Source: Escherichia phage vB_EcoM_Schickermooser. Taken from it: DNA of 64,000 bases. The stretch lies in sequence record NC_048196.1; one strand, written 5' to 3'. Within the stretch, counting starts at the first letter, position 1. Each line of letters begins with the position of its first letter. The notes beneath the pieces were generated by a model. It was not told the DNA's origin and searched no databases. It saw only the letters and a list, made by a program, of their open reading frames with translations. Below are positions 1 through 64,000 of this stretch, in pieces. The position numbers and the translations under genes are program-made.

Positions 1-25
1 ACGTACACAGAATAAGGGGTAATTA

Positions 26-3000
26 ATGGCAACATTCCCAACATATCCAGCAACGTCTCTCGAACAGGGCGTAGACCTGGTTATTTTCTCATCTAACCAA
101 CTCCATGATGTTATTAATGGAAGTGCTACAGAGAGTATTGAAACAGAATCAGGGTTGATACCAACCCTGAGAAAAGCCCTTGTTGACAACTTTTTCTTTA
201 AAAGCCCATTGGATTGGGCGCAAGGCACAAACGAAACAGTTTTTAACCAACTACGTTATTTTCAGAATGGGGTATTGAGCGGTTATTATTATGCTCCTAA
301 TGCTACATTGGTAAACCCAATCCCTATGCAAGGTACTCCAGTAGGAGATAACAACTGGGTATTGTGGGGATTGAAGACAGAACAATTGGCAACAGAAGTC
401 ACACCTTGGGTATATTCTGGTGCAACGGGTTATGAAACAGTAATTAGTCCTCCTTACATCTTTGATAGTGCTATTGTTACGATCAATGGTGTTATTCAGG
501 TTCTGGGGGAAGCTTTCCGTATAGAAGATAGTAAGATCATCTTATCTGAACCTTTGGGACACGATCCTGCAACAGGACTGCCAAACAAACTTTTTGCTTA
601 TATTGGCAAAATCGTAGCTTCAGCAGATACAGATCCTAATCTAGAGAACCGTCTTGTTAGTTTAGAAACAAAAACGGAAGAACTAACAGAAAGTATGGAT
701 AAAGTCCCTCTGCAAACTATTGCTCGTAAGTATGGTTTGTTAGATGATGAGGTGGCTTACGCAACAGCAGGTCAATCGTTAACAGGGATTAAAGCTCTAT
801 ATGATCCGGTAGCGCAGTCTTCCTACACATTACCTCCTAACATTACAGGCACTTTAACATCCCTGTCTGTTTCTGGAGTAATGACTTATTCTGGAGGATC
901 TGTAGACCTTTCTGCACTGGCTGTTGAGCGTGGACAGTTTGTTCATTTGCCTACAAGCTTTGGTAATAATGTAACTCTGACAGCTAAAAATCAGACGATT
1001 GGACGTGGCGCTGGTCGTTATCGTTGGGCTGGAAGTTTACCAAAAAGTATTTTGGCTTCTGATACATTGGAGACGAGCGGAGGATTAGGTCCAAATGCAT
1101 GGGTTCTGACTAATACAGAAGGACTGTTAACCCCTCGTGGTGGAACATACAACGATTTATTCGATGTTGTCTACTTGTCCGAATTTGCTAACAATACAAC
1201 TACCTATACCACACCAGAAGCAGCTTTCCAGGCGGCACTGTTAGCAGCAAAAGCTTCGAAAAGCAAGATTCTCGATGCTTACGGTTGCGATATGACTTTC
1301 ACGACAAGCTCTTTTGATATTCAAGGTATCACTTTGCGTGGGGGTGTGTTCCGTGGTCAACGCGACTATCGTGTGCAAAATGCTACGGTAGAAGGCACAA
1401 CTTTCCGTAACTCTCGTGTTATGTATTGGGGTGGTGCTGTGCGCATGTTCGATTGTTTATGGGATGGTGCTCCTCGCGCAGGTCAAGTTGGTAGCTTGGT
1501 ATTCCAAGGCAACCCAATATCAGGTACTTTTGAAATTGATAATTGTACTTTTAAAAACGGGTTATATGGCATTCTTCAACAAGGAACAGGGGAACCAGTA
1601 ACACGTGGTGTCTTCCGTAACCTTACCTTCATGGACATGCAAGGTGATGCAATAGAACTGAACGTCATCAATAAACATTATGACGATGGTTGTGTGATTG
1701 AGAATATTTACCTGTCTAATATCGATGGAACTAATGCTCCTATTCCTCTGTCGAACTGGGGTATCGGTATCGGTGTAGCTGGTAAAGGACCATATGGTTA
1801 CGGAATTCCTGATGATCAATATTGCAAGAATATTACAATTCGTAACGTTTTTGCAAAACGTTGCCGTCAGATTGTCCACGTAGAAGTTGGTCGTAATATT
1901 TCTATCGAAAACATTCATGGCGATCCAGATCAAACCGTATCTGTTGGGACAGGTTTGGCAACTGGCGCAGTTGTAATGTATGGAAGTAAAGATTTTACGA
2001 TTGACGGTGTTTATGGAGAGCCTAAAACAGACGGTAGCACACTTGCAAGTAATATCCGTATGATTTATTTGGAGTGGGGAACTAACGCAGTTCTGGACGA
2101 AGAGGGTAATCCGGTAGTTCCGGCACAGGGTAGACCTTCAAACCCATGTTTTAACTATTCTGTTCGTAACATTCACACCAAAACTGGGCGTGTTTTTGCG
2201 GGAGTTTCCGCTGGGCCAGGTTATGAAAACAGAGTTAGCTTTGAAAATATTCGTTGCGCTGCATTGCAGTTGTTCGGTATAGCTTCTTGGCTTTCAATGT
2301 CTAACATCACCTGTAATATCTTCGATTGTGTTGGTCAACCTGAATCTGGTCCAGGAACATTTTATGATGGATTCTTCCGTAGAGAAAAATCTGTTCTTGA
2401 AATGGTTAACGTAAACTGTTACCCAGATGGCAAGACGATGGTTACTGGTCGTCCACAGTGGAGCCGTTGCCGTTACTCGGATATTCATCGTGTCAACTGT
2501 AATGTTGAAGCTAATATGTATACCAATATCGCAGGTGGTATTGGAGCTATTGTAGGGACAACGGGCAAAGTTTATTACTTAGAGCCTAATCCTAGTCGAA
2601 ACATTGATGGAATGCATTTCCCAACAGGGAAAGAGTTTGACAAAGGTGATATGATAGTCAAAGCGGATAATACGTTCTTCCTTGTAACAACAAGTGGGGC
2701 ATATATTCCAGATATCCCAGCTTTCGGTATTCGAGCTACACAGGCAGGAGATACCTTCCTGACACAGAACTTGACTCCTAACGGGACAGCAACAAATGCT
2801 TCTTGGTTGTATCATTACCCTCTGTCAGCAGGGACACGTATCCGTATTCCTGGTGCTGGCGTAGGTGGAGCAGATTTGGACACAGTTATTACTCGTGCAC
2901 CTTATCAAGATAATGATACGTGGACTAACCCAGTTAAAATAGACATTGCAGATCCAATTGTAACGCCTACAAGTGCTGGAGTTAGAATTAAAACCATACC

Positions 3001-3079
3001 TAATGATTCCAGTAATGTTTCTGTAGGTAATACTGCGGTTATTCGCCCAACGCCAGTAGTAGATGTGCCAACAACCTAA
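26..3079 (+). CDS. tail fibre / tailspike-like structural protein (1017 aa)
   Basis: Long ORF with GGGG RBS about 8 nt upstream; Gly/Thr/Asn/Val-rich beta-rich composition; first of three adjacent fibre-like genes. Assignment by composition and context only. Confidence 0.6.
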   Translation: MATFPTYPATSLEQGVDLVIFSSNQLHDVINGSATESIETESGLIPTLRKALVDNFFFKSPLDWAQGTNETVFNQLRYFQNGVLSGYYYAPNATLVNPIPMQGTPVGDNNWVLWGLKTEQLATEVTPWVYSGATGYETVISPPYIFDSAIVTINGVIQVLGEAFRIEDSKIILSEPLGHDPATGLPNKLFAYIGKIVASADTDPNLENRLVSLETKTEELTESMDKVPLQTIARKYGLLDDEVAYATAGQSLTGIKALYDPVAQSSYTLPPNITGTLTSLSVSGVMTYSGGSVDLSALAVERGQFVHLPTSFGNNVTLTAKNQTIGRGAGRYRWAGSLPKSILASDTLETSGGLGPNAWVLTNTEGLLTPRGGTYNDLFDVVYLSEFANNTTTYTTPEAAFQAALLAAKASKSKILDAYGCDMTFTTSSFDIQGITLRGGVFRGQRDYRVQNATVEGTTFRNSRVMYWGGAVRMFDCLWDGAPRAGQVGSLVFQGNPISGTFEIDNCTFKNGLYGILQQGTGEPVTRGVFRNLTFMDMQGDAIELNVINKHYDDGCVIENIYLSNIDGTNAPIPLSNWGIGIGVAGKGPYGYGIPDDQYCKNITIRNVFAKRCRQIVHVEVGRNISIENIHGDPDQTVSVGTGLATGAVVMYGSKDFTIDGVYGEPKTDGSTLASNIRMIYLEWGTNAVLDEEGNPVVPAQGRPSNPCFNYSVRNIHTKTGRVFAGVSAGPGYENRVSFENIRCAALQLFGIASWLSMSNITCNIFDCVGQPESGPGTFYDGFFRREKSVLEMVNVNCYPDGKTMVTGRPQWSRCRYSDIHRVNCNVEANMYTNIAGGIGAIVGTTGKVYYLEPNPSRNIDGMHFPTGKEFDKGDMIVKADNTFFLVTTSGAYIPDIPAFGIRATQAGDTFLTQNLTPNGTATNASWLYHYPLSAGTRIRIPGAGVGGADLDTVITRAPYQDNDTWTNPVKIDIADPIVTPTSAGVRIKTIPNDSSNVSVGNTAVIRPTPVVDVPTT

Positions 3080-3086
3080 TGGAATA

Positions 3087-3110
3087 GAGGGGGATTCCCC
3101 CTCTTCTTCC
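3087..3110 (+). terminator. hairpin GAGGGGGA-TT-TCCCCCTC followed by TTCTTCC
   Basis: Perfect 8-bp GC-rich inverted repeat immediately after stop of 26..3079; U-tract interrupted by C so may be a partial terminator. Confidence 0.5.
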
Positions 3111-3140
3111 AATAGAATGGTCTAATGATAGGAGAGATAA

Positions 3141-5165
3141 ATGAATTTAACAAGACCTAATAGTGCGATAGCCGATCTGGTAGAAGCTACTTATCGAAAA
3201 CGTCGCAGCTTTGAGGCAGGTTTTACATTACGTAATTCCCGTGAAGTTTTGCTGTTAGCAGCAGAAGGGAATTATTACCAATGGAAAGGAACTTTTCCTA
3301 AAGTGGTTCCAGCAAACTCTACGCCAGCCACCACAGGTGGTATTTCTTCCCTTGCATGGCAAAGTGTTGGGACCGCTGATGATATAGCAATTATCAATGC
3401 CAAGTTTACGGCAATGCAGCAACAAATTGATGATCTGTCGGAAACAATACCTGAAGCTGGTAAATCGGCTTATCAGATCGCACTTGATAATGGTTTTGTT
3501 GGAACAGAAGCACAGTGGCTTGCCTCTTTGAAAGGGGATACTGGTGCTCAACTTAATATTAAAGGATCATTAGCAAGTACTAGTGAACTACCATCCACAG
3601 GTAACGTTGCAGGGGATGGTTATATCGTAGGTGATGTAATCTACGCTTGGGATGGTTCTGTTTGGAAACTTATTTCTTCTCTTGGGCCAGAAGGTAAATC
3701 AGCTTACGAGGTATGGTTGGCAGATGGTAATACAGGATCTGTTTATGATTTCCTTACCTCTATAAAAGGTGATAAAGGCGATGTTGGTCCTACAGGGCCA
3801 CAGGGAGCACCTGGTGTTAACGCCAACGGTTTTGATTATCGTGGAGATTTGCCTTCTACAAGTAACTTACCACAACCTAACTCTGAAAACGTAAGCCAAG
3901 CTTATTCTATCAATGGAAATCTTTATGTCTCTAATGGGACAGCTTGGGTCAACATGGGTAATATTGTTGGTCCTCAAGGTCCACAAGGTGAGGCAGGTAA
4001 AGACGGTCTAGATGGAACAGATGGAGATGAAGGGAAATCTGCATATCAAAGTTGGCTGGATGCTGGTAATGAAGGGACAGAAGTAGATTTTATTGCCTCG
4101 CTTAAAGGTCCAAAAGGAGACAAGGGTGATCAAGGAGAGCAAGGTCCACAAGGTGAATTAGGTCCACAAGGACCAGTAGGTGCAACAGGATCAGGCTTAG
4201 AGATTATCGGGGTTCTGAACAGCGAAGCTGAACTTCCTCCGACTGGAGAAGTAGGTGACGCATATAAAATTAATAATGATTTATATGTTTGGGTCCAAGA
4301 TGCTACGGAATGGATGAATGTTGGCAGTCTTGGAGGAACATCAATTACAGCTAAAGGTCATGTTCCGAACAGTGAAGCTCTCCCTGTTTACAATAACTAT
4401 GGTGATGCTTACTTAACTGAAGACACTAGTAATCTTTACATCTATACCTACGATCAAGACACCAATTCCGCATCTTTTGTTGACATGGGAAGTATTAAAG
4501 GCGACAAAGGTGAAAAAGGGGATAAAGGAGATAAGGGTGATCCTGGAACAAACGGAACCAACGGTACTGATGGGACCAACGGTAAGGATGGCGCACAGTG
4601 GTTTGTAGCAACAACTAATCCAGTCACAGGAGACGGTGTTATCAATGATTACGCCTTCAATACTACCACTGGAGCAGTATTTAAGAAAACAGATTCTTCT
4701 ACGTGGACACTTATAGGAACTCTTCCTAGTATACCAGAAGCCCCTCAAGACGGCTTGACGTATGGTCGTTCTGATGGAAACTGGATCGAACTATCAGGAT
4801 CAGATCCTACGGAAGCTATAACACCAACTAGAGTTACAGCAGGTTTCATGGAACTTGAAACAACTACTGCCAACTCTGGAGCATCTTGGACTCCTTCTGG
4901 AACTTCCAATATGTATGTTGTTACAGTAACTGACGCTCTGACAGTTGGAGCATGGCCTGGTGTCACTGGCTCTACAAAACCTAAAGCGTTTTCAGCAATG
5001 ATTTATTTGATTCAAGATACAACGGGACACACGGTTACACTAGATGCGTCTTATGGAGCACTAAATGATACAGAAATAGCAACTACTGCTAACGCAGTAA
5101 CAATTTTGCAATTAACGTATCCTGGTGTGGGTGATATCGTGGACATGGTTGTTGTAACACGATAA
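3141..5165 (+). CDS. collagen-like repeat tail fibre protein (674 aa)
   Basis: Four G-X-Y tracts (e.g. GDKGDVGPTGPQGAPG, GPQGPQGEAGKDGLDGTDGDEG, GPKGDKGDQGEQGPQGELGPQGPVGATG, GDKGEKGDKGDKGDPGTNGTNGTDGTNGKDG), each preceded by a repeated GKSAY(Q/E)xWL module; RBS GGAGAG upstream. Confidence 0.8.
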   Translation: MNLTRPNSAIADLVEATYRKRRSFEAGFTLRNSREVLLLAAEGNYYQWKGTFPKVVPANSTPATTGGISSLAWQSVGTADDIAIINAKFTAMQQQIDDLSETIPEAGKSAYQIALDNGFVGTEAQWLASLKGDTGAQLNIKGSLASTSELPSTGNVAGDGYIVGDVIYAWDGSVWKLISSLGPEGKSAYEVWLADGNTGSVYDFLTSIKGDKGDVGPTGPQGAPGVNANGFDYRGDLPSTSNLPQPNSENVSQAYSINGNLYVSNGTAWVNMGNIVGPQGPQGEAGKDGLDGTDGDEGKSAYQSWLDAGNEGTEVDFIASLKGPKGDKGDQGEQGPQGELGPQGPVGATGSGLEIIGVLNSEAELPPTGEVGDAYKINNDLYVWVQDATEWMNVGSLGGTSITAKGHVPNSEALPVYNNYGDAYLTEDTSNLYIYTYDQDTNSASFVDMGSIKGDKGEKGDKGDKGDPGTNGTNGTDGTNGKDGAQWFVATTNPVTGDGVINDYAFNTTTGAVFKKTDSSTWTLIGTLPSIPEAPQDGLTYGRSDGNWIELSGSDPTEAITPTRVTAGFMELETTTANSGASWTPSGTSNMYVVTVTDALTVGAWPGVTGSTKPKAFSAMIYLIQDTTGHTVTLDASYGALNDTEIATTANAVTILQLTYPGVGDIVDMVVVTR

Positions 5166-5167
5166 CA

Positions 5168-5194
5168 GAAGCCCCGAAAGGGGCTTTCTTTTTA
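5168..5194 (+). terminator. rho-independent terminator (AGCCCC-GAAA-GGGGCT + TTTCTTTTT)
   Basis: 6-bp GC stem, GAAA tetraloop, T-run, directly after stop of 3141..5165. Confidence 0.8.
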
Positions 5195-5206
5195 TGGAGG
5201 GTTTAA

Positions 5207-7882
5207 ATGTTTCCAATTCCAATATTTACTATTATGACCAGCACTGGTGTCGTTCCTCTGCCAGCAGGTATTGTTAAAAAAGTAATCACTCTAGATTACC
5301 CAGATAATGCTGGCAATTCTAATAGCAGTTTAGCAATTTTGCTTAATGATGGTAGATTGTTTACTCAAGGCGCAAACCTTTTTGGTGAGATTGCAGATGG
5401 AACTCGTAGTGCACGATTCAATAATTTCCACTTAGCTTCTACTGTAGTAGCGGATGTGTTTACCGCAGATCGTTGTTTTGTTATTAAAACTAACAGTGGG
5501 GGATGGCAATATTCAGGATTGACAGCAGGGTTGGTAGGATCTATAGCAGCAGGTGGTACGGATGCATGTGTAACCACTTGGACCAGCTTTCCATCTGTAA
5601 TAACAGGGACTATCTCTTTAGCCAATCTTAAAGAGGTTAAGGGAGGATATAACAATACTCTCTGGTTAATGAATAGTGGTGTTCTTTATGGATCGGGTCA
5701 AAACACAGTAGGCAGTTTAGGTGCAAGCACTACTAACGAAGTTTCTACTCCTCGTCAGATAACAAGCGCAGCAGTTGCTTTTGATGCAGGTTACAACCAA
5801 TGTTCTTATGTCAACAATGTGGGAACCTTGCGTGTTTGTGGAGCCAGTAAAGGTTTAGCAGGTAATAATAACACAACAACAGCTTTTGTCAATGCCAAGA
5901 TATCCGCTACTGAAACAGTGTATGTCAAAGATTACATCAATACAGTTTCCCAGACAATAGTTGTAGGAGATACCTCCGGTGGCACGGGTACAGTAAACTA
6001 CTTATATGTTAGATCTAATACAGAAACAACCTACACTAAACTGGATACCTTTGCAGCAGGTTTCTCAACATGGAAGTTTCCACCAAGCCGCCACTCTTTT
6101 TTCGTTGGGATTAATAATTCCTTGTGGGCTATTGGTAAGAACTACACTGCAAACTTAGGTTTGGGGTATGATTCTGCGAGCGGAGATCCACTCCAAGTGG
6201 GAAAACCAGTTAAACCTGAAGGAGTGGGTTCTTGGGATATAAACAAGCTCACAAGCGTTCATACGCTGAATATGGATGTTACTAACCAATTAGGTTATCA
6301 AGGAACCTTTTTCGTTTATAATGGAGATATGTATTATTCCGGTATTTGGAAAGATGGGAAAGCCTCGTATCTGTTCAATAGTGGTCTAAACTATAATAAA
6401 TTCACACCAATAGCAAGCTCCGTGATTACGGGCGATATTCTGGCAACTGGCTTAACTACAGATTCTTTAGGAATTTGTATTGTAGGTGGAACTAAACAGT
6501 TGACACATTCTGTTAGCCCAGAAGGAGGTAAACTTTTCAATATTAAATACACTTCTTCTGCCCCTGCAAACATGACAATATCATCTACTGGTTTAATGAC
6601 TTTCCATGCAGAAGGTGGTTTTGATGCAGGTATGACAGCCTTAAACGCTGAAGGAACAACTTTATCAGATACCTCTGGAGGATATGCTTCAACATTGAGC
6701 GTTTACACCCCTAGCTTATCTGCGATGGATGTAGGAACAACACAAACAATGGTAGCAGAAATAACGCCAACAGGAGCAGCAAGCTTACCTGGTATGGTTG
6801 TTGAGTATTTCTCTAATGACCCTACGGTAGCAACAGTTGACCCCGTTACAGGCGTTATTACAGCGGTTGCTGATGGGGATTGTCGTATCGGTTGTAGAGC
6901 AACTTATCAAGGTGTGGTAACTGCCGAAGATAGTTCTTATCTCGCAGTGAATGCTGTGGTGATTGTGATGGACTATGATTTGACGCAAGAAACTATTCCA
7001 ACGGATGTAAAGGTCAATAGGAGTAACCGTTATGCCAGGGCTTCTGGAGATATCCTTGTACCTACAGAGAGTTCTGCTCCCGTAGCACCTTTAGAATATG
7101 TTGGTACAACTCCACAAGGTAGACGTGTTGTAGCAGCCAACCGTACACATATCTTTATCAACAATAACTTGACAACAGCTTCCCCGTGGTTGAAGACGAA
7201 CTTGACAGTCACAGCATCAACAATCAACTCTCCGGTTGGAACTACGGCTAACACTTACAAGTTAACACCTTCTACAACTTCAGGACAACATATTTTATCA
7301 GCAGTGAATACAGCCTCTGATATTACAGCAGGTAAGCACTGGGCGGCATCCGTATTCTTGAAGACAGACGGGATCACTAAAGTTAAACTCAAATTGACTT
7401 CAGGAGATGAGATTAACGAAGGGACTTATGATCTTGTAGCTGGAACATTTACAGGTGCAGATGCAAACATAATCGATATGGGGAATGGTTGGTATCGTGT
7501 AATTCTACACAAAGTGACAGTTGCCAAACAAGCATCTATAACCTATGAGATTATAGCTTTGAATGCAAGTGGATCAGACACTTTCGCAGGAGATGGTACG
7601 GCAGGTCTTATTGCTTGGGTTCCACAGCTTGAGATGGGTGATATGACAAATCCAGTTTGGGCGGGGACACCATTTGTTTGTTCTTATGCACGAGACACTA
7701 CCAGTGCTGTTACCTTCACTATTCCTAAGAATGGACATACTGGCGTGGACATTTACCACACCGATGGTACTGTGCAACGAGAGGTCTTCACTGGTACAGC
7801 TACAACTTGGATGTTGACGTTCACCGCCGCAAGTGCGGATTGGGGATCGAAGTTCATTACAGGTTTGAAATATTACGACTAA
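5207..7882 (+). CDS. tail fibre protein with Ig-like (Big_2-type) domain (891 aa)
   Basis: Ser/Thr/Gly/Asn-rich fibre-like composition; segment AEITPTGAASLPGMVVEYFSNDPTVATVDPVTGVITAVADGDCRIGCRATYQGVVTAEDSSYLAVNAVV resembles bacterial Ig-like group 2 domains; GGAGGG RBS. Confidence 0.7.
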   Translation: MFPIPIFTIMTSTGVVPLPAGIVKKVITLDYPDNAGNSNSSLAILLNDGRLFTQGANLFGEIADGTRSARFNNFHLASTVVADVFTADRCFVIKTNSGGWQYSGLTAGLVGSIAAGGTDACVTTWTSFPSVITGTISLANLKEVKGGYNNTLWLMNSGVLYGSGQNTVGSLGASTTNEVSTPRQITSAAVAFDAGYNQCSYVNNVGTLRVCGASKGLAGNNNTTTAFVNAKISATETVYVKDYINTVSQTIVVGDTSGGTGTVNYLYVRSNTETTYTKLDTFAAGFSTWKFPPSRHSFFVGINNSLWAIGKNYTANLGLGYDSASGDPLQVGKPVKPEGVGSWDINKLTSVHTLNMDVTNQLGYQGTFFVYNGDMYYSGIWKDGKASYLFNSGLNYNKFTPIASSVITGDILATGLTTDSLGICIVGGTKQLTHSVSPEGGKLFNIKYTSSAPANMTISSTGLMTFHAEGGFDAGMTALNAEGTTLSDTSGGYASTLSVYTPSLSAMDVGTTQTMVAEITPTGAASLPGMVVEYFSNDPTVATVDPVTGVITAVADGDCRIGCRATYQGVVTAEDSSYLAVNAVVIVMDYDLTQETIPTDVKVNRSNRYARASGDILVPTESSAPVAPLEYVGTTPQGRRVVAANRTHIFINNNLTTASPWLKTNLTVTASTINSPVGTTANTYKLTPSTTSGQHILSAVNTASDITAGKHWAASVFLKTDGITKVKLKLTSGDEINEGTYDLVAGTFTGADANIIDMGNGWYRVILHKVTVAKQASITYEIIALNASGSDTFAGDGTAGLIAWVPQLEMGDMTNPVWAGTPFVCSYARDTTSAVTFTIPKNGHTGVDIYHTDGTVQREVFTGTATTWMLTFTAASADWGSKFITGLKYYD

Positions 7883-7883
7883 T

Positions 7884-7918
7884 AAAAAAGGGAACCCGCA
7901 AAGGTTCCCTTTTCTTTT
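7884..7918. terminator. bidirectional rho-independent terminator (A-run, GGGAACC-CGCAAA-GGTTCCC, T-run)
   Basis: Lies between convergent genes 5207..7882 (+) and 7946..8833 (-); hairpin flanked by A-run and T-run so it can terminate both strands. Confidence 0.8.
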
Positions 7919-7945
7919 ATAAAAACTCTTTATAAATCAATAAGA

Positions 7946-8833
7946 TCAGAATGGAATATCATCGTCGAAGTCCATTGGAGGTTCTTCTTGATTACTTGGA
8001 GTTGGTTCTGGTTGTGGTTCAGGTTTCTTAACTTCTTTCTTCTCTTCTTTCTTAGGCTGTTCTGCGGAACCACGAATGGCAGCAGCAACTTTATCAGACA
8101 GAGCCAGAACTTTACGAGCAGAATCAATCAGATCTTCTACAGAGACAGTCTTGATGGTATGGTCTTTACAAGCATTGAGAATAGCGTGACCAACAGATGC
8201 CCCAAGATCATAATCATTAATATCAACGCCACGAGATTCAGCAATTTCAGATTTCAGCGTGACAGTTGCAGATTGAACAACCCCAGCGATATCGAAAGCA
8301 TCGCCTTTAACACCATTACGAATCAGTTCCAGTGCACCATTTACTGCGTGACCAGTTTCCAGACCTACAGTATCACGTTTTTTATAGGACTGCTTAGGAG
8401 CAGCATCGTTGGAACCTTTATTGCCAGAAGATTTGTTAGACTTCTGAACACCATCGGTAGACAATACTGTAATACGAGATTTTTTAGTATTGTAGTAAGT
8501 TTTACCGCCTTTATTATCAACGCGATCAATATCAATACTTACTTCTACACCTTTTTCAATAGTGATCCAATTATCACCTTCTTTGACTTGCAGGTTTTCA
8601 TAACCTTCTTTCAGTTCAATGTCACCAAGAGAAATCCAAACACCTTTCTCATCTGGTTTAGCACCTTTCTCTTTCAGAACAAGAGAAGCTCGGTGAGTTG
8701 AAACAATCGTTTTTCCTTCCCAATGGAAGGTTTTAGGTTCAGCGAATTTATCCAGTTTAACGTAGTCTACGATACCAGTTGCATAAGTTACGGTTTTGCC
8801 TTTACGATCAGTTTCAGTATTAATTACGGACAT
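7946..8833 (-). CDS. ssb: single-stranded DNA-binding protein-like (295 aa) with E. coli SSB-type acidic C-terminal tail
   Basis: C-terminus ...PSNQEEPPMDFDDDIPF matches the E. coli SSB tip (PMDFDDDIPF) as I recall it; sits next to replication genes. N-terminal domain not recognisably a canonical OB fold by eye. Confidence 0.65.
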   Translation of the reverse strand: MSVINTETDRKGKTVTYATGIVDYVKLDKFAEPKTFHWEGKTIVSTHRASLVLKEKGAKPDEKGVWISLGDIELKEGYENLQVKEGDNWITIEKGVEVSIDIDRVDNKGGKTYYNTKKSRITVLSTDGVQKSNKSSGNKGSNDAAPKQSYKKRDTVGLETGHAVNGALELIRNGVKGDAFDIAGVVQSATVTLKSEIAESRGVDINDYDLGASVGHAILNACKDHTIKTVSVEDLIDSARKVLALSDKVAAAIRGSAEQPKKEEKKEVKKPEPQPEPTPSNQEEPPMDFDDDIPF

Positions 8834-8849
8834 TATTATCTCCTCTACA

Positions 8850-9242
8850 TTACATTAATTTTGCACAGAAAGAGCGGAGTCTTTCCATATCATCTTGCTC
8901 TAACAGGTATTTACCTTTACCTATTCCAACCCCAATTTCACCATTAGGAAAATGAACTATTTGCACTGGGAAACCTCCGAGTTTAATTGTGGCAGCTTTG
9001 CCTTCTTCGTCTATAACGTTTCGGATTGTATCTTGCAGTGAAATGAATTCTTTGTTTGTAACAGTGGTTTCAATTATTTCAGATGTTTCAACACGAGCAG
9101 TTAGCTTCTTGTTTCCACCTTGAATAACCAAAATTTGAAAATAAAAAGAGTTGTCAAGACCTACAACATTTTTCTCAACTAGTGTCAAACTGGTATAGTT
9201 TCCATAAACAGTTTCAACAGCTATCTTAGAACGTTCAGTCAT
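8850..9242 (-). CDS. hypothetical protein (130 aa)
   Basis: ORF in the minus-strand gene train, tightly spaced with neighbours. Confidence 0.5.
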   Translation of the reverse strand: MTERSKIAVETVYGNYTSLTLVEKNVVGLDNSFYFQILVIQGGNKKLTARVETSEIIETTVTNKEFISLQDTIRNVIDEEGKAATIKLGGFPVQIVHFPNGEIGVGIGKGKYLLEQDDMERLRSFCAKLM

Positions 9243-9287
9243 TGAATGCTATCCTATCATAAAATGTTTAATATTGTCAAGCTTTAA

Positions 9288-9884
9288 TTACCAAGGAATA
9301 TCATCTTCTTCTTCCGATTTGGTATCTACTTGAGGTGGACGTGGAACCTTAACCTCTTTAACAAAGCGAAGATATGGGAAACGCGTAGCGATTTTAATAA
9401 CATGTTTGGCATCTTCTCTAACATCTTTGTGCAAGAAGCAGATCCCTGTTTCCAAAGTTGTTTCAAAATCTTTAGAGTAATAACAATCCTTTCCATCAAA
9501 TGCAGCCTGGCAGATGGACAGATCAAACTCATTCAGAAAGGTTGTCATTACATTTGGGTCCATAATCATAAGGTTGCAAAGCTGACCATCACGTTCAAAT
9601 TCAAAAACGTGTTTAAGACCAGTAACACCCTCGTAGTTATCAGAAGCATCTTTGTTTCCTAGTTTACGAATATTAGTTCCCATCAAAGCAGATGCAATCA
9701 AGTCTTGTATTTGCTCTTCTGATCGATGTGCAGGAAGAGACGTGTAAAAATCCAGATCACGTCCAGCAATATCAAGAATACGCCAATCACGAACAGCACC
9801 GCCAGCCAAGACAGAATTAGGATCAGCGATCTTTAATACGGTAAGAATTTCTTTGGCAATATTGATTTGTTTTGATTTAGTCAT
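9288..9884 (-). CDS. hypothetical protein (198 aa), possible pol-beta-type nucleotidyltransferase motif, acidic C-terminal DDIPW tail
   Basis: Motif LAGGAVRDWRILDIAGRDLDFY resembles the GGxVRD...DxD head of CCA/poly(A) nucleotidyltransferases; C-terminus EEEDDIPW is SSB-tail-like. Confidence 0.45.
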   Translation of the reverse strand: MTKSKQINIAKEILTVLKIADPNSVLAGGAVRDWRILDIAGRDLDFYTSLPAHRSEEQIQDLIASALMGTNIRKLGNKDASDNYEGVTGLKHVFEFERDGQLCNLMIMDPNVMTTFLNEFDLSICQAAFDGKDCYYSKDFETTLETGICFLHKDVREDAKHVIKIATRFPYLRFVKEVKVPRPPQVDTKSEEEDDIPW

Positions 9885-10095
9885 TGATACGCTCCACAGT
9901 TACTTTAACAATATCGTCCATATTAATCTCATCTCCCAAGACTTCAATAACACCTTCCTCATAAAGTCGAGCACATTCTTCCCATACTTCTGCTTCCGTC
10001 ATTCCACCTTCAATCTTATTTGCAAGACCTTTAATAACATCTTCATTTTGTTCATCAATAAGAATTGAAACATTAAAGCTCACTAGTTTACGCAT
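9877..10095 (-). CDS. hypothetical acidic protein (72 aa)
   Basis: ORF overlapping the upstream gene by 8 nt (coupling-type arrangement). Confidence 0.45.
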   Translation of the reverse strand: MRKLVSFNVSILIDEQNEDVIKGLANKIEGGMTEAEVWEECARLYEEGVIEVLGDEINMDDIVKVTVERIND

Positions 10096-10272
10096 TGTTT
10101 TCTCCTTATACCTCTAAACGGAAAGTTTCTTTAGATACAAAATCGTATCCACCTTTTTCAAGCCAGCCATTGTAAACCTCATCGGCTTGAGACTCTATCA
10201 TAAAATACCGAGTGGTAACTTCGTCTCCGACAATACGCACAATTTTATAGCAAATCATGATACCATTTCCCA

Positions 10273-10464
10273 TTAATCTTCCTCCAGATCAATTTCATTA
10301 TAACAATGTATGCAGAAACCATCATTGTGCATATGTTGTTCATAAGACATATCTTTACCACAAGACCAACAACGGATATCCCCATCGTCCCATTCACGTT
10401 CTTCTTCACCTTCAAATTCATCTGGTAGGTAAGGCATACCAAGACAATCTAAATCGTAATGCAT
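10273..10464 (-). CDS. small Cys-rich zinc-ribbon-like protein (63 aa)
   Basis: Perfect RBS AGGAGG 4 nt upstream of ATG on minus strand; CxxC...HCY pattern (CWSCGKD...CIHCYNE). Confidence 0.55.
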   Translation of the reverse strand: MHYDLDCLGMPYLPDEFEGEEEREWDDGDIRCWSCGKDMSYEQHMHNDGFCIHCYNEIDLEED

Positions 10465-10475
10465 ATCTCCTCCTA

Positions 10476-10498
10476 TAAAGGGGCAGAAGCCCCTTATA
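10476..10498 (-). terminator. intergenic hairpin GGGGC-UUCU-GCCCC after DNA polymerase gene
   Basis: 5-bp GC stem just downstream of polymerase stop, followed by UUUAUA and then the RBS of the next gene; attenuator or processing site rather than a strong terminator. Confidence 0.4.
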
Positions 10499-10512
10499 AA
10501 ACAATGAGTTAA

Positions 10513-13110
10513 CTAGTGACAGGACGCCCAGGAGTTACCCACATCATATCCGGCAGTAAGCTGAACGTTAAGATTGTAAAATTCTCCAGCCTTAGTAACA
10601 GCTAAAGCAGCAAGTTCACCTGCCCGACTATAGGCTGTAAACCATCCACCTTTGGGAGATTCATGAATGTTAGCCCAAATTTGCCCTGTCTCTTTTTCCT
10701 TATTATGCTTCCATTCTTCGACTTTAGCAAGGCATTCTTTATCAATTTTCTTTTGTTCTTCAGGATCGTCTACTTTTTTCCAACCTAATGATTCGGGTGA
10801 AAACCATTTAAATTCTACAAGGTTACGAGAAACTTCAAGCTGGGCTTCATCGTGATATGCAATCATTTGTTGTACGAAGTCTTTATTCTTCCAGTCATCT
10901 TTAAAGAAGTCAACACTTAGTCCTTCTTCTTCGATCATATCATCATAAATAACCATTGCACGTTTAGCACAGATAACCCCACCGCTTTGGAACAGAGAGT
11001 TAAGAATCGCATGAGCAGAACGAGTAGGAACCTTACGACCGTCAATACCCAAAACATATTGTTTACCAGTCTTAACCCAGAAATCGTTTAAACGTTCTTT
11101 AAGACGCGCCAATGGGAATGCAGCTTCCCAGAAAGCATCGAACACCAATTGACCTGTAAACTTATCGCTACCAATTGTTTTAGCAACCTTGTCGGCTTGT
11201 GCACCATAGGTAATACCATACTTAACAGATTTAGCAGGACTACGTTCAAATTTACGTCCAATAGTTTCAGTGATACGTTTTGCCATCATTGTGTGAACAT
11301 CATTAGGTTTCTCTAACAACAGAGCGTTACAATATTCGTGTGGCTCCGGCTCGTATCGCCAACAGTAGTGTGATTCAATTTTTGCTTCCAAAGAGTCGAA
11401 GTCGTAGCCAATCTGGAAGTATTTAGGAACCTCTACACCAAACAAGTTACGCATCTCCCATCCAAACAAAGATGTGACACGAGGAATATTAGCTACAGAC
11501 CTATGCTTCATACGAGAGGTTGCAGCATCACATGTAGCGGCTGGTGTAGGAATACGCCCATCCGCCCTTACTGCGGCTAAGAAACCTTTATCATATTCTT
11601 GGTCTTCTTCATCTTCTTCCCAATCAGCACCACCACCTAAAATAGAGTTCCTACGATGCTTATACGTTAAGTATTCTACAATCTGTGTAGCATAAGGGAA
11701 TTTCTCACCCAAAGCTTGCAGGTTAGGACAGATTTCTTTTTCCTGACCTTTGGTAAAACATGGGTTAGTCAATACTTTAAGACCGCGACCTTTACCTTTT
11801 GCTATACGCTCTTGAATCTTCCTTTCCAAGGTTTCCGGTGTGCACTCCAGATGATCACAACGGTCCTGACAAAAATTAGAAGATAAAGTTTGCTCAACGT
11901 AAGCTCGAATACCTTTCTGAAGTTCTTCCTCGCTCTTTTTAATCTTGGTGCCAGATTTAAGAGTCAAATCTTTATCTTTATATTCCGATGGTACCCAACC
12001 TAATCCTACAAGCCAGTTTTTAATATGGGTTGTATCGTTTAATGTTGCAGGGATGTGAGGATCACATAAAGGCTCATCTGCTGCAACTGGCAGTTTCCAC
12101 TCTTTCCCCAACATAACTAACCACCAATCTCCATCCCTCTCTTCCAAATGACCATCATGTTTCTTAGCAAAATTGATCATATGGTTAGTTGGTTCTAAGT
12201 TCTTTTTAATTTGCAACTTAGGTGGAATAAAAGCTTTAAGATAACCTTTTGTTGCTGGTTTAGGTGGCAAAATAGGCTCAACGAGTAAACGAAGACGCTC
12301 CATTTCTGCATCCAAAAAAGCAAGGTTCTCTTCTGCTTGCTTCATGTTAAAAGCAAACCCACGGTGTTCCTGGCGCGTGATAATGTCTGCTACACGTTGT
12401 TCAAGTTCAAATGGACCTTCCCATTTATCATAATCACCCCATTCTTCCATGAGGTAATTATATACACTTGTGTTGGCTTTGTTATCATAGATACAGTAAT
12501 AAAGCATATCCGCAGCAAAAGTCTTAAATCGATCTTCTTCTGGAATCTCTTTACGGAAATCTATTTTTACATCACCGCCTGCTTTTCGAGAAAGTGCTGC
12601 CAAGCTATGTCCTGATTTGCCCTCAATCTTTCGATCTGGGTTTAACACTTTACTCAAAATCAAAGAGTCAATAAGTTTTACCTTATTTTTGCCCCACGTG
12701 TTATATTTAACACTGTAATCTAATCCATAAAACAGTTTTGTAGCCAACCAGTCATAGTTGATACCGTTGTGTGCCACAGCCATTTCAACCAAATATTCAG
12801 GCTTGTCTTTAAAATAACCTTCATGATTAATAAAGTCTGGGAAATCTTTTAGTTGAAAATGTGTGTAATCTTGCGCCACATATTCTTTAAGAACATACGT
12901 GTATTTACCATCTGATTCTTCATAAGGACGCCCGTCAAAAATATACTTAGGGCCATCGTGGAAAGCTACTATCTCTCCTGTTTCATGGTTCTCTAAGACA
13001 ATACAGTGCATTTGAAATGTGTCTTTGAGACGATAAGGACTAGCTAAATAATCGATAGTGTCATTATTCAACAATCCGTTTGCTTCAATATCCCATGTAA
13101 ACTTACTCAC
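10513..13110 (-). CDS. DNA polymerase, family A (865 aa)
   Basis: N-terminal 3'-5' exonuclease Exo I motif DIEANGL; polymerase motif B KSVKYGITYGA and motif C AYHDEAQLEV. Confidence 0.9.
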   Translation of the reverse strand: MSKFTWDIEANGLLNNDTIDYLASPYRLKDTFQMHCIVLENHETGEIVAFHDGPKYIFDGRPYEESDGKYTYVLKEYVAQDYTHFQLKDFPDFINHEGYFKDKPEYLVEMAVAHNGINYDWLATKLFYGLDYSVKYNTWGKNKVKLIDSLILSKVLNPDRKIEGKSGHSLAALSRKAGGDVKIDFRKEIPEEDRFKTFAADMLYYCIYDNKANTSVYNYLMEEWGDYDKWEGPFELEQRVADIITRQEHRGFAFNMKQAEENLAFLDAEMERLRLLVEPILPPKPATKGYLKAFIPPKLQIKKNLEPTNHMINFAKKHDGHLEERDGDWWLVMLGKEWKLPVAADEPLCDPHIPATLNDTTHIKNWLVGLGWVPSEYKDKDLTLKSGTKIKKSEEELQKGIRAYVEQTLSSNFCQDRCDHLECTPETLERKIQERIAKGKGRGLKVLTNPCFTKGQEKEICPNLQALGEKFPYATQIVEYLTYKHRRNSILGGGADWEEDEEDQEYDKGFLAAVRADGRIPTPAATCDAATSRMKHRSVANIPRVTSLFGWEMRNLFGVEVPKYFQIGYDFDSLEAKIESHYCWRYEPEPHEYCNALLLEKPNDVHTMMAKRITETIGRKFERSPAKSVKYGITYGAQADKVAKTIGSDKFTGQLVFDAFWEAAFPLARLKERLNDFWVKTGKQYVLGIDGRKVPTRSAHAILNSLFQSGGVICAKRAMVIYDDMIEEEGLSVDFFKDDWKNKDFVQQMIAYHDEAQLEVSRNLVEFKWFSPESLGWKKVDDPEEQKKIDKECLAKVEEWKHNKEKETGQIWANIHESPKGGWFTAYSRAGELAALAVTKAGEFYNLNVQLTAGYDVGNSWASCH

Positions 13111-13904
13111 TATTCCTCCTTTCTAATGTTCTCCAGAACCCACTGAAGTTCTTTTAAACTTAAACTTCTTACTCCCGCAGTTTTACTAGCTTCGGCTTTA
13201 AGTAACGGGTAAGCCTCAATGATACGCGTTTTAAGATCAGAAGTCAAGGCTTTTAAAAAATAGGTAGATGCTTCAGATAAAGAATCTTCTTCTGATAACA
13301 CTTTACCTGCACTTGCTCCCGCTCTCCTAACGGCTATGTCGTAGTCTTTACTGTTGCCTAATACGAATAGTCGATTTTCTCCTAAAACAACGGGAGAACG
13401 CTTCTCGTTGCGTTTAATCCATACCTGGAATACACAAGGAACATCCCAAGGTTCTCCATGAAGAATAAAAGATCCTTTTGGACATTCTTCTTCGTAAAGA
13501 AGATGCATGTGGGGATTTAGTTTGTGTGCAAAAAAGATTTTTTGAAATGTGCGAGGCAAGATAAAACAAATACCACCTTCGTTATCCAACATTTCAGCAC
13601 AATGGTTAAAGAACTTAATGGCAAGACTAGCATTTTTTCCAAACGGAGGATTACCGACAAAAGCAGTTACACTACCAACAGACTCAACAGATTGAGCTAA
13701 AAAATCTGCCTCAATACAATCTTCAAACTTAGGGTCAATATCAAAAGAAGTTATGTTTTTAAAACAAGAAGAGAAAGCTCCTTCTCCCGCAGATGGTTCT
13801 ACGTAGTTAGCTTCCTCTCCAAAAATTTCTTTGATCTTATCACATAAGAACCCCGCATAAGCGGGGTTAGTGTAATATTGATCAAGTGTGTTCAACTTGC
13901 TCAA
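13110..13904 (-). CDS. DNA methyltransferase (amino-methyltransferase, NPPF motif; 264 aa)
   Basis: Motif I-like EPSAGEGAF and catalytic motif IV VGNPPFGK; start overlaps polymerase stop. Confidence 0.7.
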   Translation of the reverse strand: MSKLNTLDQYYTNPAYAGFLCDKIKEIFGEEANYVEPSAGEGAFSSCFKNITSFDIDPKFEDCIEADFLAQSVESVGSVTAFVGNPPFGKNASLAIKFFNHCAEMLDNEGGICFILPRTFQKIFFAHKLNPHMHLLYEEECPKGSFILHGEPWDVPCVFQVWIKRNEKRSPVVLGENRLFVLGNSKDYDIAVRRAGASAGKVLSEEDSLSEASTYFLKALTSDLKTRIIEAYPLLKAEASKTAGVRSLSLKELQWVLENIRKEE

Positions 13905-13913
13905 TAGTCCTCC

Positions 13914-14345
13914 TTAGTTGTTAGCGAACTCAATAGTGAGGTCAACTTTACCATCGTCAGAAATAACCATGTTTTTGGTATTTTTAAAGATGATATCTAC
14001 TTTACCTTCACTTACACGACAGAATGCAACACCATCTGCAACTTTATCGATATAATATTTGTAAGAAAGAATACCCACTTTACTACGACCAGCACCTTTT
14101 GTGAAAGAAGGGCTTACATCGAAACGGAAACCTTTAGAAGAAACAACACGGTAAGAACGTCCAGTTGGAAGATGTTCAATAACAGAGACATTGTTCTCAA
14201 CAACTTTTACAGCAAACTCTTCAGGATGATCCTCAACAATCATATGTGGGATGGCAAATGCCAACGCTTGTTTGTGTTTAATAACACCAGCACCCAGAGC
14301 ACCAGCAGCTTTAACTTTTGCATTCAGATCGATTGTCATACGCAT
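13914..14345 (-). CDS. hypothetical protein (143 aa)
   Basis: ORF between methyltransferase and primase-helicase, same strand. Confidence 0.5.
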   Translation of the reverse strand: MRMTIDLNAKVKAAGALGAGVIKHKQALAFAIPHMIVEDHPEEFAVKVVENNVSVIEHLPTGRSYRVVSSKGFRFDVSPSFTKGAGRSKVGILSYKYYIDKVADGVAFCRVSEGKVDIIFKNTKNMVISDDGKVDLTIEFANN

Positions 14346-14423
14346 TTTTACTTCTCCTCTTGTTTGGTTGATGAGACAAGTATAAGTCCCTTCCGTAAAG
14401 TTGTCAACAGGTATTTTTAATAA

Positions 14424-14439
14424 AAGGGCCGAAGCCCTT
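14424..14439 (-). terminator. intergenic hairpin AAGGGC-CGAA-GCCCTT
   Basis: 6-bp stem at the 3' end of the primase-helicase gene on the minus strand; short U-tract. Confidence 0.35.
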
Positions 14440-16216
14440 AATAGTTGCTATCCGTAGGCAAATTAGCAGGATTGTTGAAATACTGCTCTTTGTCATGCAG
14501 AGTTGCAGTTCTAATGTCATAGTAAAACTGCCCTGCCGGACCCGTTTCCGAGAACTCACGGTTTTTTAGGATAAAGCAATGAGTCGTATTGCGTTCTACA
14601 GGGTCTTCAGCGGCTTTATCTCGTTCCAAAGCCAAGGTAATACCAGCACCTTTAGCCAAGAAACTACTACCCATTGCATCGTCCTCTGTTAAGTGTTCAT
14701 TGCCACCATTAGCTGACTTCTTAACGTGTGAGATGACGATAATAGTTATAGCATACTCTTTCATGATTCGCTTCAACCATGTTGCTAACTCTTCCTGGGC
14801 TTGAACATCCATACCAGAAAGCAAATCAGAATAAGGGTCGATAACAAGAATTGTTACTCCAAAATAGATGATCATCTCCAAAACTTTTTCTTTGATAGAC
14901 TCCACATCTGCTCCACGATCATCACACACATAAAAACGTGGTGATCCATCTTCTCTTTCGTAAAAATCTAGGATTTTTTCTTTATTCTCTTCCAAGATTT
15001 GAAATTTCTCTTCCGGTGTTTTCCTGTGTAGAGGAATATGCAAGAAAGAGGACAACAGGTTACGAGAATATTTCTTATAAGTTGCTTCCAAGGACAGAAT
15101 ACCTAGGGTATGTTCTGGGTGTGCAACGATAATATGTTTGGTGATCTCGTTCACCATCAAAGTTTTACCGATACTGGTCTTTGCCAGGATGACTGTAATC
15201 TCTTCCTCTACTAAACCACCACCCAGCATATTTGCAGCAACACGCATAAAAGGAGGCAAGGTAATCATCTTGGATTCCAAGCATTCTAATGCAGCTTCAT
15301 ACAAGACATTAGAAGCATAAACACCTGCTGGGGTGTATAGACGAGCACTCCAAAAAGCTTTTACGAAATCTTTTGCACGACCTTCTTCCAGATACTGATT
15401 GGCATCCTTAAGATCCATCTGCATACGGTAGACTTTGTTACGAGGCAGCACCTTAACAATATTTTCAAATGCCTCATTACCTGCTTTGTCATTATCCATG
15501 CAAACAATAATCTTCTTAAATTTTTCAAAGAAAGGATATTGTGCCTGAACTTGTTTATACATACTGGTTTCACCAGTTGTGCCACTAACTACTGCTGGAA
15601 GTTCATATTTGTTGTCCAAGTTTTCAGACAGCATTTGATAAGCTGCCAGAGCATCGTGTTCACCACCTGTAATTACCACAGTATGAGAACGGTCTGCAAA
15701 ACGAATTTGTCCAAAAAGATCTACATCTTTACCTACTTGACCAATAGGTTTACTGAAATCTTTAGGATGAATACGACGCTTAAAACCAACCAATTCTTTA
15801 CCGATAGTAGTCGGATATAAACAACTTTCTACTACCATCTGATCCCCTTCCTGACGGTATTCATAACGAACACCATAGAAAGATGAAACTTTTTCTTTAA
15901 TGCCTCGATAACCACGTGGGTTGGTTGATGTTTCTTGAACAATTTTACGATGAATCTGTTTATTAAATTCCGAACCCACAATCTCCTCCTCTTCTTCTAA
16001 AACTTCACCATTTTCTCGTAACCATTCTACGCTAGGAATAGTGTATTCACACGCAAAGCACTTAGCACCTTTATGCTCTCCATTAGAATCTAATCCATAA
16101 ACCATCAGGTTATTACGAGAGCGATCCTTGCCATTTTTCATGCAGCGCGGACAACCTGTATGCCCTTCCTTGCTAAGATCAACATCAAATCCATATTTAG
16201 TTATAATGTGCGACAC
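14438..16216 (-). CDS. bifunctional primase-helicase (T7 gp4-like; 592 aa)
   Basis: N-terminal zinc ribbon CPRCMKNG...CFACEY; C-terminal DnaB-like helicase Walker A ILAKTSIGKT and Walker B-like VLVIDPYSDL. Confidence 0.8.
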   Translation of the reverse strand: MSHIITKYGFDVDLSKEGHTGCPRCMKNGKDRSRNNLMVYGLDSNGEHKGAKCFACEYTIPSVEWLRENGEVLEEEEEIVGSEFNKQIHRKIVQETSTNPRGYRGIKEKVSSFYGVRYEYRQEGDQMVVESCLYPTTIGKELVGFKRRIHPKDFSKPIGQVGKDVDLFGQIRFADRSHTVVITGGEHDALAAYQMLSENLDNKYELPAVVSGTTGETSMYKQVQAQYPFFEKFKKIIVCMDNDKAGNEAFENIVKVLPRNKVYRMQMDLKDANQYLEEGRAKDFVKAFWSARLYTPAGVYASNVLYEAALECLESKMITLPPFMRVAANMLGGGLVEEEITVILAKTSIGKTLMVNEITKHIIVAHPEHTLGILSLEATYKKYSRNLLSSFLHIPLHRKTPEEKFQILEENKEKILDFYEREDGSPRFYVCDDRGADVESIKEKVLEMIIYFGVTILVIDPYSDLLSGMDVQAQEELATWLKRIMKEYAITIIVISHVKKSANGGNEHLTEDDAMGSSFLAKGAGITLALERDKAAEDPVERNTTHCFILKNREFSETGPAGQFYYDIRTATLHDKEQYFNNPANLPTDSNY

Positions 16217-16228
16217 TTTGTTCTCCTG

Positions 16229-16507
16229 TTAAAATGGTTCGTTAGTCTCCATCATATATTCTGCTTCTAGTTCTTCCATATGCTTTCTAAATTGGAAAGC
16301 AATTTCTGCTACAGTTACATTTAAATCTTTTTCAAAAACTTCTGTAGAGCCTTCATAAAAACGAATACCGTCAATTAAAAGCCCTCCGTGGTAATCCCAA
16401 TCACTTTCACGAGAAAGCGGGTTAGGCTCTTCATAATAGTAATCCACCTCCACGACTAAAGCTTTCCCGTTACGAGTGGTGTATTCAAAATCAAAAGTGT
16501 TAATCAT
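16229..16507 (-). CDS. hypothetical protein (92 aa)
   Basis: ORF in gene train; start abuts downstream gene. Confidence 0.5.
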   Translation of the reverse strand: MINTFDFEYTTRNGKALVVEVDYYYEEPNPLSRESDWDYHGGLLIDGIRFYEGSTEVFEKDLNVTVAEIAFQFRKHMEELEAEYMMETNEPF

Positions 16508-17451
16508 TATAGCTCCTCAAATAAAAGTCTACGACGCTCATTCAACACATCAATGTGATAATGAGTCCTGACATACTTAGCTAATGCTAATCCTTTCTCC
16601 ATGCAAACATCGGGAGCACTTAATAAGTATTCCGTAATATCTTTCCACTCGGAAGGTGTTTCAGCAAAGAATAACAAATCTTTAAACTCTTGTGTATGAT
16701 AATTCTCACGAGGAGAACAGATCAAAGGTAAACCCTTAGCACCTGCCTCAAGAATTTTAAGATTGCTTTTTGCATTATTAAACACGTTATCAATCAATGG
16801 CGCAAGACTGATTTGATGACCATCGTAAGATTCCATGTAGTTGGCATATGGTCTTACACCTTCATAAACACAAGTTGGTGCTACATTTTCTCTGATTACA
16901 GACCATTCACGACTACTTAAAACTTCAGAATCCCTACGAAAACCACATATTGTAAGATCTTTACCAAAATCGGGCAAGATAGCCAAATCTTGTTTATGTG
17001 TTTCACTTCCAGCCCAGACTAATGGAGTTTTGGAGTAGCGATCACGGGTCAACACAAATTGACCTTCCTCGTAAGGAAGTCCATTAGGGATTATGTGCAC
17101 ATTATCATTGTATTGTGAAAGTTCAACTTGCAAGGCAGGTGTCGTAGTTGTAACAAGATCACTGTGCTCTAAAAACCATTTTAAATGTTCACGAATACCT
17201 GATTCAAAAATACCTTCTAACATGTGTCCTTTTGGAATAACTAAAGAGTCATCCAAATCCATAACCATTTTAAAGCCTAGGTTTTTAAGGGCTAAAAAGC
17301 CCTCTTTACCTTTTGTTGGCACTCCGTTAAAAACGAAAACGTTGTGTTTAGGTTGTGAAGAGAACTGCCTTGAGTAAGGCAGCACTACCCTATGGAAATC
17401 GCAGACACTATAATTGATTCCGTTACGATTGTCAAGAATTATTTGTCCCAT
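16507..17451 (-). CDS. GT-B fold glycosyltransferase-like protein, paralog 1 (314 aa)
   Basis: C-terminal KSNLKILEAGAKGLPLICS resembles the GT1/GT4 motif (LEA.A.G.P.I); paralogous to 17459..18445. Confidence 0.45.
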   Translation of the reverse strand: MGQIILDNRNGINYSVCDFHRVVLPYSRQFSSQPKHNVFVFNGVPTKGKEGFLALKNLGFKMVMDLDDSLVIPKGHMLEGIFESGIREHLKWFLEHSDLVTTTTPALQVELSQYNDNVHIIPNGLPYEEGQFVLTRDRYSKTPLVWAGSETHKQDLAILPDFGKDLTICGFRRDSEVLSSREWSVIRENVAPTCVYEGVRPYANYMESYDGHQISLAPLIDNVFNNAKSNLKILEAGAKGLPLICSPRENYHTQEFKDLLFFAETPSEWKDITEYLLSAPDVCMEKGLALAKYVRTHYHIDVLNERRRLLFEEL

Positions 17452-17458
17452 ACTTCAC

Positions 17459-18445
17459 CTACAAACTTTCAATAACCTGGCGTCGCAATTCGTTTGCATC
17501 TGCCAGATTATAATGTGTTCGAACATGTTCCGCTAAGAACAAGCCGCGATCTTCCCGATAGTTCGGATTGCGAAGAAGCTTAACAATTTCGTAATGCCAT
17601 TCTGCTTTATTCTCTGCATAAGCAACAGCGCGAGCATCTACAGGGTTAAAATAAGGTAATACCTTAGAACAAACAATCGGAATACCTTTTGCCCCAGCTT
17701 CAAGGATTTTGAGATTACTTTTACAATTATTAAAATCATTATCTACCAAAGGAGCTATAGCAATAGCATGACTTTCGTAAACACTCATGTAATTATCTAA
17801 ATCTTTTACAGCAGCTTTATATTTGGCATTTGGTAAATTTCTACGGATCTTAATCCACTCTTGCCCTGTGATACTCTGCGAAGCTTCATACCCCGCAATA
17901 GTAAGAAGTTCATCATCAAAAGTGTTAGAGACTAGTCGTAAATCAGGTTCATGACTAGCACCTCCAGCCCATACAATAGGGGTACCGGATGAACGGTCAT
18001 TTGACAAAGTAAATTGTCCGCTATCAAAAGGAAGTGCATTTCGGATTACAACAACATTTCTATTTAAATGACGGATTTTATATGCCAAATATTCCGTAGT
18101 CACAATGACCACATCAGCAAGCTTAACCATAGCCACAATAGCGTGAGTGTTTGACTCATATAAACTTGCTAAATAATGTTCTGGATTAAGTTGGTAGAAA
18201 TCATCTAAATCTACAACAATCTTAACACCTTGACGTTTCAGGGACAGAACATATTCTGCACCTTTAGAATGAATACGGTTAAACACGACAACATCTTTCT
18301 TAGGCTGAAAATTATTGTTGTTAAATGGTATAACAATACGATGATAATCACAACCGCTGTGAGGTTTTGCATCAATTTTCAGTTTAGTCCATTTTTTATT
18401 TGACATGTGCCAGTGCCTCCTCATAAGAAATTCGGATTTTCCCAT
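17459..18445 (-). CDS. GT-B fold glycosyltransferase-like protein, paralog 2 (328 aa)
   Basis: Shares KSNLKILEAGAKGIPIVCS, PIVWAG and other blocks with 16507..17451. Confidence 0.45.
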   Translation of the reverse strand: MGKSEFLMRRHWHMSNKKWTKLKIDAKPHSGCDYHRIVIPFNNNNFQPKKDVVVFNRIHSKGAEYVLSLKRQGVKIVVDLDDFYQLNPEHYLASLYESNTHAIVAMVKLADVVIVTTEYLAYKIRHLNRNVVVIRNALPFDSGQFTLSNDRSSGTPIVWAGGASHEPDLRLVSNTFDDELLTIAGYEASQSITGQEWIKIRRNLPNAKYKAAVKDLDNYMSVYESHAIAIAPLVDNDFNNCKSNLKILEAGAKGIPIVCSKVLPYFNPVDARAVAYAENKAEWHYEIVKLLRNPNYREDRGLFLAEHVRTHYNLADANELRRQVIESL

Positions 18446-19079
18446 TTTTAATATCTTCTAAAGACGCTTTATATTCTTCCCAGTTAATGCCAATAGCAGC
18501 TTCTTTCTCTTCTTTTGTCAGGTTAGCAAAAGGCATAGGATTGTTTCCAAAAACATCGTCTGGGTGGATATAAGCCATGATACGAAGTGGACAAGGTATT
18601 GCCTGAATACCCTGATTCAAACCAGCAGCTTTCAAACGGTGTACCCATTCAGCATCTTCAAAACCATAGCCGTGAGTGTAAGGGCGGAAATAACCCATCT
18701 TCTCAACAACGGCACGAGAATACATTGCAAATTGACACATTGCAAGCTCCCAGAGAATAACTTCTCCTTTACTCCCAACAACTTTATCTTTGAAATACTC
18801 CGGCATACCAAAGAAATCCCATCCTCCAGAGACAGCTTGATCTACAAAATATGTTTCCCATCCCTCCATGATTGGGTAGCAATCGTCGTCAAAAATAAAC
18901 CAATAATCATAACCTTCTTCATAAAACTGGTGCATAAGTTCATTCCTGGCGTAAGCTACACCTTTACGATCTGGATCGTTGAATACTCGAAAATCTGCAT
19001 GTGGATCTGTTACAAGATAGTCTTTAAGTGGACGGACACCTACAGTGATAACACCCACTCCGATTTTAATATTTTCCAT
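18396..19079 (-). CDS. GT-A type (DxD) glycosyltransferase-like protein (227 aa)
   Basis: GVAYARNEL and WFIFDDDCYP (DxD) motifs typical of GT-A fold enzymes; 3' end overlaps next gene by about 50 nt. Confidence 0.4.
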   Translation of the reverse strand: MENIKIGVGVITVGVRPLKDYLVTDPHADFRVFNDPDRKGVAYARNELMHQFYEEGYDYWFIFDDDCYPIMEGWETYFVDQAVSGGWDFFGMPEYFKDKVVGSKGEVILWELAMCQFAMYSRAVVEKMGYFRPYTHGYGFEDAEWVHRLKAAGLNQGIQAIPCPLRIMAYIHPDDVFGNNPMPFANLTKEEKEAAIGINWEEYKASLEDIKNGKIRISYEEALAHVK

Positions 19080-19087
19080 TTTCTCTC

Positions 19088-19651
19088 CTAGATAGTTTTA
19101 CTGTGATCGTGACAGTGTAATAAATGATGTATAGACCGTTGAGGATTTGTTTGACCTAATCTGTAAATGTGAAACAGATACATTCCCCGCATCAATCCTA
19201 ACCTCTTTCCTTTTTCATGTAAAGTGCGAGAGAAAATTAAGTCGAATTGGATAGATTTTTCTTCGAAAGGAATTTCATTCCACAATGATTTTCTAAAAAG
19301 CAAAAAGAAACCTGCCAGAGGTGTTCCGAAAGGAACTTCTTCAACACTCACTTTATGATATTCTCTTGCAATCTTAGCATATTCTATATGGTTTAGAATG
19401 TCTGGATCATCGTTAATTTGGTTAGAGAAAAGCTGATAACCACTACCTAACCTGTTACAAGTTGCACCTATTACATCAAAAGGCGGGTTTGACATAACAA
19501 GCTCTTCAAGCATAGATGGTTGATCAGGTAGGAGGAACATCGTATCGGTATCTCTTAAACACACCCAACTATCATCTGGAAGAACGGCAATAGCTTCATT
19601 GATAGCCTTGCCGATATTTCCTGTCAGATAGGGAGTAATATAATAAATCAT
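19088..19651 (-). CDS. hypothetical protein, possible DxD glycosyltransferase-like (187 aa)
   Basis: N-terminal YYITPYLTGNIGKAINEAI...CLRDTDTMF with a DTD motif; weak assignment. Confidence 0.35.
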   Translation of the reverse strand: MIYYITPYLTGNIGKAINEAIAVLPDDSWVCLRDTDTMFLLPDQPSMLEELVMSNPPFDVIGATCNRLGSGYQLFSNQINDDPDILNHIEYAKIAREYHKVSVEEVPFGTPLAGFFLLFRKSLWNEIPFEEKSIQFDLIFSRTLHEKGKRLGLMRGMYLFHIYRLGQTNPQRSIHHLLHCHDHSKTI

Positions 19652-19667
19652 TCTCCCCTCCGTTATA

Positions 19668-19859
19668 TTAACTGTCAGCTACAATCCCACGTTTAATCAT
19701 TTCTTGTTGGATTTGGATGACACGATCTCGTGCTTCCATATATTCTTTAAAAGATTCTTGTAGATGGTCACGAGCTACATCCCGTAGTTTAATCAGTTTG
19801 TCGTTTGTCACTTCTTGAAGAGAGATCTCGCCAGTTTCATTGGTCCCAAGCGTTTTCAT
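19668..19859 (-). CDS. hypothetical protein (63 aa)
   Basis: Small ORF in gene train. Confidence 0.4.
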   Translation of the reverse strand: MKTLGTNETGEISLQEVTNDKLIKLRDVARDHLQESFKEYMEARDRVIQIQQEMIKRGIVADS

Positions 19860-20115
19860 TTACAACCTCCTTAATAGCTACTGCACAGTTCTTACAAATA
19901 CATTGACCTTTGTTCTTAGAAATTTCAATGTAAGGTTCATTTTCGTTTTCTCCGCGTCGTGAATCGTATATTACAGTATTGAAGCAGACAACGCAAATGT
20001 TTTTAATAACGACATATTTTTGCACTTTTTGTTTAGTGCGAAAATTGACTTCAATGACTTCTCCCATCAGTGAATCTCCCCTAAAATGTTGTTTTGAGAC
20101 ATTACTGCGGAGCAT
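19837..20115 (-). CDS. small zinc-finger-like protein (92 aa)
   Basis: CVVCFN...CICKNC pattern (two CxxC pairs). Confidence 0.45.
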   Translation of the reverse strand: MLRSNVSKQHFRGDSLMGEVIEVNFRTKQKVQKYVVIKNICVVCFNTVIYDSRRGENENEPYIEISKNKGQCICKNCAVAIKEVVNENAWDQ

Positions 20116-20414
20116 TCTACAGCATCATGAGTCCTTGCAAAACGCTCCCACAACACAGCATCTACTTTAAGAACCATACAAGGATAAATACTGTCGTTGA
20201 TCATATCAATGCTATATTTATCTACATCCTTTTCATCTTCCATAAACAAAGTAGCGTATGCTTCCAAATGTTTACGGGTGTAGTATACGTCCTCTTCGGT
20301 AAGACCGACAACCAGGTAACTTGCTACAACAACAGTATTATCTTCTTGCATTTTAACTCCCCTTTGGTAGATAGAAACCATGCACTTTATCTCGATAAAC
20401 AAGACGCATATCAC
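20067..20414 (-). CDS. hypothetical protein (115 aa)
   Basis: ORF overlapping both neighbours; true start may be internal. Confidence 0.4.
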   Translation of the reverse strand: MICVLFIEIKCMVSIYQRGVKMQEDNTVVVASYLVVGLTEEDVYYTRKHLEAYATLFMEDEKDVDKYSIDMINDSIYPCMVLKVDAVLWERFARTHDAVECSAVMSQNNILGEIH

Positions 20415-20874
20415 GCTCCCAGTGTGTCCTTATATTCCGTTTCTTGAAGTATAGAGCACCTTTAGTAACATCTAAAACAGACCGCAATTCAGGAAAATGT
20501 TTCTCTAAATAAAGTAAACGCTCCGCTATTGCTTTTGCTTCCTGCCACTTATCTTTCTCTGTCACGTTAAAAGTTTTCGCATATGAGAATTGCCCTTTCT
20601 GGAACAAGACTCCCTTGACTGTGTTAGGGAAGTAGGCATCATTTCTTCTGTTGATTACCACATTCCCAACGGCATTCATTCCTTTTTTACCCAGACCGCG
20701 ACCTTCTGCGTAAATTGCACAAGCTAATAGAATTTTATCATTATATTGCTTTGTACATTTGTGAACTACTTTAGCGGTTTTTACGTTTGCAGCTTCGGCT
20801 TTCGCCACAACAGGTGTAAATGTAAAAGCAGTTAAGGATAGTAACGCAACTGTTACAAAGTTTTTTATCAGCAA
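20353..20874 (-). CDS. SleB-family cell wall hydrolase-like protein with N-terminal signal peptide (173 aa)
   Basis: TTG start with GGAGG RBS; hydrophobic signal-like N-terminus (VTVALLSLTAFTFTPVVAKA); central ACAIYAEGRG...VINRRND block resembles SleB-type hydrolases. Confidence 0.6.
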   Translation of the reverse strand: MLIKNFVTVALLSLTAFTFTPVVAKAEAANVKTAKVVHKCTKQYNDKILLACAIYAEGRGLGKKGMNAVGNVVINRRNDAYFPNTVKGVLFQKGQFSYAKTFNVTEKDKWQEAKAIAERLLYLEKHFPELRSVLDVTKGALYFKKRNIRTHWERDMRLVYRDKVHGFYLPKGS

Positions 20875-20906
20875 ATTTTGCCTCCTTTTTAAGTTAACGA
20901 ACTTCT

Positions 20907-20935
20907 AGTATAACACGATAGAGGCTTTATTGCAA
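20907..20935 (-). promoter_or_regulatory. sigma70-like promoter (TTGCAA-17-TATACT) for the hydrolase gene
   Basis: Minus-strand reading gives TTGCAA, 17-nt spacer, TATACT, then GGAGG RBS and the TTG start. Confidence 0.45.
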
Positions 20936-20956
20936 GAGGGGGGATTTCTCCCCCTC
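20936..20956 (-). terminator. hairpin GAGGGGG-loop-CCCCCTC downstream of TerD-like gene
   Basis: 7-bp G/C inverted repeat in the intergenic gap after stop of 20975..21577; no strong U-tract. Confidence 0.4.
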
Positions 20957-20974
20957 AAAATCATTTGTTAATTA

Positions 20975-21577
20975 TTATGGACATTCATACCATTCTTTTT
21001 TACCACCGAAGGCCATCACCACATCGCAAATATCCAGACCAGCTTTACCTACACCATATGCTTTCAGCTTCCATTCTCCATCTTCACGAACCAGGGAAGC
21101 CACGTGGCAGATTGTGTTGCCAGCTACTTCAGGAGCCAGGAAGTCAAAATCCAGAATTTCCACATTACGCTCGGAGTCGAAGATTTTAAGCATACCTTCA
21201 GAAGCATGACCAAAACGTTTCAGACCTGTATCATCATCAATAGTCAGAACAAAGGCAATCTCTTGTGCATCAGGAGAGATTTTAGCCAGAGTAATATCAA
21301 TCTGCTCCATGCTGCCAGTTCCATCACGAACATCGTCACCAGCAAAGGTAGAACGTTCAGGATCAAACTTATTAGCATAGCAAACCAGATGACGTGCAGA
21401 CAGCATTTCAGGATTGCCAGCGGCATTGTGACGACAAACCAGTGCACTTACATCCAGATCCAGTTTAGAATCAGATTTCCAAGAGAATTCCAGGCGTAGT
21501 TCTTTCAGAGCCGGAGCAACTTTCTTCAGGGAAATTTTTTCGCTAGAGCCTTTTTTCAGGGAAATTTTATCAGTCAT
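20975..21577 (-). CDS. TerD-domain protein (200 aa)
   Basis: N-terminal (K)ISLKK motifs and Ca-binding-like GDDVRDGTGSMEQIDI block as in TerD/TerE proteins; size about 190-200 aa. Confidence 0.75.
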   Translation of the reverse strand: MTDKISLKKGSSEKISLKKVAPALKELRLEFSWKSDSKLDLDVSALVCRHNAAGNPEMLSARHLVCYANKFDPERSTFAGDDVRDGTGSMEQIDITLAKISPDAQEIAFVLTIDDDTGLKRFGHASEGMLKIFDSERNVEILDFDFLAPEVAGNTICHVASLVREDGEWKLKAYGVGKAGLDICDVVMAFGGKKEWYECP

Positions 21578-21592
21578 CTTTTGTCTCCTCTA

Positions 21593-21862
21593 TTATTTAA
21601 GTGTAATACCAGTTACAGTCAATTCTACTTCCAAAAGCTTAGATGTGTTTTGGATTGCTACTAATTGTGCATGATGGTTTAGTTCTACAGCAGAATAATC
21701 ATTTTCCCCATCATCTACTTTTAAATAAACAATTACTTCACTAAGGTCTAAACCATTTTCGTCAAATGCATTTTCATAGACGAAAGTATCTCCTACATCC
21801 AAATCTTTAATGGTAAGGCATCGTTTATTTACTTTTTGCTCATCAATTTCGAAGTTTAACAC
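21593..21862 (-). CDS. hypothetical protein (89 aa), paralog of 22884..23228
   Basis: Shares DLxVGDTFxYxxAFDExGLD...VTxITLK with the 114-aa ORF. Confidence 0.5.
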   Translation of the reverse strand: MLNFEIDEQKVNKRCLTIKDLDVGDTFVYENAFDENGLDLSEVIVYLKVDDGENDYSAVELNHHAQLVAIQNTSKLLEVELTVTGITLK

Positions 21863-22091
21863 TTCTTCCTCCTAATGTTATCTCCGGTTTGTATATACGA
21901 AGAATTATAGCATTTTCATTTTCTTTGTCAACCCATTCTTCATAATCAGGCCATACATGAATCTCTACTCTACTTACAATATCTTCCATCCGCACAGTCC
22001 CAATGAAATATTCTTTGAGACTGCGCATAATGAAAGCTTCTCTCTCGCGCCAATAATTTTCTACGACTTGAGAGGCAAGCTCGTCGATCAT
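21843..22091 (-). CDS. hypothetical protein (82 aa)
   Basis: ORF overlapping both neighbours by a few codons. Confidence 0.45.
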   Translation of the reverse strand: MIDELASQVVENYWREREAFIMRSLKEYFIGTVRMEDIVSRVEIHVWPDYEEWVDKENENAIILRIYKPEITLGGRSVKLRN

Positions 22092-22882
22092 TTTTTAGCA
22101 CCTACTTTAACAACCCACTCTCCGAACTCTTCAGATAAGAGTTTGTCATAAAGCTCTGAATCTGTCAAGTCTAAATCTTTAATGCCAATAAAACCAACAT
22201 TGTCATAAGCATTTGCCAGTTCTTTCAGGAAGCTGAACTTCTCATTACCAACGCCAACCATGAACCAATAGATAGGCTTATTCTTATTCTCTTCAATAAG
22301 ACGACGAACAGCACTAGGATCACCATTCTCACCGTCTGTCTGGAAGAATACAACGCCAGGAGTAACATCAGCACCTGGTTCAGATACAGCTACAACTTTT
22401 TCACGCTCTACCGATACTGTTTCAGTTTTACCAAGCAGACGATTAAAGAAGCCTTTCTTTGGAGCCTCCTCTTGTACCACTTGTTTAGTGGTAACATATT
22501 TGGTAACAGTGCCAAAATACTCATCGTAGATATCTGCCATTACAGGGGCGTAATTTGTTCCACCTCCGATACGAACATTACGCATACATTTACCAACGTA
22601 GTCATCGTAAACGTCTGCTGTTGCTGGAGTAAGCTCTTGAGAACTCGTATTGAAGGCCCACATGTCAATTTGTTCATTATCGTCGAACAGCATACCAAAA
22701 GGAAGCAGTTTACCTACAAAATCACTCACTACCCCACGAGTATATAGACCATGCATACTACCAGAAATATCTAGAGCACATGCTACACGAAGAACAATCT
22801 TACCTTCGTTCAGGTTCTTATTCTTTTTCAGAGAGAAAGCAAGGTTTTCTTGACGTTTTTTCAGGCTGATTTTCTCGGACAT
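22088..22882 (-). CDS. von Willebrand factor A (vWA) domain protein, TerY-like (264 aa)
   Basis: MIDAS motif DISGSM after a TerD-like N-terminal KISLKK segment; sits within the Ter-like gene set. Confidence 0.7.
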   Translation of the reverse strand: MSEKISLKKRQENLAFSLKKNKNLNEGKIVLRVACALDISGSMHGLYTRGVVSDFVGKLLPFGMLFDDNEQIDMWAFNTSSQELTPATADVYDDYVGKCMRNVRIGGGTNYAPVMADIYDEYFGTVTKYVTTKQVVQEEAPKKGFFNRLLGKTETVSVEREKVVAVSEPGADVTPGVVFFQTDGENGDPSAVRRLIEENKNKPIYWFMVGVGNEKFSFLKELANAYDNVGFIGIKDLDLTDSELYDKLLSEEFGEWVVKVGAKK

Positions 22883-22883
22883 A

Positions 22884-23228
22884 TTATTTCTCCTTCTTAA
22901 GTGTAATATTGGTAACTTCTAAATCTACTTCCACCATATTTGTATCTGGTGGGATGCAATGAGTATAGCCTCGTTGTGCTAGTGATCCATTAATACAGAT
23001 CGCACTGTTTGTGGAATTTTTAATGAACACCAAGTTACGGTAGGTATCCAACCCTGCGTCTTCATAGGCATCATAATACATGAATGTGTCCCCTATGCCA
23101 AGGTCTTCGAAAGCAATAGGTAAATCCTGACACTTTTCTTCTTGAATATTGAATCTAAACACGCATACCTCCTCTACCAATTTTGAAGCCCAAATCGTAA
23201 GCTTCCTTAGTGATCTTTTGTAACTCAC
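22884..23228 (-). CDS. hypothetical protein (114 aa), paralog of 21593..21862
   Basis: Shares LGIGDTFMYYDAYEDAGLD...VTNITLK with the 89-aa ORF. Confidence 0.5.
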   Translation of the reverse strand: MSYKRSLRKLTIWASKLVEEVCVFRFNIQEEKCQDLPIAFEDLGIGDTFMYYDAYEDAGLDTYRNLVFIKNSTNSAICINGSLAQRGYTHCIPPDTNMVEVDLEVTNITLKKEK

Positions 23229-23718
23229 TTATAGGAAGTGTTACAAGAGGATCATCTTCTTCAATTTCCATCTTGTCATCTTCTGTTTCAATGAGAGTAT
23301 TATGCACTTTGTGATAAGGGTTGTCAACACGTTTAAACTTATTCTTTTCTGTGCTGAAAAAACAATCTGGATCTTCTTCGCCATCACCCCAACCTTGGTT
23401 AGGATCTCCGTCAGATTGTTCTGTAGGGATTTCACCTGTAAAATACTCTTCCAGCACCATAGCGATACCGTCCCTTGGATTCGAGGAATGCATTAAATCA
23501 CAAACCTTACCCCAATCCATAGCCCATTCGAACCGTTCACGAACGCCATTTTCATCCTCCTTTCCAGAGAAAACACAACCATAACTATCATAGTTGCCAT
23601 ACATCTCTTCAATAACAACACCATCCTTCAAAAGAAAGAGATAGCAAGGTGATCCGTCGAAAGAAGTAGAAAGGGCAGCTTTGCCCGATTCCTTACACAA
23701 AAAGCTAAAACAACCCAT
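23155..23718 (-). CDS. hypothetical acidic protein (187 aa)
   Basis: ORF with acidic Asp/Glu-rich C-terminal half; overlaps downstream ORF so start or stop may differ. Confidence 0.45.
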   Translation of the reverse strand: MGCFSFLCKESGKAALSTSFDGSPCYLFLLKDGVVIEEMYGNYDSYGCVFSGKEDENGVRERFEWAMDWGKVCDLMHSSNPRDGIAMVLEEYFTGEIPTEQSDGDPNQGWGDGEEDPDCFFSTEKNKFKRVDNPYHKVHNTLIETEDDKMEIEEDDPLVTLPISELQKITKEAYDLGFKIGRGGMRV

Positions 23719-23915
23719 TACAAACCCTCCTTCAGATTATCAAGAGCTACAGTGGTTTCACAAAATTCTCCATACGCTTTATGATGTTCTAGAAAAGCTT
23801 CAGGTCCACCCCAATCATTATCTTGTGTATTCCAACCATCAATAAAAGCATCTTCAATGATTGTGATCAGTTCCTGTCGAGTCAACGTAATGGTATCAGG
23901 TTTTGGATTATGCAT
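23718..23915 (-). CDS. hypothetical protein (65 aa)
   Basis: Small ORF in gene train. Confidence 0.4.
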   Translation of the reverse strand: MHNPKPDTITLTRQELITIIEDAFIDGWNTQDNDWGGPEAFLEHHKAYGEFCETTVALDNLKEGL

Positions 23916-24077
23916 CTTCTTTCTCCTCTAAAATATGAAACCCATAGCTACAATAGTCCTGAAAGGTTTCGTGTGCAAGATCTTCTATATCCTCTTGAGA
24001 CATATCATCTTCAATTTCGATATCCACAACCTCATTGCATCCACACCAAGCAGTTTCAATATTCACTCGTAAAGTTT

Positions 24078-24275
24078 TCATTCTTCTTCCTCATTGAAGT
24101 CAATATCTGCAAGGAGTTGAAATTTACGGAAGTTACGACAACCTTCATAAATATAACAATCACGACAAACTGCTAGAACACTTGGGGGATATATGCCTCC
24201 CATCGGTGCGAATCGTTTTTCGTCATCATAACGGACACCAATGTCTTCATCAATTATATAGATACGGATTCTCAT
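24078..24275 (-). CDS. hypothetical small Cys-containing protein (65 aa)
   Basis: Start overlaps TelA-like gene stop; CRDCYIYEGC motif. Confidence 0.4.
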   Translation of the reverse strand: MRIRIYIIDEDIGVRYDDEKRFAPMGGIYPPSVLAVCRDCYIYEGCRNFRKFQLLADIDFNEEEE

Positions 24276-25384
24276 TTACCAAGCCCTCGTTTCACAGCAG
24301 CTACCATCCCGTCTTCCAGAGATTGAACTTCATTAATATAATCAACACGAGCAGCACGGGCTTCCGTATTGATGCGGTTAGTTTCTTCCAACATCTTAAC
24401 CAAGTTTTCCTGATCGTGACGCAGAGTTTCAATATCCAACACTTGACGGTTAGCCAGTGCTGCTGCTTCGATCTGATTCTGTGTGGCAAGATCGCTACCC
24501 AGTTTAATTGCCAGGTTAAATTCATCAAGAACGTTATTCTGCGTCTCTGCTGCTTTCATTTGACGTAAGCTCTCGATATACATTGAGAAGTTAGCAGAGT
24601 AAGCAGGAATAACATTATTTACTATGTTACGCGCAGATCGCATTAAGCTTGCAGAAACTTTTTGCATACCTTGCACACGTGGTCCCATTTGGACACACAG
24701 TAGGCGCAATGCTTTTAAATCGGCAATACGAATCTCCAGAAGATCCAAAGTATCTCGGATCACTTGTCGCTGTTCTACTGCATCTTCTGGAAGAGCAGCC
24801 AAAGCTTGTTCTTCTTTTTCATAGGTTGCTGTTAGAAGCTGCATATCTCGGTTCAAACTTGCAGCATATTGTCCAATAGCTTGATGCAGTTTTTCAAGAT
24901 ATACCAAGGAATCTTCTTCTTTGCGAATATCCATTTGAAGGTTCTTTACCAACTCTTCAATACGGTTATTAACATTATCAAACTCCCCAAACAGGTCTTC
25001 TTTCATACCCATAACTTTTTTAATGAGTTTAGTAATACCTTTGCTTTGTTTAATAGAGTTTGGATCAAGTTGTTTTGCCTGTTTAATCAAAGCTGTGAGT
25101 CGTTCACTCATCTGATCGCCTTGATTACTACGTTGATGTTTTAATACCTCGGCATTCAAGGAACGCAAGGTTGTCCCTGCCTCTGCCCCGATCTCTTCGA
25201 TCTCTTGTCGGGTCATAGAAGGCAAAACTGGGACTTCTTGCGGTGCGGCTGGTGCATAAACAGGACTGGCATCTAATACGCTTGGAGCGAATACAGATTT
25301 ACTTGCATCTGTTGTTGCAGTGAATACACTCATTTCAGACTTCTTCTGACCACCAGTAGCTGCTTTTAAAAACGGACTTGTCAT
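24272..25384 (-). CDS. TelA-like (toxic anion resistance / KlaA family) protein (370 aa)
   Basis: Size, largely helical coiled-coil composition and position in a TerC/TerD/vWA neighbourhood; assignment partly contextual, no sharp motif recognised. Confidence 0.5.
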   Translation of the reverse strand: MTSPFLKAATGGQKKSEMSVFTATTDASKSVFAPSVLDASPVYAPAAPQEVPVLPSMTRQEIEEIGAEAGTTLRSLNAEVLKHQRSNQGDQMSERLTALIKQAKQLDPNSIKQSKGITKLIKKVMGMKEDLFGEFDNVNNRIEELVKNLQMDIRKEEDSLVYLEKLHQAIGQYAASLNRDMQLLTATYEKEEQALAALPEDAVEQRQVIRDTLDLLEIRIADLKALRLLCVQMGPRVQGMQKVSASLMRSARNIVNNVIPAYSANFSMYIESLRQMKAAETQNNVLDEFNLAIKLGSDLATQNQIEAAALANRQVLDIETLRHDQENLVKMLEETNRINTEARAARVDYINEVQSLEDGMVAAVKRGLGK

Positions 25385-25971
25385 TCTTCATTCTCCTCTT
25401 CTGCATCTCTTATGTATGGTGAAACACCGTATTCTTTAGCTACTTTAACCCAATCGTCCCATTTATACAACCATAATTTTCCTTCTGTTCCTTCTTTATC
25501 TGATTTTAACCACATATTAGGTTGCTTACCTGGATACATGCGATTAGGTTTACGATTATACCCTCTAACACATCTTGTCGCAAACCTATCCACCAAAACA
25601 AGAACATATTTATATTCATGGTTCAACGGCTCTTTGGAAGTAGCTTTAGGGTTTGCCCCTAATTCTGCTGCCAGTTTTTGCCAATGAGCACCGTGCCGAC
25701 TAAACTTACCCATACAACCATCAATAGCATGAGCAATTTCGTGCTTCATTGTATCCACGATCATATCTCTTGTAGAGTTCTTATGCAAGTGCCAATTTAC
25801 AACAACAATTTTATCTCGGTAGTTGCACCAACCGAAAGAGTTATTCACTTTGTTTCTAACGCAAGCTTTATATCCTGCTTCACGTAACATGTTGTAGTAA
25901 ACAGGAAAATCTTCTTTTATTTCCTGCATCACTTCCCACCACAAGAGTTGCAAGTCTCTCTCGGTATACAT
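25381..25971 (-). CDS. SprT-like zinc metallopeptidase-domain protein (196 aa)
   Basis: HExxH motif in MKHEIAHAIDGCMGKFSRHGAHWQKLAAELG, resembling SprT-like domains. Confidence 0.55.
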   Translation of the reverse strand: MYTERDLQLLWWEVMQEIKEDFPVYYNMLREAGYKACVRNKVNNSFGWCNYRDKIVVVNWHLHKNSTRDMIVDTMKHEIAHAIDGCMGKFSRHGAHWQKLAAELGANPKATSKEPLNHEYKYVLVLVDRFATRCVRGYNRKPNRMYPGKQPNMWLKSDKEGTEGKLWLYKWDDWVKVAKEYGVSPYIRDAEEENEE

Positions 25972-25974
25972 AAC

Positions 25975-26568
25975 TTACACCTTAAAAGTGAAATGCGTGG
26001 TCGTGGCTTCAAAATCAGGGCCAGATAAACGTGCACTGAAATCTGAAATATTTGTAATTAAAAAGCTTTTATGCATACCCAACACAGCCACGCTTTCAAT
26101 ATCTTCTACTAACATTTCAATCATGTTAGAAACATGGCTGAACGTAGTGTTTTGTTTTTTGATGGTGTAGAAAGAAAGATTCCCACCTGCTGTATAAGAT
26201 ACTTCTTCAAAATCTTTAATCGTATACTGTGTCCCATCAGTAAAGAAAATGGTAGCTTTATTAGTAGCACGTTTCTTGTTTTTTGGTCCTTTTTTACGTT
26301 TACTGCGAGTAGGAAAACCATTTGGGAATACCGTAGCTACAAATTCTTCAGGAGAAACCTCCTTACCGAAATCATAACCATAAGAAACAGCATCTATAAA
26401 CTCATCGTCCTCATTTTTAAAATAATGGAAATAGGGCCAATTTGAAAGATTATCAAGCATCTTATGCTCGTCCACAGCAGAGAATGTATCCCTCAAAGCG
26501 CGTGTGATTTGCAAAGCATTAGGCAACCTTTTAACACCTACGATGGAAGTACGAATAGAAATTGTCAT
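25975..26568 (-). CDS. hypothetical protein (197 aa)
   Basis: ORF in gene train. Confidence 0.5.
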   Translation of the reverse strand: MTISIRTSIVGVKRLPNALQITRALRDTFSAVDEHKMLDNLSNWPYFHYFKNEDDEFIDAVSYGYDFGKEVSPEEFVATVFPNGFPTRSKRKKGPKNKKRATNKATIFFTDGTQYTIKDFEEVSYTAGGNLSFYTIKKQNTTFSHVSNMIEMLVEDIESVAVLGMHKSFLITNISDFSARLSGPDFEATTTHFTFKV

Positions 26569-26582
26569 TGTTTTTCTCCTTA

Positions 26583-27020
26583 TTAACGTCGCTTGCTACG
26601 AGATGAACTCTTTTTACTTAAAGGGCTATTGTAAGATTTACGAGTTGTATAGCTACTATTTGTTTTAAAAGTTTGTCTCGGCTTTTCATAAGTTTTTATC
26701 TCTTGTTTAGGCTTACTATAAAAATTAGTTTTCGGTTTAGGTGTGTTATAATGTTTATTAATAATCGTTCTGTTATCGTTATAATCCCCGCCGCTACGAT
26801 TACTACTACCGCTCATCATATGTCCTAACAACATACCTGTAGCAAACTCACCAACACCGCTACTACTAGAACCGCCACCATTGTTGATAATAGTTGTATC
26901 TCCGTCAGATCCTTGTTGAGCGTATTGTTGAGGAGGTTGTTGATATTGTGTAGGATTTGTTTCATCCTCGCAAGCTGTTAAAAAGATACAACCAATTAAA
27001 ATCAGGGCTAGTTTTTTCAT
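26583..27020 (-). CDS. putative lipoprotein, Gly/Ser-rich with basic C-terminus (145 aa from internal start)
   Basis: MKKLALILIGCIFLTAC... signal peptide with lipobox LTAC; RBS GAGGAAAG upstream of internal ATG at 27020; ORF track's longer start at 27095 is less likely. Confidence 0.5.
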   Translation of the reverse strand: MKKLALILIGCIFLTACEDETNPTQYQQPPQQYAQQGSDGDTTIINNGGGSSSSGVGEFATGMLLGHMMSGSSNRSGGDYNDNRTIINKHYNTPKPKTNFYSKPKQEIKTYEKPRQTFKTNSSYTTRKSYNSPLSKKSSSRSKRR

Positions 27021-27207
27021 ATTTGCTTTCCTCGTTTTGACTATTAATACATCTGTGTTTGAAATCTCCAGAGAAGCAATAAAGCTGCTCTCCATCTCGG
27101 TATAAACTCACTTTACTGCCGTTGATTACGCTTGTCAATACAAAAATTACAACAAACAACCCTATTGCAAAACAAATATTTTCAAACACAACCAACAAGT
27201 ATTTCAT
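26962..27207 (-). CDS. hypothetical small membrane protein (81 aa)
   Basis: Hydrophobic segment FAIGLFVVIFVLTSV; overlaps lipoprotein start by about 59 nt, so extent uncertain. Confidence 0.35.
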   Translation of the reverse strand: MKYLLVVFENICFAIGLFVVIFVLTSVINGSKVSLYRDGEQLYCFSGDFKHRCINSQNEESKYEKTSPDFNWLYLFNSLRG

Positions 27208-27554
27208 TTTAAAAATACCTCATCATCAGTTTCATTATCCCAGAAGAACAAATCCCAACCATTAGGATCATTCCACTTGGCGGTTGGAGAAGTCCAAATT
27301 TGTTCGATATCAATATTCAAAACTTCGCCGTTTCGTTTTGAAACAGCCTTGGTTAATTCCCAACGAGATACAGGTTCTACCTCTCCTGAACCACTCCCAC
27401 AACAAGCTACTACATTAGGAGGAAGGTTAATTGGATCTTTGGTCACAATCATAACGCTTACCCCAGGGTAAACTTTTGAAAGATAATCTGAAACGTAATC
27501 AACATCACCAGGTAAATCCCAAACAAGTTTTTGAATTTCATCGAAATTGCTCAT
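27204..27554 (-). CDS. hypothetical protein (116 aa)
   Basis: ORF in gene train. Confidence 0.5.
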   Translation of the reverse strand: MSNFDEIQKLVWDLPGDVDYVSDYLSKVYPGVSVMIVTKDPINLPPNVVACCGSGSGEVEPVSRWELTKAVSKRNGEVLNIDIEQIWTSPTAKWNDPNGWDLFFWDNETDDEVFLK

Positions 27555-27596
27555 AAGTCTCTCCTATAAAATAGCCTCCCGAAGGAGGCTCATCTA

Positions 27597-28571
27597 TTAA
27601 ACAGCAGCTTGTTCTTTTTCAGGGAAGATAAAGCTTGCAATAACACCAAGAGCTAATGTGCCTAGAACAATCATCAGACTTACGTTAGGGGAAATATCAT
27701 GCGGAAGGAATGACCACTTGGCATGAAGTGTTTCACCGAACGGGTGATACATAAGTTTAGCACCAACAAACACCAGAACCACAGCAACAGCTTTCTCTAA
27801 GTGAACCAAATATTTCACAGCTACACTTAACACAAAGAAAAGTGCACGTAAACCAAGAACAGCCATCAGCATTGCAGAATAAACTAGCAGAGGTTCTTGT
27901 GTCACACCGATCACAGCCGGAACTGAATCAAAAGAGAAGACAATATCTGTAAGCTCAATAACAAACACACAAAGAAGAGCAGGAGTTGCATATTTAATAC
28001 CATTCTTAATGGTAATGAACTTTTCACCATCCAGTGCATTGTGCACAGGCAGAACTTTACCTACTAAACGAACAGCCCAATGCTTAGAGTAATCAATATC
28101 CTCTTCTTCGTCACAACCTTTGATGATAGCCACGGCAGACCAAGCTACAATCAAACCGAACAACACTTGGACCGACCAATGAAGGTTAAACAAAGCGGTC
28201 CCTGCTGCAACAAAAATACCTCGGAAAACAATGGCTCCTGCAATCCCCCAAAGTAAAATCTTATGTTGGAGATGTGTGCTCTTAATTCCAAAGCTTGCAA
28301 AAATTGCCATGAACACCATCAGGTTATCTACAGAAAGACTCTTTTCCAACACATAGCCGCTTAGGAAAAGCGCGGCAAACTCTTTACCATGTTCTACCCA
28401 AATGAATGCGTAATATCCTAAAGCTAAAGCAATCCAAAAAACAGACCAAAGCAAAGCAGATTTAATTCCAATTTCTTTATTCTCTTTATGACCAAAGAAA
28501 TCGATACCAATAGACAATGCTAAAATACCAACTAAAACAACTACATCAATAATTGGGAAACCAAGTTGCAT
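27597..28571 (-). CDS. TerC-family integral membrane protein (324 aa)
   Basis: Multiple TM helices; hallmark TerC blocks LEKSLSVDNLMVFMAIF and ELTDIVFSFDSVPAV. Confidence 0.8.
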   Translation of the reverse strand: MQLGFPIIDVVVLVGILALSIGIDFFGHKENKEIGIKSALLWSVFWIALALGYYAFIWVEHGKEFAALFLSGYVLEKSLSVDNLMVFMAIFASFGIKSTHLQHKILLWGIAGAIVFRGIFVAAGTALFNLHWSVQVLFGLIVAWSAVAIIKGCDEEEDIDYSKHWAVRLVGKVLPVHNALDGEKFITIKNGIKYATPALLCVFVIELTDIVFSFDSVPAVIGVTQEPLLVYSAMLMAVLGLRALFFVLSVAVKYLVHLEKAVAVVLVFVGAKLMYHPFGETLHAKWSFLPHDISPNVSLMIVLGTLALGVIASFIFPEKEQAAV

Positions 28572-28650
28572 TCTTTTCTCCTCTCTTTGCGGGGAACTAT
28601 TCCCCGCTTCATGTGATATATCTTACTCTTTTTAAGAACTATGTCAACAC

Positions 28651-28872
28651 TTATTTTGTTGAATGAGAGGAAAAGATTCCTCGTAATACAGCCAGAATAA
28701 ACGAAACACAAACCACGGTCCAGAAGGTTACTGGAACAGTGATATCTGCATGACCCATAACTTCAGCAACATAGTTGTAAGCCAGCAACAGTAACCAAGC
28801 TGGAATCAAACTAAGCATAAAAGCAATAACAAAAAAGCTTACCACTGCAACAATACCTGCAAAAACACCCAT
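28651..28872 (-). CDS. small 2-TM membrane protein (73 aa)
   Basis: Two hydrophobic helices (GIVAVVSFFVIAFMLSLIPAWLLLLAY; VTFWTVVCVSFILAVL). Confidence 0.5.
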   Translation of the reverse strand: MGVFAGIVAVVSFFVIAFMLSLIPAWLLLLAYNYVAEVMGHADITVPVTFWTVVCVSFILAVLRGIFSSHSTK

Positions 28873-28884
28873 ACTAATCTCCTC

Positions 28885-29370
28885 TTAAAGTTTATAAATA
28901 GTCACATCGTGACCAGCTTTTACTAAAGTTTCTTTGATCATGACTTCAATGATAGCCCAATTACCTCCAGCATGACCTGCACCTATCATAGGTAGACCAA
29001 TCTTATGTGCTGGCTGATCTCCTTTATCGTAATTGTGTAAGTCCATTGCCATAGCTGCAAGAGCATCATACAGCGCATCATAATCTAGTTGACGACCTTT
29101 ACTATTGTATCCATAACGATACTGTCCATAAAGGTTGTATACCATAGGGTTAGGATAATCTTCTGGTTCCCCTAAACTAAAAGAACCAAGCTTTTTCTGG
29201 TTTCCTGCTCCTGTAGCTAAATCTGCTTCGTATGCATATGGAAACGCATATTTTATTTGTGGGGCAATACCTGCCCCCATATTACACATACAGTTGCAAC
29301 AATGAGCAATAACAGTTACTTCACCTGTTTTAGCGGCATCAATAAGATTACCTGTTTTCATTTTAAGCAT
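28885..29370 (-). CDS. macro-domain (ADP-ribose binding/processing) protein (161 aa from internal start)
   Basis: LIDAAKTGEVTVIAHCCNCMCNMGAGIA and IGLPMIGAGHAGGNW resemble the two Gly-rich macro-domain motifs; RBS AAGGAG upstream of ATG at 29370; ORF-track start 29445 would overlap the upstream gene. Confidence 0.5.
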   Translation of the reverse strand: MLKMKTGNLIDAAKTGEVTVIAHCCNCMCNMGAGIAPQIKYAFPYAYEADLATGAGNQKKLGSFSLGEPEDYPNPMVYNLYGQYRYGYNSKGRQLDYDALYDALAAMAMDLHNYDKGDQPAHKIGLPMIGAGHAGGNWAIIEVMIKETLVKAGHDVTIYKL

Positions 29371-29383
29371 TTTTAGCTCCTTA

Positions 29384-30211
29384 TTACAGAATGTGTTGTT
29401 TTGTGTAACGATCCAAGAATTCAAAGTTTTCAGCATACTTTGCAATTCGATTGTAGCCTTCAGCTAAACAGCCGAAGAAAAGTTGTTCCACATAGTAGTG
29501 TGGCAATTGGCTAAGAATGATTTTGAAGTCTTCATGATTTTGGCCCATAAGATACTTAATAGGACGAACAAGGCACTGTGCATCACGTTCTTCATTAATC
29601 ATTTTAACAAACGCTTCTGGTGTATTAATGTAGTTAAAATTCAGTTTAGCTTCAGTATCTGCTTGATTACCTTCGTATTTTGCAAAATACAAGAAGTAAA
29701 CATCATTTTTAACTTGATTTTCATCAAGAATCTCAATCAGTTTGTCTTCATGCGTTCCGGTGATATTTACATCATCAATGAACACCAACTTCTTATCACC
29801 CCAGAATTCTTTGTTGCAGTAGAATGTATCCCCATCAATAAGTTTCTTACGACTAGCTTTATCCAAGAAGCCATAATCGTTAATATAACTAACTTTACGA
29901 TGAATAATATCCAGTTCTGCTGAACGACCTTGATCATATTGTGCTTGCAACATATTAAAGTAATTAATAAAATGATCTGTCATCATTGTTGCAGCATTAT
30001 GCACATGGTTATAAGGAGAAGGAATGATAACAAATTGTTCCCCAATATGTTTCATTGCCACTTGAGCAAAAAACTGAAGTGCCAATTCTTTACCCATACG
30101 ACGCGCAGCTTGGTTACTGCCAAATTTCAATTTTGAATAATCTTTGATATCAAAAGTAGCAGTTTCCAGGTCATCAAATTTATTTGCAAAAATTTGAGTT
30201 TGATTACGCAT
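29384..30211 (-). CDS. phosphoribosyltransferase (PRTase)-domain protein (275 aa)
   Basis: PRPP-binding-type motif KKLVFIDDVNITGTHEDK. Confidence 0.55.
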   Translation of the reverse strand: MRNQTQIFANKFDDLETATFDIKDYSKLKFGSNQAARRMGKELALQFFAQVAMKHIGEQFVIIPSPYNHVHNAATMMTDHFINYFNMLQAQYDQGRSAELDIIHRKVSYINDYGFLDKASRKKLIDGDTFYCNKEFWGDKKLVFIDDVNITGTHEDKLIEILDENQVKNDVYFLYFAKYEGNQADTEAKLNFNYINTPEAFVKMINEERDAQCLVRPIKYLMGQNHEDFKIILSQLPHYYVEQLFFGCLAEGYNRIAKYAENFEFLDRYTKQHIL

Positions 30212-30881
30212 TTACAATTTCTCCTCTTTTAAGTTTCTCTAGTAAGTCGTTAGGGTTCTTAATATGACAGAAGTTAATCCCTATGTCAACACATTTTCCA
30301 TCAAATTCTTCGCTGTCCCCAACATGTAAAATCTCTTCAGCCTTCAAAGGAATGCTTGAATATGTGGCGGTCCTAACAAAGAATCTAGGATCTGGTTTAC
30401 ACAACAGATGTTCGTCTGAAAAATGCATAAATTCAAAACAATTCCAACTGTCAAACATACAAGCACGACGCAAAATATCCCCAGATATGAAATTAGTATT
30501 GCTTTTAATACTAAGATCATATTTACCAGACAAGTATAGCAAACAAACTGGCAAATCTAAAGCAATATGTGGAGGAAATTTAAGAAACCATTGTTCACAC
30601 TCAAAACGCATTTGTGCAGATTCTACAGGGGTTAAACCTATCTTTCTTCCCAACATGTTCCATGCATATGCTACGCCTTCTGCACACCCATTTAGTGCAG
30701 CATTATCCATAATTTCTTTGGCATCTTTATATGCTTCTTTTGCGGCACGTTCAGACATTCTACCATATGTGGCAATAGTGTGCGTACGTGCATCTGCATA
30801 GTTTTGATTGGCAGAAATAAGAGTATTCCATACATCAAAAGAGATATGTTTTATTGTCATATTAGGCCCACCATGCATCAA
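30204..30881 (-). CDS. HAD-superfamily hydrolase-like protein (225 aa)
   Basis: Motif I-like ISFDVWNTL near N-terminus and C-terminal HVGDSEEFDGK; overlaps PRTase gene start by 8 nt. Confidence 0.45.
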   Translation of the reverse strand: MMHGGPNMTIKHISFDVWNTLISANQNYADARTHTIATYGRMSERAAKEAYKDAKEIMDNAALNGCAEGVAYAWNMLGRKIGLTPVESAQMRFECEQWFLKFPPHIALDLPVCLLYLSGKYDLSIKSNTNFISGDILRRACMFDSWNCFEFMHFSDEHLLCKPDPRFFVRTATYSSIPLKAEEILHVGDSEEFDGKCVDIGINFCHIKNPNDLLEKLKRGEIVNA

Positions 30882-31467
30882 GATTTAAGTTACTGTCTAC
30901 CACAACTTGCTCTATGTGGTAGCCTTTTATCTGTATCCCACTGTTCAAGAGCATACCATATGCCTCATTGAAACGCAACTTATCTTCTGCGGAATATAAG
31001 CGAGCATTGTAAAATCGGTAATCAAGTTCTTCAGCATTAGAAGAAATACGGAAGAAGTTTGTTTCTACTTCAGGATCACTTGCTGAAGTTTTAATGTGAA
31101 CTTCTCCGTAATTTTCTTTGCTTAGATCCATGAAAAGAACACAGGCAACATGTTTGAACATTCGTTCTAGTTTGTAACGAACAACATTGAAACCTGCATT
31201 CTCAAGTTTTTCTACACATTGCAACATTAACGTAGTGTCGAGATCGCTTTGATACTTTGTTAACATACGATCACGTTGAGACTTTGTATCCCGATGTAAA
31301 TCAATTGTTGTGCATTTGGCACCAATGATCTTAGCTGCTTTCATCAACTCTTCAGAACTAACGTTAGATAAAGTAAGATGAAAATGGGCTTTCCACACTT
31401 TTTGAGTAGGGACACCAAAAGATTTATCCCCACTATTCGGCATGTTAACTACTACACTATGTTGCAT
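30862..31467 (-). CDS. hypothetical protein (201 aa)
   Basis: ORF overlapping the HAD-like gene; no motif recognised. Confidence 0.5.
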   Translation of the reverse strand: MQHSVVVNMPNSGDKSFGVPTQKVWKAHFHLTLSNVSSEELMKAAKIIGAKCTTIDLHRDTKSQRDRMLTKYQSDLDTTLMLQCVEKLENAGFNVVRYKLERMFKHVACVLFMDLSKENYGEVHIKTSASDPEVETNFFRISSNAEELDYRFYNARLYSAEDKLRFNEAYGMLLNSGIQIKGYHIEQVVVDSNLNLDAWWA

Positions 31468-31482
31468 TACTTATCTCCTCAC

Positions 31483-31707
31483 TTAAAATGGAAGTCTTTG
31501 AAGTTCATCTCCTCCGATATCAAGTAATTTAGCAACATCTCGATCAGAAAGCAACTCTTTTCTTTGTAAAATATCCACAAGGGTTGCAAGAATCTCCTTA
31601 ACGTCTCGATCACTGTTCTTCAAAAGTTCTCCCGCTGTTCCTACCTTGTCTCCTACAGCAAAGTATGTAACCATACAACCTCCTACGCTAATCTGATTGC
31701 CAACCAC
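31483..31707 (-). CDS. hypothetical protein (74 aa)
   Basis: Small ORF overlapping nrdG 3' end. Confidence 0.4.
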   Translation of the reverse strand: MVGNQISVGGCMVTYFAVGDKVGTAGELLKNSDRDVKEILATLVDILQRKELLSDRDVAKLLDIGGDELQRLPF

Positions 31708-32158
31708 TCGCCGTTTTGGTCCATAATCTTTGATTATCTGATCCTCTGAAAGGTTTTGTGGTTGGATTGTTTATTTCATACTTTCCGTCTACAATAATGT
31801 CAACAAGATTTTTAATATACAAAGGCACTTCCTCAAAAGTATATCCTGTATACACCATTATATCTTTGCTTGACCCATAAACGTCTCTAACCTTTTCTAT
31901 AAGGTTTTTAACATTGTAAATATTCTGCGGATCTAATGGTTCTCCTCCTAAAATTGTTAAACCTTTTACAAACGGTCTTGACAAATCTTTTAAAACTTGT
32001 TCTACATTTTCGTTAGTGAACGGTTTCCCATAAGAATAAGACCAGGCTTTCTGGTTAAAACAGCCACGACAACCGTGGCTACAACCACTAACCCAGAGGG
32101 AGCACCTAACTCCCTCACCATTAATAAGATCTACAGGTTCATATCCTGCAAAATTCAA
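31688..32158 (-). CDS. nrdG: anaerobic ribonucleotide reductase activating protein (radical SAM; 156 aa)
   Basis: Radical-SAM cluster motif CSHGCRGC (CxxxCxxC) near N-terminus; immediately downstream of nrdD with 4-nt overlap. Confidence 0.8.
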   Translation of the reverse strand: MNFAGYEPVDLINGEGVRCSLWVSGCSHGCRGCFNQKAWSYSYGKPFTNENVEQVLKDLSRPFVKGLTILGGEPLDPQNIYNVKNLIEKVRDVYGSSKDIMVYTGYTFEEVPLYIKNLVDIIVDGKYEINNPTTKPFRGSDNQRLWTKTASGWQSD

Positions 32159-33969
32159 AGATGTTTCTCCCTTTGCAAAACTTCCTGCATTTTACCTTTG
32201 TTATAAGGCCGTGAATTAGGGGCAGAAAGATACCCTGATACACGTCTAACTACAGAAATAGTTTCTTCTTCATGGTTGCCACAATTAGGACACTCAAACC
32301 CTTTAGCCGTTGCCTTAAATTCTCCATGAAAACCACACTTAAAGCATTGATCCACGGGCTGATTAATACCAAAATAGTGAATATGTTCATAAGCGTAGTC
32401 TACTAAAGTCTCCAAAGCTTCTAAGTTATTCTTTAAGTTTGATGTTTCGACATAACTTATGTTACCACCATTGCTAATCTGTGCAAAACCTGCTTCATAA
32501 TCCCATTTTTCAAAAGGATTTGTTACCAACCATACAGGTTGATGAAAAGAATTAGTAAGATAGTCTCTTTCTACCAGACCTGGATATTTTTCATTTAAAG
32601 CTGTTGCAAATTTATAGCACAAGGATTCTGCTGGAGTTCCATAAAGACTAAATGCCAACTTAGATCGTTCTTTAAACACAGCACACACATCTTTCATATG
32701 TTGCAGAATGTTTTTACCTAGTTCCTTTTTATCTTTTTCCTCTGGATAAAGAATTTCCAAGGCTTCGGCAAGACCTACATAACCAATACTAATAGAAGCA
32801 TAACCACCTTCAAACAAAACACCAATTTCATCGTTGGCATTTAAACGCGCTAAAGCACCTTCCATGAAAAGAATAGGGTTTTCAGATGCTTTGGTATGTC
32901 TAATACGGTTTACACGTAGCATGTGAGCATCGTAGGCTATCTCCATATGTTTATTAAGAAGATCGGTGAAAGATTCTCCTTTACTTCTCGCTTCCGCAGC
33001 AATCAGAGGCAAGTTGATAGAAACTACTCCAAGGTTGAATCGTCCATCATATTTTTCTCCTTGTTCGGTGGCATAGTACGACAAAAAGGAACGACAACCC
33101 ATACTCGTAACGGTACCATCTGCTGATCCCGTAACTTCTTTGTTCAAAGGAACAGAAATAAAATCTGGATAAATACGATCAGCACAACATGCCAAAGCTT
33201 GTTGCTTAAGGTCGTAGTTAGGATCACTAGGTTTCATGTTAACACCTTCTTGTAAAAAGAAAATAACTTTAGGGAATACAGGCGTTACATGATCTTTGCC
33301 TAGACCGTTACTATGCACTTTAAGATAGTTAGCTGTGATCATTCTGCCAAAAACAGAGGTATCCAGACCCATACTGATTGTAATAAAAGGAGATTGTCCA
33401 TTAACACTCATTAAAGTGTTAACCTGATACAAGAGAGTTTGCATAGCGTCATATACATCTTGTTCGGTCATTTCTAGAGCTTCTTTCCTTGCATAACAAC
33501 CGTAGCGACGTTTGGTTATCTCCATGTTTTTAAGGAAACTGGCTTCAACATAAGGACTAAGACCTTTATCAATGTGAGCACACGTCTGACCTCCATACTG
33601 ACTGGAGGCAACAGCTTGGATGATTTGAGTTAGCACTGTAGTAGCTACTCCAATAGATTTTGGTTTTTCTATCTGTGCAGCACCGATCTTAAAACCATTC
33701 TCTAACATATCTTGATAATTAACAAGACAACAGTTTGTAAGAGGAGAGAGCAGATAATCCAAGTCGTGAATATGTCCAAAACCTTCTGTATGCCATTCTG
33801 ACAAGTTTTTTGGCAGTATCTGTGTCATTGCCATATGTTTGCTTAAAATCCCCGCCAAGAGATCCCTATGCGTGTTAACGAGGTGGGAAGGTTTGTTTGC
33901 ATTCTCTCTGGTGTATGTTTCTGAAGTGCGATCTAAAAAAGAAAAAACATCTTGGTACAAATCTTTCAT
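32155..33969 (-). CDS. nrdD: anaerobic ribonucleoside-triphosphate reductase (class III RNR; 604 aa)
   Basis: C-terminal Zn ribbon CFKCG...CPNCG and glycyl-radical motif RRVSGYL...NKGKMQEVLQREKHL; size matches NrdD. Confidence 0.9.
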   Translation of the reverse strand: MKDLYQDVFSFLDRTSETYTRENANKPSHLVNTHRDLLAGILSKHMAMTQILPKNLSEWHTEGFGHIHDLDYLLSPLTNCCLVNYQDMLENGFKIGAAQIEKPKSIGVATTVLTQIIQAVASSQYGGQTCAHIDKGLSPYVEASFLKNMEITKRRYGCYARKEALEMTEQDVYDAMQTLLYQVNTLMSVNGQSPFITISMGLDTSVFGRMITANYLKVHSNGLGKDHVTPVFPKVIFFLQEGVNMKPSDPNYDLKQQALACCADRIYPDFISVPLNKEVTGSADGTVTSMGCRSFLSYYATEQGEKYDGRFNLGVVSINLPLIAAEARSKGESFTDLLNKHMEIAYDAHMLRVNRIRHTKASENPILFMEGALARLNANDEIGVLFEGGYASISIGYVGLAEALEILYPEEKDKKELGKNILQHMKDVCAVFKERSKLAFSLYGTPAESLCYKFATALNEKYPGLVERDYLTNSFHQPVWLVTNPFEKWDYEAGFAQISNGGNISYVETSNLKNNLEALETLVDYAYEHIHYFGINQPVDQCFKCGFHGEFKATAKGFECPNCGNHEEETISVVRRVSGYLSAPNSRPYNKGKMQEVLQREKHL

Positions 33970-34040
33970 TATTAATCCTTATTTTGTGAGTAGAACTATT
34001 ATTCTACCTCTTCCAACCGAAAAAAGCTTTGAGGGAAATC

Positions 34041-34066
34041 AAAAAAGGCGCAAAGTGCGCCTTTAA
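34041..34066 (-). terminator. rho-independent terminator (GGCGC-loop-GCGCC with T6 run on minus strand)
   Basis: Minus-strand reading AAAGGCGCACUUUGCGCCUUUUUU directly after stop of 34073..35488. Confidence 0.75.
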
Positions 34067-34072
34067 GTTTTA

Positions 34073-35488
34073 TCATTTGGAGAGGAATTGTCTTCCCATG
34101 ATCTTACCGTTCTTCACAGCGGTCCCATCGTGTCCATTGTAATCCCAGGTTCCATCGATATTACGCAAGAAGCTATCACGAACAGTATAGGCTTTACCGT
34201 TCTCTACTTTACTTTCTTCCACAATGATTGCCATAACAAGCTTATTTTCAATTTCGGTAGTAACCGATTCTTTGATACCCTCTGTAACTTCACGATCATA
34301 TTGGATATAAACTCGCTCCTCGGTTACTTGCACGTCTACCACATTTTTAAATGTGTAGGTCTGTTGCGTAGTGTAGAGGACACGAACGACACTCTTCTTA
34401 CCTACCGGAGGCTTCTTACGAGGCTTACGGTAACGTGGTTTAGGGTTGTTAGTTGGAAGCCAACCAACAATATCCCGATCATATCCAACATGACCCCAAG
34501 TGAAATGCGTAGCCGATCCACTATCCGTAGTTCCGTCACGAAAGAGAACTTCTACGTGACCACCACAAGGGCGGTGTCCACCATTATTATAGTTGTATTT
34601 TGCCGTGCGCGGGAGAATGAAGTATTCTTTAATCGCCCACTCTTCCAGATTGTCGATATTCCAAGTGAATACTGTTCCCTTAGCAACATCTGTTTGACCA
34701 TTGTTGAAGCGAACCTGCACGAAATCTTCTGAAGGCATAACACCTGTGTTCGGCAGATATTCAAATGCAGTATCTTCCGCTACAAACTGTTCTTCCTCTT
34801 GCTCCTCAATACTTGGCACAGGCGCAGCTTCATCGTATTTCGCAGCAAACATATTTTTAAATTCTTGAGCCGTGACTTCTACAAGGCCGCGATCACCAGT
34901 AGCAGCAGAGTGTGGGCGTGGTAAATCCCCAACTTCAATATGCATTGCATCTAAGCCTGCTTGACGATCAAAGAAGATAACCTTGCGGAATTGTTTATCT
35001 TTATATTGTGGCAGTTCATACATACTTGGATCGATTGTCTTCAAACGTTCAGCATCTTCTGGCTTCCAGAAGCTTTTACCTGTTGCAAATCTAAAGTCTA
35101 CCAGTAGTTTAACAACATCTCCTAATGATAAACTATCTGCATCTACGAAAACGTCTTCGATTCCCAATAACCCTGATTTCTTAAGAATCAGATCTAACAT
35201 GTAACCTCCTGTGGTTTGTTCTGCATCTGGATAACGATCAACACTGGTGCTGGTTACACCGTTTATTTCACCAGTGGAGGCATTGTAGGAAATATATGGG
35301 AAGGTCATATCGTTCATTGCAAAATCACCTGAACAGGTTGGATCATCTTCTCCCTCCCAGCCATACACCTTCACAATACCTTCACACAATTTGTCATACA
35401 CACCAGCGCGACGTGCTGCTTCAGCAACTTCCTGTTTACGGGCAAATTTATTAATCATGATTCCTCCTGTTAATTGCCATAGATGCAC
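34073..35488 (-). CDS. hypothetical protein (471 aa)
   Basis: Long ORF; no motif recognised; true start may be the internal Met (MINKF...). Confidence 0.55.
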   Translation of the reverse strand: MHLWQLTGGIMINKFARKQEVAEAARRAGVYDKLCEGIVKVYGWEGEDDPTCSGDFAMNDMTFPYISYNASTGEINGVTSTSVDRYPDAEQTTGGYMLDLILKKSGLLGIEDVFVDADSLSLGDVVKLLVDFRFATGKSFWKPEDAERLKTIDPSMYELPQYKDKQFRKVIFFDRQAGLDAMHIEVGDLPRPHSAATGDRGLVEVTAQEFKNMFAAKYDEAAPVPSIEEQEEEQFVAEDTAFEYLPNTGVMPSEDFVQVRFNNGQTDVAKGTVFTWNIDNLEEWAIKEYFILPRTAKYNYNNGGHRPCGGHVEVLFRDGTTDSGSATHFTWGHVGYDRDIVGWLPTNNPKPRYRKPRKKPPVGKKSVVRVLYTTQQTYTFKNVVDVQVTEERVYIQYDREVTEGIKESVTTEIENKLVMAIIVEESKVENGKAYTVRDSFLRNIDGTWDYNGHDGTAVKNGKIMGRQFLSK

Positions 35489-36005
35489 GAGGTTCGGCTA
35501 TGGCTGTTGCATAAATATATGGATGACCTTGTGGAGAAGTTCTCATCCCAAACGAACCTAATTCTAACCCATACATATCTTCCACGTCAAGACCAATATC
35601 TGTCTCTATGATTTGAGTTTGAACTTTGTAATACGTCCAAAAGAAATAGCGCATAGTTTCGGCATATTCTTTGACGGACGCTCCTGGATAAAACTCAATA
35701 ATTTCCAACTTTAAGAAAATGTTAAAATGAGCATCATCCAACTCTTCTTCTGTTCGGTAGCAAGGTGTTAGAGCCATATAAGGATGATCTGTTGAAAATT
35801 CAAACCCATCTTTCTCCATCTGAAGGAAAGACTGCTCTGCACTAGCTACGTAGAACTTACCATTAGGATGCCCCAAGGGGCGATCCTCTTTACCTTCTGG
35901 TAATGTATATGCAAGGATATCCGCATCTACAAGATAAGGGACTTCCAACATCTCCGCAAATCGCCCGTAGTAATCAATAGCTTGAGCAATAACAGCTACG
36001 TTCAT
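35451..36005 (-). CDS. hypothetical protein (184 aa)
   Basis: ORF in gene train. Confidence 0.5.
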   Translation of the reverse strand: MNVAVIAQAIDYYGRFAEMLEVPYLVDADILAYTLPEGKEDRPLGHPNGKFYVASAEQSFLQMEKDGFEFSTDHPYMALTPCYRTEEELDDAHFNIFLKLEIIEFYPGASVKEYAETMRYFFWTYYKVQTQIIETDIGLDVEDMYGLELGSFGMRTSPQGHPYIYATAIAEPRASMAINRRNHD

Positions 36006-36253
36006 GATCTTCCTCCTGTGCGGAAAGCGCGTTTAGTAATGTTGGACATAATGATTAAATCTTGTAAAGTCATATCTGGGAACTGTTGTTCTAAAACTCC
36101 CTCAACAGCACCTATAATATCTGATAATTCAACAAGTTGCATTATTTTGCAATCCTGTTCAACAGCATCAAAAAGTTCTTCTACTTCCTCTTTAATCTTT
36201 TCTATGCTGCCATAAGGTTGTTTCTTAATGTCTGTTATGTGATACCCCGCCAT
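36002..36253 (-). CDS. hypothetical protein (83 aa)
   Basis: Start overlaps helicase stop (coupling-type). Confidence 0.45.
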   Translation of the reverse strand: MAGYHITDIKKQPYGSIEKIKEEVEELFDAVEQDCKIMQLVELSDIIGAVEGVLEQQFPDMTLQDLIIMSNITKRAFRTGGRS

Positions 36254-37846
36254 TTAACGATCCTCTCTGATTTGATTAATCTTACGAGCAAGGGCAGCTA
36301 TAAGCTTATCTTCTTCGGATACAGGAGCCGTGCTCTTACCTAAACGATGCATGTCTAGAATCTCTTGAACAGTCCGGTTCCATTGTAGACATTTAATACA
36401 ACGTGTATGTGCAACATACAGAAGGTTTCGTTCTGATTCTTCAAGACCTACCCACTCACCCTTCTTATCATAATTAGAAGGGAAGTCATTTGCAACAATA
36501 ACCTGATCCCATTCCAAACCTTTTGATTTGTGGGCTGTAGTTAAAGTAACTTTAGCCGTTGGAGAGTTACGGTGCATACGTAAAGTGTATGCAATATTAT
36601 TAGCTTTACCAGAAACAACAATGTTTAAAAGTCGTTTTGCATCAGGATCTGATTCTGCACACTCTACAAATTCTTCCCAAGAAGTGTAAGGTAGAACTGT
36701 CTCATGCTTAACTTTGTCCAAATCACCTCTACGTAAAGCATTAACACTATCAACCATAGAAATGAAATCTTTGGTATCTACGTTAATAATAATCTCTTCT
36801 CCGTTAGCGATTCGGTCCATAGCTTCGAGCAACAGAGTCAAATTCTTACGGAAAATAATGGTGTAAGGTTTACTATAATCTACTACATCAGAATGAAAAC
36901 TTCCAGTGACAGTATCATAACCTTTGCCTACCAGCGGATGCTTCAGAGGTGAGCGATCAGAAAGGATCGCATTGGCAATGTCCGCAACTTTAGGACCAAA
37001 GCGAAAACAAGCTGTCAGAGGCAACTCAACCCCATATGTAGCCGTTTGCTTCATCATGTTCTGGCTTCCACGGAACTGATAAATACTCTGAAATTCATCA
37101 CCCACAACAACAATACGTTTAGCCGATTTAGCATTGCGAAGGATAGACAGGAATGCAGGGTTAACATCCTGGAATTCATCTCCAAAAATAATATCGTATC
37201 CTAAATCTTCTTTACTCAATTCAAAGAGTTTCACATAGGTGTCATGAGTCATAATGGTTTCTGATTTAGGATCAATACGCTCACGCCAAAGTTGCTTCGC
37301 ATATTTAACAACTTCATTAATAAGTTTTTGTTCGTTGATGTTCTTACGTTTAAGATCTGACATATGCACTTTAGGAAAATGTTTATGTCCAATATGTTCA
37401 TCGTCAGAAAACTCATATTTAGCTAAAGTTTGTTTTACCATTAGCCCGATCATTGCACGAGTCAGTAGCACTTTACCATTCTTATCAATCAAATTCTGAA
37501 TCTTGAATTTTTTGGCAATCTCACTACCAGTTCCAGCTACGTTAACATATTGACCTTCTGGACGAGACAATTTGTGTCGAAGGTTTTGTGGAAGACGTTG
37601 GTAACAGATTGAATGTAGCGTTCGGCACATAACGTTAGGCGGCATTTTACGTCGAGCTTCCTCTGCCATACTTTTGTTAAACGCCAAGTATAGAATACTA
37701 TCATTTGTGCCATTAGCCAACATATATAGTGTTGACGTTTTACCTGATCCAGATTTAGCTTGAATTGTAACGAAACGATTTTCTTTATACCCGCTTTCAA
37801 TAGCGTATTGTTCCTCGGTAGGTGTAAAACTCAATTGTGTAGACAC
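36254..37846 (-). CDS. UvrD/Rep-type superfamily 1 DNA helicase (530 aa)
   Basis: Walker A AKSGSGKTSTL; Walker B IIFGDEFQD; motif III VVVGDEFQSIYQFRGS; motif VI TAHKSKGLEWDQVIV. Confidence 0.8.
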   Translation of the reverse strand: MSTQLSFTPTEEQYAIESGYKENRFVTIQAKSGSGKTSTLYMLANGTNDSILYLAFNKSMAEEARRKMPPNVMCRTLHSICYQRLPQNLRHKLSRPEGQYVNVAGTGSEIAKKFKIQNLIDKNGKVLLTRAMIGLMVKQTLAKYEFSDDEHIGHKHFPKVHMSDLKRKNINEQKLINEVVKYAKQLWRERIDPKSETIMTHDTYVKLFELSKEDLGYDIIFGDEFQDVNPAFLSILRNAKSAKRIVVVGDEFQSIYQFRGSQNMMKQTATYGVELPLTACFRFGPKVADIANAILSDRSPLKHPLVGKGYDTVTGSFHSDVVDYSKPYTIIFRKNLTLLLEAMDRIANGEEIIINVDTKDFISMVDSVNALRRGDLDKVKHETVLPYTSWEEFVECAESDPDAKRLLNIVVSGKANNIAYTLRMHRNSPTAKVTLTTAHKSKGLEWDQVIVANDFPSNYDKKGEWVGLEESERNLLYVAHTRCIKCLQWNRTVQEILDMHRLGKSTAPVSEEDKLIAALARKINQIREDR

Positions 37847-37860
37847 GTATTTCTCCTCTC

Positions 37861-38376
37861 TTAATAAAAACTCTTGACAATCCTCATCATTTCCTTAGCT
37901 CTGCTGGCATAAGGTTCTTTTAGATTAGGTGGCAAATGTGCATTAATGTACCCCATTTGTTTTTCCCATGTCCACTTATCTTTAAATCTTGGCATGGTGT
38001 CTCCTGCTAAACTGTTTTCTTTTCGTGTTTGAATAATCCAATTACATGGAAAATGCACACCACCTTTACGGAAGGGAATATAATGTCCCAATGTGAATGC
38101 CTTATTGTTCTTTAAACGTCCAGCTAAATTAAGATTAACAATAAGACTACGAAACACGTAGTATTGATAAAGATTGTCAACAGTATATACAGAGTAGTAT
38201 GCTCTAAGTGCATTATCTCTACTAAGATTACCAACATCCAAACTGCACCAGTTTAAATTACTTGGATCGTAGTTGTGATTATCAATCCATTCTTCTCTTT
38301 CCTCAAATTCTGCATTAACAGCAGACTGCCCTGCTGTAGATACAAAAAGAGAATTTGCATCAAAGAACATACTCAC
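37861..38376 (-). CDS. hypothetical protein (171 aa)
   Basis: ORF in gene train. Confidence 0.5.
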   Translation of the reverse strand: MSMFFDANSLFVSTAGQSAVNAEFEEREEWIDNHNYDPSNLNWCSLDVGNLSRDNALRAYYSVYTVDNLYQYYVFRSLIVNLNLAGRLKNNKAFTLGHYIPFRKGGVHFPCNWIIQTRKENSLAGDTMPRFKDKWTWEKQMGYINAHLPPNLKEPYASRAKEMMRIVKSFY

Positions 38377-38383
38377 TCCCCCT

Positions 38384-38737
38384 TTAGTTTACATCGTTTA
38401 GAGCATTACCAATCTTTAAGATAATAACATCATTAAGAGCTTCTTCTCCATTAAGACCAGAGAAAGCAGGAGTAACGAAAGTTACCATATAATAATGGTC
38501 TTCTTGTAGGATTGCGATAACGCCGTCTAGTTTAACATCTCCTGTGAAACGAAAAACTTTCAACTTTTGTTCTAAAGGGAGATCTCCTTCAACATTTAAA
38601 ACCATATCTCCGACACCAAACTTTTCTGCCCCGATGTAGATGTAAGCTTGGTCCTCTTTTTTATGATAATACAGTGTTGCTTGTTTGTCTTGTAGTGTTG
38701 TGATACCAAACACATCTACATCAATAATATTTTTCAA
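38384..38737 (-). CDS. hypothetical protein (117 aa)
   Basis: ORF in gene train. Confidence 0.5.
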   Translation of the reverse strand: MKNIIDVDVFGITTLQDKQATLYYHKKEDQAYIYIGAEKFGVGDMVLNVEGDLPLEQKLKVFRFTGDVKLDGVIAILQEDHYYMVTFVTPAFSGLNGEEALNDVIILKIGNALNDVN

Positions 38738-38748
38738 AAATTCTCCTC

Positions 38749-39291
38749 TTATTTTGTGTTGACCTTATTTCGCATTAACCTGTGGGATACAGAGTTGCGA
38801 GATCTGTTTAGAACCTTACCAATCCCTGCATGACTATACCCTTCACTATTTAACTTTTCAAGAATCTGGTCTTCTTCCTCTGTCCAGTAGCGGCGTTTAG
38901 CTTGTCTATCATCCACACCATACATGATAGGTTGCTTTACATCCATCACTTTTAGCAATCTGACAGCCTCTTCCGCTTTCTCTTTTTTGAAACGGAGATA
39001 AGGGATTAAATTCTCAAGCAATCTTATCACACTTTCTCTGCTGCTAACATTGATATTATACATCAAATTATCATATTTTTCAGCCCAAGCTACGCGCGAT
39101 GTGAAAGAGACAGTATATCCATAACTTTCCAACTCTTTAGCCAAATCGGTCATTTCTTCTGCCGATCTCTCGTGTTGTGTAAGGTTTACTGTGTAGGAGT
39201 CTGAAGTCTCCCTGTTTCTGCTTATAATAGACCCATCACAATCTATGCAACCTGCGTAGTAAGCATAAAACAGTTGTTCTTTTATGTCCAC
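38749..39291 (-). CDS. LAGLIDADG-like motif protein with C-terminal helix-turn-helix (180 aa)
   Basis: N-terminal YAGCIDCDGSI resembles LAGLIDADG; C-terminal EEEDQILEKLNSEGYSHAGIGKVLNRSRNSVSHRL resembles a sigma-70 region 4 / HTH. Confidence 0.4.
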   Translation of the reverse strand: MDIKEQLFYAYYAGCIDCDGSIISRNRETSDSYTVNLTQHERSAEEMTDLAKELESYGYTVSFTSRVAWAEKYDNLMYNINVSSRESVIRLLENLIPYLRFKKEKAEEAVRLLKVMDVKQPIMYGVDDRQAKRRYWTEEEDQILEKLNSEGYSHAGIGKVLNRSRNSVSHRLMRNKVNTK

Positions 39292-39295
39292 AATA

Positions 39296-39658
39296 TTAAC
39301 CTAAACACATACGTGCGATCAGACCCTGGATGAGTTTATCTGCTTCTTCGCGATCATAGTCGGTATCTTCTATACCACCATCTTCGTCACGATAAACTTT
39401 ACCTTCCAGGTACCCAGCATCGATCAAACCAATAATCAAATCGAACTGCCAGCAAGAGTTACCGAAAGGACGTTTTCCACTGAAACTGTCTTCTTCTTCC
39501 CAAAGTGTAGAGAGCAGTCGTCTGAAATATTCACGCACAGTAACAGTGCCAAGATCATCGTCTTCAAAAACAACATCTAAAGCATCTGGTTCAGCTTTCT
39601 CTACAACAGGCACATAACGTTGACCATTAATAACAACATCTACAATCGTTTCTCTCAT
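39296..39658 (-). CDS. hypothetical acidic protein (120 aa)
   Basis: ORF in gene train. Confidence 0.5.
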   Translation of the reverse strand: MRETIVDVVINGQRYVPVVEKAEPDALDVVFEDDDLGTVTVREYFRRLLSTLWEEEDSFSGKRPFGNSCWQFDLIIGLIDAGYLEGKVYRDEDGGIEDTDYDREEADKLIQGLIARMCLG

Positions 39659-40017
39659 TTTTCCTCCTTCTTGTATTCTAAGAACATGTCAACTTCATAA
39701 GCTGTCCGTTCATCAAATTTGCTAGGATCTACTAAAATAAAAAGTTGTTTATTTATATCTTGAAACTCTTTTACTACAATGTAAAGGTGTTTCTTACAAG
39801 AGAAGCTTGTTGCTTGATAAGCATCACCCCAATTATCCACACCTTTTAATGTTTCTACATACTTACATTTTATTTTATCTTTACCATCTTGGTAAAGTGC
39901 TTCACCTCCGAACCATGTGAAGAATTTAGTGCGATCTGCCCCAACCTTAAAGCCGTCACGAGCAAAAACACCAGTAGAGGCTAGTAACAGCAAGGCAAAC
40001 AGCACTTTTCTCATCAC
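39655..40017 (-). CDS. putative secreted protein (120 aa)
   Basis: N-terminal signal peptide MMRKVLFALLLLASTGVFA. Confidence 0.5.
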   Translation of the reverse strand: MMRKVLFALLLLASTGVFARDGFKVGADRTKFFTWFGGEALYQDGKDKIKCKYVETLKGVDNWGDAYQATSFSCKKHLYIVVKEFQDINKQLFILVDPSKFDERTAYEVDMFLEYKKEEK

Positions 40018-40325
40018 ATCTCCTCGTCGGACTTCAAGGCTTTAGAGAATACTACATTAAACATTTCACCGCAACCATTATTAACATAATACATGATGTA
40101 ATTATCATCTTCATCTACAGGCGCACGATACTCCAATTCATAACTATACAAATTAGAATTACTTGTGCAACCTTGTGGATACCAAAAGTAAAGTTCACCC
40201 CAAGATTCTACCCATTTAAGACCAGTCCGATCTTCAAACACCAATGTAGAAGGGTTTTCTGAATCTTTCACAGCTTCTTCATACTGTTGATGTACCATGA
40301 CTGCTAATGACAATGTACTCATCAC
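40014..40325 (-). CDS. hypothetical protein (103 aa)
   Basis: ORF; likely true start is ATG at 40322. Confidence 0.5.
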   Translation of the reverse strand: MMSTLSLAVMVHQQYEEAVKDSENPSTLVFEDRTGLKWVESWGELYFWYPQGCTSNSNLYSYELEYRAPVDEDDNYIMYYVNNGCGEMFNVVFSKALKSDEEM

Positions 40326-40495
40326 GCCTCCAAATAGTGTTTACAAATGACAAAACGCCATGTTTGTTTGTAATAGTCTCTTTTTTCAAGAGCCTCTTTG
40401 TAAGAGGGTATACGTTGCGACAGAAGCATCCATTCACAATCTGCACCCATTCTTCCATAAAGCGCGTAACGGATGTTACTTTGTTTATCTCCCAT
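40322..40495 (-). CDS. hypothetical small protein (about 57 aa; not in ORF track)
   Basis: Hand-translated: ATG at 40495 preceded by AGGAGG; stop TGA overlaps the ATG of the next gene (TGATG). Confidence 0.4.
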   Translation of the reverse strand: MGDKQSNIRYALYGRMGADCEWMLLSQRIPSYKEALEKRDYYKQTWRFVICKHYLEA

Positions 40496-40538
40496 AAATG
40501 CCTCCTTAATCTTGTTTACAAGTATACCCTCTAATTAG

Positions 40539-40736
40539 TTACACTTTTTCCCAAGTACCAAAAGCACAGGAAGGGTAGATTCCAACTTGAGGGTTTCCGT
40601 TATCATCTTTGAAAGTAAAACTGTTGTTGTCTTTATCAAGAACTGTAGAATAAATCTTACCAACAGTAACGCAGTTGGAAGCTTGACCCAGTTCAGTAAG
40701 AGTAAGACATTTCATTTTCTGTTTCTTTGTAGCCAT
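40539..40736 (-). CDS. hypothetical protein (65 aa)
   Basis: Small ORF. Confidence 0.4.
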   Translation of the reverse strand: MATKKQKMKCLTLTELGQASNCVTVGKIYSTVLDKDNNSFTFKDDNGNPQVGIYPSCAFGTWEKV

Positions 40737-40818
40737 TTATAAAGTCTCCTTAGTAAGTGAATCTTTATTCTACACAAAGAGCTTTGCACATGTCAAGTAA
40801 CTCTTTGTGAGATTAATC

Positions 40819-41088
40819 TTAATGATTGATGATGTTGATGACGATCTTAGTTTCAACCTTAGCCCAACAGGAATCTGCTTCATTAAAACGACTATTTGCA
40901 ATGTATTCTCCTGCACGAGAACCTGTTAAGCAAACTGCACCTGTATCTGTAGCTAAGTAGTAGTCCCGTTCTTGTTCATTTACTTCTGAGTTGTAGTAAT
41001 AGAAAACAGACATAGGTTCAATTTCAGATAAACGGTATAACTTTGGAACAGGGGATTTCTCGATAAACTCAACAGAAGTTTTACTCAT
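40819..41088 (-). CDS. hypothetical protein (89 aa)
   Basis: Small ORF. Confidence 0.45.
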   Translation of the reverse strand: MSKTSVEFIEKSPVPKLYRLSEIEPMSVFYYYNSEVNEQERDYYLATDTGAVCLTGSRAGEYIANSRFNEADSCWAKVETKIVINIINH

Positions 41089-41321
41089 TTGTTTTCTCCT
41101 AGATCTAAACTAATTAAGAAGTCACGAAGGATGATCATTTGTTCTGTAGATAATGATAATACACCTTCTCCATAAATATCACCAGACCATTCAGCAGTTA
41201 GATCTAGTGTACCAGTACCAGGAAACCAATCAATAGTGATCTGATTACCATTAGAGTCAGGTAGTATTTCACTGACTAACATAACACACTCTCCTATTAT
41301 TGTTCTTGATCTTACGATCAT
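41085..41321 (-). CDS. hypothetical protein (78 aa)
   Basis: Small ORF with stop overlapping next start. Confidence 0.45.
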   Translation of the reverse strand: MIVRSRTIIGECVMLVSEILPDSNGNQITIDWFPGTGTLDLTAEWSGDIYGEGVLSLSTEQMIILRDFLISLDLGENK

Positions 41322-41451
41322 CTACCGATAAGAACAAGTACTTAAATCTCTGTTCTTCGAACATCTAACGATAGAGATTAATCTATTACATAATCTATAC
41401 TCGCTATCGCTCGACCCTTCGGGGTTAGGGTAGCATATTTTTTGAAAAAAG

Positions 41452-41808
41452 TCAACACTTATTTTTGGTAAGTAGATAAATCAATTGTTCACCTGCTTCT
41501 GGTGCATATAGTGCTTTAGTATCGAAGTCAAAGAAGTGAGTGACTCCTGTTACTTTGGATGCCTGAATAGATAATCGTGCAAGCTTAAGCAGATTATCCA
41601 TTTCTGCAATCTTTGCACGAAACACTGCACGTGTAGCGTCAAAAGCTGCATGTGGCATGTATTTACGATTTAGACTACTACGTTTAAATTTACGATAATC
41701 TGCAATGATCTTGTTACGTTCTTTGTTCAAGTGCTTTACCAGTGCAGTGTATACATGTGGTTCTTTGTTAGCCATTGTTAATCTCCTCTTCATATGTTGG
41801 TAGTGCAT
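41452..41808 (-). CDS. hypothetical basic protein (118 aa)
   Basis: ORF. Confidence 0.5.
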   Translation of the reverse strand: MHYQHMKRRLTMANKEPHVYTALVKHLNKERNKIIADYRKFKRSSLNRKYMPHAAFDATRAVFRAKIAEMDNLLKLARLSIQASKVTGVTHFFDFDTKALYAPEAGEQLIYLLTKNKC

Positions 41809-41980
41809 GGTATGCGATCACAGGTGCCAAGTCAAAATAAAAATGACCATTGATAACAGCTATCGTGCCATTGCGTGTTTTGTTAACTTCACAGAATCCC
41901 TTCTTGCCGTTTGCCATGATTACAAGCCACTCTCCGATAGGAACATCCTCGGTACCAGATACTTTAATCCATCCACTCAC
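41768..41980 (-). CDS. hypothetical protein (70 aa)
   Basis: Small ORF. Confidence 0.4.
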   Translation of the reverse strand: MSGWIKVSGTEDVPIGEWLVIMANGKKGFCEVNKTRNGTIAVINGHFYFDLAPVIAYHALPTYEEEINNG

Positions 41981-42234
41981 TTTACTTCCCCTTTGTAATC
42001 GGACACTATACCAGGTCTTACTTTTGCCTTAAGATGTTTCAACTCTACCATAGGAGTTGCCACTTGTATAGGGCTAACTTCAACCTTGTAGATAGTATAT
42101 TCATAAGTCGCATATTTACCGATGGAATGCAAATACTTAATTGCGTGTTCAGGGGAATCTGCTTCAACATACCCTAAATCTTTCGTAGTACGACCTTCGG
42201 TATCGCCTTCAGTGGTTACGTGATAAAGTGTCAT
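41977..42234 (-). CDS. hypothetical protein (85 aa)
   Basis: Small ORF. Confidence 0.45.
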   Translation of the reverse strand: MTLYHVTTEGDTEGRTTKDLGYVEADSPEHAIKYLHSIGKYATYEYTIYKVEVSPIQVATPMVELKHLKAKVRPGIVSDYKGEVK

Positions 42235-42554
42235 AAAACCTCCTTCTGGTTGGCTGCTTCAATCATAACGTTAAGAGTCTCCATACCGCTTTCAACTGCT
42301 TGAGCAATCTCTTGGAACACTGTTTTCTTAAAGATGTATAAAGATCCTGCCTGTAAGCGTTGCACACAGCATAAGAGGGTTTGGTGATCCATAACAAAGT
42401 CTCCATAAGCACAATCAATTTTCCCTGTGATTGGGTTGTCTCGTGAGCGAGGATCGTATTCTAATGTGATATGCGTTACACCAGGTAAAGTAACAAACTG
42501 ACAACGGATGTTGACACGTGGTGCAATTGACACGCTAAACAAACTGTTTGACAT
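42231..42554 (-). CDS. hypothetical protein (107 aa)
   Basis: ORF. Confidence 0.5.
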   Translation of the reverse strand: MSNSLFSVSIAPRVNIRCQFVTLPGVTHITLEYDPRSRDNPITGKIDCAYGDFVMDHQTLLCCVQRLQAGSLYIFKKTVFQEIAQAVESGMETLNVMIEAANQKEVL

Positions 42555-42697
42555 TTAAACCTCCTCGTAGTAAGGCAAAGCTTTGATCAGCTGTTCTGAA
42601 GTGCCATTCTCTGTCCATGTAACCCCGTTGTCAAGAGAAACATACCCTTTCTTATCGATAAATTTACGGAGACAACCAGTGAACTTGTTTTTGTAGA

Positions 42698-43132
42698 TCA
42701 TTTCTTCTTTCCTTTCTTTAATTTGTTGTGACCTTTACCCTTATAAAGCTTGTGATTACGAGCAGATGGGTTATTTTGGTTCTCCAGTCGGCTAACAGGT
42801 GTATTCCAAAGATTTCCTGCTACAAAAGATGCTGCCACAAGTTCTTCCAGGTATACAAAATCCAAAGCAGGTATCTTTGTTTCCCTCATCTTGCGTTCTA
42901 CATTAGACAACACGCCTTCTTCCTTGCTGTCTTCTTTTTCAATTACAGACCAACCCTCTTCCTGCCAAGCTTCCCCTCTGAACCAAGTTTCCATGTTATA
43001 ACCTTGTTCGTCGAGAATAACACCATCTCGCATCTCAAACCATTCACCACCGCAAAAATAACTGTGCTCAACACGTCTACCTTCCTTCATTGCTTCTTTA
43101 GCTTCGGTCCAAGTCAGTTTGATGTTTTGCAT
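42698..43132 (-). CDS. hypothetical protein (144 aa), first gene of the minus-strand block
   Basis: GAGGAG RBS; preceded by a TTGACA-16-TAAGAT promoter on the minus strand. Confidence 0.5.
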   Translation of the reverse strand: MQNIKLTWTEAKEAMKEGRRVEHSYFCGGEWFEMRDGVILDEQGYNMETWFRGEAWQEEGWSVIEKEDSKEEGVLSNVERKMRETKIPALDFVYLEELVAASFVAGNLWNTPVSRLENQNNPSARNHKLYKGKGHNKLKKGKKK

Positions 43133-43162
43133 TTGTTTTCTCCTCTTGTTTTGTATGAGTTG

Positions 43163-43190
43163 ATCTTAACAGGACTAAAAAGCATGTCAA
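43163..43190 (-). promoter_or_regulatory. sigma70-like promoter TTGACA-16-TAAGAT driving the minus-strand block
   Basis: Minus-strand reading TTGACATGCTTTTTAGTCCTGTTAAGAT. Confidence 0.55.
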
Positions 43191-43193
43191 TAC

Positions 43194-43222
43194 TTGATCT
43201 GAAATTATTTTCAGGTATCATA
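43194..43222 (+). promoter_or_regulatory. candidate divergent plus-strand promoter (TTGATC-16/17-TATCAT)
   Basis: Weaker hexamers upstream of 43247 gene; back-to-back with the minus-strand promoter. Confidence 0.35.
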
Positions 43223-43246
43223 TATGAACATTAACAAGAGAGGTAG

Positions 43247-43540
43247 ATGATGAACATTACTTTAGCAACTAAGAATATTTCTGAGACAATTAACGGTTTT
43301 GGTGTCATTGTAGCCTTACACGGTAACAACGAGAAATGGTTGGCTTCTTTTGAAGAGGATCGTCAGCACAACATTATTTTAGATGCTCCTATAAAAGTTA
43401 TGCATATCGTTGGTGAAAGCAAAGTGCTCACTTCCTCCCGTTCAAAAGAACAAATTACAAATGAATTAGTAAAACTGCTTGACAATGTTCTTAACATGTT
43501 TGATAATGCACCCATCGATACAAAACGTGTCTTAATGTGA
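43247..43540 (+). CDS. hypothetical protein (97 aa)
   Basis: First plus-strand ORF after strand switch; AGAGG RBS. Confidence 0.5.
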   Translation: MMNITLATKNISETINGFGVIVALHGNNEKWLASFEEDRQHNIILDAPIKVMHIVGESKVLTSSRSKEQITNELVKLLDNVLNMFDNAPIDTKRVLM

Positions 43541-43552
43541 GAGGAGAACCAA

Positions 43553-43840
43553 ATGTATTATTCACAAAATGAAGTAGCAAACATTAAACTGGCAGTTGGC
43601 GATCTTATTGTGTCACCTAACTACCATTGGGATAACACAGACTTGGTTGAAGTAGTAACTCATGTTGGGTTTGAGGGTGTTGTGCTCTACACCCTGGGTG
43701 GAGGTGTTGTTGGGGAAATGGAACGTTATACAACGACCAAGAAACTGGTAAGTTCTTATCGTATGTTCTTGCATCAAGGCTCAGAAGAGTATGCAACCTT
43801 CTTGTTGAAATTGGACGCAGATCGGGAGAAGGCACGATGA
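43553..43840 (+). CDS. hypothetical protein (95 aa)
   Basis: GAGGAG RBS. Confidence 0.5.
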   Translation: MYYSQNEVANIKLAVGDLIVSPNYHWDNTDLVEVVTHVGFEGVVLYTLGGGVVGEMERYTTTKKLVSSYRMFLHQGSEEYATFLLKLDADREKAR

Positions 43841-44193
43841 AAATTGTACACGATGAAATTCAAATAGAAGAAAGTGACCTGATGGATTTGGATGCAGCTT
43901 TGGGGAAGGTAATCTATGCAGGAATTAAAGCCTTCCGTGAGAAGGCAAACAATAGCACGTTTGTCATGATCCCCACTAAACTGATGCGTGTTTTGTATCC
44001 AAATAGAAGTGCGCCGTATACAGATGAAGAAGAGGAGACAGGTAGAAGAGAGTGGTTAAATATTTTAGAAAAGATGGAGAATGCTTTTATTGATAGTGGT
44101 AATCCAGAAATCGTGTATGCTGAAGATCAAAGGAAGGCACGGTTAGAGGGCCGTCTTTTATTCGCTAGTTATTTTGATAATCTTTGGAGCTAA
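43837..44193 (+). CDS. hypothetical protein (118 aa)
   Basis: ATGA overlap with upstream gene. Confidence 0.5.
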   Translation: MKIVHDEIQIEESDLMDLDAALGKVIYAGIKAFREKANNSTFVMIPTKLMRVLYPNRSAPYTDEEEETGRREWLNILEKMENAFIDSGNPEIVYAEDQRKARLEGRLLFASYFDNLWS

Positions 44194-44372
44194 ATATGTC
44201 TGAATTCTTCACAATGGCTTTCTTAGGGATCTATCTGATTATTAGTGCTGTTGGCTTAATCATGTCTCTAATAGAGGAAATGGGAATTAAGTGGAATTGT
44301 GCATTCGGTATAGCTCTTATGCTCACTCCGGTTTGGATCTACATCTGCAAAACAGTTGAACTCATTGGTTAA
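44184..44372 (+). CDS. small membrane protein (62 aa)
   Basis: Two hydrophobic segments. Confidence 0.45.
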   Translation: MELNMSEFFTMAFLGIYLIISAVGLIMSLIEEMGIKWNCAFGIALMLTPVWIYICKTVELIG

Positions 44373-44382
44373 TGGAGGTAAT

Positions 44383-44721
44383 ATGTTTAGTAAAGAAATG
44401 AGAGAGGTGATCGCTACTCTGGTAGTAGATCATGGTGTTGAAGTTGAGCGTCACGTTTGGAAAGATGAGCCTCCTTTCTTTGATTTGGCATCACGGGCTA
44501 AAAGTCACATGTATCTCCTTGAAGATGATAAGGATTTTATTCTGCGTATGCGTTATGATCGAGAGTTTAGAATTCCTCTTGACACAGATCCTGATGATGT
44601 AGTATTGTGGTTGGCAGAGCATTTCGCATTTAACGCTCTACATGGAAGAAGTTTTGGTAATGAACGTTGGGATACTATTTGTCGTAAACATAATATTGAA
44701 CCAGAATACGGGAGTCTTTAA
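44383..44721 (+). CDS. hypothetical protein (112 aa)
   Basis: GGAGG RBS before ATG at 44383 (ORF-track start 44356 is a likely over-extension). Confidence 0.5.
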   Translation: MFSKEMREVIATLVVDHGVEVERHVWKDEPPFFDLASRAKSHMYLLEDDKDFILRMRYDREFRIPLDTDPDDVVLWLAEHFAFNALHGRSFGNERWDTICRKHNIEPEYGSL

Positions 44722-44972
44722 TGCTAAGTATCAAACCTAAAATGATTACTGAAGATCAAAAAGATTACATTTATAAATGTGGTCGGGTGTGGAAAGAATA
44801 CACTAAAGGTAATGAAGTTATTGTAGTTACGGAACATGCTATTTCTTTATCAGATCTTTTTGGTGATTATTTGCAAGTCATTAAAATTGGTATTGACAGA
44901 GGTTTGGTGCAGGTGTTAACATTATCCCAAGTTGAAGCAGAACACTTAGACAAAATCATTGTCGAGTTCTAA
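44721..44972 (+). CDS. hypothetical protein (83 aa)
   Basis: Small ORF. Confidence 0.5.
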   Translation: MLSIKPKMITEDQKDYIYKCGRVWKEYTKGNEVIVVTEHAISLSDLFGDYLQVIKIGIDRGLVQVLTLSQVEAEHLDKIIVEF

Positions 44973-44985
44973 GAGGAGAAAGAAT

Positions 44986-45150
44986 ATGATCTCTTTAGAA
45001 TCAATAGCTTTTAAGAAGGGGTATACCGCAGGGTTCAAGTTTGGTATGTTTAATAAAGTAAATCCATATTGTCCAATGACACACAAAAAGGAATTCGAAG
45101 AATGGGAAGATGGATTTTCTAAAGGCTATCAGGCAAAAGGTTGGTTGTAA
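44986..45150 (+). CDS. hypothetical protein (54 aa)
   Basis: GAGGAG RBS before ATG at 44986. Confidence 0.45.
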   Translation: MISLESIAFKKGYTAGFKFGMFNKVNPYCPMTHKKEFEEWEDGFSKGYQAKGWL

Positions 45151-45159
45151 GGAGAGAAT

Positions 45160-45324
45160 ATGATTTTAAACTTCATCATCAACTTGTGTTTGACATTGGG
45201 GTTACTCTGTGCAATAGTATCCCCTTTGGTTGGTGAATATTGTTCTGAACTGGCGATGTTTATAGTTCTTGGTGCGGCTATTGCTAATATGTTTGTCGCT
45301 GCGATTTGTATGTTGTGGGAATAG
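45160..45324 (+). CDS. small hydrophobic membrane peptide (54 aa; not in ORF track)
   Basis: Hand-translated MILNFIINLCLTLGLLCAIVSPLVGEYCSELAMFIVLGAAIANMFVAAICMLWE; GGAGAG RBS. Confidence 0.4.
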   Translation: MILNFIINLCLTLGLLCAIVSPLVGEYCSELAMFIVLGAAIANMFVAAICMLWE

Positions 45325-45335
45325 GAGGGAAGTTT

Positions 45336-45692
45336 ATGAAAAAACTAATCTTAGCCACATTGCTGGCTACCGTAAGCTTCACCACTTACGCTCAAAAATT
45401 TGTAGCAGTTAAAACAGATATTGGTAAAGATGTTGTGATCACAGGCAACAAGTTTTACTATACACCTGGGAATGGTGTTCTAGAAGAGTGTAAAGATGTT
45501 GAGGCATATACGGGAAAAGAAGATAACACGGAACGTCCTTTTTATTCGATTATAGCTACTTGCAAAAATGAAATAGTAGCTATTAAACAATACAAAGATG
45601 CCCCTGGAGGAGAGTACTTATTAGTCAAGAATATTAAGAGTGAAAAAACTGCAAAGTTTACAGTAATTATTTTAAAAGGAGAAACGTTCTAA
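45336..45692 (+). CDS. putative secreted protein (118 aa)
   Basis: GGAGGG RBS; signal peptide MKKLILATLLATVSFTTYA. Confidence 0.5.
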   Translation: MKKLILATLLATVSFTTYAQKFVAVKTDIGKDVVITGNKFYYTPGNGVLEECKDVEAYTGKEDNTERPFYSIIATCKNEIVAIKQYKDAPGGEYLLVKNIKSEKTAKFTVIILKGETF

Positions 45693-46831
45693 TGAAATAC
45701 ACTATTTTTGGAGATGTAGCTGTTGTAAATAAGGAATATGGCGTTGAAGCTAATAAACTTCCTGCTGGAGTTTGGGTTGTCAACTGCGATCCGCACGGTA
45801 ACTACTCTTTAGTGCGTGGTGAAAGTTTCTCTCTTCCGAACACTCTTTATGGGGAAACTAAAAATCGCGCCGCACATGTTATTAAAACATTTGCTCGTCG
45901 TAGTAAAGAAGGTAAAAATACTGGGGTGTTACTGACAGGGACAAAAGGCAGTGGTAAGACGATGTTAGCTAAACTGATTAGCATGTCTCTAATGTCCACA
46001 GAAGGTTTAGGTATTCCAACCATTTTGGTTACACAGCCTTACACAGATGCTGGCTTCTTAGAATTTATGAGTAAAATTACAGATCGTGCTGTTGTTTTAT
46101 TTGACGAATTTGATAAAGTGTACGCTAAGAAAGAAGATCAGGAAGCACTGTTGACCTTGTTGGATGGAACAGGAAGTGGGAATAAACTTTACATCCTCAC
46201 TAAAAATAGTGGTTATATCTCGGAATATTTTGTAAACCGTCCTAGTCGTATCTACTACAGTTTCAATTACGATAAACTGTCTAGTGAAACTATGTTAGAT
46301 TACTTGGATAAGAACTTGGTAAATAAAAAGCACGTAGATAACTTCCAACGTTTATGGGATGTTAGCACAGAGTTGTCTTTCGATGTTATTCAAGGCATTG
46401 TAGAAGAATTGAATTTCTATCCAAAAATGACTTTTAAAGAATGTCTTGAAATGATGGGTATTTCTTTAGGGAACGATGCTAAATGGAATGTGGCTTCTAT
46501 CGTAGCTAATGGCAAAACCTTGAAGGTGAATTGGATCAATAACTGGCACGACTTCACCCCTACTAAGTTTTTGTCGGGTGCTTGTTCCCTGAACATCTAT
46601 CTACAAAGTTTGAAAGATGATGAAGTGGAAGCAATGGAAACCAACAGTTATGTTATCCTGGATGAAGATGGTGATCCACATATTGATCTATGTGCAACGG
46701 CTGATGGTCTAACTTGTGATCTGATTGAAGGTGGTAAGATTCTGGTTATGAGCACTACACCAGGAAACACTTTGCGAGTGGTGCTGGAGCCTGTAACACA
46801 ACGTTCCACTACGCTTGGTAGCGTGTTCTAA
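45692..46831 (+). CDS. P-loop NTPase (AAA-like ATPase; 379 aa)
   Basis: Walker A GVLLTGTKGSGKTMLAKL and Walker B VVLFDEFDKV. Confidence 0.65.
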   Translation: MKYTIFGDVAVVNKEYGVEANKLPAGVWVVNCDPHGNYSLVRGESFSLPNTLYGETKNRAAHVIKTFARRSKEGKNTGVLLTGTKGSGKTMLAKLISMSLMSTEGLGIPTILVTQPYTDAGFLEFMSKITDRAVVLFDEFDKVYAKKEDQEALLTLLDGTGSGNKLYILTKNSGYISEYFVNRPSRIYYSFNYDKLSSETMLDYLDKNLVNKKHVDNFQRLWDVSTELSFDVIQGIVEELNFYPKMTFKECLEMMGISLGNDAKWNVASIVANGKTLKVNWINNWHDFTPTKFLSGACSLNIYLQSLKDDEVEAMETNSYVILDEDGDPHIDLCATADGLTCDLIEGGKILVMSTTPGNTLRVVLEPVTQRSTTLGSVF

Positions 46832-46835
46832 TAAA

Positions 46836-46860
46836 GATGCCCCGCAAGGGGCATTTGTTA
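46836..46860 (+). terminator. rho-independent terminator (ATGCCCC-GCAA-GGGGCAT + TTTGTT)
   Basis: 7-bp stem with GCAA tetraloop right after ATPase stop. Confidence 0.7.
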
Positions 46861-46919
46861 TGGAGGGATTTTAGTTATTCTTTTGTTGTAGGCTCGCACT
46901 AATAGCTAAAGGGGGAGGT

Positions 46920-48380
46920 GTGCCAAAAATAGTCACTTGGGAACAATATAAAACAGATATAAAACAAGCTTATCAAGGTAAGTCTTGGACTGTTGTAGAT
47001 TATATTGAGCCGTGGAACGGCAATAAAACTAAACTCAGATGCATCTGTGCTCTGCATGGAGAATGGAAAACAACAAGCATAAATACCGCTAAACTAGGGA
47101 GGGGTTGTCCAGAATGCGGTAGGGAGATTATAAGTAAAGCAGTATCTATAAACAAATCAAAAACCTGGGAGCAATATAAAGAAGAAGTGCAAACCACTTA
47201 CAATCAGGCAGGTAAGTTTTGGACTGTTACAGGATGGCACGGAGAATGGAAAGGATGGAATACTAAACTGGTTTGTTGTTGTGCTTTACATGGGGAGTGG
47301 AGGTCTACTTCTATATCTTCTGCGAAAAACGGGAGTGGATGCAGGAAGTGTATGGGAGAAGCAAACAGAGAAAGAACATCGATTGCATGGGAGAAACATA
47401 AAGAAGAAGTAGAAGAAGCTTATAAAGAAAAACCCTGGATTGTTAGAGGCTATGTGGAACCGTGGAACGGTTCCCGCACTAAGTTGATTTGTGAGTGTAA
47501 GGTTCATGGTCAATGGTGCACTACCACTGTAAACAGTGCTAAACAAGGGACTGGATGCTACAGTTGTCAAAGAGAAATGACGAAACAAAGGAATACTATG
47601 GAGGATAAACAACATGTTGAAGATTTTATAAAAGCTTGTCCTGATAATGTAGAGCGTAAATATTATCGTAGCGATAGAGTAGATAGATTAGGTCGTCAGG
47701 TTTACTGGATTGTAGAATGTCCTATATGTGCAGAGGATGATTATTGTAAAGAAGGCTTATGCGATAATAAATTTGAGATGAAGATGAGTCATTTGAAAAG
47801 GGGTGGCCTTCCTTGCCGTTGTTCTAAATATTATCATTACACTCCTGAACAATGGGCCTACCGTATGACCAAAGCTTGCCAGGAACGAGGGGATCAATTT
47901 ATAGGATTCATTGATAAGGTAAGCAATAACAGCAAGTTTAAATATCTATGTAGGGAGCATGGAGAGCAAACGATCACACCTACCGATTATCTCAATGGGA
48001 AAGGTTGTCCAGGCTGTAAGAACAGAAATATGCAAGAATTTTACATCAATATTATTCTTGATGAGTACGGAGAAGACACGGGAGCTTACAAGTTGGGGAT
48101 TGCAAAGGACAGTGATATCAGGATCAAAGGGCAGAATGCAAACAACAATTACTCTATGCGCCGTATAGCATTGTTCGATCTGCCGTCCTACCAAGCTTGC
48201 AGGGCGTTAGAGAGTAAGCTAAAGTCTAAGACTGATCAGATTCTACCGTCTATTGGCTGTGTAGAACGCTTGCACATGAAAGATGGTCATAGTGAAACCT
48301 TCCTGCGCGAGGATTTGGCTATCGTCTTAAGTGCTATCAACCAAGCAGGTGGAATAATGAGAGAGGAGGAAACATGTTAG
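46920..48380 (+). CDS. Cys-rich tandem-repeat protein with possible C-terminal GIY-YIG-like nuclease region (486 aa)
   Basis: GTG start with AAAGGGGGAGG RBS; three ~70-aa repeats each with WEQYK...W(T/I)V...PWNG..TKL.C.C..HGEW..T...SAK.G.GC..C; C-terminal EFYINIIL...YKLGIAKD is loosely GIY-YIG-like. Confidence 0.6.
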   Translation: MPKIVTWEQYKTDIKQAYQGKSWTVVDYIEPWNGNKTKLRCICALHGEWKTTSINTAKLGRGCPECGREIISKAVSINKSKTWEQYKEEVQTTYNQAGKFWTVTGWHGEWKGWNTKLVCCCALHGEWRSTSISSAKNGSGCRKCMGEANRERTSIAWEKHKEEVEEAYKEKPWIVRGYVEPWNGSRTKLICECKVHGQWCTTTVNSAKQGTGCYSCQREMTKQRNTMEDKQHVEDFIKACPDNVERKYYRSDRVDRLGRQVYWIVECPICAEDDYCKEGLCDNKFEMKMSHLKRGGLPCRCSKYYHYTPEQWAYRMTKACQERGDQFIGFIDKVSNNSKFKYLCREHGEQTITPTDYLNGKGCPGCKNRNMQEFYINIILDEYGEDTGAYKLGIAKDSDIRIKGQNANNNYSMRRIALFDLPSYQACRALESKLKSKTDQILPSIGCVERLHMKDGHSETFLREDLAIVLSAINQAGGIMREEETC

Positions 48381-48739
48381 TTGACGTTCAAATTATGCGC
48401 AACGAAAGAATGGACTTCTTTGAAGCAGTAGAGAAACATCTGATCAGATGGGACTATGAATTTGTTCCTGCTGGATGTGGACCAGTAGAGCATTTAGCGG
48501 AAGACGACGATGTATACATGATCATTCGTCAAGTGTACCAGACAGACCAGTGTGAAGAAACTCCCGAACTGATTTTGTTTGAGTGTAAAGATCTTGCAAA
48601 ATATTTTGACTATGGCGGAAAAGAGGGTCATAATCTCTCCAGATACAATAAACGTCTACTTATCTTAGACTACATGCGGAACAACAAACACAAACTCATC
48701 GACGCAGACGCAGTTTATGGCTACTGGTGGATGGACTAA
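48374..48739 (+). CDS. hypothetical protein (121 aa)
   Basis: GAGGAGG RBS. Confidence 0.5.
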   Translation: MLVDVQIMRNERMDFFEAVEKHLIRWDYEFVPAGCGPVEHLAEDDDVYMIIRQVYQTDQCEETPELILFECKDLAKYFDYGGKEGHNLSRYNKRLLILDYMRNNKHKLIDADAVYGYWWMD

Positions 48740-48752
48740 CAAAGGAGAAACT

Positions 48753-48932
48753 ATGGCACGTTTAGCAGATCATGAAATCTTTAAACCTATTCTGAACCAC
48801 TATGATGAACTTAAAGCAGTGTTGGATTGTTATAGAGAGGATGAAGAACGTTTGGAAGTCAATCTTAAGATAGTTCTGATGAAAGCTTTTCAAGACGGGC
48901 AAGCTAAAGTTTTAGAAGGCATGAAAAAATGA
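48753..48932 (+). CDS. hypothetical protein (59 aa)
   Basis: AGGAG RBS before ATG at 48753. Confidence 0.45.
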   Translation: MARLADHEIFKPILNHYDELKAVLDCYREDEERLEVNLKIVLMKAFQDGQAKVLEGMKK

Positions 48933-49471
48933 GAATAACTGATGAATATGTATTCTTCTTTTCACATAAAGATGTGTTTAGTAATTGGTATATTGCACCC
49001 TTTACAGAAACTGAACCAGGTTACAATGAGACTTTCTGTTGTGTTGAGCAATATATGATGTGGCGTAAGGCTTTGCTGTTCAAGGATCATGCGATTGCAG
49101 CAGCTATCCTTGATCACTCAACTATACGTGACAACGAGAGGAAACAAGCATACTACAAACGTATGGGTCGAGCGGTATCTGGTTTTAATAATAATATGTG
49201 GGAAGAGAACCGTGAGCGTATTGTTATGCGGGGCTTATGCTTGAAATATGTACAGAATCCAGATTTGTATGCAGACTTACACCTTTACCAATACAAAACG
49301 TTTGTTGAAGCAAGTCCTTACGATAAGGTTTACGGTATTGGAATGGGAATGTATGAACCAGGGGTGCTAAACCCTGCTACCTGGAAAGGGCAGAATCTTT
49401 TAGGCAAATATCATAATAAACTGATCGAAATACTTTTCCCAGACAAAATACCGCAAAGACGATATTTGTGA
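48929..49471 (+). CDS. NADAR (YbiA-like) domain protein (180 aa)
   Basis: Hallmark blocks FFFSHKDVFSNWY..PF, FCCVEQYMMWRKALLF and EASPYDKVYGIG as in YbiA/NADAR N-glycosidases. Confidence 0.75.
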   Translation: MRITDEYVFFFSHKDVFSNWYIAPFTETEPGYNETFCCVEQYMMWRKALLFKDHAIAAAILDHSTIRDNERKQAYYKRMGRAVSGFNNNMWEENRERIVMRGLCLKYVQNPDLYADLHLYQYKTFVEASPYDKVYGIGMGMYEPGVLNPATWKGQNLLGKYHNKLIEILFPDKIPQRRYL

Positions 49472-49526
49472 TATTTTAACTTTTTTCATTTTTAGAACAA
49501 AGGTGTCACTTTGTAGCACAGAAATA

Positions 49527-49562
49527 AGGCTCCTACAGCACCGTAGAGAGCCTGTTATTTTG
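49527..49562 (+). terminator. rho-independent terminator after NADAR gene
   Basis: GGCTCCTAC-AGCACC-GTAGAGAGCC stem followed by TGTTATTTTG. Confidence 0.55.
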
Positions 49563-49715
49563 TCCTATACAAACCCTTGTCTTTTTCAGTTTGCATCACT
49601 AGGATTCGATCTGAGTGGGTTCCTGAAGGTTTACCAATAAGATTAAAGGTTATATCAAATTCCCACTATCTTTTATCTCAAAAATCCCTCAAATTATTTA
49701 AACTTTTTAAGAATT

Positions 49716-49900
49716 TACAAAAGTGAAAGTTGAAAACCAAAATTTAAAGTTTAGGAAAATTATCTTAAAATGTTAGATACAAAACAAAACTCAAAAGTCA
49801 AGGAAAATTTTAAAAATTTTGCGCGCCCACAGTATTTAAAGTTTTTTTGCTTTTACAAAAATGAAAGTACAAAAGCAAAATTTAAAGTTTACAAAAATTT
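49716..49900. repeat. degenerate A-rich tandem repeats (~68-bp period, about 3 copies)
   Basis: TACAAAAGTGAAAGTTGAAAACCAAAATTTAAAGTTTAGGAAAATT recurs as TACAAAAATGAAAGTACAAAAGCAAAATTTAAAGTTTACAAAAATT, with a partial copy between. Confidence 0.6.
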
Positions 49901-49941
49901 TTATGCAGGTGAAAATGAGAAGAGTTCTCATATGGAAATGC

Positions 49942-50021
49942 AAATGATAATGATTCGCATTTAAGTTTATAAATGAGAATGATTGTCATTTACCTTATTA
50001 AATAAGAATCAATCTCATTTA
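49942..50021. repeat. three 22-bp iteron-like direct repeats at 29-bp spacing
   Basis: AAATGATAATGATTCGCATTTA (49942), AAATGAGAATGATTGTCATTTA (49971), AAATAAGAATCAATCTCATTTA (50000); each is an internal imperfect palindrome; first copy loosely resembles a Fur box. Confidence 0.65.
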
Positions 50022-50280
50022 GAGAATGACGCGCAGGGGCGGTGTTTGTCTCGCGCTCCCGTGTCCCCTCGCCATGTAATAAGAATAACAGATCCAGCCA
50101 GGAAAGCAAGCGATTATTTTATCTTTACATTTCTTTACAAATATATAGCGCCCAGCCTACCGGCGATCAACCTTCCAACCAGTGCCCCCTGGTATGTTAG
50201 CCCCGCCTTTACGCCGTGGGGGTGGCGCTTCCTCTTCTGTATGTAAAACAGTATAAGCCCGATCCCTGGGCTTGTCAAGA

Positions 50281-50544
50281 TTATTTTTTGTTTTCTTGCC
50301 AGGATAGGACACCTAACCAAAAATACATATCGCCCCGCGCCCCTGGTGGTATCTTGCTTTCCCCGCCGCCACTGCAAGCCCATAGATAACCATTTGCGAA
50401 CGTATCAAAATGATCTATTTCTTCCACCCTATGATCGCCCAGGTTGAGAACTGTTTCAACCTTTAAGCCCGTTGCGCTTGCTACCTGGTGCACCGTGCCG
50501 CCTTGCCAGCCCAATGAGTGCATAAGGTGTAATGTAGTTGTCAT
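50281..50544 (-). CDS. possible ORF (87 aa) in GC-rich intergenic segment
   Basis: Only candidate ORF in an otherwise non-coding GC-rich stretch; no convincing RBS; may not be a gene. Confidence 0.2.
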   Translation of the reverse strand: MTTTLHLMHSLGWQGGTVHQVASATGLKVETVLNLGDHRVEEIDHFDTFANGYLWACSGGGESKIPPGARGDMYFWLGVLSWQENKK

Positions 50545-50652
50545 GGTATCGCCCTTTCTTTGTTGTGCGCCCTGGTTGGCGCGGTAGAAAGATAATAGCC
50601 CTTTTCTTTATATATAGCAAGCAAAAAGAAAATAAAAAAGATTGAAAAATGG

Positions 50653-50711
50653 TTGACGTTAACCAGACGGCGGCGTAGTATTCATCTTGTAGGGCGGCAA
50701 TGGTGCCGCTC
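50653..50711 (+). promoter_or_regulatory. promoter-hairpin cassette (TTGACG-17-TAGTAT, hairpin GGGCGGCAATGGTGCCGC)
   Basis: First copy of the repeated unit; hairpin starts 8 nt after the -10 hexamer. Confidence 0.6.
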
Positions 50712-50730
50712 ACTATTTGGAGTTAAGATC

Positions 50731-50928
50731 ATGGCAACATTGCACATTGTGGCGAAAGCTGGACAAATCAACGTAGTGGTAAACGGTTTTACTGAGTTCA
50801 GTCACCCCCAGGATGATCATGAAACGGTTTTATCTTTCATTGATTCCCTGTTAGAAATGGGAGTCATTACAGAAGACCAGCACGCTACAAAATGCAAGCG
50901 CGTTAATCAAATTGCAGGAATAGAATAA
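50731..50928 (+). CDS. hypothetical small protein (65 aa)
   Basis: GGAG RBS; ORF-track N-terminal extension LVGRQWCRS is translation of the hairpin. Confidence 0.5.
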   Translation: MATLHIVAKAGQINVVVNGFTEFSHPQDDHETVLSFIDSLLEMGVITEDQHATKCKRVNQIAGIE

Positions 50929-50934
50929 AAACTA

Positions 50935-50993
50935 TTGACAACAAACAACAACCTGATAAGATGTATCACATAGGGCGGGAAGTGGTTTCCCGC
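50935..50993 (+). promoter_or_regulatory. promoter-hairpin cassette (TTGACA-16-TAAGAT, hairpin GGGCGGGAAGTGGTTTCCCGC)
   Basis: Consensus hexamers at canonical spacing; GC-rich stem-loop 8 nt downstream of -10. Confidence 0.65.
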
Positions 50994-51018
50994 TCGTAAC
51001 AGAAGAGAGATTATCATC

Positions 51019-51291
51019 ATGGCATCATATAGCGCAACAATGATCGTAGCTGGCACAACTGGTAAACCTATGAGCGGTGGCGGATCTTTCGCTAATATCA
51101 ATATTGACGGGCGTTTATCCCTGGACGCAGCGATCGCTATTGCACGGGAAACATTTAAGAAAGAATGTAATTTCAACAAGCAAGATTATCTCGGTTTCGC
51201 TATTGAAAAAACCGCGCGCTTTGTTGATTATAAAAGCCCGAAAATGGTTGATACTACACTAAAAGCGCAAGATGTAGCGTTTTTGCTTTAA
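51019..51291 (+). CDS. hypothetical small protein (90 aa)
   Basis: AGAGAG RBS; follows cassette. Confidence 0.55.
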   Translation: MASYSATMIVAGTTGKPMSGGGSFANINIDGRLSLDAAIAIARETFKKECNFNKQDYLGFAIEKTARFVDYKSPKMVDTTLKAQDVAFLL

Positions 51292-51294
51292 GGC

Positions 51295-51350
51295 TTGACA
51301 TTAACGAATAATTTGTTAATATGTTACATAAAGCGGGAATAGTTCCCGCT
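51295..51350 (+). promoter_or_regulatory. promoter-hairpin cassette (TTGACA-16-TAATAT, hairpin AGCGGGAATAGTTCCCGCT)
   Basis: Variant hairpin without the TAGGG lead. Confidence 0.6.
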
Positions 51351-51367
51351 ATTTGTAAGGTGGTAGA

Positions 51368-51625
51368 ATGTTTTACATCAAATTAAAAGGTCACGTGATC
51401 GCGTTCAAAGATAACGCTTTTTACAGATTAGCAAAATATGCGTTAATACATCCCCACTATGTTTATATAAGGGGGCGTGATGAAATAAATATCTTTGATC
51501 AAACAACATGCGAGAACATCGAGATCCGCAAGGTTGGCGTACGTGATTATCGTACATCTTTCTACCCTTGCAAGGATTCAGCAAGTCTTTTTAAAGTATG
51601 CCAATTGTTGAAAAAAGGTGGTTAA
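51368..51625 (+). CDS. hypothetical small protein (85 aa)
   Basis: AAGGTGG RBS. Confidence 0.55.
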   Translation: MFYIKLKGHVIAFKDNAFYRLAKYALIHPHYVYIRGRDEINIFDQTTCENIEIRKVGVRDYRTSFYPCKDSASLFKVCQLLKKGG

Positions 51626-51626
51626 T

Positions 51627-52184
51627 ATGGGCCGCGAATATGTGATCCAGTCTTGGGTAAAACATGAAGCAGATGATCCGCGCATCATTCCCGATCATCT
51701 TGTCGATGAATCCACGGGCTATAGCGGGGAGCAAATAGGTAACAGATTAGCACGTAGTAACGGCAACGTAAAAGCGCGTTATGTGCGCCCTGGTTGGCTG
51801 GCAAATGGTAACGCTGATTTATCCAGTGCGGAAGATGCGAGCGACGGCGCGAAAGATAATCCTTTGTACAAAGTTGATCCGGCTTTTCGTGTCCTGGATG
51901 AATACCCCAGCAAGATAGCGGCGCTTGATGAAGCACTAGAAAGTAAGCGCATCACCTGGACCGCTTACAACATGGCAAAAAACGTACTTGATGGTAAACT
52001 GATTCAAGCGGAGAGAAAATTAGCCAAAATTGCAGCCATAGCCCAGGAGGAAGACGAGGAGACAACGGAAGAGGAAGAGTACGAAGAGATCCCGCCGTTG
52101 TTGTGTGTTGATGCTTTTCCTGATTATCAGCCGACAGAGGAAGAAAAAAGGATCGCCCTAGAAAACTTTGAAAATAGTCTTTGA
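51627..52184 (+). CDS. hypothetical protein with acidic C-terminal region (185 aa)
   Basis: GGTGG RBS before ATG at 51627; acidic tract QEEDEETTEEEEYEE. Confidence 0.55.
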   Translation: MGREYVIQSWVKHEADDPRIIPDHLVDESTGYSGEQIGNRLARSNGNVKARYVRPGWLANGNADLSSAEDASDGAKDNPLYKVDPAFRVLDEYPSKIAALDEALESKRITWTAYNMAKNVLDGKLIQAERKLAKIAAIAQEEDEETTEEEEYEEIPPLLCVDAFPDYQPTEEEKRIALENFENSL

Positions 52185-52239
52185 CATATCGCCGCCACTA
52201 GCATAATATTTACCACGTAGGGCGGCAATGGTGCCGCTC
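52181..52239 (+). promoter_or_regulatory. promoter-hairpin cassette (TTGACA-17-TAATAT, hairpin GGGCGGCAATGGTGCCGC)
   Basis: -35 overlaps stop codon of upstream gene. Confidence 0.6.
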
Positions 52240-52266
52240 ATAGTGAAATTATACAAGAGGCTTACA

Positions 52267-52362
52267 ATGATTAATAAAGAAAATAGCTTGACGGTTGGAA
52301 CGATTAACGGTATCATTCTAGCCGTTCCATTTTGGATTGTAGTAGCGGCTATTATTTTCTAA
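52267..52362 (+). CDS. small hydrophobic peptide (31 aa; not in ORF track)
   Basis: Hand-translated MINKENSLTVGTINGIILAVPFWIVVAAIIF; AAGAGG RBS; sits between two cassettes. Confidence 0.4.
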   Translation: MINKENSLTVGTINGIILAVPFWIVVAAIIF

Positions 52363-52370
52363 AAATATTC

Positions 52371-52431
52371 TTGACAACGTTTTTTAATCTGATAAGATGT
52401 ATCACATAGGGCGGCGGAATACTTCCCCGCC
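52371..52431 (+). promoter_or_regulatory. promoter-hairpin cassette (TTGACA-16-TAAGAT, hairpin GGGCGGCGGAATACTTCCCCGCC)
   Basis: Same architecture. Confidence 0.65.
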
Positions 52432-52452
52432 AAAACAAAAAAGGGTAACACA

Positions 52453-52815
52453 ATGAGCAAGCAAATCAATACTATCATGTTTAATCTGGTATCTTTCCGT
52501 GAAGATATGAAAAATTTACCACGTGAAACGGTTGATATTCATGTTTCAGCTTATCGCGCCCTTATTGACATGTTACCGCTAAAACGTGATCAACATGCCG
52601 CTAACATGATGCTTAATGCTATGCTTAAAAAGATGATTCAAACGGATCTCATCCTGGCGTATGAGTATCAAGGGCGCTTATATGCTACTTACAACAAGGC
52701 GGTACCTGGTCTGGGAAGTACCGAAGAGTTGCACGGCTTAAACCTGGATCAGAACACTTGGGATAGTATGCGCCGCGTTATGGTATGGGCCGAAAGCGGT
52801 AAAATTTACGAATAA
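52453..52815 (+). CDS. hypothetical protein (120 aa)
   Basis: AAGGG RBS. Confidence 0.55.
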   Translation: MSKQINTIMFNLVSFREDMKNLPRETVDIHVSAYRALIDMLPLKRDQHAANMMLNAMLKKMIQTDLILAYEYQGRLYATYNKAVPGLGSTEELHGLNLDQNTWDSMRRVMVWAESGKIYE

Positions 52816-52820
52816 AACGG

Positions 52821-52877
52821 TTGACACTGTTTAAAATTCTGGTATAGTTTATCACGTAGGGCGGCAATGGTGCCGCC
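52821..52877 (+). promoter_or_regulatory. promoter-hairpin cassette (TTGACA-17-TATAGT, hairpin GGGCGGCAATGGTGCCGCC)
   Basis: Same architecture. Confidence 0.65.
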
Positions 52878-52897
52878 AACAATAAAAGGTTAACATC

Positions 52898-53077
52898 ATG
52901 ACTATCATTGCAAAAACTGAGATTATAGGTTTAGATTCGATCCTCCTGGCTTATGAGGAAACTTTAAAAATGTATGTAGTGACCTATGGTGATTATGTGC
53001 GTGAATACGAATACATTGATCTTGCTTTCGAATGTTACATTCGCCAGGTCAATAAAGCCTATAACGATTATCGTTAA
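52898..53077 (+). CDS. hypothetical small protein (59 aa; not in ORF track)
   Basis: Hand-translated MTIIAKTEIIGLDSILLAYEETLKMYVVTYGDYVREYEYIDLAFECYIRQVNKAYNDYR; AAGG RBS. Confidence 0.45.
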   Translation: MTIIAKTEIIGLDSILLAYEETLKMYVVTYGDYVREYEYIDLAFECYIRQVNKAYNDYR

Positions 53078-53096
53078 AAGTTTTAGTCTTATACTA

Positions 53097-53148
53097 TTGA
53101 CAATGAGTGATAGTATAAGCATAATAACTTTTATCGGGAATACTTCCC
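53097..53148 (+). promoter_or_regulatory. promoter-hairpin cassette variant (TTGACA-17-CATAAT, hairpin GGGAATACTTCCC)
   Basis: Shorter stem. Confidence 0.5.
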
Positions 53149-53173
53149 ACTAACCAAAAAAGAGAGTAATATC

Positions 53174-53539
53174 ATGGCTATTAATATCAATGTTTCCTCT
53201 TATGCTACCCTGGCTGACACGGCTAAAATTGAATTGTCCAGCATTGAGGCGGTGCATATTAGCGCCCGTCGTTGGTTTCAACAGTCCTACGGTAACACAT
53301 ATTTTTCTTTAATGGTTGACGTTGAGATCGGCGGTAAACTGATCGAGGTGGTTAACGTTCCGTTTCAATATGGCTATGGTGATCATTTTGATACCGTCGC
53401 CCTGGAAGAATTTAGCAAGGTTATCAACCTTGAGGGCAAGGAATTTTCACGCGGCGCGTATCTTTCCCGTTTTTGCCGTGACAATGGGATCACTGTATAC
53501 AGTCATGCAAGCGATGTAAAACGTAAAAAAGATTTATAA
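53174..53539 (+). CDS. hypothetical protein (121 aa)
   Basis: AGAGAG RBS. Confidence 0.55.
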   Translation: MAININVSSYATLADTAKIELSSIEAVHISARRWFQQSYGNTYFSLMVDVEIGGKLIEVVNVPFQYGYGDHFDTVALEEFSKVINLEGKEFSRGAYLSRFCRDNGITVYSHASDVKRKKDL

Positions 53540-53545
53540 AAAGCA

Positions 53546-53604
53546 TTGACAGCACGAATAAAAAGAGTAAACTGTATTACATAGAGAGCGGGAACACTTC
53601 CCGC
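53546..53604 (+). promoter_or_regulatory. promoter-hairpin cassette (TTGACA-16-TAAACT, hairpin GCGGGAACACTTCCCGC)
   Basis: Same architecture. Confidence 0.6.
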
Positions 53605-53628
53605 CTCACTGAAAAAGAGAGAAAAATC

Positions 53629-53868
53629 ATGGCTAAATCTAAAATGTACAACGGTCACAAAAACAAAACTCATTGGAATGTAAGCCTGTGGATTAATAAC
53701 GATGAGGGATTGTATCGGTTTGCACTGGGATTGATCAATGAGTGCGGTAATAAAGATCAGGCGGCTGATTTAATGTGCTACCGTTTGAAACAGGATGGAA
53801 TCACTACAACGCCAGACGGCTTTAAGTATAGTAAAACTGCAATCCGCGCCGCTATGGTTGGAATGTAA
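53629..53868 (+). CDS. hypothetical small protein (79 aa)
   Basis: AGAGAGA RBS. Confidence 0.55.
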   Translation: MAKSKMYNGHKNKTHWNVSLWINNDEGLYRFALGLINECGNKDQAADLMCYRLKQDGITTTPDGFKYSKTAIRAAMVGM

Positions 53869-53963
53869 AGGAGACATAAAAATGAAACATCGTTCGACCT
53901 ATCTCACAAAACGTTTTAGCTTAGATCATAAATTGGGCTATTACGGAAGAAATAGAAAATAAT

Positions 53964-54023
53964 TTGACAACGTTTAAAATTAGTGTAAGATGTATCACAT
54001 AGGGCGGGAAGTGGTTTCCCGCC
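53964..54023 (+). promoter_or_regulatory. promoter-hairpin cassette (TTGACA-16-TAAGAT, hairpin GGGCGGGAAGTGGTTTCCCGCC)
   Basis: Near-identical to the 50935 copy. Confidence 0.65.
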
Positions 54024-54045
54024 AACAACAGAGAGATTAAAGATT

Positions 54046-54273
54046 ATGGCTATCAATATTGTTCGCGTATCCGGCACCGTTGGCACTTCCCAGGTTGTAG
54101 CAGTTGTAACAAACAAAAAGATTAATGATGTATGTGAGATCTTGAATAAGTGGGCTATTGCTAATTTTGGGGAATATGCAAGCGTCGAGTACATCGAATC
54201 CTACCAGGTGCCAACCATCAGCCTGACCGATCTCAACGTTGATCGCCTGTTATGCCTGGATGAATTAATCTGA
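54046..54273 (+). CDS. hypothetical small protein (75 aa)
   Basis: AGAGAG RBS. Confidence 0.55.
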   Translation: MAINIVRVSGTVGTSQVVAVVTNKKINDVCEILNKWAIANFGEYASVEYIESYQVPTISLTDLNVDRLLCLDELI

Positions 54274-54282
54274 AAAAGATTG

Positions 54283-54340
54283 TTGACACGGGAAAGAAAA
54301 AGAGTAAACTGTATTACGTAGGGCGGCAATAGTGCCGCTC
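54283..54340 (+). promoter_or_regulatory. promoter-hairpin cassette (TTGACA-16-TAAACT, hairpin GGGCGGCAATAGTGCCGC)
   Basis: Same architecture. Confidence 0.65.
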
Positions 54341-54363
54341 ACAACAGAAGAGAGATTATCACG

Positions 54364-54576
54364 ATGGCTAATATCCGCACACTGTTAAAAAATGCAAGTC
54401 AAGTTTTATTTTCTGATCACGATCATTTTAATAAAGATATTACAGGCGTGAAGAATATCAAAGATGTAAAAAGTGTTATGGGTATATATTGCAATGTTAA
54501 ACGTGTTGGAACGTTCGGTGATAAAGTATTGTACCAATCAGGTGATTACAATTTTACTTTGACGATTATTTCATAA
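54364..54576 (+). CDS. hypothetical small protein (70 aa)
   Basis: AGAGAG RBS. Confidence 0.55.
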   Translation: MANIRTLLKNASQVLFSDHDHFNKDITGVKNIKDVKSVMGIYCNVKRVGTFGDKVLYQSGDYNFTLTIIS

Positions 54577-54581
54577 AACGC

Positions 54582-54643
54582 TTGCAATACTGCAAAAATA
54601 AAGTAAACTGTATTACATCAAGGCGGCGGAATGGTCCACCGCC
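54582..54643 (+). promoter_or_regulatory. promoter-hairpin cassette (TTGCAA-16-TAAACT, hairpin GGCGGCGGAATGGTCCACCGCC)
   Basis: Same architecture. Confidence 0.6.
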
Positions 54644-54667
54644 TAACAAAGAGAAGAGGAAAATATT

Positions 54668-54835
54668 ATGATCACTTTCGCTACCCGTGAAGCCGCTCGC
54701 AACGTTGCACGTAAAGTTAACGCCGCCAACCTGGGCGCTACGCTTAAAGCCCCTGTAAAAGATGAATCAGGAAAATGGATCTTCCCTGGTCTACGTCATG
54801 CTGACAAGTTAGGTACTTTAAGCCTTAAAAAATAA
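54668..54835 (+). CDS. hypothetical small basic protein (55 aa; not in ORF track)
   Basis: Hand-translated MITFATREAARNVARKVNAANLGATLKAPVKDESGKWIFPGLRHADKLGTLSLKK; AGAGGA RBS. Confidence 0.45.
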   Translation: MITFATREAARNVARKVNAANLGATLKAPVKDESGKWIFPGLRHADKLGTLSLKK

Positions 54836-54838
54836 TCG

Positions 54839-54876
54839 TTGACTTTTCGTTATAGCGCCTTATAATGGGCGCTATA
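54839..54876 (+). promoter_or_regulatory. promoter TTGACT-16-TATAAT with inverted repeat TATAGCGCC/GGCGCTATA flanking the -10
   Basis: Consensus -10 embedded between 9-bp inverted repeat arms (54851-54859 and 54868-54876); operator-like. Confidence 0.55.
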
Positions 54877-54913
54877 GAGAAGAGAAACCAATCACCAGAA
54901 AGAGAGAAAGAAA

Positions 54914-55132
54914 ATGGCAATCCGTAAAATTAAAGTTGTTTGCATTGAATCAACTGGTGGCGCTTTTGTAGTTGGTCAGAAATATAATGCGGTTTTAATG
55001 GGCATGGATTGGAAGGTTAAAGGTCTTGATGGTTACGAATACGGCACTACTCTCGGATTGCGTGGTCGAATCGGATACGTGAGCTTAGACAACAAAGAAA
55101 AATTTGTTTTCGATATTGTTGTGAGTAAATAG
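54914..55132 (+). CDS. hypothetical small protein (72 aa)
   Basis: AGAGAGA RBS. Confidence 0.55.
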   Translation: MAIRKIKVVCIESTGGAFVVGQKYNAVLMGMDWKVKGLDGYEYGTTLGLRGRIGYVSLDNKEKFVFDIVVSK

Positions 55133-55211
55133 CATGAATTGCTAAAGACTAATCTGCAAATTGCTGTATTATCAACTAATTGAAACGAAACACATAAAGA
55201 GAAAAAACATT

Positions 55212-55433
55212 ATGATCACTTTCGCTATTGTCGCCGTTGTTGCTGGTCAAGTTTACGTAAACGATACATTCACCACAGAAGACAAGGCCGCAGGAGATAT
55301 AACCGCCGTTTACAATGAGTGCAAGGCAGTAGAAAGGATGTTAGCGCCTTGTATGCTAATGAGTGAACGCCAGGACGGAATAACAGTATTTACTAACATT
55401 GAAACAGGGTACCAAATGGTAGTAACAAAATAA
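55212..55433 (+). CDS. hypothetical small protein with hydrophobic N-terminus (73 aa)
   Basis: AAGAGA RBS before ATG at 55212; N-terminus MITFA shared with 54668 ORF. Confidence 0.5.
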   Translation: MITFAIVAVVAGQVYVNDTFTTEDKAAGDITAVYNECKAVERMLAPCMLMSERQDGITVFTNIETGYQMVVTK

Positions 55434-55436
55434 AGC

Positions 55437-55493
55437 TTGACACCGATTTAATTTTTAGTAAACTGTTACACGTAGGGCGGGAATAGTTCCCGC
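55437..55493 (+). promoter_or_regulatory. promoter-hairpin cassette (TTGACA-16-TAAACT, hairpin GGGCGGGAATAGTTCCCGC)
   Basis: Same architecture. Confidence 0.65.
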
Positions 55494-55512
55494 TCAAAAA
55501 GAGAGAAAGACC

Positions 55513-55866
55513 ATGAAAGCACAAAATGCAATTAAAGAGTACATCCTTGCCGCTATCGATTTTAATGATTACGGTATTACAACCGAAAAAGAGAAGATCG
55601 CGGAATTGATGCGCCGTTTTAATTCCGAGTACTGGTACCCTGATAACCAATCACGTTTTAATTATAGTATTGTTAAAGCACTTGCATCATGGTTACAAGG
55701 TTTGCCATCAGATATCAATATCGCTTTCGAATATTGGGAAATTGATCGCTTGTTAACATCCTGGGGATACATTAAAGAGAATAGCAGCGATGATAAAATC
55801 CAACGAGAAAGGGAAAATTATTGGCTTTATATTGCAGGCGTGATCCTTGCTTGCTCTTATGAATGA
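55513..55866 (+). CDS. hypothetical protein (117 aa)
   Basis: AGAGAGA RBS. Confidence 0.55.
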   Translation: MKAQNAIKEYILAAIDFNDYGITTEKEKIAELMRRFNSEYWYPDNQSRFNYSIVKALASWLQGLPSDINIAFEYWEIDRLLTSWGYIKENSSDDKIQRERENYWLYIAGVILACSYE

Positions 55867-55872
55867 TAAACC

Positions 55873-55927
55873 TTGACAATTTTACAAAACAGTTTAAATT
55901 AACAATATAGCGGCAATGGTGCCGCTC
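55873..55927 (+). promoter_or_regulatory. promoter-hairpin cassette variant (TTGACA-17-AAATTA, hairpin AGCGGCAATGGTGCCGCT)
   Basis: Weak -10 but conserved hairpin. Confidence 0.5.
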
Positions 55928-55945
55928 ATATGAAGAGGAAACAAA

Positions 55946-56092
55946 ATGAATACATCTAATCGCGCAGAAAAAATTCAATCTTCCAAGATCCGCAAGGCCT
56001 GGAACGAGGAAGTGATCCGCAAAGGCGACAAGCGTAATAAAACAAAGCGCGGGAAGAGTGACAAATATAATTGGATGGATTTAGAGGATTAA
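55946..56092 (+). CDS. hypothetical small basic protein (48 aa; not in ORF track)
   Basis: Hand-translated MNTSNRAEKIQSSKIRKAWNEEVIRKGDKRNKTKRGKSDKYNWMDLED; GAGGAA RBS. Confidence 0.45.
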   Translation: MNTSNRAEKIQSSKIRKAWNEEVIRKGDKRNKTKRGKSDKYNWMDLED

Positions 56093-56098
56093 CATAAC

Positions 56099-56127
56099 AA
56101 GGGCGCATCAAGCGCCCTTTCTTTTTA
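56099..56127 (+). terminator. rho-independent terminator (GGGCGC-ATCAA-GCGCCC + TTTCTTTTT)
   Basis: 6-bp GC stem followed by T-run. Confidence 0.8.
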
Positions 56128-56147
56128 CATGTAGAGGATAAACAAAA

Positions 56148-56333
56148 ATGACTTTAAACGAGCTTAAAACAGCCTACAACGCAACATTAAAAATAGCCGT
56201 GCGTTACCGTGATGCGTATGGTTTTATCGCGCAGGGCGTGATCCTGGGCTTTTCTGACGATGGTTTGATCTATGTTGATGCACATCACAACAAGGTTAAA
56301 CCTGAAAACGTCATTAGCATAAAATATCTTTAA
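56148..56333 (+). CDS. hypothetical small protein (61 aa)
   Basis: GAGGA RBS. Confidence 0.5.
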   Translation: MTLNELKTAYNATLKIAVRYRDAYGFIAQGVILGFSDDGLIYVDAHHNKVKPENVISIKYL

Positions 56334-56338
56334 AAACG

Positions 56339-56395
56339 GTTGACAGCATAACCAAGTATGATAAGATGTATCACGTAGGGCGGGAATAGTTCCCG
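56339..56395 (+). promoter_or_regulatory. promoter-hairpin cassette (TTGACA-16-TAAGAT, hairpin GGGCGGGAATAGTTCCCG)
   Basis: Same architecture. Confidence 0.65.
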
Positions 56396-56418
56396 ACCAC
56401 ATAAAAGAGAAAAACATT

Positions 56419-56631
56419 ATGACCACTATCACAACAAAACAAGAAAAAATTATTACAGACATTGCCGCAGTAGCCGCTATTGCTATTATTGGTACCTACT
56501 ATGACACCGCGCGACCTTCCTCCTTACATGAGATCGCCGCCGTTGCATCAGTTGGCGTACTGTTTTACGTTGGTAAACGCTATTTATCACCAATGATTAA
56601 CAAGCTGACACCGTGGAAAAATAAAGGTTGA
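56419..56631 (+). CDS. small membrane protein (70 aa)
   Basis: AGAGA RBS; hydrophobic segment IAAVAAIAIIGTYY. Confidence 0.55.
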   Translation: MTTITTKQEKIITDIAAVAAIAIIGTYYDTARPSSLHEIAAVASVGVLFYVGKRYLSPMINKLTPWKNKG

Positions 56632-56682
56632 TCCTGTTTTATATTGTGTTATAGTTATCGTGTAGGGCGGCAATGGTGCCGC
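56628..56682 (+). promoter_or_regulatory. promoter-hairpin cassette (TTGATC-16-TATAGT, hairpin GGGCGGCAATGGTGCCGC)
   Basis: Same architecture. Confidence 0.6.
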
Positions 56683-56702
56683 GCCCCTTTGAGGATGCAA
56701 TC

Positions 56703-56987
56703 ATGCGTAAAGCTAACACCGTGCTAATGTTTTCCCTGATTAATAATGCCGCTTACTTGTCCAACATGACGCAGGAGGGTAACACATTAACGGCAACATT
56801 CACCAATAAGCTTGACCGAGTGATCATAATCTCACTGAAAACAGTTAGTAAAGGCTTTTACTCGTTAGCTTATCATTGTATCACTGACACCGACGAGACA
56901 AGCCAGGACTATAGCGCCCCTTTCCCTGAATCAATGGCACGGGAGATCATCGCCGCCGTTGTAAATGATGGTTTGTTTACTGCATAA
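56703..56987 (+). CDS. hypothetical protein (94 aa)
   Basis: GAGGA RBS before ATG at 56703; ORF-track start 56673 runs through the hairpin. Confidence 0.55.
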   Translation: MRKANTVLMFSLINNAAYLSNMTQEGNTLTATFTNKLDRVIIISLKTVSKGFYSLAYHCITDTDETSQDYSAPFPESMAREIIAAVVNDGLFTA

Positions 56988-57004
56988 AATAATTCAGAAA
57001 AGGC

Positions 57005-57061
57005 TTGCAATAATTTTCAGACCGTGTATATTTAATTCATAGGGCGGCGGGAATAGTTCCC
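57005..57061 (+). promoter_or_regulatory. promoter-hairpin cassette (TTGCAA-16-TATATT, hairpin GGCGGGAATAGTTCCC)
   Basis: Same architecture. Confidence 0.55.
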
Positions 57062-57084
57062 TAAGCAAACGAGAGGATTACACG

Positions 57085-57204
57085 ATGAGCAAGTATACAG
57101 TAGAATACACGGTAGAAAATCCGGCAGTATCCGAAGGTAAAAAGATGACATTTGCCATCAGTATAATCGCTTTCGTTATCACTATCTTATCAATCATCTT
57201 ATAA
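57085..57204 (+). CDS. small membrane peptide (39 aa; not in ORF track)
   Basis: Hand-translated MSKYTVEYTVENPAVSEGKKMTFAISIIAFVITILSIIL; GAGAGGA RBS. Confidence 0.4.
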   Translation: MSKYTVEYTVENPAVSEGKKMTFAISIIAFVITILSIIL

Positions 57205-57214
57205 GGTGCGTACT

Positions 57215-57376
57215 ATGAAAACAACAGACATTATCAAAGAGATCGCCCTTGCCGCTGACGTTGAGATCGAGGAAGTGATCGCGCTCAACCTTACAGAAAA
57301 CGATCTGCGCAACTATGAAGCGGAAAGCGTGAAAGCAAGCGGCGCGGTCCTGGCATATAATCCGGCTAACAAGTAA
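57215..57376 (+). CDS. hypothetical small acidic protein (53 aa; not in ORF track)
   Basis: Hand-translated MKTTDIIKEIALAADVEIEEVIALNLTENDLRNYEAESVKASGAVLAYNPANK; AAGG RBS. Confidence 0.4.
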   Translation: MKTTDIIKEIALAADVEIEEVIALNLTENDLRNYEAESVKASGAVLAYNPANK

Positions 57377-57385
57377 GGGGATAAC

Positions 57386-57496
57386 ATGAATCCGAAAGAT
57401 ATGCAAGCATGGAAAGGGTACGACGATCTAAGCGCCTTGCGCAATAAGTCAAGCCGTAACCTTAGACGATTGCAAGCAAAGAAAAAGAAAAAATAG
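57386..57496 (+). CDS. hypothetical small basic peptide (36 aa; not in ORF track)
   Basis: Hand-translated MNPKDMQAWKGYDDLSALRNKSSRNLRRLQAKKKKK; AAGGGG RBS. Confidence 0.35.
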   Translation: MNPKDMQAWKGYDDLSALRNKSSRNLRRLQAKKKKK

Positions 57497-57497
57497 T

Positions 57498-57555
57498 TTG
57501 ACAAGTCCGCTTAATCTGATAATATGTATCTTGTAGGGCGGCAATGGTGCCGCTC
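57498..57555 (+). promoter_or_regulatory. promoter-hairpin cassette (TTGACA-16-TAATAT, hairpin GGGCGGCAATGGTGCCGC)
   Basis: Same architecture. Confidence 0.65.
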
Positions 57556-57574
57556 ACAAGAAGAGAGAAAAATC

Positions 57575-57859
57575 ATGAAAATCACAAAAAGCCTAACTAA
57601 TTATGCAGCACGTCGCGGATTATGTTTAACCGTTGAAAACTTAGGGAAAGAAGACTTTTTGTGTTTTTGGGAGCTTGAAAACGATTGCGAGTGGATGTTT
57701 TCCTATTCTATCTGCGAAGATCAAAACGGTTGTTTGTTAACCTGGCGCGGTAATATTTATTTACCGGAAGAAATTAAAGAGGAATTACCAGGTACGATCA
57801 TGACAGAGAGACAGCTTAAGGAAATGATTAATTTTGTATGGCAAAACATTAAAAAATAA
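57575..57859 (+). CDS. hypothetical protein (94 aa)
   Basis: AGAGAGA RBS before ATG at 57575. Confidence 0.55.
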   Translation: MKITKSLTNYAARRGLCLTVENLGKEDFLCFWELENDCEWMFSYSICEDQNGCLLTWRGNIYLPEEIKEELPGTIMTERQLKEMINFVWQNIKK

Positions 57860-57860
57860 T

Positions 57861-57921
57861 TTGACAGCAGGCAAACAACGTAGTAAAGTTTACCACATAG
57901 GGCGGCGGAATGGTCCACCGC
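57861..57921 (+). promoter_or_regulatory. promoter-hairpin cassette (TTGACA-17-TAAAGT, hairpin GGGCGGCGGAATGGTCCACCGC)
   Basis: Same architecture. Confidence 0.65.
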
Positions 57922-57944
57922 TCACAACAGAAGAGAAACAAATC

Positions 57945-58115
57945 ATGATCCCGACTATGTTTTATGTATCGCGCAAAGGTCACAATATTTTTTGGTCTGA
58001 AGATTTAAATGAAGCCATGACGTTTGCCCGTGATCGTGTCGCTATCGGTGGCGTTAACATCACCGTAACCGATGAAAACGGCATTGAATACTATAACGGC
58101 AACGATGAAGAGTAA
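57945..58115 (+). CDS. hypothetical small protein (56 aa)
   Basis: AGAGA RBS before ATG at 57945. Confidence 0.5.
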   Translation: MIPTMFYVSRKGHNIFWSEDLNEAMTFARDRVAIGGVNITVTDENGIEYYNGNDEE

Positions 58116-58122
58116 TCAACAA

Positions 58123-58140
58123 GGCGGGATTAATCCCGCC
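58123..58140 (+). promoter_or_regulatory. perfect palindrome GGCGGGATTAATCCCGCC (hairpin or operator)
   Basis: 18-bp perfect palindrome between two genes; no following T-run, so not a canonical terminator. Confidence 0.45.
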
Positions 58141-58159
58141 TGTATTAAAGGGTAATATA

Positions 58160-58297
58160 ATGAAAACTTTCAACGCAACAGCCTCGACAATTGGTTATAT
58201 TATTACAGTGCAAGCCGTTGACCTGGTAGCGGCAGCAAACAAGATTAAAAAGATGATCCCAACAGGCAGCGAATTTTCCGTTTGGGAAGTAAAATAA
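58160..58297 (+). CDS. hypothetical small protein (45 aa; not in ORF track)
   Basis: Hand-translated MKTFNATASTIGYIITVQAVDLVAAANKIKKMIPTGSEFSVWEVK; AAGGG RBS. Confidence 0.4.
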   Translation: MKTFNATASTIGYIITVQAVDLVAAANKIKKMIPTGSEFSVWEVK

Positions 58298-58300
58298 ATC

Positions 58301-58358
58301 TTGACAATAGTTTATTACTTGATAGAATGTATTTCGTAGGGCGGCAATAGTGCCGCTC
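58301..58358 (+). promoter_or_regulatory. promoter-hairpin cassette (TTGACA-16-TAGAAT, hairpin GGGCGGCAATAGTGCCGC)
   Basis: Same architecture. Confidence 0.65.
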
Positions 58359-58379
58359 ACAACTAAAAGAGAAATCATC

Positions 58380-58574
58380 ATGGCGCTTAAAAAATTAACA
58401 AGCAATACTCGTTGGGATGAAATCGACGGGGAAGTATACATTTTCGCCCGTAAACCAGGTGATCAAAAATGGTCAAAGGCTTTTACTTGCCACCCTGCAA
58501 CAATAGATCTAATAAAAAGTAAAGGTTTACGTGAAGCAGTAGCAAGGAGTTTACTGATCCCTTGTAAAAAATAG
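58380..58574 (+). CDS. hypothetical small protein (64 aa)
   Basis: AAGAGA RBS before ATG at 58380. Confidence 0.55.
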   Translation: MALKKLTSNTRWDEIDGEVYIFARKPGDQKWSKAFTCHPATIDLIKSKGLREAVARSLLIPCKK

Positions 58575-58637
58575 TTTGACAATACGCGGTTATCTGGTAA
58601 AGTGTACGACATAGGGCGGGGCAATAAGGCAACGCCC
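58575..58637 (+). promoter_or_regulatory. promoter-hairpin cassette (TTGACA-17-TAAAGT, hairpin GGGCGGGGCAATAAGGCAACGCCC)
   Basis: Variant, longer hairpin. Confidence 0.55.
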
Positions 58638-58655
58638 ACTAATGAGGGTAAAATC

Positions 58656-58760
58656 ATGTTAGAGAAAATTTTCACGGTTGTAATAGTGGGCTTGGCGTTA
58701 TCGGTTGGAGTGGTTGCAACTATGGCTAATATGATCCTATCTTCCCACGGTATCGGTTAA
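58656..58760 (+). CDS. small membrane peptide (34 aa; not in ORF track)
   Basis: Hand-translated MLEKIFTVVIVGLALSVGVVATMANMILSSHGIG; GAGGG RBS. Confidence 0.4.
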   Translation: MLEKIFTVVIVGLALSVGVVATMANMILSSHGIG

Positions 58761-58770
58761 GGTGAAACAA

Positions 58771-58986
58771 ATGATCACGAACAAAACAGGCAAAACGGAA
58801 TTTTTACGCGGCTTACAAGTTGGTAAGCCTGAGATCTGGCATTGCACGAAGTCCGCGCATAATGAAATGAAAGATTTCACCGCTACTTTACAACGTGTTA
58901 AAATATCTATTACGCAGAAAAAAGCCTTGTTAGTAGTAGAAAACGAGATCCCGCAAACTATTATTATTGTCGAGCGTACAGCATGA
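58771..58986 (+). CDS. hypothetical small protein (71 aa)
   Basis: Start ATG 58771 or GTG 58762. Confidence 0.5.
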   Translation: MITNKTGKTEFLRGLQVGKPEIWHCTKSAHNEMKDFTATLQRVKISITQKKALLVVENEIPQTIIIVERTA

Positions 58987-59369
58987 AAACAGAAATCATT
59001 ATTGAAATCATCAACGGTTATAAAGAAGCCTTTATTTTTGCTGAATCAGCCAGGGATCATGAAGGTGATTTTATTGATAACTTAGACGATTATGATTTTT
59101 CTCCTGGCGCGGATGAACGGATCGCCCAGGATGTAACAGCCTTTATTAATGCTAATCTTGCCGCTATCTCTGAGGCAATGAGCGACGGCGCAACAGCCAA
59201 CCAGATCGGGAATGATTTACATTTTACCCGTAACGGTCACGGCGTAGGATTTTGGGATCGCCCTGAAATATACACCACTAACACGGCGAACCGCCTAACA
59301 AATGCAGCTAAGTTTATGCCGAACGTGTCGGCTTACATTGGTGAAGATAATTTGATTTATATTGAATAA
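58983..59369 (+). CDS. hypothetical acidic protein (128 aa)
   Basis: ATGA overlap with upstream ORF. Confidence 0.55.
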   Translation: MKTEIIIEIINGYKEAFIFAESARDHEGDFIDNLDDYDFSPGADERIAQDVTAFINANLAAISEAMSDGATANQIGNDLHFTRNGHGVGFWDRPEIYTTNTANRLTNAAKFMPNVSAYIGEDNLIYIE

Positions 59370-59375
59370 AAAGTA

Positions 59376-59433
59376 TTGACACAGATCGCCAGTGTGATAA
59401 TATTTACCACGTAGGGCGGCAATGGTGCCGCTC
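59376..59433 (+). promoter_or_regulatory. promoter-hairpin cassette (TTGACA-16-TAATAT, hairpin GGGCGGCAATGGTGCCGC)
   Basis: Same architecture. Confidence 0.65.
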
Positions 59434-59452
59434 CCCGAAAAAGGTAAACATT

Positions 59453-59644
59453 ATGAAAACTATCTCCTACCTGGAATCGAATAACATGTTTTTTGCGCCC
59501 GTTGATGAAATCATCGAGGCTTTAAACAATGAAGAGGGGATCAATGGTTTATCTTATAGCGAGCTTTTAGGAATGGTTGCAGCAAATGAAGAGCTTGCTT
59601 ACTATGTTGAAAATTTTGATGAAGCTGTAATCTTTACAAAATAA
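59453..59644 (+). CDS. hypothetical small acidic protein (63 aa)
   Basis: AAGG RBS. Confidence 0.55.
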   Translation: MKTISYLESNNMFFAPVDEIIEALNNEEGINGLSYSELLGMVAANEELAYYVENFDEAVIFTK

Positions 59645-59647
59645 TCC

Positions 59648-59704
59648 TTGATCTAATCTCTTAGATAACTTATATTTAATGCGTAGGGCGGCAATGGTGC
59701 CGCC
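59648..59704 (+). promoter_or_regulatory. promoter-hairpin cassette (TTGATC-17-TATATT, hairpin GGGCGGCAATGGTGCCGCC)
   Basis: Same architecture. Confidence 0.6.
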
Positions 59705-59722
59705 GATAATGAGGAAAACAAA

Positions 59723-60022
59723 ATGGAAACTATCGCTATTGTTACCGTAGAAAAACTGGTTGTTGGTGACGTATTCGCGTTAATGGTGCCTAACAGCAGC
59801 AAGCTGGGCGCTTATGAAGTGATGGACCATAAAAATGAATCATTTGGCGACGGTTGCACAATGGCGGTAAAATCTTTGAAGGATGGAATCACCCGCCAGG
59901 CTAACTGGCACAAAGGGAACCAGGTCGGTTTAATATCCGCTAATTTCTTGCCAGAAGAGCAAACGTTAGACCAACTATCAGGCGGTAAGACGTTAGCCGA
60001 ACTACTGGAAACAGCGATCTAA
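59723..60022 (+). CDS. hypothetical protein (99 aa)
   Basis: GAGGAA RBS. Confidence 0.55.
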   Translation: METIAIVTVEKLVVGDVFALMVPNSSKLGAYEVMDHKNESFGDGCTMAVKSLKDGITRQANWHKGNQVGLISANFLPEEQTLDQLSGGKTLAELLETAI

Positions 60023-60030
60023 TCAACAAA

Positions 60031-60046
60031 GGGGCGGCAACGCCCC
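60031..60046 (+). terminator. hairpin GGGGCG-GCAA-CGCCCC (no U-tract)
   Basis: 6-bp GC stem with GCAA tetraloop after gene stop; function uncertain. Confidence 0.35.
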
Positions 60047-60067
60047 ACATCAGGAAGGGAAAAGATT

Positions 60068-60304
60068 ATGAGTATTGCAACAGTATTAACCGCCGTTAAA
60101 ACCGCTGAATCATCCGGCTTACATGTTGAGCTTATAGATCAACCAGGTGGCGATCTCCTTGTCCAGGTTTACCCGCCGAAAGTAGGGGATGATTATTATT
60201 GGGCTTATTCTGATACGTTCGAACAAGTAGACACGAAAGCGGTAACAGCCTTTATTTTAAAAGCCGTTGAAGAAAATAACTTTCATCATAACATCAATCA
60301 ATAA
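60068..60304 (+). CDS. hypothetical protein (78 aa)
   Basis: AGGAAGGG RBS. Confidence 0.5.
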   Translation: MSIATVLTAVKTAESSGLHVELIDQPGGDLLVQVYPPKVGDDYYWAYSDTFEQVDTKAVTAFILKAVEENNFHHNINQ

Positions 60305-60339
60305 CGCCCCATTAAACGCAATAGGAAGAGGATAGACAC

Positions 60340-60630
60340 ATGAAAAAGATGATCGCAGTAGTTGCCCTGGTTGTTGGTATTAACGCGCCTGTAATGGCTA
60401 ACGATTTGCCGGAATCGATCACGTTAACCGATATCAACGCAGTAAACCGGATCGGTGTTAATTATCGCCTATGCCTTGCCGCTAAAACTTTTAAGGACGG
60501 GGAAACAGAATACCACGGATTCGAGGGAGTCCGGTGCGGTGAGCTTGCACGCGACCTTAAGGAAGATCCAGACCTTGAGGCCATACCGATGACCGTAAAC
60601 GGTAAAGCTTACGTAAACCGCCAACAATGA
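60340..60630 (+). CDS. putative secreted protein (96 aa)
   Basis: GGAAGAGG RBS; signal peptide MKKMIAVVALVVGINAPVMA. Confidence 0.55.
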   Translation: MKKMIAVVALVVGINAPVMANDLPESITLTDINAVNRIGVNYRLCLAAKTFKDGETEYHGFEGVRCGELARDLKEDPDLEAIPMTVNGKAYVNRQQ

Positions 60631-60641
60631 GAAAGGTAATC

Positions 60642-60761
60642 ATGACAATGGGGATCATAGTAGCAACGCTGGCGCTAATCCCCTTCCTGATTAGATATGT
60701 GATAGTAGATCTGGTCCTGGTTATTAGTGACCTGCTATCTTCCATCGGCACACTATTTTAA
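60642..60761 (+). CDS. small membrane peptide (39 aa; not in ORF track)
   Basis: Hand-translated MTMGIIVATLALIPFLIRYVIVDLVLVISDLLSSIGTLF; AAGG RBS. Confidence 0.4.
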   Translation: MTMGIIVATLALIPFLIRYVIVDLVLVISDLLSSIGTLF

Positions 60762-60770
60762 GGGTACATC

Positions 60771-60962
60771 ATGAACGTGGAACAAGTTAGAAAGGTATTA
60801 GCAGCGTTACGCTATCACAACTATAGCAAGGTTAAGAATGATCCTGATTATGTGGATTCAAGCCTGGAAGAAGACACATTGCAAGCTATAAGCCATATGC
60901 AAGAATTGCTTAAGCGTATGACAGAGAAAAACAGATCTGATTATATAGGTGACGAGATCTAA
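60771..60962 (+). CDS. hypothetical small protein (63 aa)
   Basis: AAGGG RBS. Confidence 0.5.
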   Translation: MNVEQVRKVLAALRYHNYSKVKNDPDYVDSSLEEDTLQAISHMQELLKRMTEKNRSDYIGDEI

Positions 60963-60968
60963 AATAGC

Positions 60969-61026
60969 TTGCACAATGTATCTGATAGTGTAAGATGTAT
61001 CACGTAGGGCGGCAATGGTGCCGCTC
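60969..61026 (+). promoter_or_regulatory. promoter-hairpin cassette (TTGCAC-16-TAAGAT, hairpin GGGCGGCAATGGTGCCGC)
   Basis: Same architecture. Confidence 0.6.
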
Positions 61027-61046
61027 ACAACTGGAAGGAAAACACC

Positions 61047-61250
61047 ATGACTACAGCTAACCGCCTGATCGCCGTCCTGAACAAAGCAAAGGCTAACCGC
61101 CTGGATGTTCAAATCAAAGAGCAAGCAAATGGCGAGATCCTTGCTACGGTGTCCGATGGCGGTTATGTATCGGAATCATTTTTATCAGGGAGCTTAGATC
61201 ATCTTGTTTGGAAATTAGAAATTACCGTGGAGGATATGCAGATCATCTAA
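61047..61250 (+). CDS. hypothetical small protein (67 aa)
   Basis: GGAAGGA RBS. Confidence 0.55.
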   Translation: MTTANRLIAVLNKAKANRLDVQIKEQANGEILATVSDGGYVSESFLSGSLDHLVWKLEITVEDMQII

Positions 61251-61255
61251 TCTTT

Positions 61256-61288
61256 ACAAAACAGGGCTTGTTTTTGTCCTGTTTTTTG
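61256..61288 (+). terminator. terminator-like hairpin AACAGG...CCTGTT followed by T6
   Basis: Inverted repeat with large loop followed by TTTTTTGTT. Confidence 0.5.
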
Positions 61289-61424
61289 TTATGCTTATTG
61301 AACGGGCGGCACTGGCAACGGGGGAGGTAATCACCGGACGACCCCGCTATATATTGATAGCTAACACCTATCAAACAACAAAACATCAAAGAGATAAACT
61401 ATCAAATCTTTACAATTCTACCTA

Positions 61425-61483
61425 TTGACACCGGATCACCCTTATATTATTATTTATCACGTAGGGCGGGAATGTTTCCCGCC
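61425..61483 (+). promoter_or_regulatory. promoter-hairpin cassette (TTGACA-17-TATTAT, hairpin GGGCGGGAATGTTTCCCGCC)
   Basis: Same architecture. Confidence 0.65.
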
Positions 61484-61501
61484 TGATTTAGGAGTCACAT
61501 C

Positions 61502-61735
61502 ATGATCGAACAAATTAAAAGCACTAAACCGAACGTTAACGGCAATGTTTCACACTTTATCGGTGATAATGAAAAAGGCACACCATACGCCGCCGTAACC
61601 GTTCAACCGAACGGGGATTATTGGTTTACCGTTTACGGATCTTATTCCTTTGGACGTTCGGCACATGATAAGATCTTGCAAGCGGTTAAGCCTACAGGGA
61701 AGAATATCACAGCAGAAAAATTTTATAAAAAATAG
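61502..61735 (+). CDS. hypothetical small protein (77 aa)
   Basis: AGGAG RBS. Confidence 0.55.
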   Translation: MIEQIKSTKPNVNGNVSHFIGDNEKGTPYAAVTVQPNGDYWFTVYGSYSFGRSAHDKILQAVKPTGKNITAEKFYKK

Positions 61736-61736
61736 C

Positions 61737-61796
61737 TTGCTTTATACACCCTGTTAACTTATAGTTATTGCGTAGGGCAAGCAATACAGCAAGCCC
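61737..61796 (+). promoter_or_regulatory. promoter-hairpin cassette variant (TTGCTT-17-TATAGT, TAGGGCAAGCAATACAGCAAGCCC)
   Basis: Degenerate copy: only a 4-bp stem remains. Confidence 0.45.
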
Positions 61797-61813
61797 ACAA
61801 AGAGGAAAAGAAG

Positions 61814-62182
61814 ATGAGCAAATCAGCAATTAAAGCAGTTGAAAAAGCGCAAGAAGTGATCGCAACGTCCACCACTGGCGCAAAGGTTAATCTCGTTGGT
61901 TATCTGACAGATGAAACTATCCGTAAAAATTGGCGCAACGCTGATTTACTGGCTTGCTTATTGATTAATAGTGTCGCTGATGCTTTCCAGTGTGAAACAG
62001 CCGAGAGCTTGGAGGAAAACTTGTTTGATAATATGGATCAAGCCATTGAAACCTATATACAGTCAAACCTGGATAGCTGGAACAGTAAAACATGGCCTGA
62101 CAGCTTACGCGATACAACTGATCAACTGATCCGCCTTGCCTTGATGGTTGAACGCGATAACGTTCACAACCGCACAAAGTAA
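61814..62182 (+). CDS. hypothetical protein (122 aa)
   Basis: AGAGGAAAAG RBS. Confidence 0.55.
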   Translation: MSKSAIKAVEKAQEVIATSTTGAKVNLVGYLTDETIRKNWRNADLLACLLINSVADAFQCETAESLEENLFDNMDQAIETYIQSNLDSWNSKTWPDSLRDTTDQLIRLALMVERDNVHNRTK

Positions 62183-62190
62183 GATTATAC

Positions 62191-62215
62191 AAGGGCGCGC
62201 ACTAAGCGCCCTTTA
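62191..62215 (+). terminator. terminator-like hairpin AAGGGCGC-GCACTAA-GCGCCCTT
   Basis: 8-bp GC-rich stem; weak U-tract; shares the GGGCGC core with terminators at 56099 and 62757. Confidence 0.55.
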
Positions 62216-62241
62216 ACGTAAAGAGATGTAAATAATGCGCT

Positions 62242-62276
62242 ATCCCCTATTGACAGGGGATCGGCGTTATATTATA
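62242..62276 (+). promoter_or_regulatory. promoter TTGACA-17-TATATT with palindrome ATCCCCT-ATTGAC-AGGGGAT spanning the -35
   Basis: Inverted repeat 62242-62261 encloses the -35 hexamer; operator-like. Confidence 0.5.
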
Positions 62277-62323
62277 TTTAACTCACTGGCAGCAAACAAC
62301 GAAATGAAACAAAGGATAACAAC

Positions 62324-62743
62324 ATGAACATTAAATCAAATAATCCGGCTTACTCTTTCGATAATGCTTTTTGTCACGGGAGCGCCGCTAAAGGCTTCGA
62401 AATTGATGGTAAGCTGGTTATTGTGAACGTTGACGGGGAAGAGGTTGCAGTATATCCGGCAAACGATGTTAAAAGCCGTTTACAGTGCCGCATGGATGTT
62501 ACCGCGTATCAGCTTGATCCGATCCGTGTAGTTGCCCTGGTCCTGGAGGAAGAGATCAAAGCAATGCATCATAGCAATAAGTTTATTGGTGACGCGCAGG
62601 ACAATATGAAAGTATGCCGCAGTAAAGTTAACGAAGCATTGAAAGAATACGGTTTTAAGGATCTGATGATTAAACGTGATGAAAAATTCCGTTTTCGTAA
62701 TGACCTGGCGAACCGGATCTACTCAATCTATGAAGCGTTATAA
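62324..62743 (+). CDS. hypothetical protein (139 aa)
   Basis: AAGG RBS; last recognisable gene before the non-coding terminal region. Confidence 0.55.
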   Translation: MNIKSNNPAYSFDNAFCHGSAAKGFEIDGKLVIVNVDGEEVAVYPANDVKSRLQCRMDVTAYQLDPIRVVALVLEEEIKAMHHSNKFIGDAQDNMKVCRSKVNEALKEYGFKDLMIKRDEKFRFRNDLANRIYSIYEAL

Positions 62744-62756
62744 TCGACAACAAAAC

Positions 62757-62786
62757 AAGGGGCGCACCAAGCGCCCTTTCTTTTTG
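62757..62786 (+). terminator. rho-independent terminator (AGGGGCGC-ACCAA-GCGCCCT + TTCTTTTT)
   Basis: Strong GC stem plus T-run immediately after the last gene. Confidence 0.8.
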
Positions 62787-63367
62787 CCCGAACAATGTTG
62801 ATAGATTCCACCTATGAAAAACCGACACAGAACAAAATTGCATAATTTGCGCTATCGAGCTAATCAACCATTAAACGAATAACCATACACCCCAGGGCAA
62901 CAGGCTGTTAGAGAGCTATTTAGAGCGGTTAAAATCGATCAACAACCAACAACAAACCATCAAAAACACGCTTTTCCTTCCTTTCCAGTGCAATGATAAC
63001 CATTATCATCTACCCTTGCGTATCTATGCAATATAAGTGCATAACTATAATGTTGATAATAGTTCGCAACAACTAACCAACCAACAACCTAAAACAATAA
63101 GCAAACTAATCATAATCAAAGGAATAATAGAAAGATGATTGATAACGATAAACAATCAAACCATGATGAATACTAAGCAAGATAACGATAACACGACAAA
63201 ACAACCAACTAACTAACGATAACAAACGAAACCATTAAAATAATAATTATTAGCAAAATAGTGCCTGAATGAAATCATTACAAAACGAATCATTCCCAGA
63301 GTCATCATTAGCACGCTATGCCGGACACATAGCGAGCTAATAATAAGCCAACTACACCCCAACAATC

Positions 63368-63422
63368 ATAACCATCGGTGATGGTTATTTCTTGTTACTG
63401 CGTAGCTTGCAATAATTGCAAG
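63368..63422. repeat. palindromes in non-coding terminal region (ATAACCATCGGTGATGGTTAT; CTTGCAATAATTGCAAG)
   Basis: 21-bp perfect palindrome at 63368-63388 and 17-bp near-palindrome at 63406-63422. Confidence 0.5.
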
Positions 63423-64000
63423 CGTAATGACGCTTACACTTATTGCGCTGGCTTATTATTAGCATTATATGTAATTACCAAGATCATAACATTAGCGCAA
63501 TAACAATAATCATTGTAATAATTATGTAAGGAAATAATTAGCATGGCAATAATTATGGGGGCAATGGGAGGATGATTATCATCATTCCGATACATTGCAC
63601 ACTATGCACATAATAGAATAAAAGTCAATAATTTTGGGGGCGAAATGTTACCGCCACAGGCGGGAATGTTGAGCAAGTTCTCTTAAACGTAAATAAAATC
63701 AGAAAATTCTTGATTTATTTTAGTTTATATGTTAATAAACGTTTAAATAATAATCATTCTCATATAAATAATAGTCCGTCTGTCATGAGCGGGATTAGTT
63801 GACATTGTTCCGTCATATGATGAAGTTGCCAAACCATTGATAAATAAGTGTTTGTGTGATTTATAATCAAGTGGCCCACCTTGTCGCTACGTTGGCATGA
63901 GCCTTGCATAAGTCATTGAATACGAATGATAATTATTCTCATTCGCATGATATTTGGGAATTGTCGCTGCGTGGACCTGACGGCCCGAAAATTCGCGTTA

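Follow-up and report, generated by a model that had tools for sequence, protein, structure and literature searches.

An array of promoter–hairpin cassettes

The window is a 64,000-nucleotide stretch of Escherichia phage vB_EcoM_Schickermooser (NC_048196.1), a Phapecoctavirus (phAPEC8 group) of the Stephanstirmvirinae and, as the first-pass annotation had surmised, not T4-like. A mechanical scan found 27 near-consensus sigma-70 promoters (TTGACA-like, 16–17 nt, TAnnnT) on the plus strand between 50653 and 62330, and in 25 of the 27 a GC-rich hairpin starts about 10 nt past the −10 box (Table 1). This bears out the earlier claim of about 25 promoter and 5′ stem-loop cassettes at 50650–62330 and supports their proposed anatomy, in which promoter, hairpin and leader head the small genes of a hyperplastic region. 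Each unit of ~75 bp follows the order promoter, hairpin, unstructured A/purine-rich leader and small ORF, with an A-rich UP-like tract upstream of the promoter and a weak Shine–Dalgarno sequence in the leader. The leader is 70% purine and 50% A, compared with 55% and 33% for the whole region. Hairpin energies range from −5.5 to about −16 kcal/mol, with 23 of 25 at −10 kcal/mol or better. The two exceptions are the promoter at 54839, where the hairpin lies across the −10 box and a 5′UTR hairpin is absent, and that at 62250, which has no hairpin. All 20 array proteins scanned fall in PHROGs without assigned molecular function (19 “unknown function”, one generic “membrane protein”).

There are 14 instances of the composite motif TTGACA-N15-18-TANNNT-N8-11-GGGCGG, where 100 shuffles gave an expectation of 0.00, and 16 of TAGGGCGG-N9-CCGC with at most two mismatches, where 0.68 were expected. 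Counted from the −10 box, the R of RTAGGGC falls on nucleotide 8 in 16 copies out of 21 and on nucleotide 7 in four, and the positional standard deviation is 1.6 nt from the −10 box to the loop centre versus 2.7 nt from the loop centre to the ATG. In the window, covariance-model matches at E<0.01 were limited to the array and the isolated TerC cassette, and no cassette-type hairpin was seen at the remaining sigma-70-like promoters. The hairpin lacks a U-tract, with a mean of 1.1 T in the 8 nt past the stem versus at least five at the real terminators (56099, 61258 and 62757), and the terminator scan flagged none of the cassette hairpins. The terminators at 56099, 62191 and 62757 do share the AAGGGCGC...GCGCCCTT core noticed earlier, with a poor T-run at 62191.

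Table 1. Cassettes and neighbouring elements in the window
Element	Coordinates	Strand	Description
Isolated cassette outside array	28572..28647	-	TTGACA-16-TAAGAT, hairpin GCGGGGAATAGTTCCCCGC; heads TerC-family gene 27597-28571
Cassette 1	50653..50730	+	TTGACG-17-TAGTAT, hairpin GGGCGGCAATGGTGCCGCTC, leader; ORF 50731-50928
Cassette 2	50935..51018	+	TTGACA-16-TAAGAT, hairpin GGGCGGGAAGTGGTTTCCCGCTC; ORF 51019-51291
Cassette 3	51295..51367	+	Hairpin AGCGGGAATAGTTCCCGCT; ORF 51368-51625, then 51627-52184 without own cassette
Cassette 4	52181..52266	+	Canonical hairpin; ORF 52267-52362 (31 aa)
Cassette 5	52371..52452	+	Bulged hairpin GGCGGCGGAATACTTCCCCGCC; ORF 52453-52815
Cassette 6	52821..52897	+	Canonical hairpin, GCCGCC variant; ORF 52898-53077
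Cassette 7	53097..53173	+	Short degenerate hairpin GGGAATACTTCCC, -5.5 kcal/mol; ORF 53174-53539
Cassette 8	53546..53628	+	Hairpin GAGAGCGGGAACACTTCCCGCCTC, identical one in 121Q; ORF 53629-53868 (DUF7249)
Cassette 9	53964..54045	+	ORF 54046-54273
Cassette 10	54283..54363	+	ORF 54364-54576, missing in phage nieznany (chimeric junction there)
Cassette 11	54582..54667	+	TTGCAA-16-TAAACT, ATCAAGGCGGCGGAATGGTCCACCGCC; ORF 54668-54835
Atypical cassette	54839..54913	+	Hairpin atagcgcc-TTATAAT-gggcgctat, RB49 PeSL-like; ORF 54914-55132
Cassette 13	55437..55512	+	ORF 55513-55866
Cassette 14	55873..55945	+	Hairpin AGCGGCAATGGTGCCGCT, nearer to -10; ORF 55946-56092
Intrinsic terminator	56099..56127	+	AAGGGCGCATCAAGCGCCCTT + TCTTTTT
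Cassette 15	56340..56418	+	ORF 56419-56631
Cassette 16	56628..56702	+	TTGATC-16-TATAGT, canonical hairpin; ORF 56703-56987
Cassette 17	57005..57084	+	TTGCAA-16-TATATT, degenerate hairpin; ORFs 57085-57204, 57215-57376, 57386-57496
Cassette 18	57498..57574	+	ORF 57575-57859; left edge of 2.1-kb block missing in nieznany
Cassette 19	57861..57944	+	ORF 57945-58115
Promoter-less cassette-like hairpin	58122..58141	+	AGGCGGGATTAATCCCGCCT; precedes ORF 58160-58297
Cassette 20	58301..58379	+	ORF 58380-58574, missing in 5 relatives
Cassette 21	58576..58655	+	Hairpin GGGCGGGGCAATAAGGCAACGCCC; ORFs 58656-58760, 58771-58986, 58983-59369
Cassette 22	59376..59452	+	ORF 59453-59644, missing in 5 relatives
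Cassette 23	59648..59722	+	TTGATC-17-TATATT; ORF 59723-60022, then cassette-less operon up to 60962
Promoter-less hairpin	60031..60046	+	GGGGCGGCAACGCCCC; precedes ORF 60068-60304
Cassette 24	60969..61046	+	TTGCAC-16-TAAGAT; ORF 61047-61250
Intrinsic terminator	61258..61293	+	
Cassette 25	61425..61501	+	ORF 61502-61735, missing in Ro121c4YLVW
Cassette 26	61737..61813	+	TTGCTT-17-TATAGT, hairpin GGGCAAGCAATACAGCAAGCCC; ORF 61814-62182
Weak terminator hairpin	62191..62213	+	AAGGGCGC-GCACTAA-GCGCCCTT
Promoter without hairpin	62250..62323	+	TTGACA-17-TATATT; ORF 62324-62743
Intrinsic terminator, array end	62757..62789	+	

Pairing and conservation of the hairpin

The first-pass annotation had proposed a covariance analysis of the cassette hairpins, in which pairing proved to be kept. 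Across 26 distinct hairpins the covariation score was 0.323, compared with 0.157 for shuffled alignments (reached in 0 of 500) and 0.06–0.13 for slid partners, and pair 6–20 is GC in 16, CG in 10 and unpaired in none. Compensatory changes in the aligned sequences show that selection maintains pairing in the hairpin. The motif is also strand-asymmetric: sense-strand scores under the covariance model are about double those of the antisense strand, and G·U pairs number 25 versus 11 A·C. At the apex (consensus A-A-U-R-G-U-U), A10, A11, U15 and U16 are invariant and U12 nearly so among the 26 hairpins, which come from three phage lineages; the 5′ arm UAGGGCGG is strongly conserved. Loop variants include UAG, UGG, UAC, CAC, UGU, AUGG, AUAG and GUGGU. 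No Rfam family is matched by the hairpin, and zero matches in 5,426 E. coli genomes indicate that it is not of host origin.

Folding of whole 5′UTRs gave z-scores of −2.2 to −4.7, with the hairpin formed and the leader left open. In the G-start class these folds pair G1-U2 with an AC past the stem, so that the 5′ end is fully paired.

Recombination at cassettes and spread among phages

Comparison of the array with eight relatives yielded 20 distinct indels, and the cassettes make up 25% of the region. Both ends lie inside cassettes in 8 of the 20 (binomial P=1.3e-5) and neither end in 4; over all endpoints, 24 of 40 are in cassettes (P=2.5e-6). Two junction cassettes are visibly chimeric, the mark left by recombination between copies; their crossovers lie in GTAGGGCGG and TAAACTGTATTAC, one inside the hairpin motif and another in the −10 region. 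Presence/absence polymorphism at cassette boundaries, which the earlier annotation had suggested looking for in related phages, is thus found together with chimeric junctions. These genome comparisons show the ~75-bp repeats to be sites where whole modules are gained, lost or swapped through inter-copy recombination. Selection against deletions that disrupt genes could in part explain why indel ends fall in intergenic cassettes. For the hairpin itself, the three functions offered by the first-pass annotation (stabiliser, regulator site or recombination hotspot) cannot be told apart; direct comparative support is limited to recombination by the cassette as a whole.

The same architecture was found in phi92, in rV5-like slur16 and in 121Q, an unrelated jumbo phage that has 10 array genes in common with the window in scrambled order. 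Hairpin flavour is genome-specific, including on orthologous genes. The comparison shows that the hairpin moves with the promoter and not with any particular gene. Some orthologous genes of 121Q and slur16 keep the promoter without the hairpin, so the hairpin is dispensable for expression.

Predicted transcription start and function

A search of the literature found neither transcript mapping nor start-site data for phAPEC8-type phages, so we infer the +1 of the cassettes; promoter geometry would put the hairpin at the extreme 5′ end of the transcript. The promoters would be read by unmodified host RNA polymerase, with transcription starting at the purine of CAC-R-TAGGG. The hairpin would then be encoded at about +4 to +24, 0–5 nt from the 5′ triphosphate end.

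With slightly better than even confidence, we read the array as a series of portable modules for early-gene expression, in which the 5′ hairpin stabilises and punctuates mRNA. It would most likely guard early mRNAs against 5′-end-dependent decay (RppH, RNase E) and, in read-through transcripts, would act as a stable processing boundary between adjacent cistrons. Emory, Bouvet and Belasco are said to have found in 1992 that a stem-loop a few nucleotides from the 5′ end stabilises E. coli mRNA. RppH requires unpaired 5′ nucleotides. With a start at R, three nucleotides stay unpaired in many copies and five in 121Q, which might suffice for RppH and RNase E to act and so counts against shielding. 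The conserved apex and 5′ arm exceed the needs of a purely structural stabiliser, and could reflect a binding protein or mere homogenisation between copies.

A shared tag on early mRNAs, recognised as an RNA operator by a phage or host RNA-binding protein or nuclease, would switch off or boost the early genes as a block, forming a post-transcriptional regulon. The near-invariant apex above a covarying lower stem, the higher sense-strand score, a within-lineage conservation of the 5′ arm far above pairing needs, and the lineage-own flavour on orthologous genes, expected with a lineage-specific reader factor, all accord with such an operator. We nevertheless find it unlikely, as loop sequences vary, the hairpin is absent from some orthologues, the 20 scanned proteins provide no candidate binder, and the documented gene conversion among cassettes can account for the conservation. 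A role as attenuator or insulator, which has been proposed for the PeSLs of T4-type phages and would damp upstream read-through so that 25 strong tandem promoters are not additive, is quite unlikely. Such a hairpin does sit in nearly every intergenic space of the array, promoter-less hairpins of like kind occur at 58122 and 60031, and an RB49/phi1 PeSL stem-loop without a classical U-tract cut downstream lacZ about as much as rrnB T1 (PMC2839356). However, the T-run of real terminators is missing past the stem, true PeSL stem-loops lie upstream of or within the promoter (RB49 check; PMC4122927), and the array hairpin, placed after its own promoter, would also attenuate the transcript that starts there.

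The inverted repeat at +1 to +25 occupies a frequent operator position, a single crossover falls inside it, and the phAPEC8 record NC_020079 labels the 20-mer GTAGGGCGGCAATGGTGCCG “putative promoter determined with PHIRE”. A DNA-level element (a phage-specific promoter, a palindromic repressor operator or a recombination-targeting cruciform) is still very unlikely. The spacing between each copy and a near-perfect sigma-70 promoter is fixed, leaving a second promoter unneeded, and the other crossover lies in the −10 region, outside the hairpin. Stem length, bulges and sequence vary with compensation, as would be expected of a folded strand rather than a fixed duplex site; G·U is preferred over A·C, and the motif is strand-asymmetric. 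Least probable, to a degree that we regard as slight, is a functionless passenger spread with the promoter by concerted evolution. The cassettes do recombine and become homogenised within a genome, the copies at 53097 and 57005 are degenerate, and certain orthologues lack the hairpin, but compensatory changes keep the pairing across at least four lineages and nearly all copies retain a strong fold.

Comparison with known systems

Among known systems, the PeSL cassette of T4-type phages comes closest; it has been described from RB49/phi1, T4/PST and KVP40/nt-1 (Arbiol et al. 2010, PMC2839356; Comeau et al. 2014, PMC4122927). The resemblance drawn by the first-pass annotation holds for modular promoter and stem-loop cassettes in a hyperplastic region, whereas stem-loop position and terminator role differ (RB49, PMC2839356, PMC4122927). 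Both systems combine an AT-rich upstream tract, a near-consensus sigma-70 early promoter, a GC-rich stem-loop, a Shine–Dalgarno sequence and an ATG, in many copies clustered among small ORFans. Both also have cassette-bounded indels or replacements between close relatives, with crossovers inside cassettes, and a homologue of window gene 57575 lies in the hyperplastic region of RB49. The PeSL stem-loop, described as a terminator (PMC2839356, PMC4122927), lies in the −35/−10 spacer or across the −10 box in RB49, as we checked directly, and upstream of the promoter in PST and nt-1. In contrast, the array hairpin is downstream of the −10 box, without a T-run, at the predicted 5′ end of its own mRNA; only the 54839 cassette is RB49-like. 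The phages that carry the cassettes differ as well, being Stephanstirmvirinae, Vequintavirinae and Asteriusvirus here and Straboviridae for PeSLs.

The repeat itself had already been noticed, since the PHIRE label in NC_020079 is on exactly the array's 20-mer, at orthologous positions. There it is called a phage promoter, with no hairpin, 5′UTR or recombination reading, and the neighbouring sigma-70 promoter has an annotation of its own, at some sites only. Lambda nut boxB and HK022 put are likewise small RNA hairpins soon after early promoters, but they number one or two per genome, and their conserved loops are recognised by N or RNA polymerase in antitermination, whereas the array hairpins recur once per gene, 25 times in all, vary in their loops and match no Rfam family. 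Stem-loops of the ompA 5′UTR hp1 type are single-gene elements whose effect on half-life has been shown experimentally. The array hairpin is like them in being stable, in lying a few nucleotides from the predicted 5′ end ahead of an open leader and a ribosome-binding site, and in not depending on the coding sequence. Unlike them, it is a repeated, recombining cassette part of conserved sequence with a putative stabiliser role.

Anatomy of the cassettes

Promoters in the window were located by scanning for a TTGACA-like hexamer, 16–18 nt and TAnnnT, and the next 40 nt were then folded. Read directly, 50400–64000 shows the units of the first-pass annotation. Between 50653 and 62250, pattern scan and folding gave 27 plus-strand promoters. 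These are close to the sigma-70 consensus (TTGACA, 16–17 nt, TAnnnT), and an A-rich tract precedes the −35 box. A GC-rich hairpin follows the promoter in 25 of the 27, and 23 of these hairpins have folding energies between −10 and about −16 kcal/mol; the copies at 53097 (−5.5 kcal/mol) and 57005 (−7.8 kcal/mol) are degenerate. At promoter 54839 the −10 box is itself the loop of a hairpin, the sole exception among 26 hairpins of which 25 lie downstream of the −10, while promoter 62250 has none. The pattern TTGACA-N15-18-TANNNT-N8-11-GGGCGG was observed 14 times versus 0.00 expected from shuffles, confirming that the promoter–hairpin units described at 50650–62330 in the first-pass annotation are real and far above chance. 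The array sites were also the best-scoring promoters in an independent consensus scan, ten of them with an extended −10 TG.

Of 21 canonical copies, 16 have the purine of RTAGGGC, preceded by a pyrimidine, as the 8th nucleotide past the −10 hexamer and 4 have it as the 7th; this position coincides with the usual start point of E. coli RNA polymerase. Transcription would start at the conserved CA or CR, 6–8 nt past the −10, and promoter geometry predicts 0–5 unpaired nucleotides between the 5′ end and the hairpin. In the G-start class, folding pairs G1-U2 with the AC 3′ of the stem. The leader 3′ of the stem is 70% purine and 50% A, versus 55% and 33% regionally, and is predicted by folding to be unstructured.

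AAUGG is the commonest loop, and an AUG lies in the hairpin loop at 50699, 52227, 52866, 55916, 56672 and in other copies. Use of this AUG as a start codon was considered; it is present in a subset of copies and its frame is inconsistent, so it is probably incidental. At 56673 the loop AUG, 30 nt 5′ of the likely start, shares the frame of the ORF that follows. A boxA-like reading of GCUCACAACA 3′ of the stem was also set aside, the resemblance being partial and confined to a subset of copies.

The minus-strand outlier at 28586–28610 is a complete cassette, with TTGACA-16-TAAGAT, the hairpin and AAAGAGAGGAGAAAAGA-ATG. It belongs to a TerC-family gene and is the only copy outside the array. Stronger GAGGAG ribosome-binding sites accompany the window's remaining sigma-70-like promoters, none of which has a hairpin; promoters with the hairpin thus form a class of their own. 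At the upstream array edge (50250–50660), a strong minus-strand promoter, TTGACA-17-TATACT at 50278, points away from cassette 50653, the two making up a divergent promoter region. A repeat_region is annotated nearby in relatives.

Selection on the hairpin structure

Pairing was counted in A2, an apex-anchored alignment of 26 distinct 3-nt-loop hairpins of equal length from the window, phAPEC8, nieznany, phi92 and 121Q, ungapped around the loop. A plain MAFFT alignment of 26 copies (A1) was left out of the pair counts because its 3′ arms are mis-registered owing to differing stem lengths. In A2, 78.7% of cells are paired versus 68.4% in shuffled alignments (0/500 as high). The first-pass annotation had proposed a covariance analysis of the hairpin; it gave a score of 0.323 versus 0.157 shuffled (0/500), indicating that the pairing is selected, and 0.06–0.13 when partners were slid by 1–3 columns. 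Pair 6–20 is G-C in 16 hairpins, C-G in 10 and unpaired in none, while pairs 8–18 and 9–17 alternate between G-C, A-U and G-U with zero mismatches. The apex positions A10, A11, U15 and U16 are invariant.

Stem G·U outnumbers A·C (25 versus 11), and at identical sites the A2 covariance model gives sense-strand scores about double those of the antisense strand. At E<0.01 this model recovers only eight array copies and 28586–28610 (−), and Rfam 15 at the gathering threshold gave no match in the whole window. Together, the pairing, the G·U excess and the strand difference indicate sense-strand selection for the folded hairpin.

Genes of the array

The array holds about 40 small ORFs of 31–185 aa. 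Each of the 20 ORFs scanned against PHROGs matched a family, which marks them as genuine and conserved phage genes; 19 of the families are of 'unknown function'. A Pfam scan of 10 ORFs, nine of them the largest in the array, gave a single match, DUF7249, in the 79-aa product of 53629–53868. Neither PHROGs (20 ORFs) nor Pfam (10 ORFs) assigned a function to the array proteins. ORF 60340, in the cassette-less stretch 60340–60761, has a signal-peptide-like N-terminus (MKKMIAVVALVVGINAPVMA), and ORFs 60642, 57085 and 58656 encode tiny hydrophobic proteins.

Features associated with cassettes in the window
Feature	Position	Strand	Source
TerC-family integral membrane protein gene with cassette	27597–28647	−	Pfam PF03741, E=5e-40
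Generic PHROG 'membrane protein', moron/host-takeover category	ORF 57085–57201		PHROGs scan
Single genes present/absent between cassettes	54364–54576, 58380–58574, 59453–59644, 61502–61735		blastn comparison
2.1-kb block present/absent between cassettes	57553–59683		blastn comparison

Recombination between cassettes

Window positions 50001–63500 were compared by blastn with eight Phapecoctavirus genomes and the alignments were chained, yielding about 20 distinct indel or replacement events. The presence/absence polymorphism at cassette boundaries that had been predicted from the window is borne out: in 8/20 events both ends lie in, or ≤10 nt from, a cassette, seven of the eight between two different cassettes, and the junction cassettes are chimeric. 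Cassettes with a 10-nt margin make up 25% of the region, giving binomial P=1.3e-5 for events and P=2.5e-6 for endpoints (24/40 in cassettes), although deletions ending in intergenic DNA are also the likeliest to survive selection. At events with two cassette ends, the flanking alignments overlap by 17–77 nt in the relative, whose single cassette matches both window cassettes.

Two junctions were inspected base by base. The Ro121c4YLVW cassette that stands in place of 58301...58576 combines the promoter of the left copy with the hairpin of the right copy, with the crossover in GTAGGGCGG. In the nieznany cassette in place of 54283...54582, the switch occurs inside the common TAAACTGTATTAC. The 54839 cassette is one end of an indel found in four relatives. 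Four events have neither end in a cassette, for example a 2,156-nt deletion of 60371–62528 in nieznany, and several further events end at terminators or promoter-less hairpins (58128, 61245 and 62760). These genome comparisons indicate that recombination takes place between cassette copies, and the cassettes are very probably promoter plus 5′UTR-hairpin modules that serve as its joints.

Cassettes in related phages and earlier annotation

The region is 95–98% identical to Phapecoctavirus genomes, the phAPEC8 group of about 150-kb myoviruses in Stephanstirmvirinae. Beyond this genus, phi92 (Justusliebigvirus) has at least 14 cassettes in its gp225–gp248 array, which stops about 1.1 kb short of the annotated right terminal repeat, and homologues of 21 window genes in mostly conserved order. 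The rV5-like slur16 (Vequintavirinae) carries a mixed array, with hairpins at some promoters and none at many; it has 10 homologues of window genes, and several array proteins are 97–98% identical. The jumbo phage 121Q (Asteriusvirus, 349 kb), unrelated in backbone, has at least 16 cassettes built as TTG(A/C)AA-16-TATAAT-N7-ATCAA-GGGGAGAATAGTTCTCCCC-ACTAAC...AGAGAGA...ATG. Its segment 130000–179000 has 10 small array genes in common with window 51019–61735, at 36–87% amino-acid identity and in scrambled order. Orthologous genes bear the hairpin flavor of the resident genome, or in a few cases no hairpin; the cassette is thus homogenized within a genome and not tied to its cargo.

Downstream of the array, 62800–64000 is about 1.2 kb of non-coding, AT-rich DNA (GC 0.33). 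Within it, 63000–63400 has a strong A+C strand bias (GC skew −0.28, AT skew +0.31) and short dispersed direct and inverted repeats. The 62800–64000 stretch weakly matches phi92 from just ahead of the right terminal repeat annotated there into the repeat itself, which probably places the array beside a physical end of the genome.

In the phAPEC8 record (NC_020079), the 20-mer GTAGGGCGGCAATGGTGCCG is labelled 'putative promoter determined with PHIRE' at 6001–6020, 6640–6659, 7529–7548 and other sites, and at some sites the neighboring −35/−10 is labelled 'host dependent promoter determined with MEME'. The repeat had therefore already been noticed, yet was read as a phage promoter. A phage-specific promoter was rejected here, as every copy lies 6–7 nt past the −10 of a near-consensus sigma-70 promoter, and the PHIRE label looks like a mis-assigned 5′UTR hairpin. 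Literature searches on the motif, phAPEC8, Phapecoctavirus and Asteriusvirus promoters, and PHIRE yielded no description of a +1 hairpin in these phages; in the rV5 and CBB papers, the only promoters listed are of the sigma-70 type. An E. coli origin of the cassette was likewise rejected, since blastn against 5,426 complete E. coli genomes gave no match.

Possible function of the hairpin

On sequence evidence, the hairpin is conserved, structurally selected and strand-asymmetric, and its spacing from a near-consensus host promoter is fixed. The ribosome-binding region on its 3′ side stays open, and there is no U-tract. Work on mRNA decay in E. coli has established that a stem-loop at the 5′ terminus blocks both RppH and RNase E's 5′ sensor. 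A hairpin beginning 0–5 nt from the 5′ end could act similarly, and protection of early phage mRNAs would be its most economical function in light of the E. coli work. Secondarily, it may provide a stable boundary when read-through transcripts are processed. What we infer for the hairpin, tentatively and by analogy, is that stabilization may be its main job. An Srd homologue has been reported in rV5, and 5′ protection could find a rationale in an Srd-like activator of RNase E.

Other roles appear less likely. That a protein reads the hairpin would fit the invariant apex and the conserved UAGGGCGG arm, and we regard it as unlikely. Attenuation, as in the promoter-early stem-loop (PeSL) cassettes of T4-type phages, is more doubtful. 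The 8 nt 3′ of cassette stems contain a mean of 1.1 T, and no cassette hairpin was reported by a terminator scan that detects 56099, 61258 and 62757; an intrinsic, Rho-independent terminator was rejected for want of T-runs. A role of the element at the DNA level seems very improbable beside the strand asymmetry, and a hairpin without any function, set against the selected pairing, is scarcely credible. An RNase III site was rejected, stems of 8–9 bp being too short.

The terminators at 56099, 62191 and 62757 do have a common AAGGGCGC...GCGCCCTT core, as the first-pass annotation stated. Cassette-like GC hairpins with neither promoter nor T-run lie at 58122–58141 and 60031–60046, just 5′ of ORFs 58160 and 60068, and 121Q has a comparable hairpin, also promoter-less, ahead of an orthologue (about 9590 in L003, the 130000–179000 segment).

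A broader and speculative reading, improbable as it stands, would make the promoter–hairpin–ORF modules a gene pool common to phage families, exchanged among the unrelated virulent coliphages of Stephanstirmvirinae, Vequintavirinae, the jumbo Asteriusvirus and, marginally, the T4-like Krischvirus. A common factor, either a conserved phage protein or a host component of RNA decay or translation, would read the 5′ hairpin, whose AAURGUU apex is invariant, as a functional tag, and the tag might set early phage mRNAs apart for protection or timed shut-off. If true, the hairpin would define a previously unrecognized post-transcriptional regulon and not a passive stabilizer.

Significance

The cassette is a clear regulatory and recombination module, previously mis-annotated and common to several coliphage families, and its recognition corrects a GenBank annotation in which the hairpin had been labelled a phage promoter. 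The cassettes precisely map about 26 probable early transcription units, together with the joints between them that are prone to recombination; this is useful for engineering these phages, since the cassette boundaries are sites at which to delete or insert genes. The map also helps to prioritize some 40 early genes of unassigned function as candidates for host-takeover or anti-defense roles. The array is in addition a naturally occurring set of 25 strong promoters, each with a standard 5′UTR, in which to test how a 5′ hairpin affects mRNA fate in infection.

Comparison with T4-type PeSL cassettes

The PeSLs of T4-type phages are described as composite promoter/terminator cassettes through which ORFans are shuffled as modules (PMC2839356, PMC4122927). 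The array has in common with them an early promoter of near-consensus sigma-70 type preceded by an AT-rich tract 5′ of the −35, a stable stem-loop within the repeated unit, concentration in a hyperplastic region of small ORFans, and cassette-bounded indels or replacements among close relatives with crossovers inside cassettes. The idea of regulatory cassettes that both express and shuffle accessory genes thereby reaches beyond T4-like phages and takes in at least three further groups of coliphages employed in phage therapy.

The architecture differs, however, in that the hairpin would belong to the mRNA. A direct scan of the RB49 hyperplastic region placed its stem-loops in the −35/−10 spacer (TTGACAggggatcaccgatccccTATACT) or across the −10 (gggggtagTAATATaccccc), and those of PST and nt-1 are upstream of the promoter; the PeSL stem-loop is therefore outside the cassette's own transcript. 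In the window, 25 copies have the hairpin 3′ of the −10, and only 54839–54913 is like the RB49 form, with atagcgcc-TTATAAT-gggcgctat across the −10 and no 5′UTR hairpin. PeSL stem-loops are reported to terminate upstream transcription, whereas the window hairpins, judged from their bases, have no T-run. PeSLs reside in T4-like (Straboviridae) genomes, and the present cassettes in Phapecoctavirus. The first-pass interpretation was largely right about cassette-bounded polymorphism among relatives and a PeSL-like kind, but membership does not hold: promoter, stem-loop, ORFan region and cassette-bounded indels agree, stem-loop position and taxon do not, and the resemblance is therefore one of kind.

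What the first reader, a model, noticed from the sequence alone, without database searches (positions are those of the whole stretch)
52267..60761. Several unannotated 31-54 aa hydrophobic peptides with RBS inside the cassette array
Hand translation of gaps between track ORFs yields short ORFs with good RBS and single predicted TM helices: 52267..52362 (31 aa), 57085..57204 (39 aa), 58656..58760 (34 aa), 60642..60761 (39 aa), plus 45160..45324 (54 aa) upstream. Short membrane peptides in phage early regions are often host-takeover factors, superinfection-exclusion proteins or membrane-depolarising toxins. Three further short soluble ORFs (57215..57376, 57386..57496, 58160..58297) fill gaps where the track shows only antisense ORFs.
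Basis: seen in the sequence. Interest (0 to 1): 0.5.

Follow-up and report, generated by a model that had tools for sequence, protein, structure and literature searches.

The report
Small early phage genes, already catalogued
The eight short reading frames are real, conserved small genes (five membrane peptides, three soluble) in the early region of an rV5/phAPEC8-type E. coli phage. All have counterparts already annotated as hypothetical proteins in public phage genomes, and seven sit in existing phage protein families, so the finding is correct but ordinary and their function is still unknown.

Summary
The window is a Phapecoctavirus-like (phAPEC8/rV5 group) E. coli myophage. Positions 44-62 kb form a + strand array of small early genes behind repeated sigma-70-type promoters, each followed by a leader hairpin.

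- **Observation.** All eight ORFs exist. Seven have an ATG with a Shine-Dalgarno sequence. The last most likely starts at 60627 (44 aa, ATGA overlap with the upstream gene), not at 60642.
- **Membrane prediction.** Five have transmembrane-grade hydrophobic segments. The 54-aa one has two, not one. These five are the only such ORFs among 50 + strand ORFs of 30-60 aa.
- **Conservation.** All eight frames are kept in relatives, with pN/pS of 0.11-0.57 (randomisation P <= 0.0033 each).
- **Prior knowledge.** Seven match full-length PHROG families. Each of the eight is annotated as a hypothetical or membrane protein in at least one GenBank or RefSeq relative; homologues of two are in FV3, whose notes call them similar to rV5 proteins.
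- **Distribution.** The five membrane peptides occur in 62-226 phage records. Annotation is patchy.
- **Function.** No Pfam, NCBIfam, PADLOC or PDB relative was found and no paper tests any of them. A role as accessory early membrane effectors (host takeover, exclusion or anti-defence) is plausible but only inferred.

Verdict: real genes, already known as ORFans, low novelty.

The parts
45160..45324 (+). p54: 54-aa protein with two predicted transmembrane segments (about 1-20 and 31-53). It sits between a 54-aa gene and a 118-aa protein with a signal-peptide-like N-terminus.
   Evidence: ATG with GGAGAG upstream. Two clusters of windows with Hessa dG<0. phrog_27459, E 1.4e-38, 54/54 positions. 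Found in 69 phage records. Annotated CDS in vB_EcoM_REC, nieznany, phiWec190 and PsgM04F. A 98%-identical database cluster is named 'TMhelix containing protein' by NCBI. pN/pS 0.48.
52267..52362 (+). p31: 31-aa peptide with a polar N-terminus and a transmembrane segment at residues 13-31. It is the only gene between two promoters (a single-gene cassette).
   Evidence: Promoter at 52181-52209. Leader hairpin at about 52220-52239, with the SD left unpaired. AAGAGG then ATG. The next promoter starts at 52371. Found in 106 phage records. Annotated as a 96-nt CDS in tuntematon, Ro121c4YLVW, REC, nieznany and EmilieFrey. No PHROG family. pN/pS 0.27. Invariant motif SLTVGxxN...P.
57085..57204 (+). 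p39a: 39-aa peptide with a 20-aa polar N-terminus ending in KK, then a C-terminal transmembrane segment. First gene of a three-gene small-ORF cassette.
   Evidence: GAGAGGA then ATG. Transmembrane segment at 20-39, Hessa -3.4. phrog_10979 'membrane protein', E 4.9e-23, 39/39 positions. Found in 62 phage records, including the unrelated 48-kb Salmonella phage PMBT28, where it is an annotated 39-aa CDS. Annotated 'membrane protein' in tuntematon and others. pN/pS 0.57.
57215..57376 (+). p53: 53-aa acidic soluble protein, second gene of the cassette.
   Evidence: TAAGGTG-N8-ATG junction. phrog_35944, E 2e-39. Annotated in all seven relatives that carry it among loci L001-L012. pN/pS 0.44.
57386..57496 (+). 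p36: 36-aa very basic soluble peptide (C-terminal KKKKK), third gene of the cassette. The next promoter starts at 57498.
   Evidence: TAAGGGGATAAC then ATG. phrog_31652, E 2.3e-27. Annotated in tuntematon, REC, nieznany, phiWec190, phiWec179 and PsgM04F. pN/pS 0.26.
58160..58297 (+). p45: 45-aa soluble protein, downstream of the 56-aa gene 57945-58115 and of a hairpin at 58122-58141.
   Evidence: AAGGGTA then ATG. phrog_29854, E 3.5e-35. Annotated in six relatives. pN/pS 0.11. The hairpin folds at -16 kcal/mol and has no U-run on the + strand.
58656..58760 (+). p34: 34-aa peptide with an N-terminal transmembrane segment (5-23) and a conserved C-terminal motif VGxxATMANxxxS. First gene after a promoter and hairpin.
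   Evidence: Promoter at 58576-58603. Leader hairpin. GAGGGTA then ATG. phrog_14631, E 1.7e-22, 34/34 positions. Found in 226 phage records, all covering at least 80% of the peptide, spanning Phapecoctavirus, Justusliebigvirus and Vequintavirus. Annotated in FV3 as FV3_00160, with the record's note 'similar to rV5 hypothetical protein'. pN/pS 0.30.
60627..60761 (+). p44: 44-aa membrane peptide. Its ATG overlaps the stop of the upstream gene (ATGA).
   Evidence: ATG at 60627 is conserved in all seven relatives compared; the 60642 codon is ATA in four of them. phrog_16005, 44/44 positions, E 2.8e-20. Found in 96 phage records. Annotated in PsgM04F, FV3 and others. Both 44-aa and 39-aa gene calls exist in databases. 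pN/pS 0.35.
60340..60630 (+). Partner gene of p44: 96-aa protein with an N-terminal signal-peptide-like sequence (MKKMIAVVALVVGINAPVMA) and two conserved Cys. It lies immediately upstream of the p44 homologue in all seven relatives examined.
   Evidence: Translation. phrog_9845. Adjacency seen in L001, L002, L003, L005, L011, L012 and L014 (together). The AF2 model had low confidence, pLDDT 61.
52181..52239 (+). One example of the repeated early-promoter plus leader-hairpin unit that drives these genes (TTGACA-N17-TAATAT, then GTAGGGCGGCAATGGTGCCGCTC).
   Evidence: Repeat families D1-D5. Promoter scan. 13 copies of GTAGGGCGGSAAT, all on the + strand between 50.7 and 61.5 kb, against 0.05 expected. 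Fold energy -17.3 kcal/mol, z -2.65.

Best explanation
These are eight genuine small protein-coding genes in the host-RNA-polymerase-driven early region of a Phapecoctavirus-like E. coli phage.

Shown here:
- The ORFs lie on the coding strand, directly behind sigma-70-type promoters with a leader hairpin, or inside short operons with stop/SD/start junctions of the TAAGGxG-N7-9-ATG type.
- Their frames, start codons and lengths are conserved under purifying selection across three phage genera.
- Five contain transmembrane-grade hydrophobic segments: p31 and p39a at the C-terminus, p34 at the N-terminus, p54 as a two-segment hairpin, and p44 next to a protein with a signal-peptide-like N-terminus. 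Three are soluble.

Inferred:
- They are made in the first minutes of infection.
- The five hydrophobic ones insert into the host inner membrane.
- There they act as accessory effectors that bind specific host or phage membrane components (host takeover, exclusion of competing phages, or interference with membrane-associated defence) rather than as non-specific membrane poisons. The argument is that each family keeps an invariant polar or small-residue motif beyond plain hydrophobicity: SLTVGxxN in p31, VxYxxxNxAxxxG in p39a, VGxxATMANxxxS in p34, and SDLLxxxGTxF in p44.

They are already catalogued as hypothetical or membrane proteins, and none has a tested function.
For: - ORFs, ATG starts and SD sequences.
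- Promoters and hairpins.
- Identity of the phage group.
- Conservation and selection: pN/pS 0.11-0.57; randomisation P <= 0.0033 for each.
- PHROG full-length matches for 7 of 8.
- Annotated counterparts.
- Distribution in 62-226 phage records.
- Transmembrane windows, and their restriction to these five ORFs.
- Invariant motifs.
- Accessory character: presence or absence, and neighbours, differ between close relatives, and the p39a family occurs in the unrelated Salmonella phage PMBT28.
Against: - There is no direct evidence of translation or membrane insertion for any of them.
- pN/pS values of 0.5-0.6 for p54 and p39a are only moderately constrained, and the comparisons share ancestry.
- The functional part (specific membrane effectors) rests on analogy and motif conservation only.
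- No homology to any characterised protein was found.
Confidence: 0.85

Rival explanations
1. Superinfection-exclusion proteins in the manner of T4 Imm or Sp, or HK97 gp15. On this view one or more of the membrane peptides, made early, block DNA entry or tail lysozyme action of a second infecting phage.
For: Small size, predicted inner-membrane location and early-promoter context. p44 is always paired with a protein that has a signal-peptide-like N-terminus, which would suit an envelope-directed function. That Imm, Sp and gp15 are small early or prophage membrane proteins is recalled from memory, not tested here.
Against: No sequence similarity to any Pfam family, which would include any Imm superinfection-immunity model it holds, or to any PADLOC model. 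No experiment exists. Five different peptides are unlikely all to do this.
Confidence: 0.2
2. Non-specific membrane-depolarising or toxin-like peptides (like type I toxins TisB or Hok, or holin/antiholin-like timers) that shut down host metabolism or time lysis.
For: Length and hydrophobicity resemble type I toxins and the E. coli small protein YohP, which depolarises the membrane (paper listing; hydrophobicity).
Against: Each family has invariant polar or small-residue motifs outside the hydrophobic core, which points to specific contacts. The genes sit behind early promoters, outside any recognisable lysis cassette. In rV5 the lysin is gp89 and the proposed holin is gp129, a 78-aa protein with two transmembrane domains and a charged C-terminus. 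None of the five has such a charged C-terminal tail. No Pfam holin or toxin family matches.
Confidence: 0.12
3. Chance ORFs in untranslated leaders or spacers of the promoter-hairpin cassettes. On this view the conservation reflects RNA or DNA elements, not proteins.
For: Short ORFs are abundant in this AT-rich DNA: 251 ORFs of at least 25 aa in 20 kb. Several relatives' annotations omit p34, p44 or p31.
Against: Substitutions are concentrated at third codon positions, and no stops appear despite up to 46% nucleotide divergence. ATG and SD are conserved. The ORFs exactly fill the space between one promoter-hairpin and the next gene. There are full-length PHROG families. No Rfam family matches there.
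Confidence: 0.03

Closest known systems
PHROG families phrog_27459, 10979, 35944, 31652, 29854, 14631 and 16005, and the corresponding annotated CDS in relatives such as tuntematon, vB_EcoM_REC and PsgM04F (plus FV3 for the p34 and p44 homologues and phAPEC8 for the p39a and p54 homologues)
   Same: Full-length, high-scoring matches (E 1e-20 to 1e-39, with profile length equal to ORF length) and 90-100% identical homologues in many GenBank records.
   Different: Nothing material; these are the same genes. p31 has no PHROG family but is annotated in RefSeq relatives. All are of unknown function. phrog_10979 carries only the descriptive label 'membrane protein'.
T4 Imm and Sp, and HK97 gp15 (small phage inner-membrane superinfection-exclusion proteins; recalled from memory)
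   Same: Small, membrane-embedded and phage-encoded. Their role is to change the infected cell's envelope rather than to build virions.
   Different: No detectable sequence similarity. The peptides here are shorter (31-54 aa). The function is untested.
E. coli small membrane proteins such as YohP, AcrZ, MgtS and MgrB, and type I toxins (TisB, Hok)
   Same: Peptides of 50 aa or less consisting essentially of one transmembrane helix. The known members act by binding larger membrane proteins or by depolarising the membrane (papers listed; other details from memory).
   Different: No homology (no NCBIfam or Pfam hits). These are phage-encoded, sit behind early phage promoters, and are restricted to the rV5/phAPEC8/phi92 phage group, with one transfer to a Salmonella phage.
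Promoter-early-stem-loop (PeSL) cassettes of T4-type phages (Arbiol, Comeau and Krisch; recalled from memory, not checked)
   Same: Arrays of very small early ORFs, each preceded by a near-identical sigma-70 promoter and a stem-loop, with cassette-wise gain and loss between relatives.
   Different: A different phage lineage and a different repeat sequence. Whether recombination at the repeats moves the cassettes here was not tested.

Membership tests
PHROG families of hypothetical phage proteins (27459, 10979, 35944, 31652, 29854, 14631, 16005) | Significant full-length match to the family HMM | tested here: met
   E-values 2.8e-20 to 2e-39, with the whole profile covered, for 7 of 8 ORFs. p31 has no family.
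Genuine protein-coding gene (as opposed to a chance ORF) | Reading frame, start and stop conserved in diverged relatives, with an excess of synonymous change | tested here: met
   pN/pS 0.11-0.57. No internal stops at up to 46% nucleotide divergence. Randomisation P <= 0.0033 for each ORF.
Genuine protein-coding gene (as opposed to a chance ORF) | Direct evidence of translation (ribosome footprints, peptides) | not testable with these tools
   The paper searches returned no ribosome-profiling or proteomic study of these ORFs.
Small integral membrane protein | A hydrophobic segment of about 19 residues or more with favourable predicted insertion energy | tested here: met
   Summed Hessa dG<0 windows in p54 (two), p31, p39a, p34 and p44; none in p53, p36 or p45.
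Small integral membrane protein | Experimental membrane localisation and topology | not testable with these tools
   Needs fractionation or PhoA/GFP fusions.
T4 Imm / Sp-type superinfection exclusion | Sequence homology to Imm or Sp families | tested here: not met
   No Pfam or PADLOC hit at E <= 1 other than noise (DUF6358 at 0.45, Tom5 at 0.24).
T4 Imm / Sp-type superinfection exclusion | Blocks DNA entry of a superinfecting phage | not testable with these tools
   Requires plating or DNA-injection assays.
Holin / antiholin | Transmembrane domain(s) plus a charged C-terminal tail, placed in or co-regulated with the lysis genes | tested here: not met
   The C-termini are hydrophobic or neutral. 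The genes follow early sigma-70-type promoters. No holin Pfam family matches. In rV5 the proposed holin is a different, 78-aa protein.
Type I toxin / known E. coli small membrane proteins | Homology to a curated family | tested here: not met
   No NCBIfam or Pfam hit. No PDB relative.

The most novel reading that the evidence does not exclude
At least one of the five membrane peptides is a sequence-specific micro-effector that binds and inhibits a defined host inner-membrane machine, giving superinfection exclusion or neutralising a membrane-associated defence system. That would found a new family of phage 'micro-inhibitors'. The best candidates are p34, which is present in 226 genomes of three genera with an invariant VGxxATMANxxxS motif, and the conserved pair of p44 with its neighbouring protein that has a signal-peptide-like N-terminus.
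Probability: 0.3. Interest if true: 0.5.

Novelty: already known. Interest (0 to 1): 0.15.

Why it matters
As a discovery it matters little. The genes are already in GenBank records, and seven of the eight are in PHROGs, as ORFans.

The practical value is twofold:
- **Annotation.** It shows that ORF tracks with a length cut-off, and several deposited annotations, miss real genes of 31-44 codons. In the sampled rows, p34, p44 and p31 are unannotated in roughly a third of related records. It also corrects one start codon.
- **Candidates for experiment.** It gives a short, well-supported list of conserved early membrane peptides in a phage group widely proposed for therapy. These could be screened cheaply for toxicity, exclusion or anti-defence activity.

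Tried and rejected
- **Large protein database.** The search refuses queries under 40 aa, so p34 could not be searched. p54 and p44 returned only near-identical phage sequences with no informative names.
- **Family libraries and PDB.** Pfam, NCBIfam and PADLOC gave no meaningful hits for the eight peptides, and Pfam none for their neighbours. PDB sequence searches of the five membrane peptides gave nothing.
- **Guilt by association.** For p44 I tried its invariably adjacent 96-aa neighbour with a signal-peptide-like N-terminus. Its homologues are all at least 68% identical. The AF2 model had pLDDT 61 and pTM 0.44, so I ran no fold search.
- **RNA explanations.** Rfam and tRNA scans of the region were empty, so no known RNA explains the conservation.
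- **Literature.** Searches on early transcription or small proteins of Phapecoctavirus, Vequintavirinae and rV5, on phage small membrane proteins, and on accessory-gene screens found no study of these genes.
- **Rejected starts.** I rejected the longer alternatives 52228 (44 aa) and 58602 (GTG, 52 aa). They begin inside the promoter or hairpin, lack an SD, and relatives annotate the short forms.

Full report
**What the window is.** Megablast of 52-61 kb and of 44.8-61.2 kb finds about 280 phage records. The best matches (94-98% identity) are Escherichia phages of the genus Phapecoctavirus (subfamily Stephanstirmvirinae; the phAPEC8 group, relatives of phi92 and rV5). Their taxonomy is given.

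The 44-62 kb stretch is a + strand array of very small genes. Most are preceded by a near-identical unit. That unit is TTGACA, 16-17 nt, a -10 hexamer such as TAAGAT or TAATAT, then GTAGGGCGGCAATGGTGCCGCTC, which folds into a stable hairpin at the predicted 5' end of the transcript. The core GTAGGGCGGSAAT occurs 13 times, all on the + strand between 50.7 and 61.5 kb, against 0.05 expected by chance.

**Checking the observation.** All eight ORFs exist at the stated coordinates, with ATG starts and stops. Seven have a purine-rich Shine-Dalgarno-like sequence 5-10 nt upstream. Inside operons the junctions follow a uniform stop/SD/start pattern: TAAGGAGAGAATATG, TAAGGTGCGTACTATG, TAAGGGGATAACATG and TAAGGTGAAACAAATG.

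With the Hessa biological hydrophobicity scale (values recalled from memory), a 19-residue window of negative summed insertion energy is present in:
- p54, which has two clusters (about 1-20 and 31-53);
- p31 (13-31);
- p39a (20-39);
- p34 (5-23);
- p44 (4-22).

No such window is present in p53, p36 or p45. Among the 50 maximal + strand ORFs of 30-60 aa in 44-64 kb, exactly five have such a window, and they are these five. So the hydrophobic ORFs are not a general by-product of base composition on this strand.

**Conservation.** I fetched the homologous regions of 16 public phage records, L001-L016, and located each peptide by tblastn.
- Every frame is intact in every relative that carries it. 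The start ATG is conserved, and the stop is at the same codon or within a few codons.
- Summed Nei-Gojobori-type counts give these pN/pS values:

| ORF | pN/pS |
|---|---|
| p45 | 0.11 |
| p36 | 0.26 |
| p31 | 0.27 |
| p34 | 0.30 |
| p44 | 0.35 |
| p53 | 0.44 |
| p54 | 0.48 |
| p39a | 0.57 |

- I compared each ORF with its most diverged homologue (12-49% nucleotide differences). Random placement of the same number of substitutions gave as few amino-acid changes without a stop in 0 to 0.33% of 3000 trials. These comparisons are pairwise and share ancestry, so they are indicative rather than formal.
- Each family keeps invariant non-hydrophobic motifs: SLTVGxxN...P (p31), VxYxxxNxAxxxG (p39a), VGxxATMANxxxS (p34) and MRK..MGI..PF..YV..SDLL..GT.F (p44).

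**A corrected start.** That codon is ATA in four of the seven relatives compared (L001, L002, L003, L014). An ATG 15 nt upstream, at 60627, is conserved in all seven. It overlaps the stop of the preceding gene as ATGA in this window and in some relatives, and follows it by 2 nt in others.

The PHROG profile for this family is 44 positions long and is matched end to end. Databases contain both 44-aa and 39-aa gene calls. I therefore place the gene at 60627-60761 and infer translational coupling.

Conversely, the longer alternatives for p31 (52228) and p34 (GTG at 58602) begin inside the promoter or hairpin and lack an SD.

**Already known.** Seven of the eight match PHROG families over their full length:

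| ORF | PHROG family | Label |
|---|---|---|
| p54 | phrog_27459 | unknown function |
| p39a | phrog_10979 | 'membrane protein', category moron/host takeover |
| p53 | phrog_35944 | unknown function |
| p36 | phrog_31652 | unknown function |
| p45 | phrog_29854 | unknown function |
| p34 | phrog_14631 | unknown function |
| p44 | phrog_16005 | unknown function |

Counterparts are annotated CDS in public records:
- vB_EcoM_REC annotates seven of the eight (all but p44).
- tuntematon (RefSeq) annotates p31, p39a ('membrane protein'), p53, p36 and p45.
- PsgM04F annotates p54, p39a, p53, p36, p34 and p44, and covers p31 within a longer in-frame CDS.

tblastn against 50,697 phage records finds p34 in 226, p31 in 106, p44 in 96, p54 in 69 and p39a in 62. 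In the sampled rows the position is labelled 'none' in roughly a third of records for p34, p44 and p31. Annotation is therefore inconsistent, but the genes are not new.

**Context that bears on function.**
- p31 is the sole gene between two promoters.
- p39a, p53 and p36 form a three-gene cassette. In some relatives an extra gene is inserted between p53 and p36.
- p34 is the first gene after a promoter.
- p45 follows a 56-aa gene and a hairpin that has no U-run on the + strand.
- p44 follows a 96-aa protein with a signal-peptide-like N-terminus and two conserved Cys. This pairing holds in all seven relatives examined, including the Vequintavirus FV3.
- p54 is followed by a 118-aa protein with a signal-peptide-like N-terminus and then an AAA-type ATPase.
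- Gene content differs cassette by cassette between close relatives.
- The p39a family also occurs, at 51% identity and as an annotated 39-aa CDS, in the unrelated 48-kb Salmonella phage PMBT28.

These are the marks of accessory early genes.

**What they do.** Nothing in Pfam, NCBIfam, PADLOC or the PDB resembles any of the eight peptides, and the neighbouring genes have no Pfam match either. The paper searches returned no study that tested them. The rV5 genome paper reports only that 15 rV5 proteins have predicted transmembrane domains, and it proposes a different 78-aa protein as the holin.

My best inference is that the five hydrophobic peptides insert into the host inner membrane early in infection and act through specific contacts. 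The reasons are the conserved polar motifs, the purifying selection, and p44's fixed pairing with the upstream protein that has a signal-peptide-like N-terminus. Candidate roles are host takeover, exclusion of other phages, or interference with membrane-bound defence. A non-specific depolarising role is less likely for the same reasons, but it is not excluded. A holin role is unlikely given the early-promoter context and the lack of charged C-termini. None of this is shown.

**Verdict.** The claim of 'unannotated' genes does not hold against public data. The functional interpretation is reasonable but untested. Novelty: already known, as ORFan families. Interest: low.

Noticed in passing
window 50660-61490, + strand (e.g. 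52181-52239, 56340-56397, 59376-59433): A near-identical sigma-70-type promoter (TTGACA-N16/17-TAAGAT or TAATAT) is followed by a conserved leader hairpin, GTAGGGCGG(C/G)AAT(G/A)GT(G/T)CCGC. There are 13 copies, all on one strand, against 0.05 expected by chance. No Rfam family matches. It may stabilise or regulate early mRNAs and may serve as a recombination site for cassette shuffling, as with the PeSL elements of T4-type phages (recalled from memory).
   Followed up: partly
L013 (Salmonella phage PMBT28, MG641885.1) 2501-2620: A 39-aa homologue of p39a (51% identity, annotated CDS) sits in an unrelated 48-kb Salmonella phage, next to a Gp30.8-like gene. This suggests horizontal transfer of the small membrane gene between phage lineages.
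   Followed up: partly
window 60340-60630 and 45336-45692: Two small proteins with signal-peptide-like N-termini (96 and 118 aa; phrog_9845 and phrog_5474; function unknown) are each adjacent to one of the membrane peptides in every relative examined that carries the peptide. The AF2 model of the 96-aa protein had low confidence (pLDDT 61).
   Followed up: partly
L006 (EmilieFrey) 12887-13006 and L007 (phi92) 12561-12680: The diverged p39a homologue (about 40% identity, frame intact) is not annotated in these records. In EmilieFrey an annotated CDS (12961-13110) overlaps it in another frame, so one of the two calls may be wrong.
   Followed up: no
records named Campylobacter phage (19), Acinetobacter phage vB_AbaM_ABPW7, Pseudomonas phage PsgM04F: Records labelled with non-Escherichia hosts are 85-97% identical at the DNA level to this E. 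coli phage group. The host labels may reflect contamination or mis-assignment rather than true host range.
   Followed up: no
window 49500-50700: An apparently non-coding stretch on the + strand contains two 72-nt direct repeats (49690-49761 and 49828-49899, 82% identical). An 87-aa ORF on the opposite strand (50281-50544) appears to correspond to a 267-nt CDS annotated at the equivalent position and strand in relatives. No tRNA genes were found.
   Followed up: no
window 46920-48380: A 486-aa ORF contains three internal repeats of about 75 aa, each with paired Cys motifs (repeat families D11 and D14). The locus is variable among relatives, where the gene at this position is shorter and is annotated 'endonuclease' in some.
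   Followed up: no
window 44196-44372, 55946-56092 and 56419-56631: Further small early proteins in the same array. One is a 58-aa protein with one clear predicted transmembrane segment and a second, weaker hydrophobic stretch. One is a 48-aa highly basic protein. One is a 70-aa protein with two moderately hydrophobic stretches that fall below the transmembrane threshold used here. The 58-aa and 70-aa proteins match PHROG families of unknown function; the 48-aa one was not scanned. So the array holds more small hydrophobic or highly charged proteins than the eight ORFs of the finding.
   Followed up: partly

Follow-up and report, generated by a model that had tools for sequence, protein, structure and literature searches.

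Right-terminal non-coding region of the Escherichia phage Schickermooser genome: a probable direct terminal repeat end with candidate host-factor sites and a covarying structured element

The window analyzed here is a stretch of 64,000 nucleotides from Escherichia phage vB_EcoM_Schickermooser (NC_048196.1), the last 1.2 kbp of which (62790-64000) had been singled out in a preliminary description as gene-free, skewed toward A and C and rich in palindromes. This region follows the Rho-independent terminator of the last early operon (62757-62786, plus strand), whose stem (62757-62779) and T-run are kept in all lineages and whose stem has the form of a terminator whichever strand is read. A megablast search with positions 62700-64000 against the GenBank phage records gave 71 matching records, all of which are phAPEC8-like (Phapecoctavirus, Stephanstirmvirinae) myoviruses with genomes of about 150 kbp; 62 of the 71 showed a query coverage of at least 80%, with about 90-98% identity. 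In phAPEC8 the counterpart is an annotated gene-free gap (5512-7022) between the terminator and the next gene, and from this position the flagged region represents about 1.2 kbp of a conserved non-coding gap of about 1.5 kbp, the other ~285 bp of which lie outside the window. Exact-pattern scans of viral, metagenome and genome collections returned only Stephanstirmvirinae-like contigs and a few chance matches, which the profile did not confirm. The hairpin motif described in phAPEC8 as the 'PHIRE promoter' has no copy in the region and 14 copies at 50.7-61.5 kb, no Chi site exists in the 64-kb window, and no tRNA or tmRNA was recognized by ARAGORN.

The absence of genes was borne out by the ORF listing, in which no ORF of 60 or more amino acids lies wholly inside 62790-64000. 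The sole exception is a minus-strand ORF of 65 amino acids with a TTG start (62670-62867), which shares sequence with the upstream gene and the terminator and reaches only 78 nt into the flagged region. In phiWec186 and/or phi92/muut, stops or frameshifts break each of ten ORFs of 25-51 amino acids, whereas the nucleotide motifs are retained, and these interruptions in other lineages rule out the small ORFs as genuine genes. The short CDSs in the ETEC-TG and BI-EHEC annotations of this region are therefore over-calls.

The base composition is not uniform over the region. The A/C skew is real in 62790-63300 (A+C = 0.657) but ends at about 63300 and does not extend over the whole region as had been described, the A+C content being 0.52 in 63301-63671 and 0.47 in 63672-64000. 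The most A+C-rich 500-nt segment of the entire 64 kb falls here (0.662, versus a mean of 0.511 with a standard deviation of 0.033). Immediately after the terminator lies a conserved non-coding block (62790-62890), recognized in cross-lineage alignments as GATGATAGnTTT..CCTAT..GAAAA..CACAG..AAAGTGAATAAATCGCGnTAT, part of which matches a Vequintavirus record at 76%; between 62790 and 62995 no consensus secondary structure was found apart from the terminator. It is followed on the plus strand by an A/C-rich, low-complexity spacer (62930-63300) with only 10% G and a C/G ratio of about 2. In every lineage the 300 nt ahead of the structured element described below are G-poor (5-11% G, C/G 1.7-3.4), with diverged sequence. 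The A/C tract is a separate spacer conserved in its composition, and not the terminus itself. Rho uses transcripts that are C-rich, G-poor and unstructured, and with a G-poor, C-rich tract lying behind an intrinsic terminator, a Rho-dependent transcription stop is a reasonable reading of what this tract may serve as.

The sequences quoted in the preliminary description are all present, two of them at slightly different coordinates: TGATAACCATTATCA occupies 62994-63008, one base from the 62993-63007 given previously, and the hairpin CCGCCACAGGCGG occupies 63651-63663, not 63641. The coordinates of ATAACCATCGGTGATGGTTAT (63368-63388) and CTTGCAATAATTGCAAG (63406-63422) were exact, and GATAACGATAA was found twice, at 63141 and 63179. 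The richness in palindromes was confirmed by the finding of nine hairpin-type inverted repeats with stems of at least 7 (a count that includes nested registers); 300 dinucleotide shuffles gave 1.4 ± 1.6. Such repeats are about five times as dense here as in the remaining window.

About 0.9 kbp of conserved non-coding DNA separates the terminator at 62757-62786 from the last segment of the window (63672-64000), which corresponds to the repeats of related phages and is recognized as the right-end copy of a direct terminal repeat (DTR) of 329 bp, or 328 bp in some records. BLAST comparison with the phAPEC8 gap placed both ends of the BI-EHEC and Mt1B1_P17 records within this gap. In each of the two, an exact repeat of 328 bp is found at both ends of the record and is equivalent to 63672-63999 of the window; lengths of 328 and 329 bp are indistinguishable, because the base after the left copy is A. 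The DTR at 63672-64000 is identical at 316-318 of 329 positions to the repeats of phAPEC8, BI-EHEC and Mt1B1_P17, and a search with the repeat alone revealed the same terminal base in WPEC1, WPEC2, WPEC4, WPEC6, Ro121lw and three NWU phages (termini are not mentioned in the publication on the latter). At least ten records from several laboratories start or stop at this same base, record ends being the choice of the depositors and only some of them deriving from read-start analysis. In phi92, which belongs to a different genus, left and right DTRs (DTR-L and DTR-R) of 343 bp were annotated by the depositors; they start with AGCC after TTTGTTG and end with CGCGTTA before AGCAC. These boundary sequences match 63667-63675 and 63994-64000 of the window, and the last base of the window is the same A that ends the phi92 DTR. 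Since it is very unlikely that a randomly placed window would end on this A, we conclude that the window is the last 64 kb of a record ending at the right terminus.

These results agree with earlier reports. A 328-bp terminal repeat was described for the Phapecoctavirus Schickermooser (Korf 2019, PMC6563267), a 342-bp DTR was given for BME3 in a study that determined packaging with PhageTerm, and a 2025 paper stated that Stephanstirmvirinae genomes terminate in DTRs; the terminus itself is already known for the phAPEC8-like group. A genome terminus or terminal-repeat boundary had been one of the candidates put forward for the region, with comparison to related genome ends as a check, and this candidate holds: the DTR starts at 63672 within the flagged region, the window ends at the right terminus, and identical boundaries recur in at least ten records and in the second genus, represented by phi92. 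As for the features that had been cited in favor of a terminus, the CCGCC hairpin does lie at the repeat boundary, but the palindromes at 62994, 63368 and 63406 are not the terminus. Because the window closes with the 329-bp DTR, base 64000 is very probably the physical end of the packaged DNA, and by analogy with the relatives the same repeat is assumed to lie at the other end of this genome. The region as a whole can be regarded with good confidence as the non-coding control region at the right terminus of a linear Phapecoctavirus genome, a confidence that belongs to the core claim of a terminal region ending in a DTR, the sub-mechanisms considered below being less certain.

A comparison of about 11 divergent lineages showed that both boundaries of the repeat carry conserved sequences. 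The left one falls between 63671 and 63672 in the motif TGTTG↓AGCA (63667-63675, plus strand; the arrow marks the boundary), which is kept in all lineages, and the right one follows CGCGTTA↓ (63994-64000, plus strand), next to which relatives have AGCAC and a small hairpin, just past the end of the window. Of 16 loci collected from GenBank, IMG/VR and metagenomes, 14 have the sequences (A/T)TGTTG↓AGC(A/C) and AAAAT(T)CGCGTTA↓AGCAC downstream of the structured element at a spacing of 329-353 bp; of the two exceptions, one has other spacings and one has too little downstream sequence. With both boundary motifs conserved, both cuts fall in GTTR↓AGCM, which is present at both boundaries in the lineages with enough sequence and would constitute a conserved recognition sequence, as expected of T7-like DTR packaging. 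Between the end of the hairpin CCGCC-ACA-GGCGG (63651-63663) and the left DTR boundary there are 8 nt. A hairpin of 5-8 bp, ending 5-9 nt upstream of the left cut, occurs in 8 of 11 lineages, with covarying stems whose sequences are unrelated between lineages (CCGCC/GGCGG here, ATCGC/GCGAT in phAPEC8 and AACCC/GGGTT in others); owing to this constancy of place, the CCGCC hairpin is considered a conserved boundary element. Most lineages also have small hairpins beyond the right cut. The suggestion of a packaging or terminase recognition site is consistent with these conserved cut-site motifs and flanking hairpins, which would then be the signals concerned. In some lineages the hairpin-TGTTG↓AGC module exists in two or three copies. 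Between the structured element and the pre-terminus hairpin lies a variable AT-rich spacer (63470-63650) containing ATTAGC(A) repeats, degenerate Fur-like half-sites (63499-63526 and 63568-63590) and a conserved G-run, TTTTGGGGGCGAA (63632-63644); this spacer is 190-465 bp long, depending on the lineage, and the structured element ends 185-460 bp from the left cut.

Inside the DTR, the elements are arranged in the order left cut, TCTTGATTT block, Fur box B, IHF core, Fur box C and right cut. The TCTTGATTT block is invariant across genera and contains a -35-like TTGATT, which together with TAATAA after a 17-nt spacer was read from the sequence as a rightward sigma-70-like promoter candidate (63710-63738, plus strand). 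A promoter scan, in which no strong-consensus promoter was found in the region, did not list this candidate, the -10 of which is weak, and its promoter activity is accordingly put forward as a prediction. At the exact center of the DTR, on the minus strand, is an IHF core consensus (TATCAATGGTTTG = WATCAANNNNTTR; 63830-63842). In 11 of 12 lineages this core occupies the midpoint of the DTR; the specified bases are kept and the N positions vary, a pattern suggesting that IHF may bind at the center of the repeat.

Palindromes resembling Fur boxes are a further component of the region. Box A (TGATAAC C ATTATCA, 62994-63008), which is the TGATAACCATTATCA palindrome noted previously, matches the 7-1-7 Fur motif at 13 of 14 positions and the 19-mer consensus at 15 of 19, and a Fur-like box is found at the equivalent position in nine other lineages. 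Downstream of it, sequence and alignment revealed a palindrome, ATGCAATATAAGTGCAT, a TATAAT hexamer (63046-63051) and a degenerate Fur-like box, TGATAATAGTTCGCA (63054-63068), all within 63025-63068; the Justusliebigvirus form of this box, AATGATAATCATTCTTAAC, is strong (score 15.5). A leftward Fur-controlled promoter, with its -35 TTGCAT at 63032-63027, its -10 inside box A and a transcript of about 230 nt, may be speculated. Box B (63748-63762) overlaps the predicted transcription start and is present in every lineage, 83-110 bp after the left cut, its phi92 version, AAATGATAATCATTATC, being near the Fur consensus GATAATGATAATCATTATC. Box C (TGATAAT T ATTCTCA, 63927-63941), which matches the 7-1-7 motif at 13 of 14 positions, lies 59-73 bp before the right cut in all lineages.

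The abundance of these boxes exceeds that expected by chance. With up to two mismatches, the 7-1-7 motif occurs eight times in the 64-kb window, versus 0.68 expected, and four of the eight are in the last 1.2 kbp. At least 14 of 19 matches to the 19-mer consensus are shown by nine sites in 62744-64000, versus 0.16 in dinucleotide shuffles (none of 500 reaches nine), and by 12 sites in the other 62.7 kb. The positions of the boxes are constant in 10 lineages, the sequences drifting within the motif, and the versions in phi92 and phiWec186 match the Fur 19-mer at up to 17 of 19 positions. When a weight matrix built from the phage boxes alone was scanned over 50 kb of E. coli K-12 (600001-650000), the four highest scores were all intergenic, in fepB-entC (21.0 and 14.0), fepA-fes (14.0) and fepD-entS (12.8), which are the Fur-repressed bidirectional promoters (Fur operators) of the enterobactin cluster. 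From the consensus matches, the conserved positions and this recovery of ent/fep sites, the phage motif appears equivalent to the host Fur operator, and Fur may well bind to the phage boxes. The motif is the same palindrome as in the E. coli Fur operators (consensus GATAATGATAATCATTATC, ent/fep); unlike those, however, the phage sites are situated in the terminal repeat of a virulent phage and in a second gene-free region, where four boxes 29 bp apart form another cluster (49913-50020) upstream of the early gene block.

The segment between the G-poor spacer and the variable spacer (63300-63469) is conserved at 73-99% in all lineages (21 distinct sequences aligned) and forms a structured element of about 165 nt, present in one copy per genome; no second copy was found in the window or in the loci. 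RNAalifold predicted a hairpin, H1 (63314-20/63328-34, loop CCGGACA), followed by a closing helix of 15 bp (63336-50/63449-63) that encloses a three-arm junction. Further helices are a CTAC/GTAG helix (63352-55/63402-05), H2 (63368-76/63380-88) and P3 (63406-12/63416-22), the latter two being the palindromes previously noted at 63368 and 63406, and P4 (63423-28/63442-47). Counted on the covariance-model alignment, 97.3% of the cells of the 51 pairs are standard pairs, versus 89.6% in shuffles (0 of 500 attained the observed value) and 21-48% in controls with the partners slid by one to three columns. Fifteen pairs have changed on both sides, the covariation score is 0.21 versus at most 0.049 in the slid controls, and strong covariation is seen in four helices. 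For the window sequence, the fold z-scores versus shuffles are -7.1 on the plus strand and -8.5 on the minus strand. In phi92-like sequences the 3' segment retains two alternative pairings, namely P3 together with P4, and a single long hairpin. No Rfam 15 family matched at an E-value of 1 or lower in 60000-64000, and none reached the gathering score in the whole window; the element is a candidate for a new family of structured nucleic acids restricted to Stephanstirmvirinae. The folding strand leans to the minus strand, either as RNA or as single-stranded DNA: one-sided departures in the supported helices, read on the plus strand, comprise seven independent A.C and one G.T, and the consensus fold is -59.0 kcal/mol on the minus strand versus -46.0 kcal/mol on the plus strand. 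This bias could, however, stem from the A/C mutational skew of the plus strand. Neither a conserved sigma-70 promoter beside the element nor a terminator after it was found on either strand.

Several other explanations of the region have to be weighed against a terminal control region ending in a DTR. Record ends produced by assembly or deposition, on a circularly permuted genome packaged by the headful mechanism, would account for a phAPEC8 record that begins 6.4 kbp upstream, an ESCO5 record that ends inside the repeat and the circular deposition of ETEC-TG. Such an artefact is nevertheless extremely improbable: the exact overlap of 328 bp is no assembler k-mer length, the same boundaries are found in records of different laboratories and in another genus, they carry conserved motifs, and DTRs of such size are described in the literature (328 bp in Schickermooser and 342 bp in BME3). 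Headful (pac) packaging with circular permutation is likewise contradicted by identical ends in at least ten records and in the second genus, and a lambda-like cos site by the duplication of 328-343 bp at both ends in the relatives. A replication origin, with AT-rich unwinding DNA, sites for host factors and hairpins for single-strand priming, could be seen in the low GC content (0.345), the conserved IHF site, the repeated ATTAGC motifs and the conserved multi-hairpin structure, which could act as single-stranded DNA. The proposal of a second origin that had been made for this region was, however, not upheld, and we consider it improbable. The region has no DnaA-box cluster; a single-mismatch DnaA box occurs in it once, which does not exceed the background of the window. 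The cumulative GC skew has no inflection here and turns near 43 kb, where the gene orientation switches, and the position of the IHF site, midway along the terminal repeat, fits end processing better.

Two further explanations are somewhat more probable. If the boxes were operators for a regulator encoded by the phage instead of host Fur, the region would be a control region for early/late transcription, and the regular cluster at 49913-50020, with its spacing of 29 bp, is the arrangement expected of such operators. This is rendered unlikely by the phage-box matrix, whose four best sites in 50 kb of E. coli are in the Fur-controlled ent/fep promoter regions, by the agreement of up to 17 of 19 positions in phi92 and phiWec186, and by the result that no Fur homologue was found in the window (64 of ~150 kb of the genome) with an approximate query sequence. 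The structured element might instead be a minus-strand non-coding RNA gene, with transcription running from 63469 to 63300 and continuing into the G/U-rich tract; the location of such a gene at the genome end would be incidental. The covariation in four helices, the minus-strand z-score, the better consensus fold on that strand and the seven independent one-sided changes that become G.U on the minus strand, versus one on the plus strand, all speak for such a gene, as does a minus-strand promoter-like site at 63549-63521 (10 of 12 matches). However, the promoter-like site lacks counterparts in other lineages, and a terminator after the element is absent from both strands; G/U-rich strands always fold better, and the A/C skew could give the same bias in one-sided changes; no Rfam family corresponds to the element, and no transcript data for the subfamily were found in the literature. 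The element keeps its place ahead of the DTR in all lineages, which speaks for a connection with the terminus, and a free-standing RNA gene is possible but doubtful. A terminal control region ending in a DTR is the reading adopted here.

The DTRs of Stephanstirmvirinae (328 bp in Schickermooser, 343 bp in phi92 and 342 bp in BME3) are homologous in sequence and have the same boundaries (TGTTG↓AGC and CGCGTTA↓AGCAC). As in the group, the last gene of the present genome is followed by about 0.9-1.1 kbp without genes and then by the repeat, the length of which is that of the group; there is no essential difference, and this genome is a further member. The published descriptions of these DTRs give the length of the repeat only, without the internal sites or the upstream structured element, and no description of the Fur and IHF sites, of the layout of cut motifs and hairpins or of the structured element was found in the literature, nor anything relevant on Fur boxes in phages. 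In T7, the terminal repeat at the concatemer junction measures 160 bp, has the short-repeat arrays SRL and SRR on its flanks and lies close to promoters; a hairpin intermediate has been proposed to the left of the right-end repeat. The present region resembles it in having a short exact DTR within 1-1.5 kbp of gene-poor DNA, adjoining low-complexity repeats, inverted repeats to the left of the right-end copy and, as a candidate, an end-directed promoter. It differs from T7 in that there is no sequence similarity, the phage is a myovirus with a 150-kb genome and uses the host RNA polymerase, and the Fur and IHF motifs and the four-helix covarying element have no counterpart in T7. At cosB of lambda, the IHF site I1 assists the assembly of terminase, and a site (here predicted) for a host bending protein at a fixed distance from the terminase cut is common to both systems. 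However, lambda has cohesive ends of 12 nt and no terminal repeat, whereas the IHF core here is equally distant from two cut sites that are separated by about 330 bp.

Based on these features, we propose a short-DTR, T7-like scheme of packaging, in which replication would yield concatemers with one copy of the repeat per junction. The terminase would recognize the two copies of GTTR↓AGCM bounding the repeat, each with a small hairpin on its outer side, and would cut or nick there, and DNA synthesis would duplicate the repeat so that a copy is placed at both ends of the virion genome. As for the chemistry of the cleavage, the boundary motifs are direct repeats, and a strand-specific nickase would therefore nick the same strand twice; such nicks alone do not give the staggered nicks on opposite strands of the classical T7 scheme. 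A bend introduced by IHF at the exact center of the repeat would place the two boundaries, and likewise the two Fur boxes, next to each other, and the Fur boxes over the rightward promoter candidate would tie transcription at the genome end to the iron status of the host. We infer that the G-poor tract and the ~165-nt element are cis-acting parts of this terminal module, the latter possibly as folded single-stranded DNA or RNA for duplication of the repeat, packaging or replication. More tentatively, and with some doubt, the terminal region of Stephanstirmvirinae may be a nucleoprotein module of host factors, in which an IHF-induced fold joins the Fur operators and the cut sites and makes early transcription, and possibly end processing, responsive to iron, with the ~165-nt element being a new cis-acting folded RNA or single-stranded DNA needed for repeat duplication, packaging or replication.

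For annotation, these results fix the physical end of the genome and show that the small ORFs which some GenBank records carry in this region are spurious. As candidates for therapy, Phapecoctavirus and phi92-like phages are isolated widely, and the recognition of their genome ends has not been described. The cut-site motif, the central IHF site and the Fur boxes are concrete targets for mutation in studies of how a large myovirus with short DTRs is packaged. If Fur binds to these boxes, a strictly virulent coliphage would read the iron status of its host, and this would have a bearing on the performance of such phages in the iron-limited gut and in infected tissue.

The window contains a second gene-free region, at 49560-50650. 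Four Fur-box-like palindromes (motif matches to the operator of the host Fur protein) are arranged in tandem at 49913-50020 with a spacing of about 29 bp; namely, AAATGAGAAGAGTTCTCAT, AAATGATAATGATTCGCATTT, AAATGAGAATGATTGTCATTT and AAATAAGAATCAATCTCATTT. The sequence CAAAATTTAAAGTTTA is present twice in the same region, with about 140 bp between the copies, and is followed by a GC-rich stretch that extends to the first of the early-gene hairpin motifs at 50689. No plausible gene was recognized in this stretch: its ORFs overlap each other, lie on both strands and are just 64-91 aa long.

The hairpin motif itself, the 20-nt GTAGGGCGGCAATGGTGCCG, occurs 14 times on the plus strand between 50689 and 61461 (nine exact copies, and five with one to four mismatches), and its copies apparently precede small early ORFs. 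In the annotation of phAPEC8 the motif is named "PHIRE promoter". It forms a GC hairpin located immediately downstream of sigma-70-like promoters, and resembles an RNA stem-loop at a 5' terminus more than it does a promoter. No tRNA genes were found anywhere in positions 1-64000, whereas 10-13 tRNAs have been reported in the relatives; the tRNA cluster must therefore be located outside the 64-kb window, in the remainder of the genome.

The left boundary of the direct terminal repeat (DTR) is marked by a hairpin-TGTTG|AGC module, and some lineages carry this module two or three times in tandem, at distances of 24-70 bp. These lineages are represented by loci L032 (Klebsiella phage KP13-26), L028 and L008 (muut), in which the copies lie upstream of the DTR; the extra copies are possibly spare or decoy cut sites. 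The records of BI-EHEC and ETEC-TG (L004 and L003) carry several overlapping annotated CDSs of 27-50 aa in the DTR as well as in the gene-free gap, and these CDSs show no conservation in the other lineages. The GenBank records matching the coliphage region include Campylobacter phage B15, Klebsiella phage ZCKP1 and "Dompiswa phage" (92-96% identity), the phi92-like Campylobacter phage C3 (about 72%), and one record each named after Acinetobacter and Pseudomonas; some of these host labels are doubtful.

Directly 3' of the terminator, the non-coding block at 62790-62870 is kept throughout the subfamily, and part of it also matches, at 76%, two other records; one is TH18, probably a Vequintavirus, with a length of 133.9 kb, and the other is the 54-kb 18-1-2. 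Neither secondary structure nor a clear promoter was found in this block.

The structured element contains, in 63406-63447, a 3' segment, TTATTGCG, that has two possible pairing partners. Pairing with CGTAAT gives helix P4 and leaves the P3 hairpin intact, and pairing with GCAATAA in the 5' arm of P3 produces a single long hairpin. Compensatory changes in the phi92-like sequences preserve both pairings, so a switch of the element between these alternative folds is possible.
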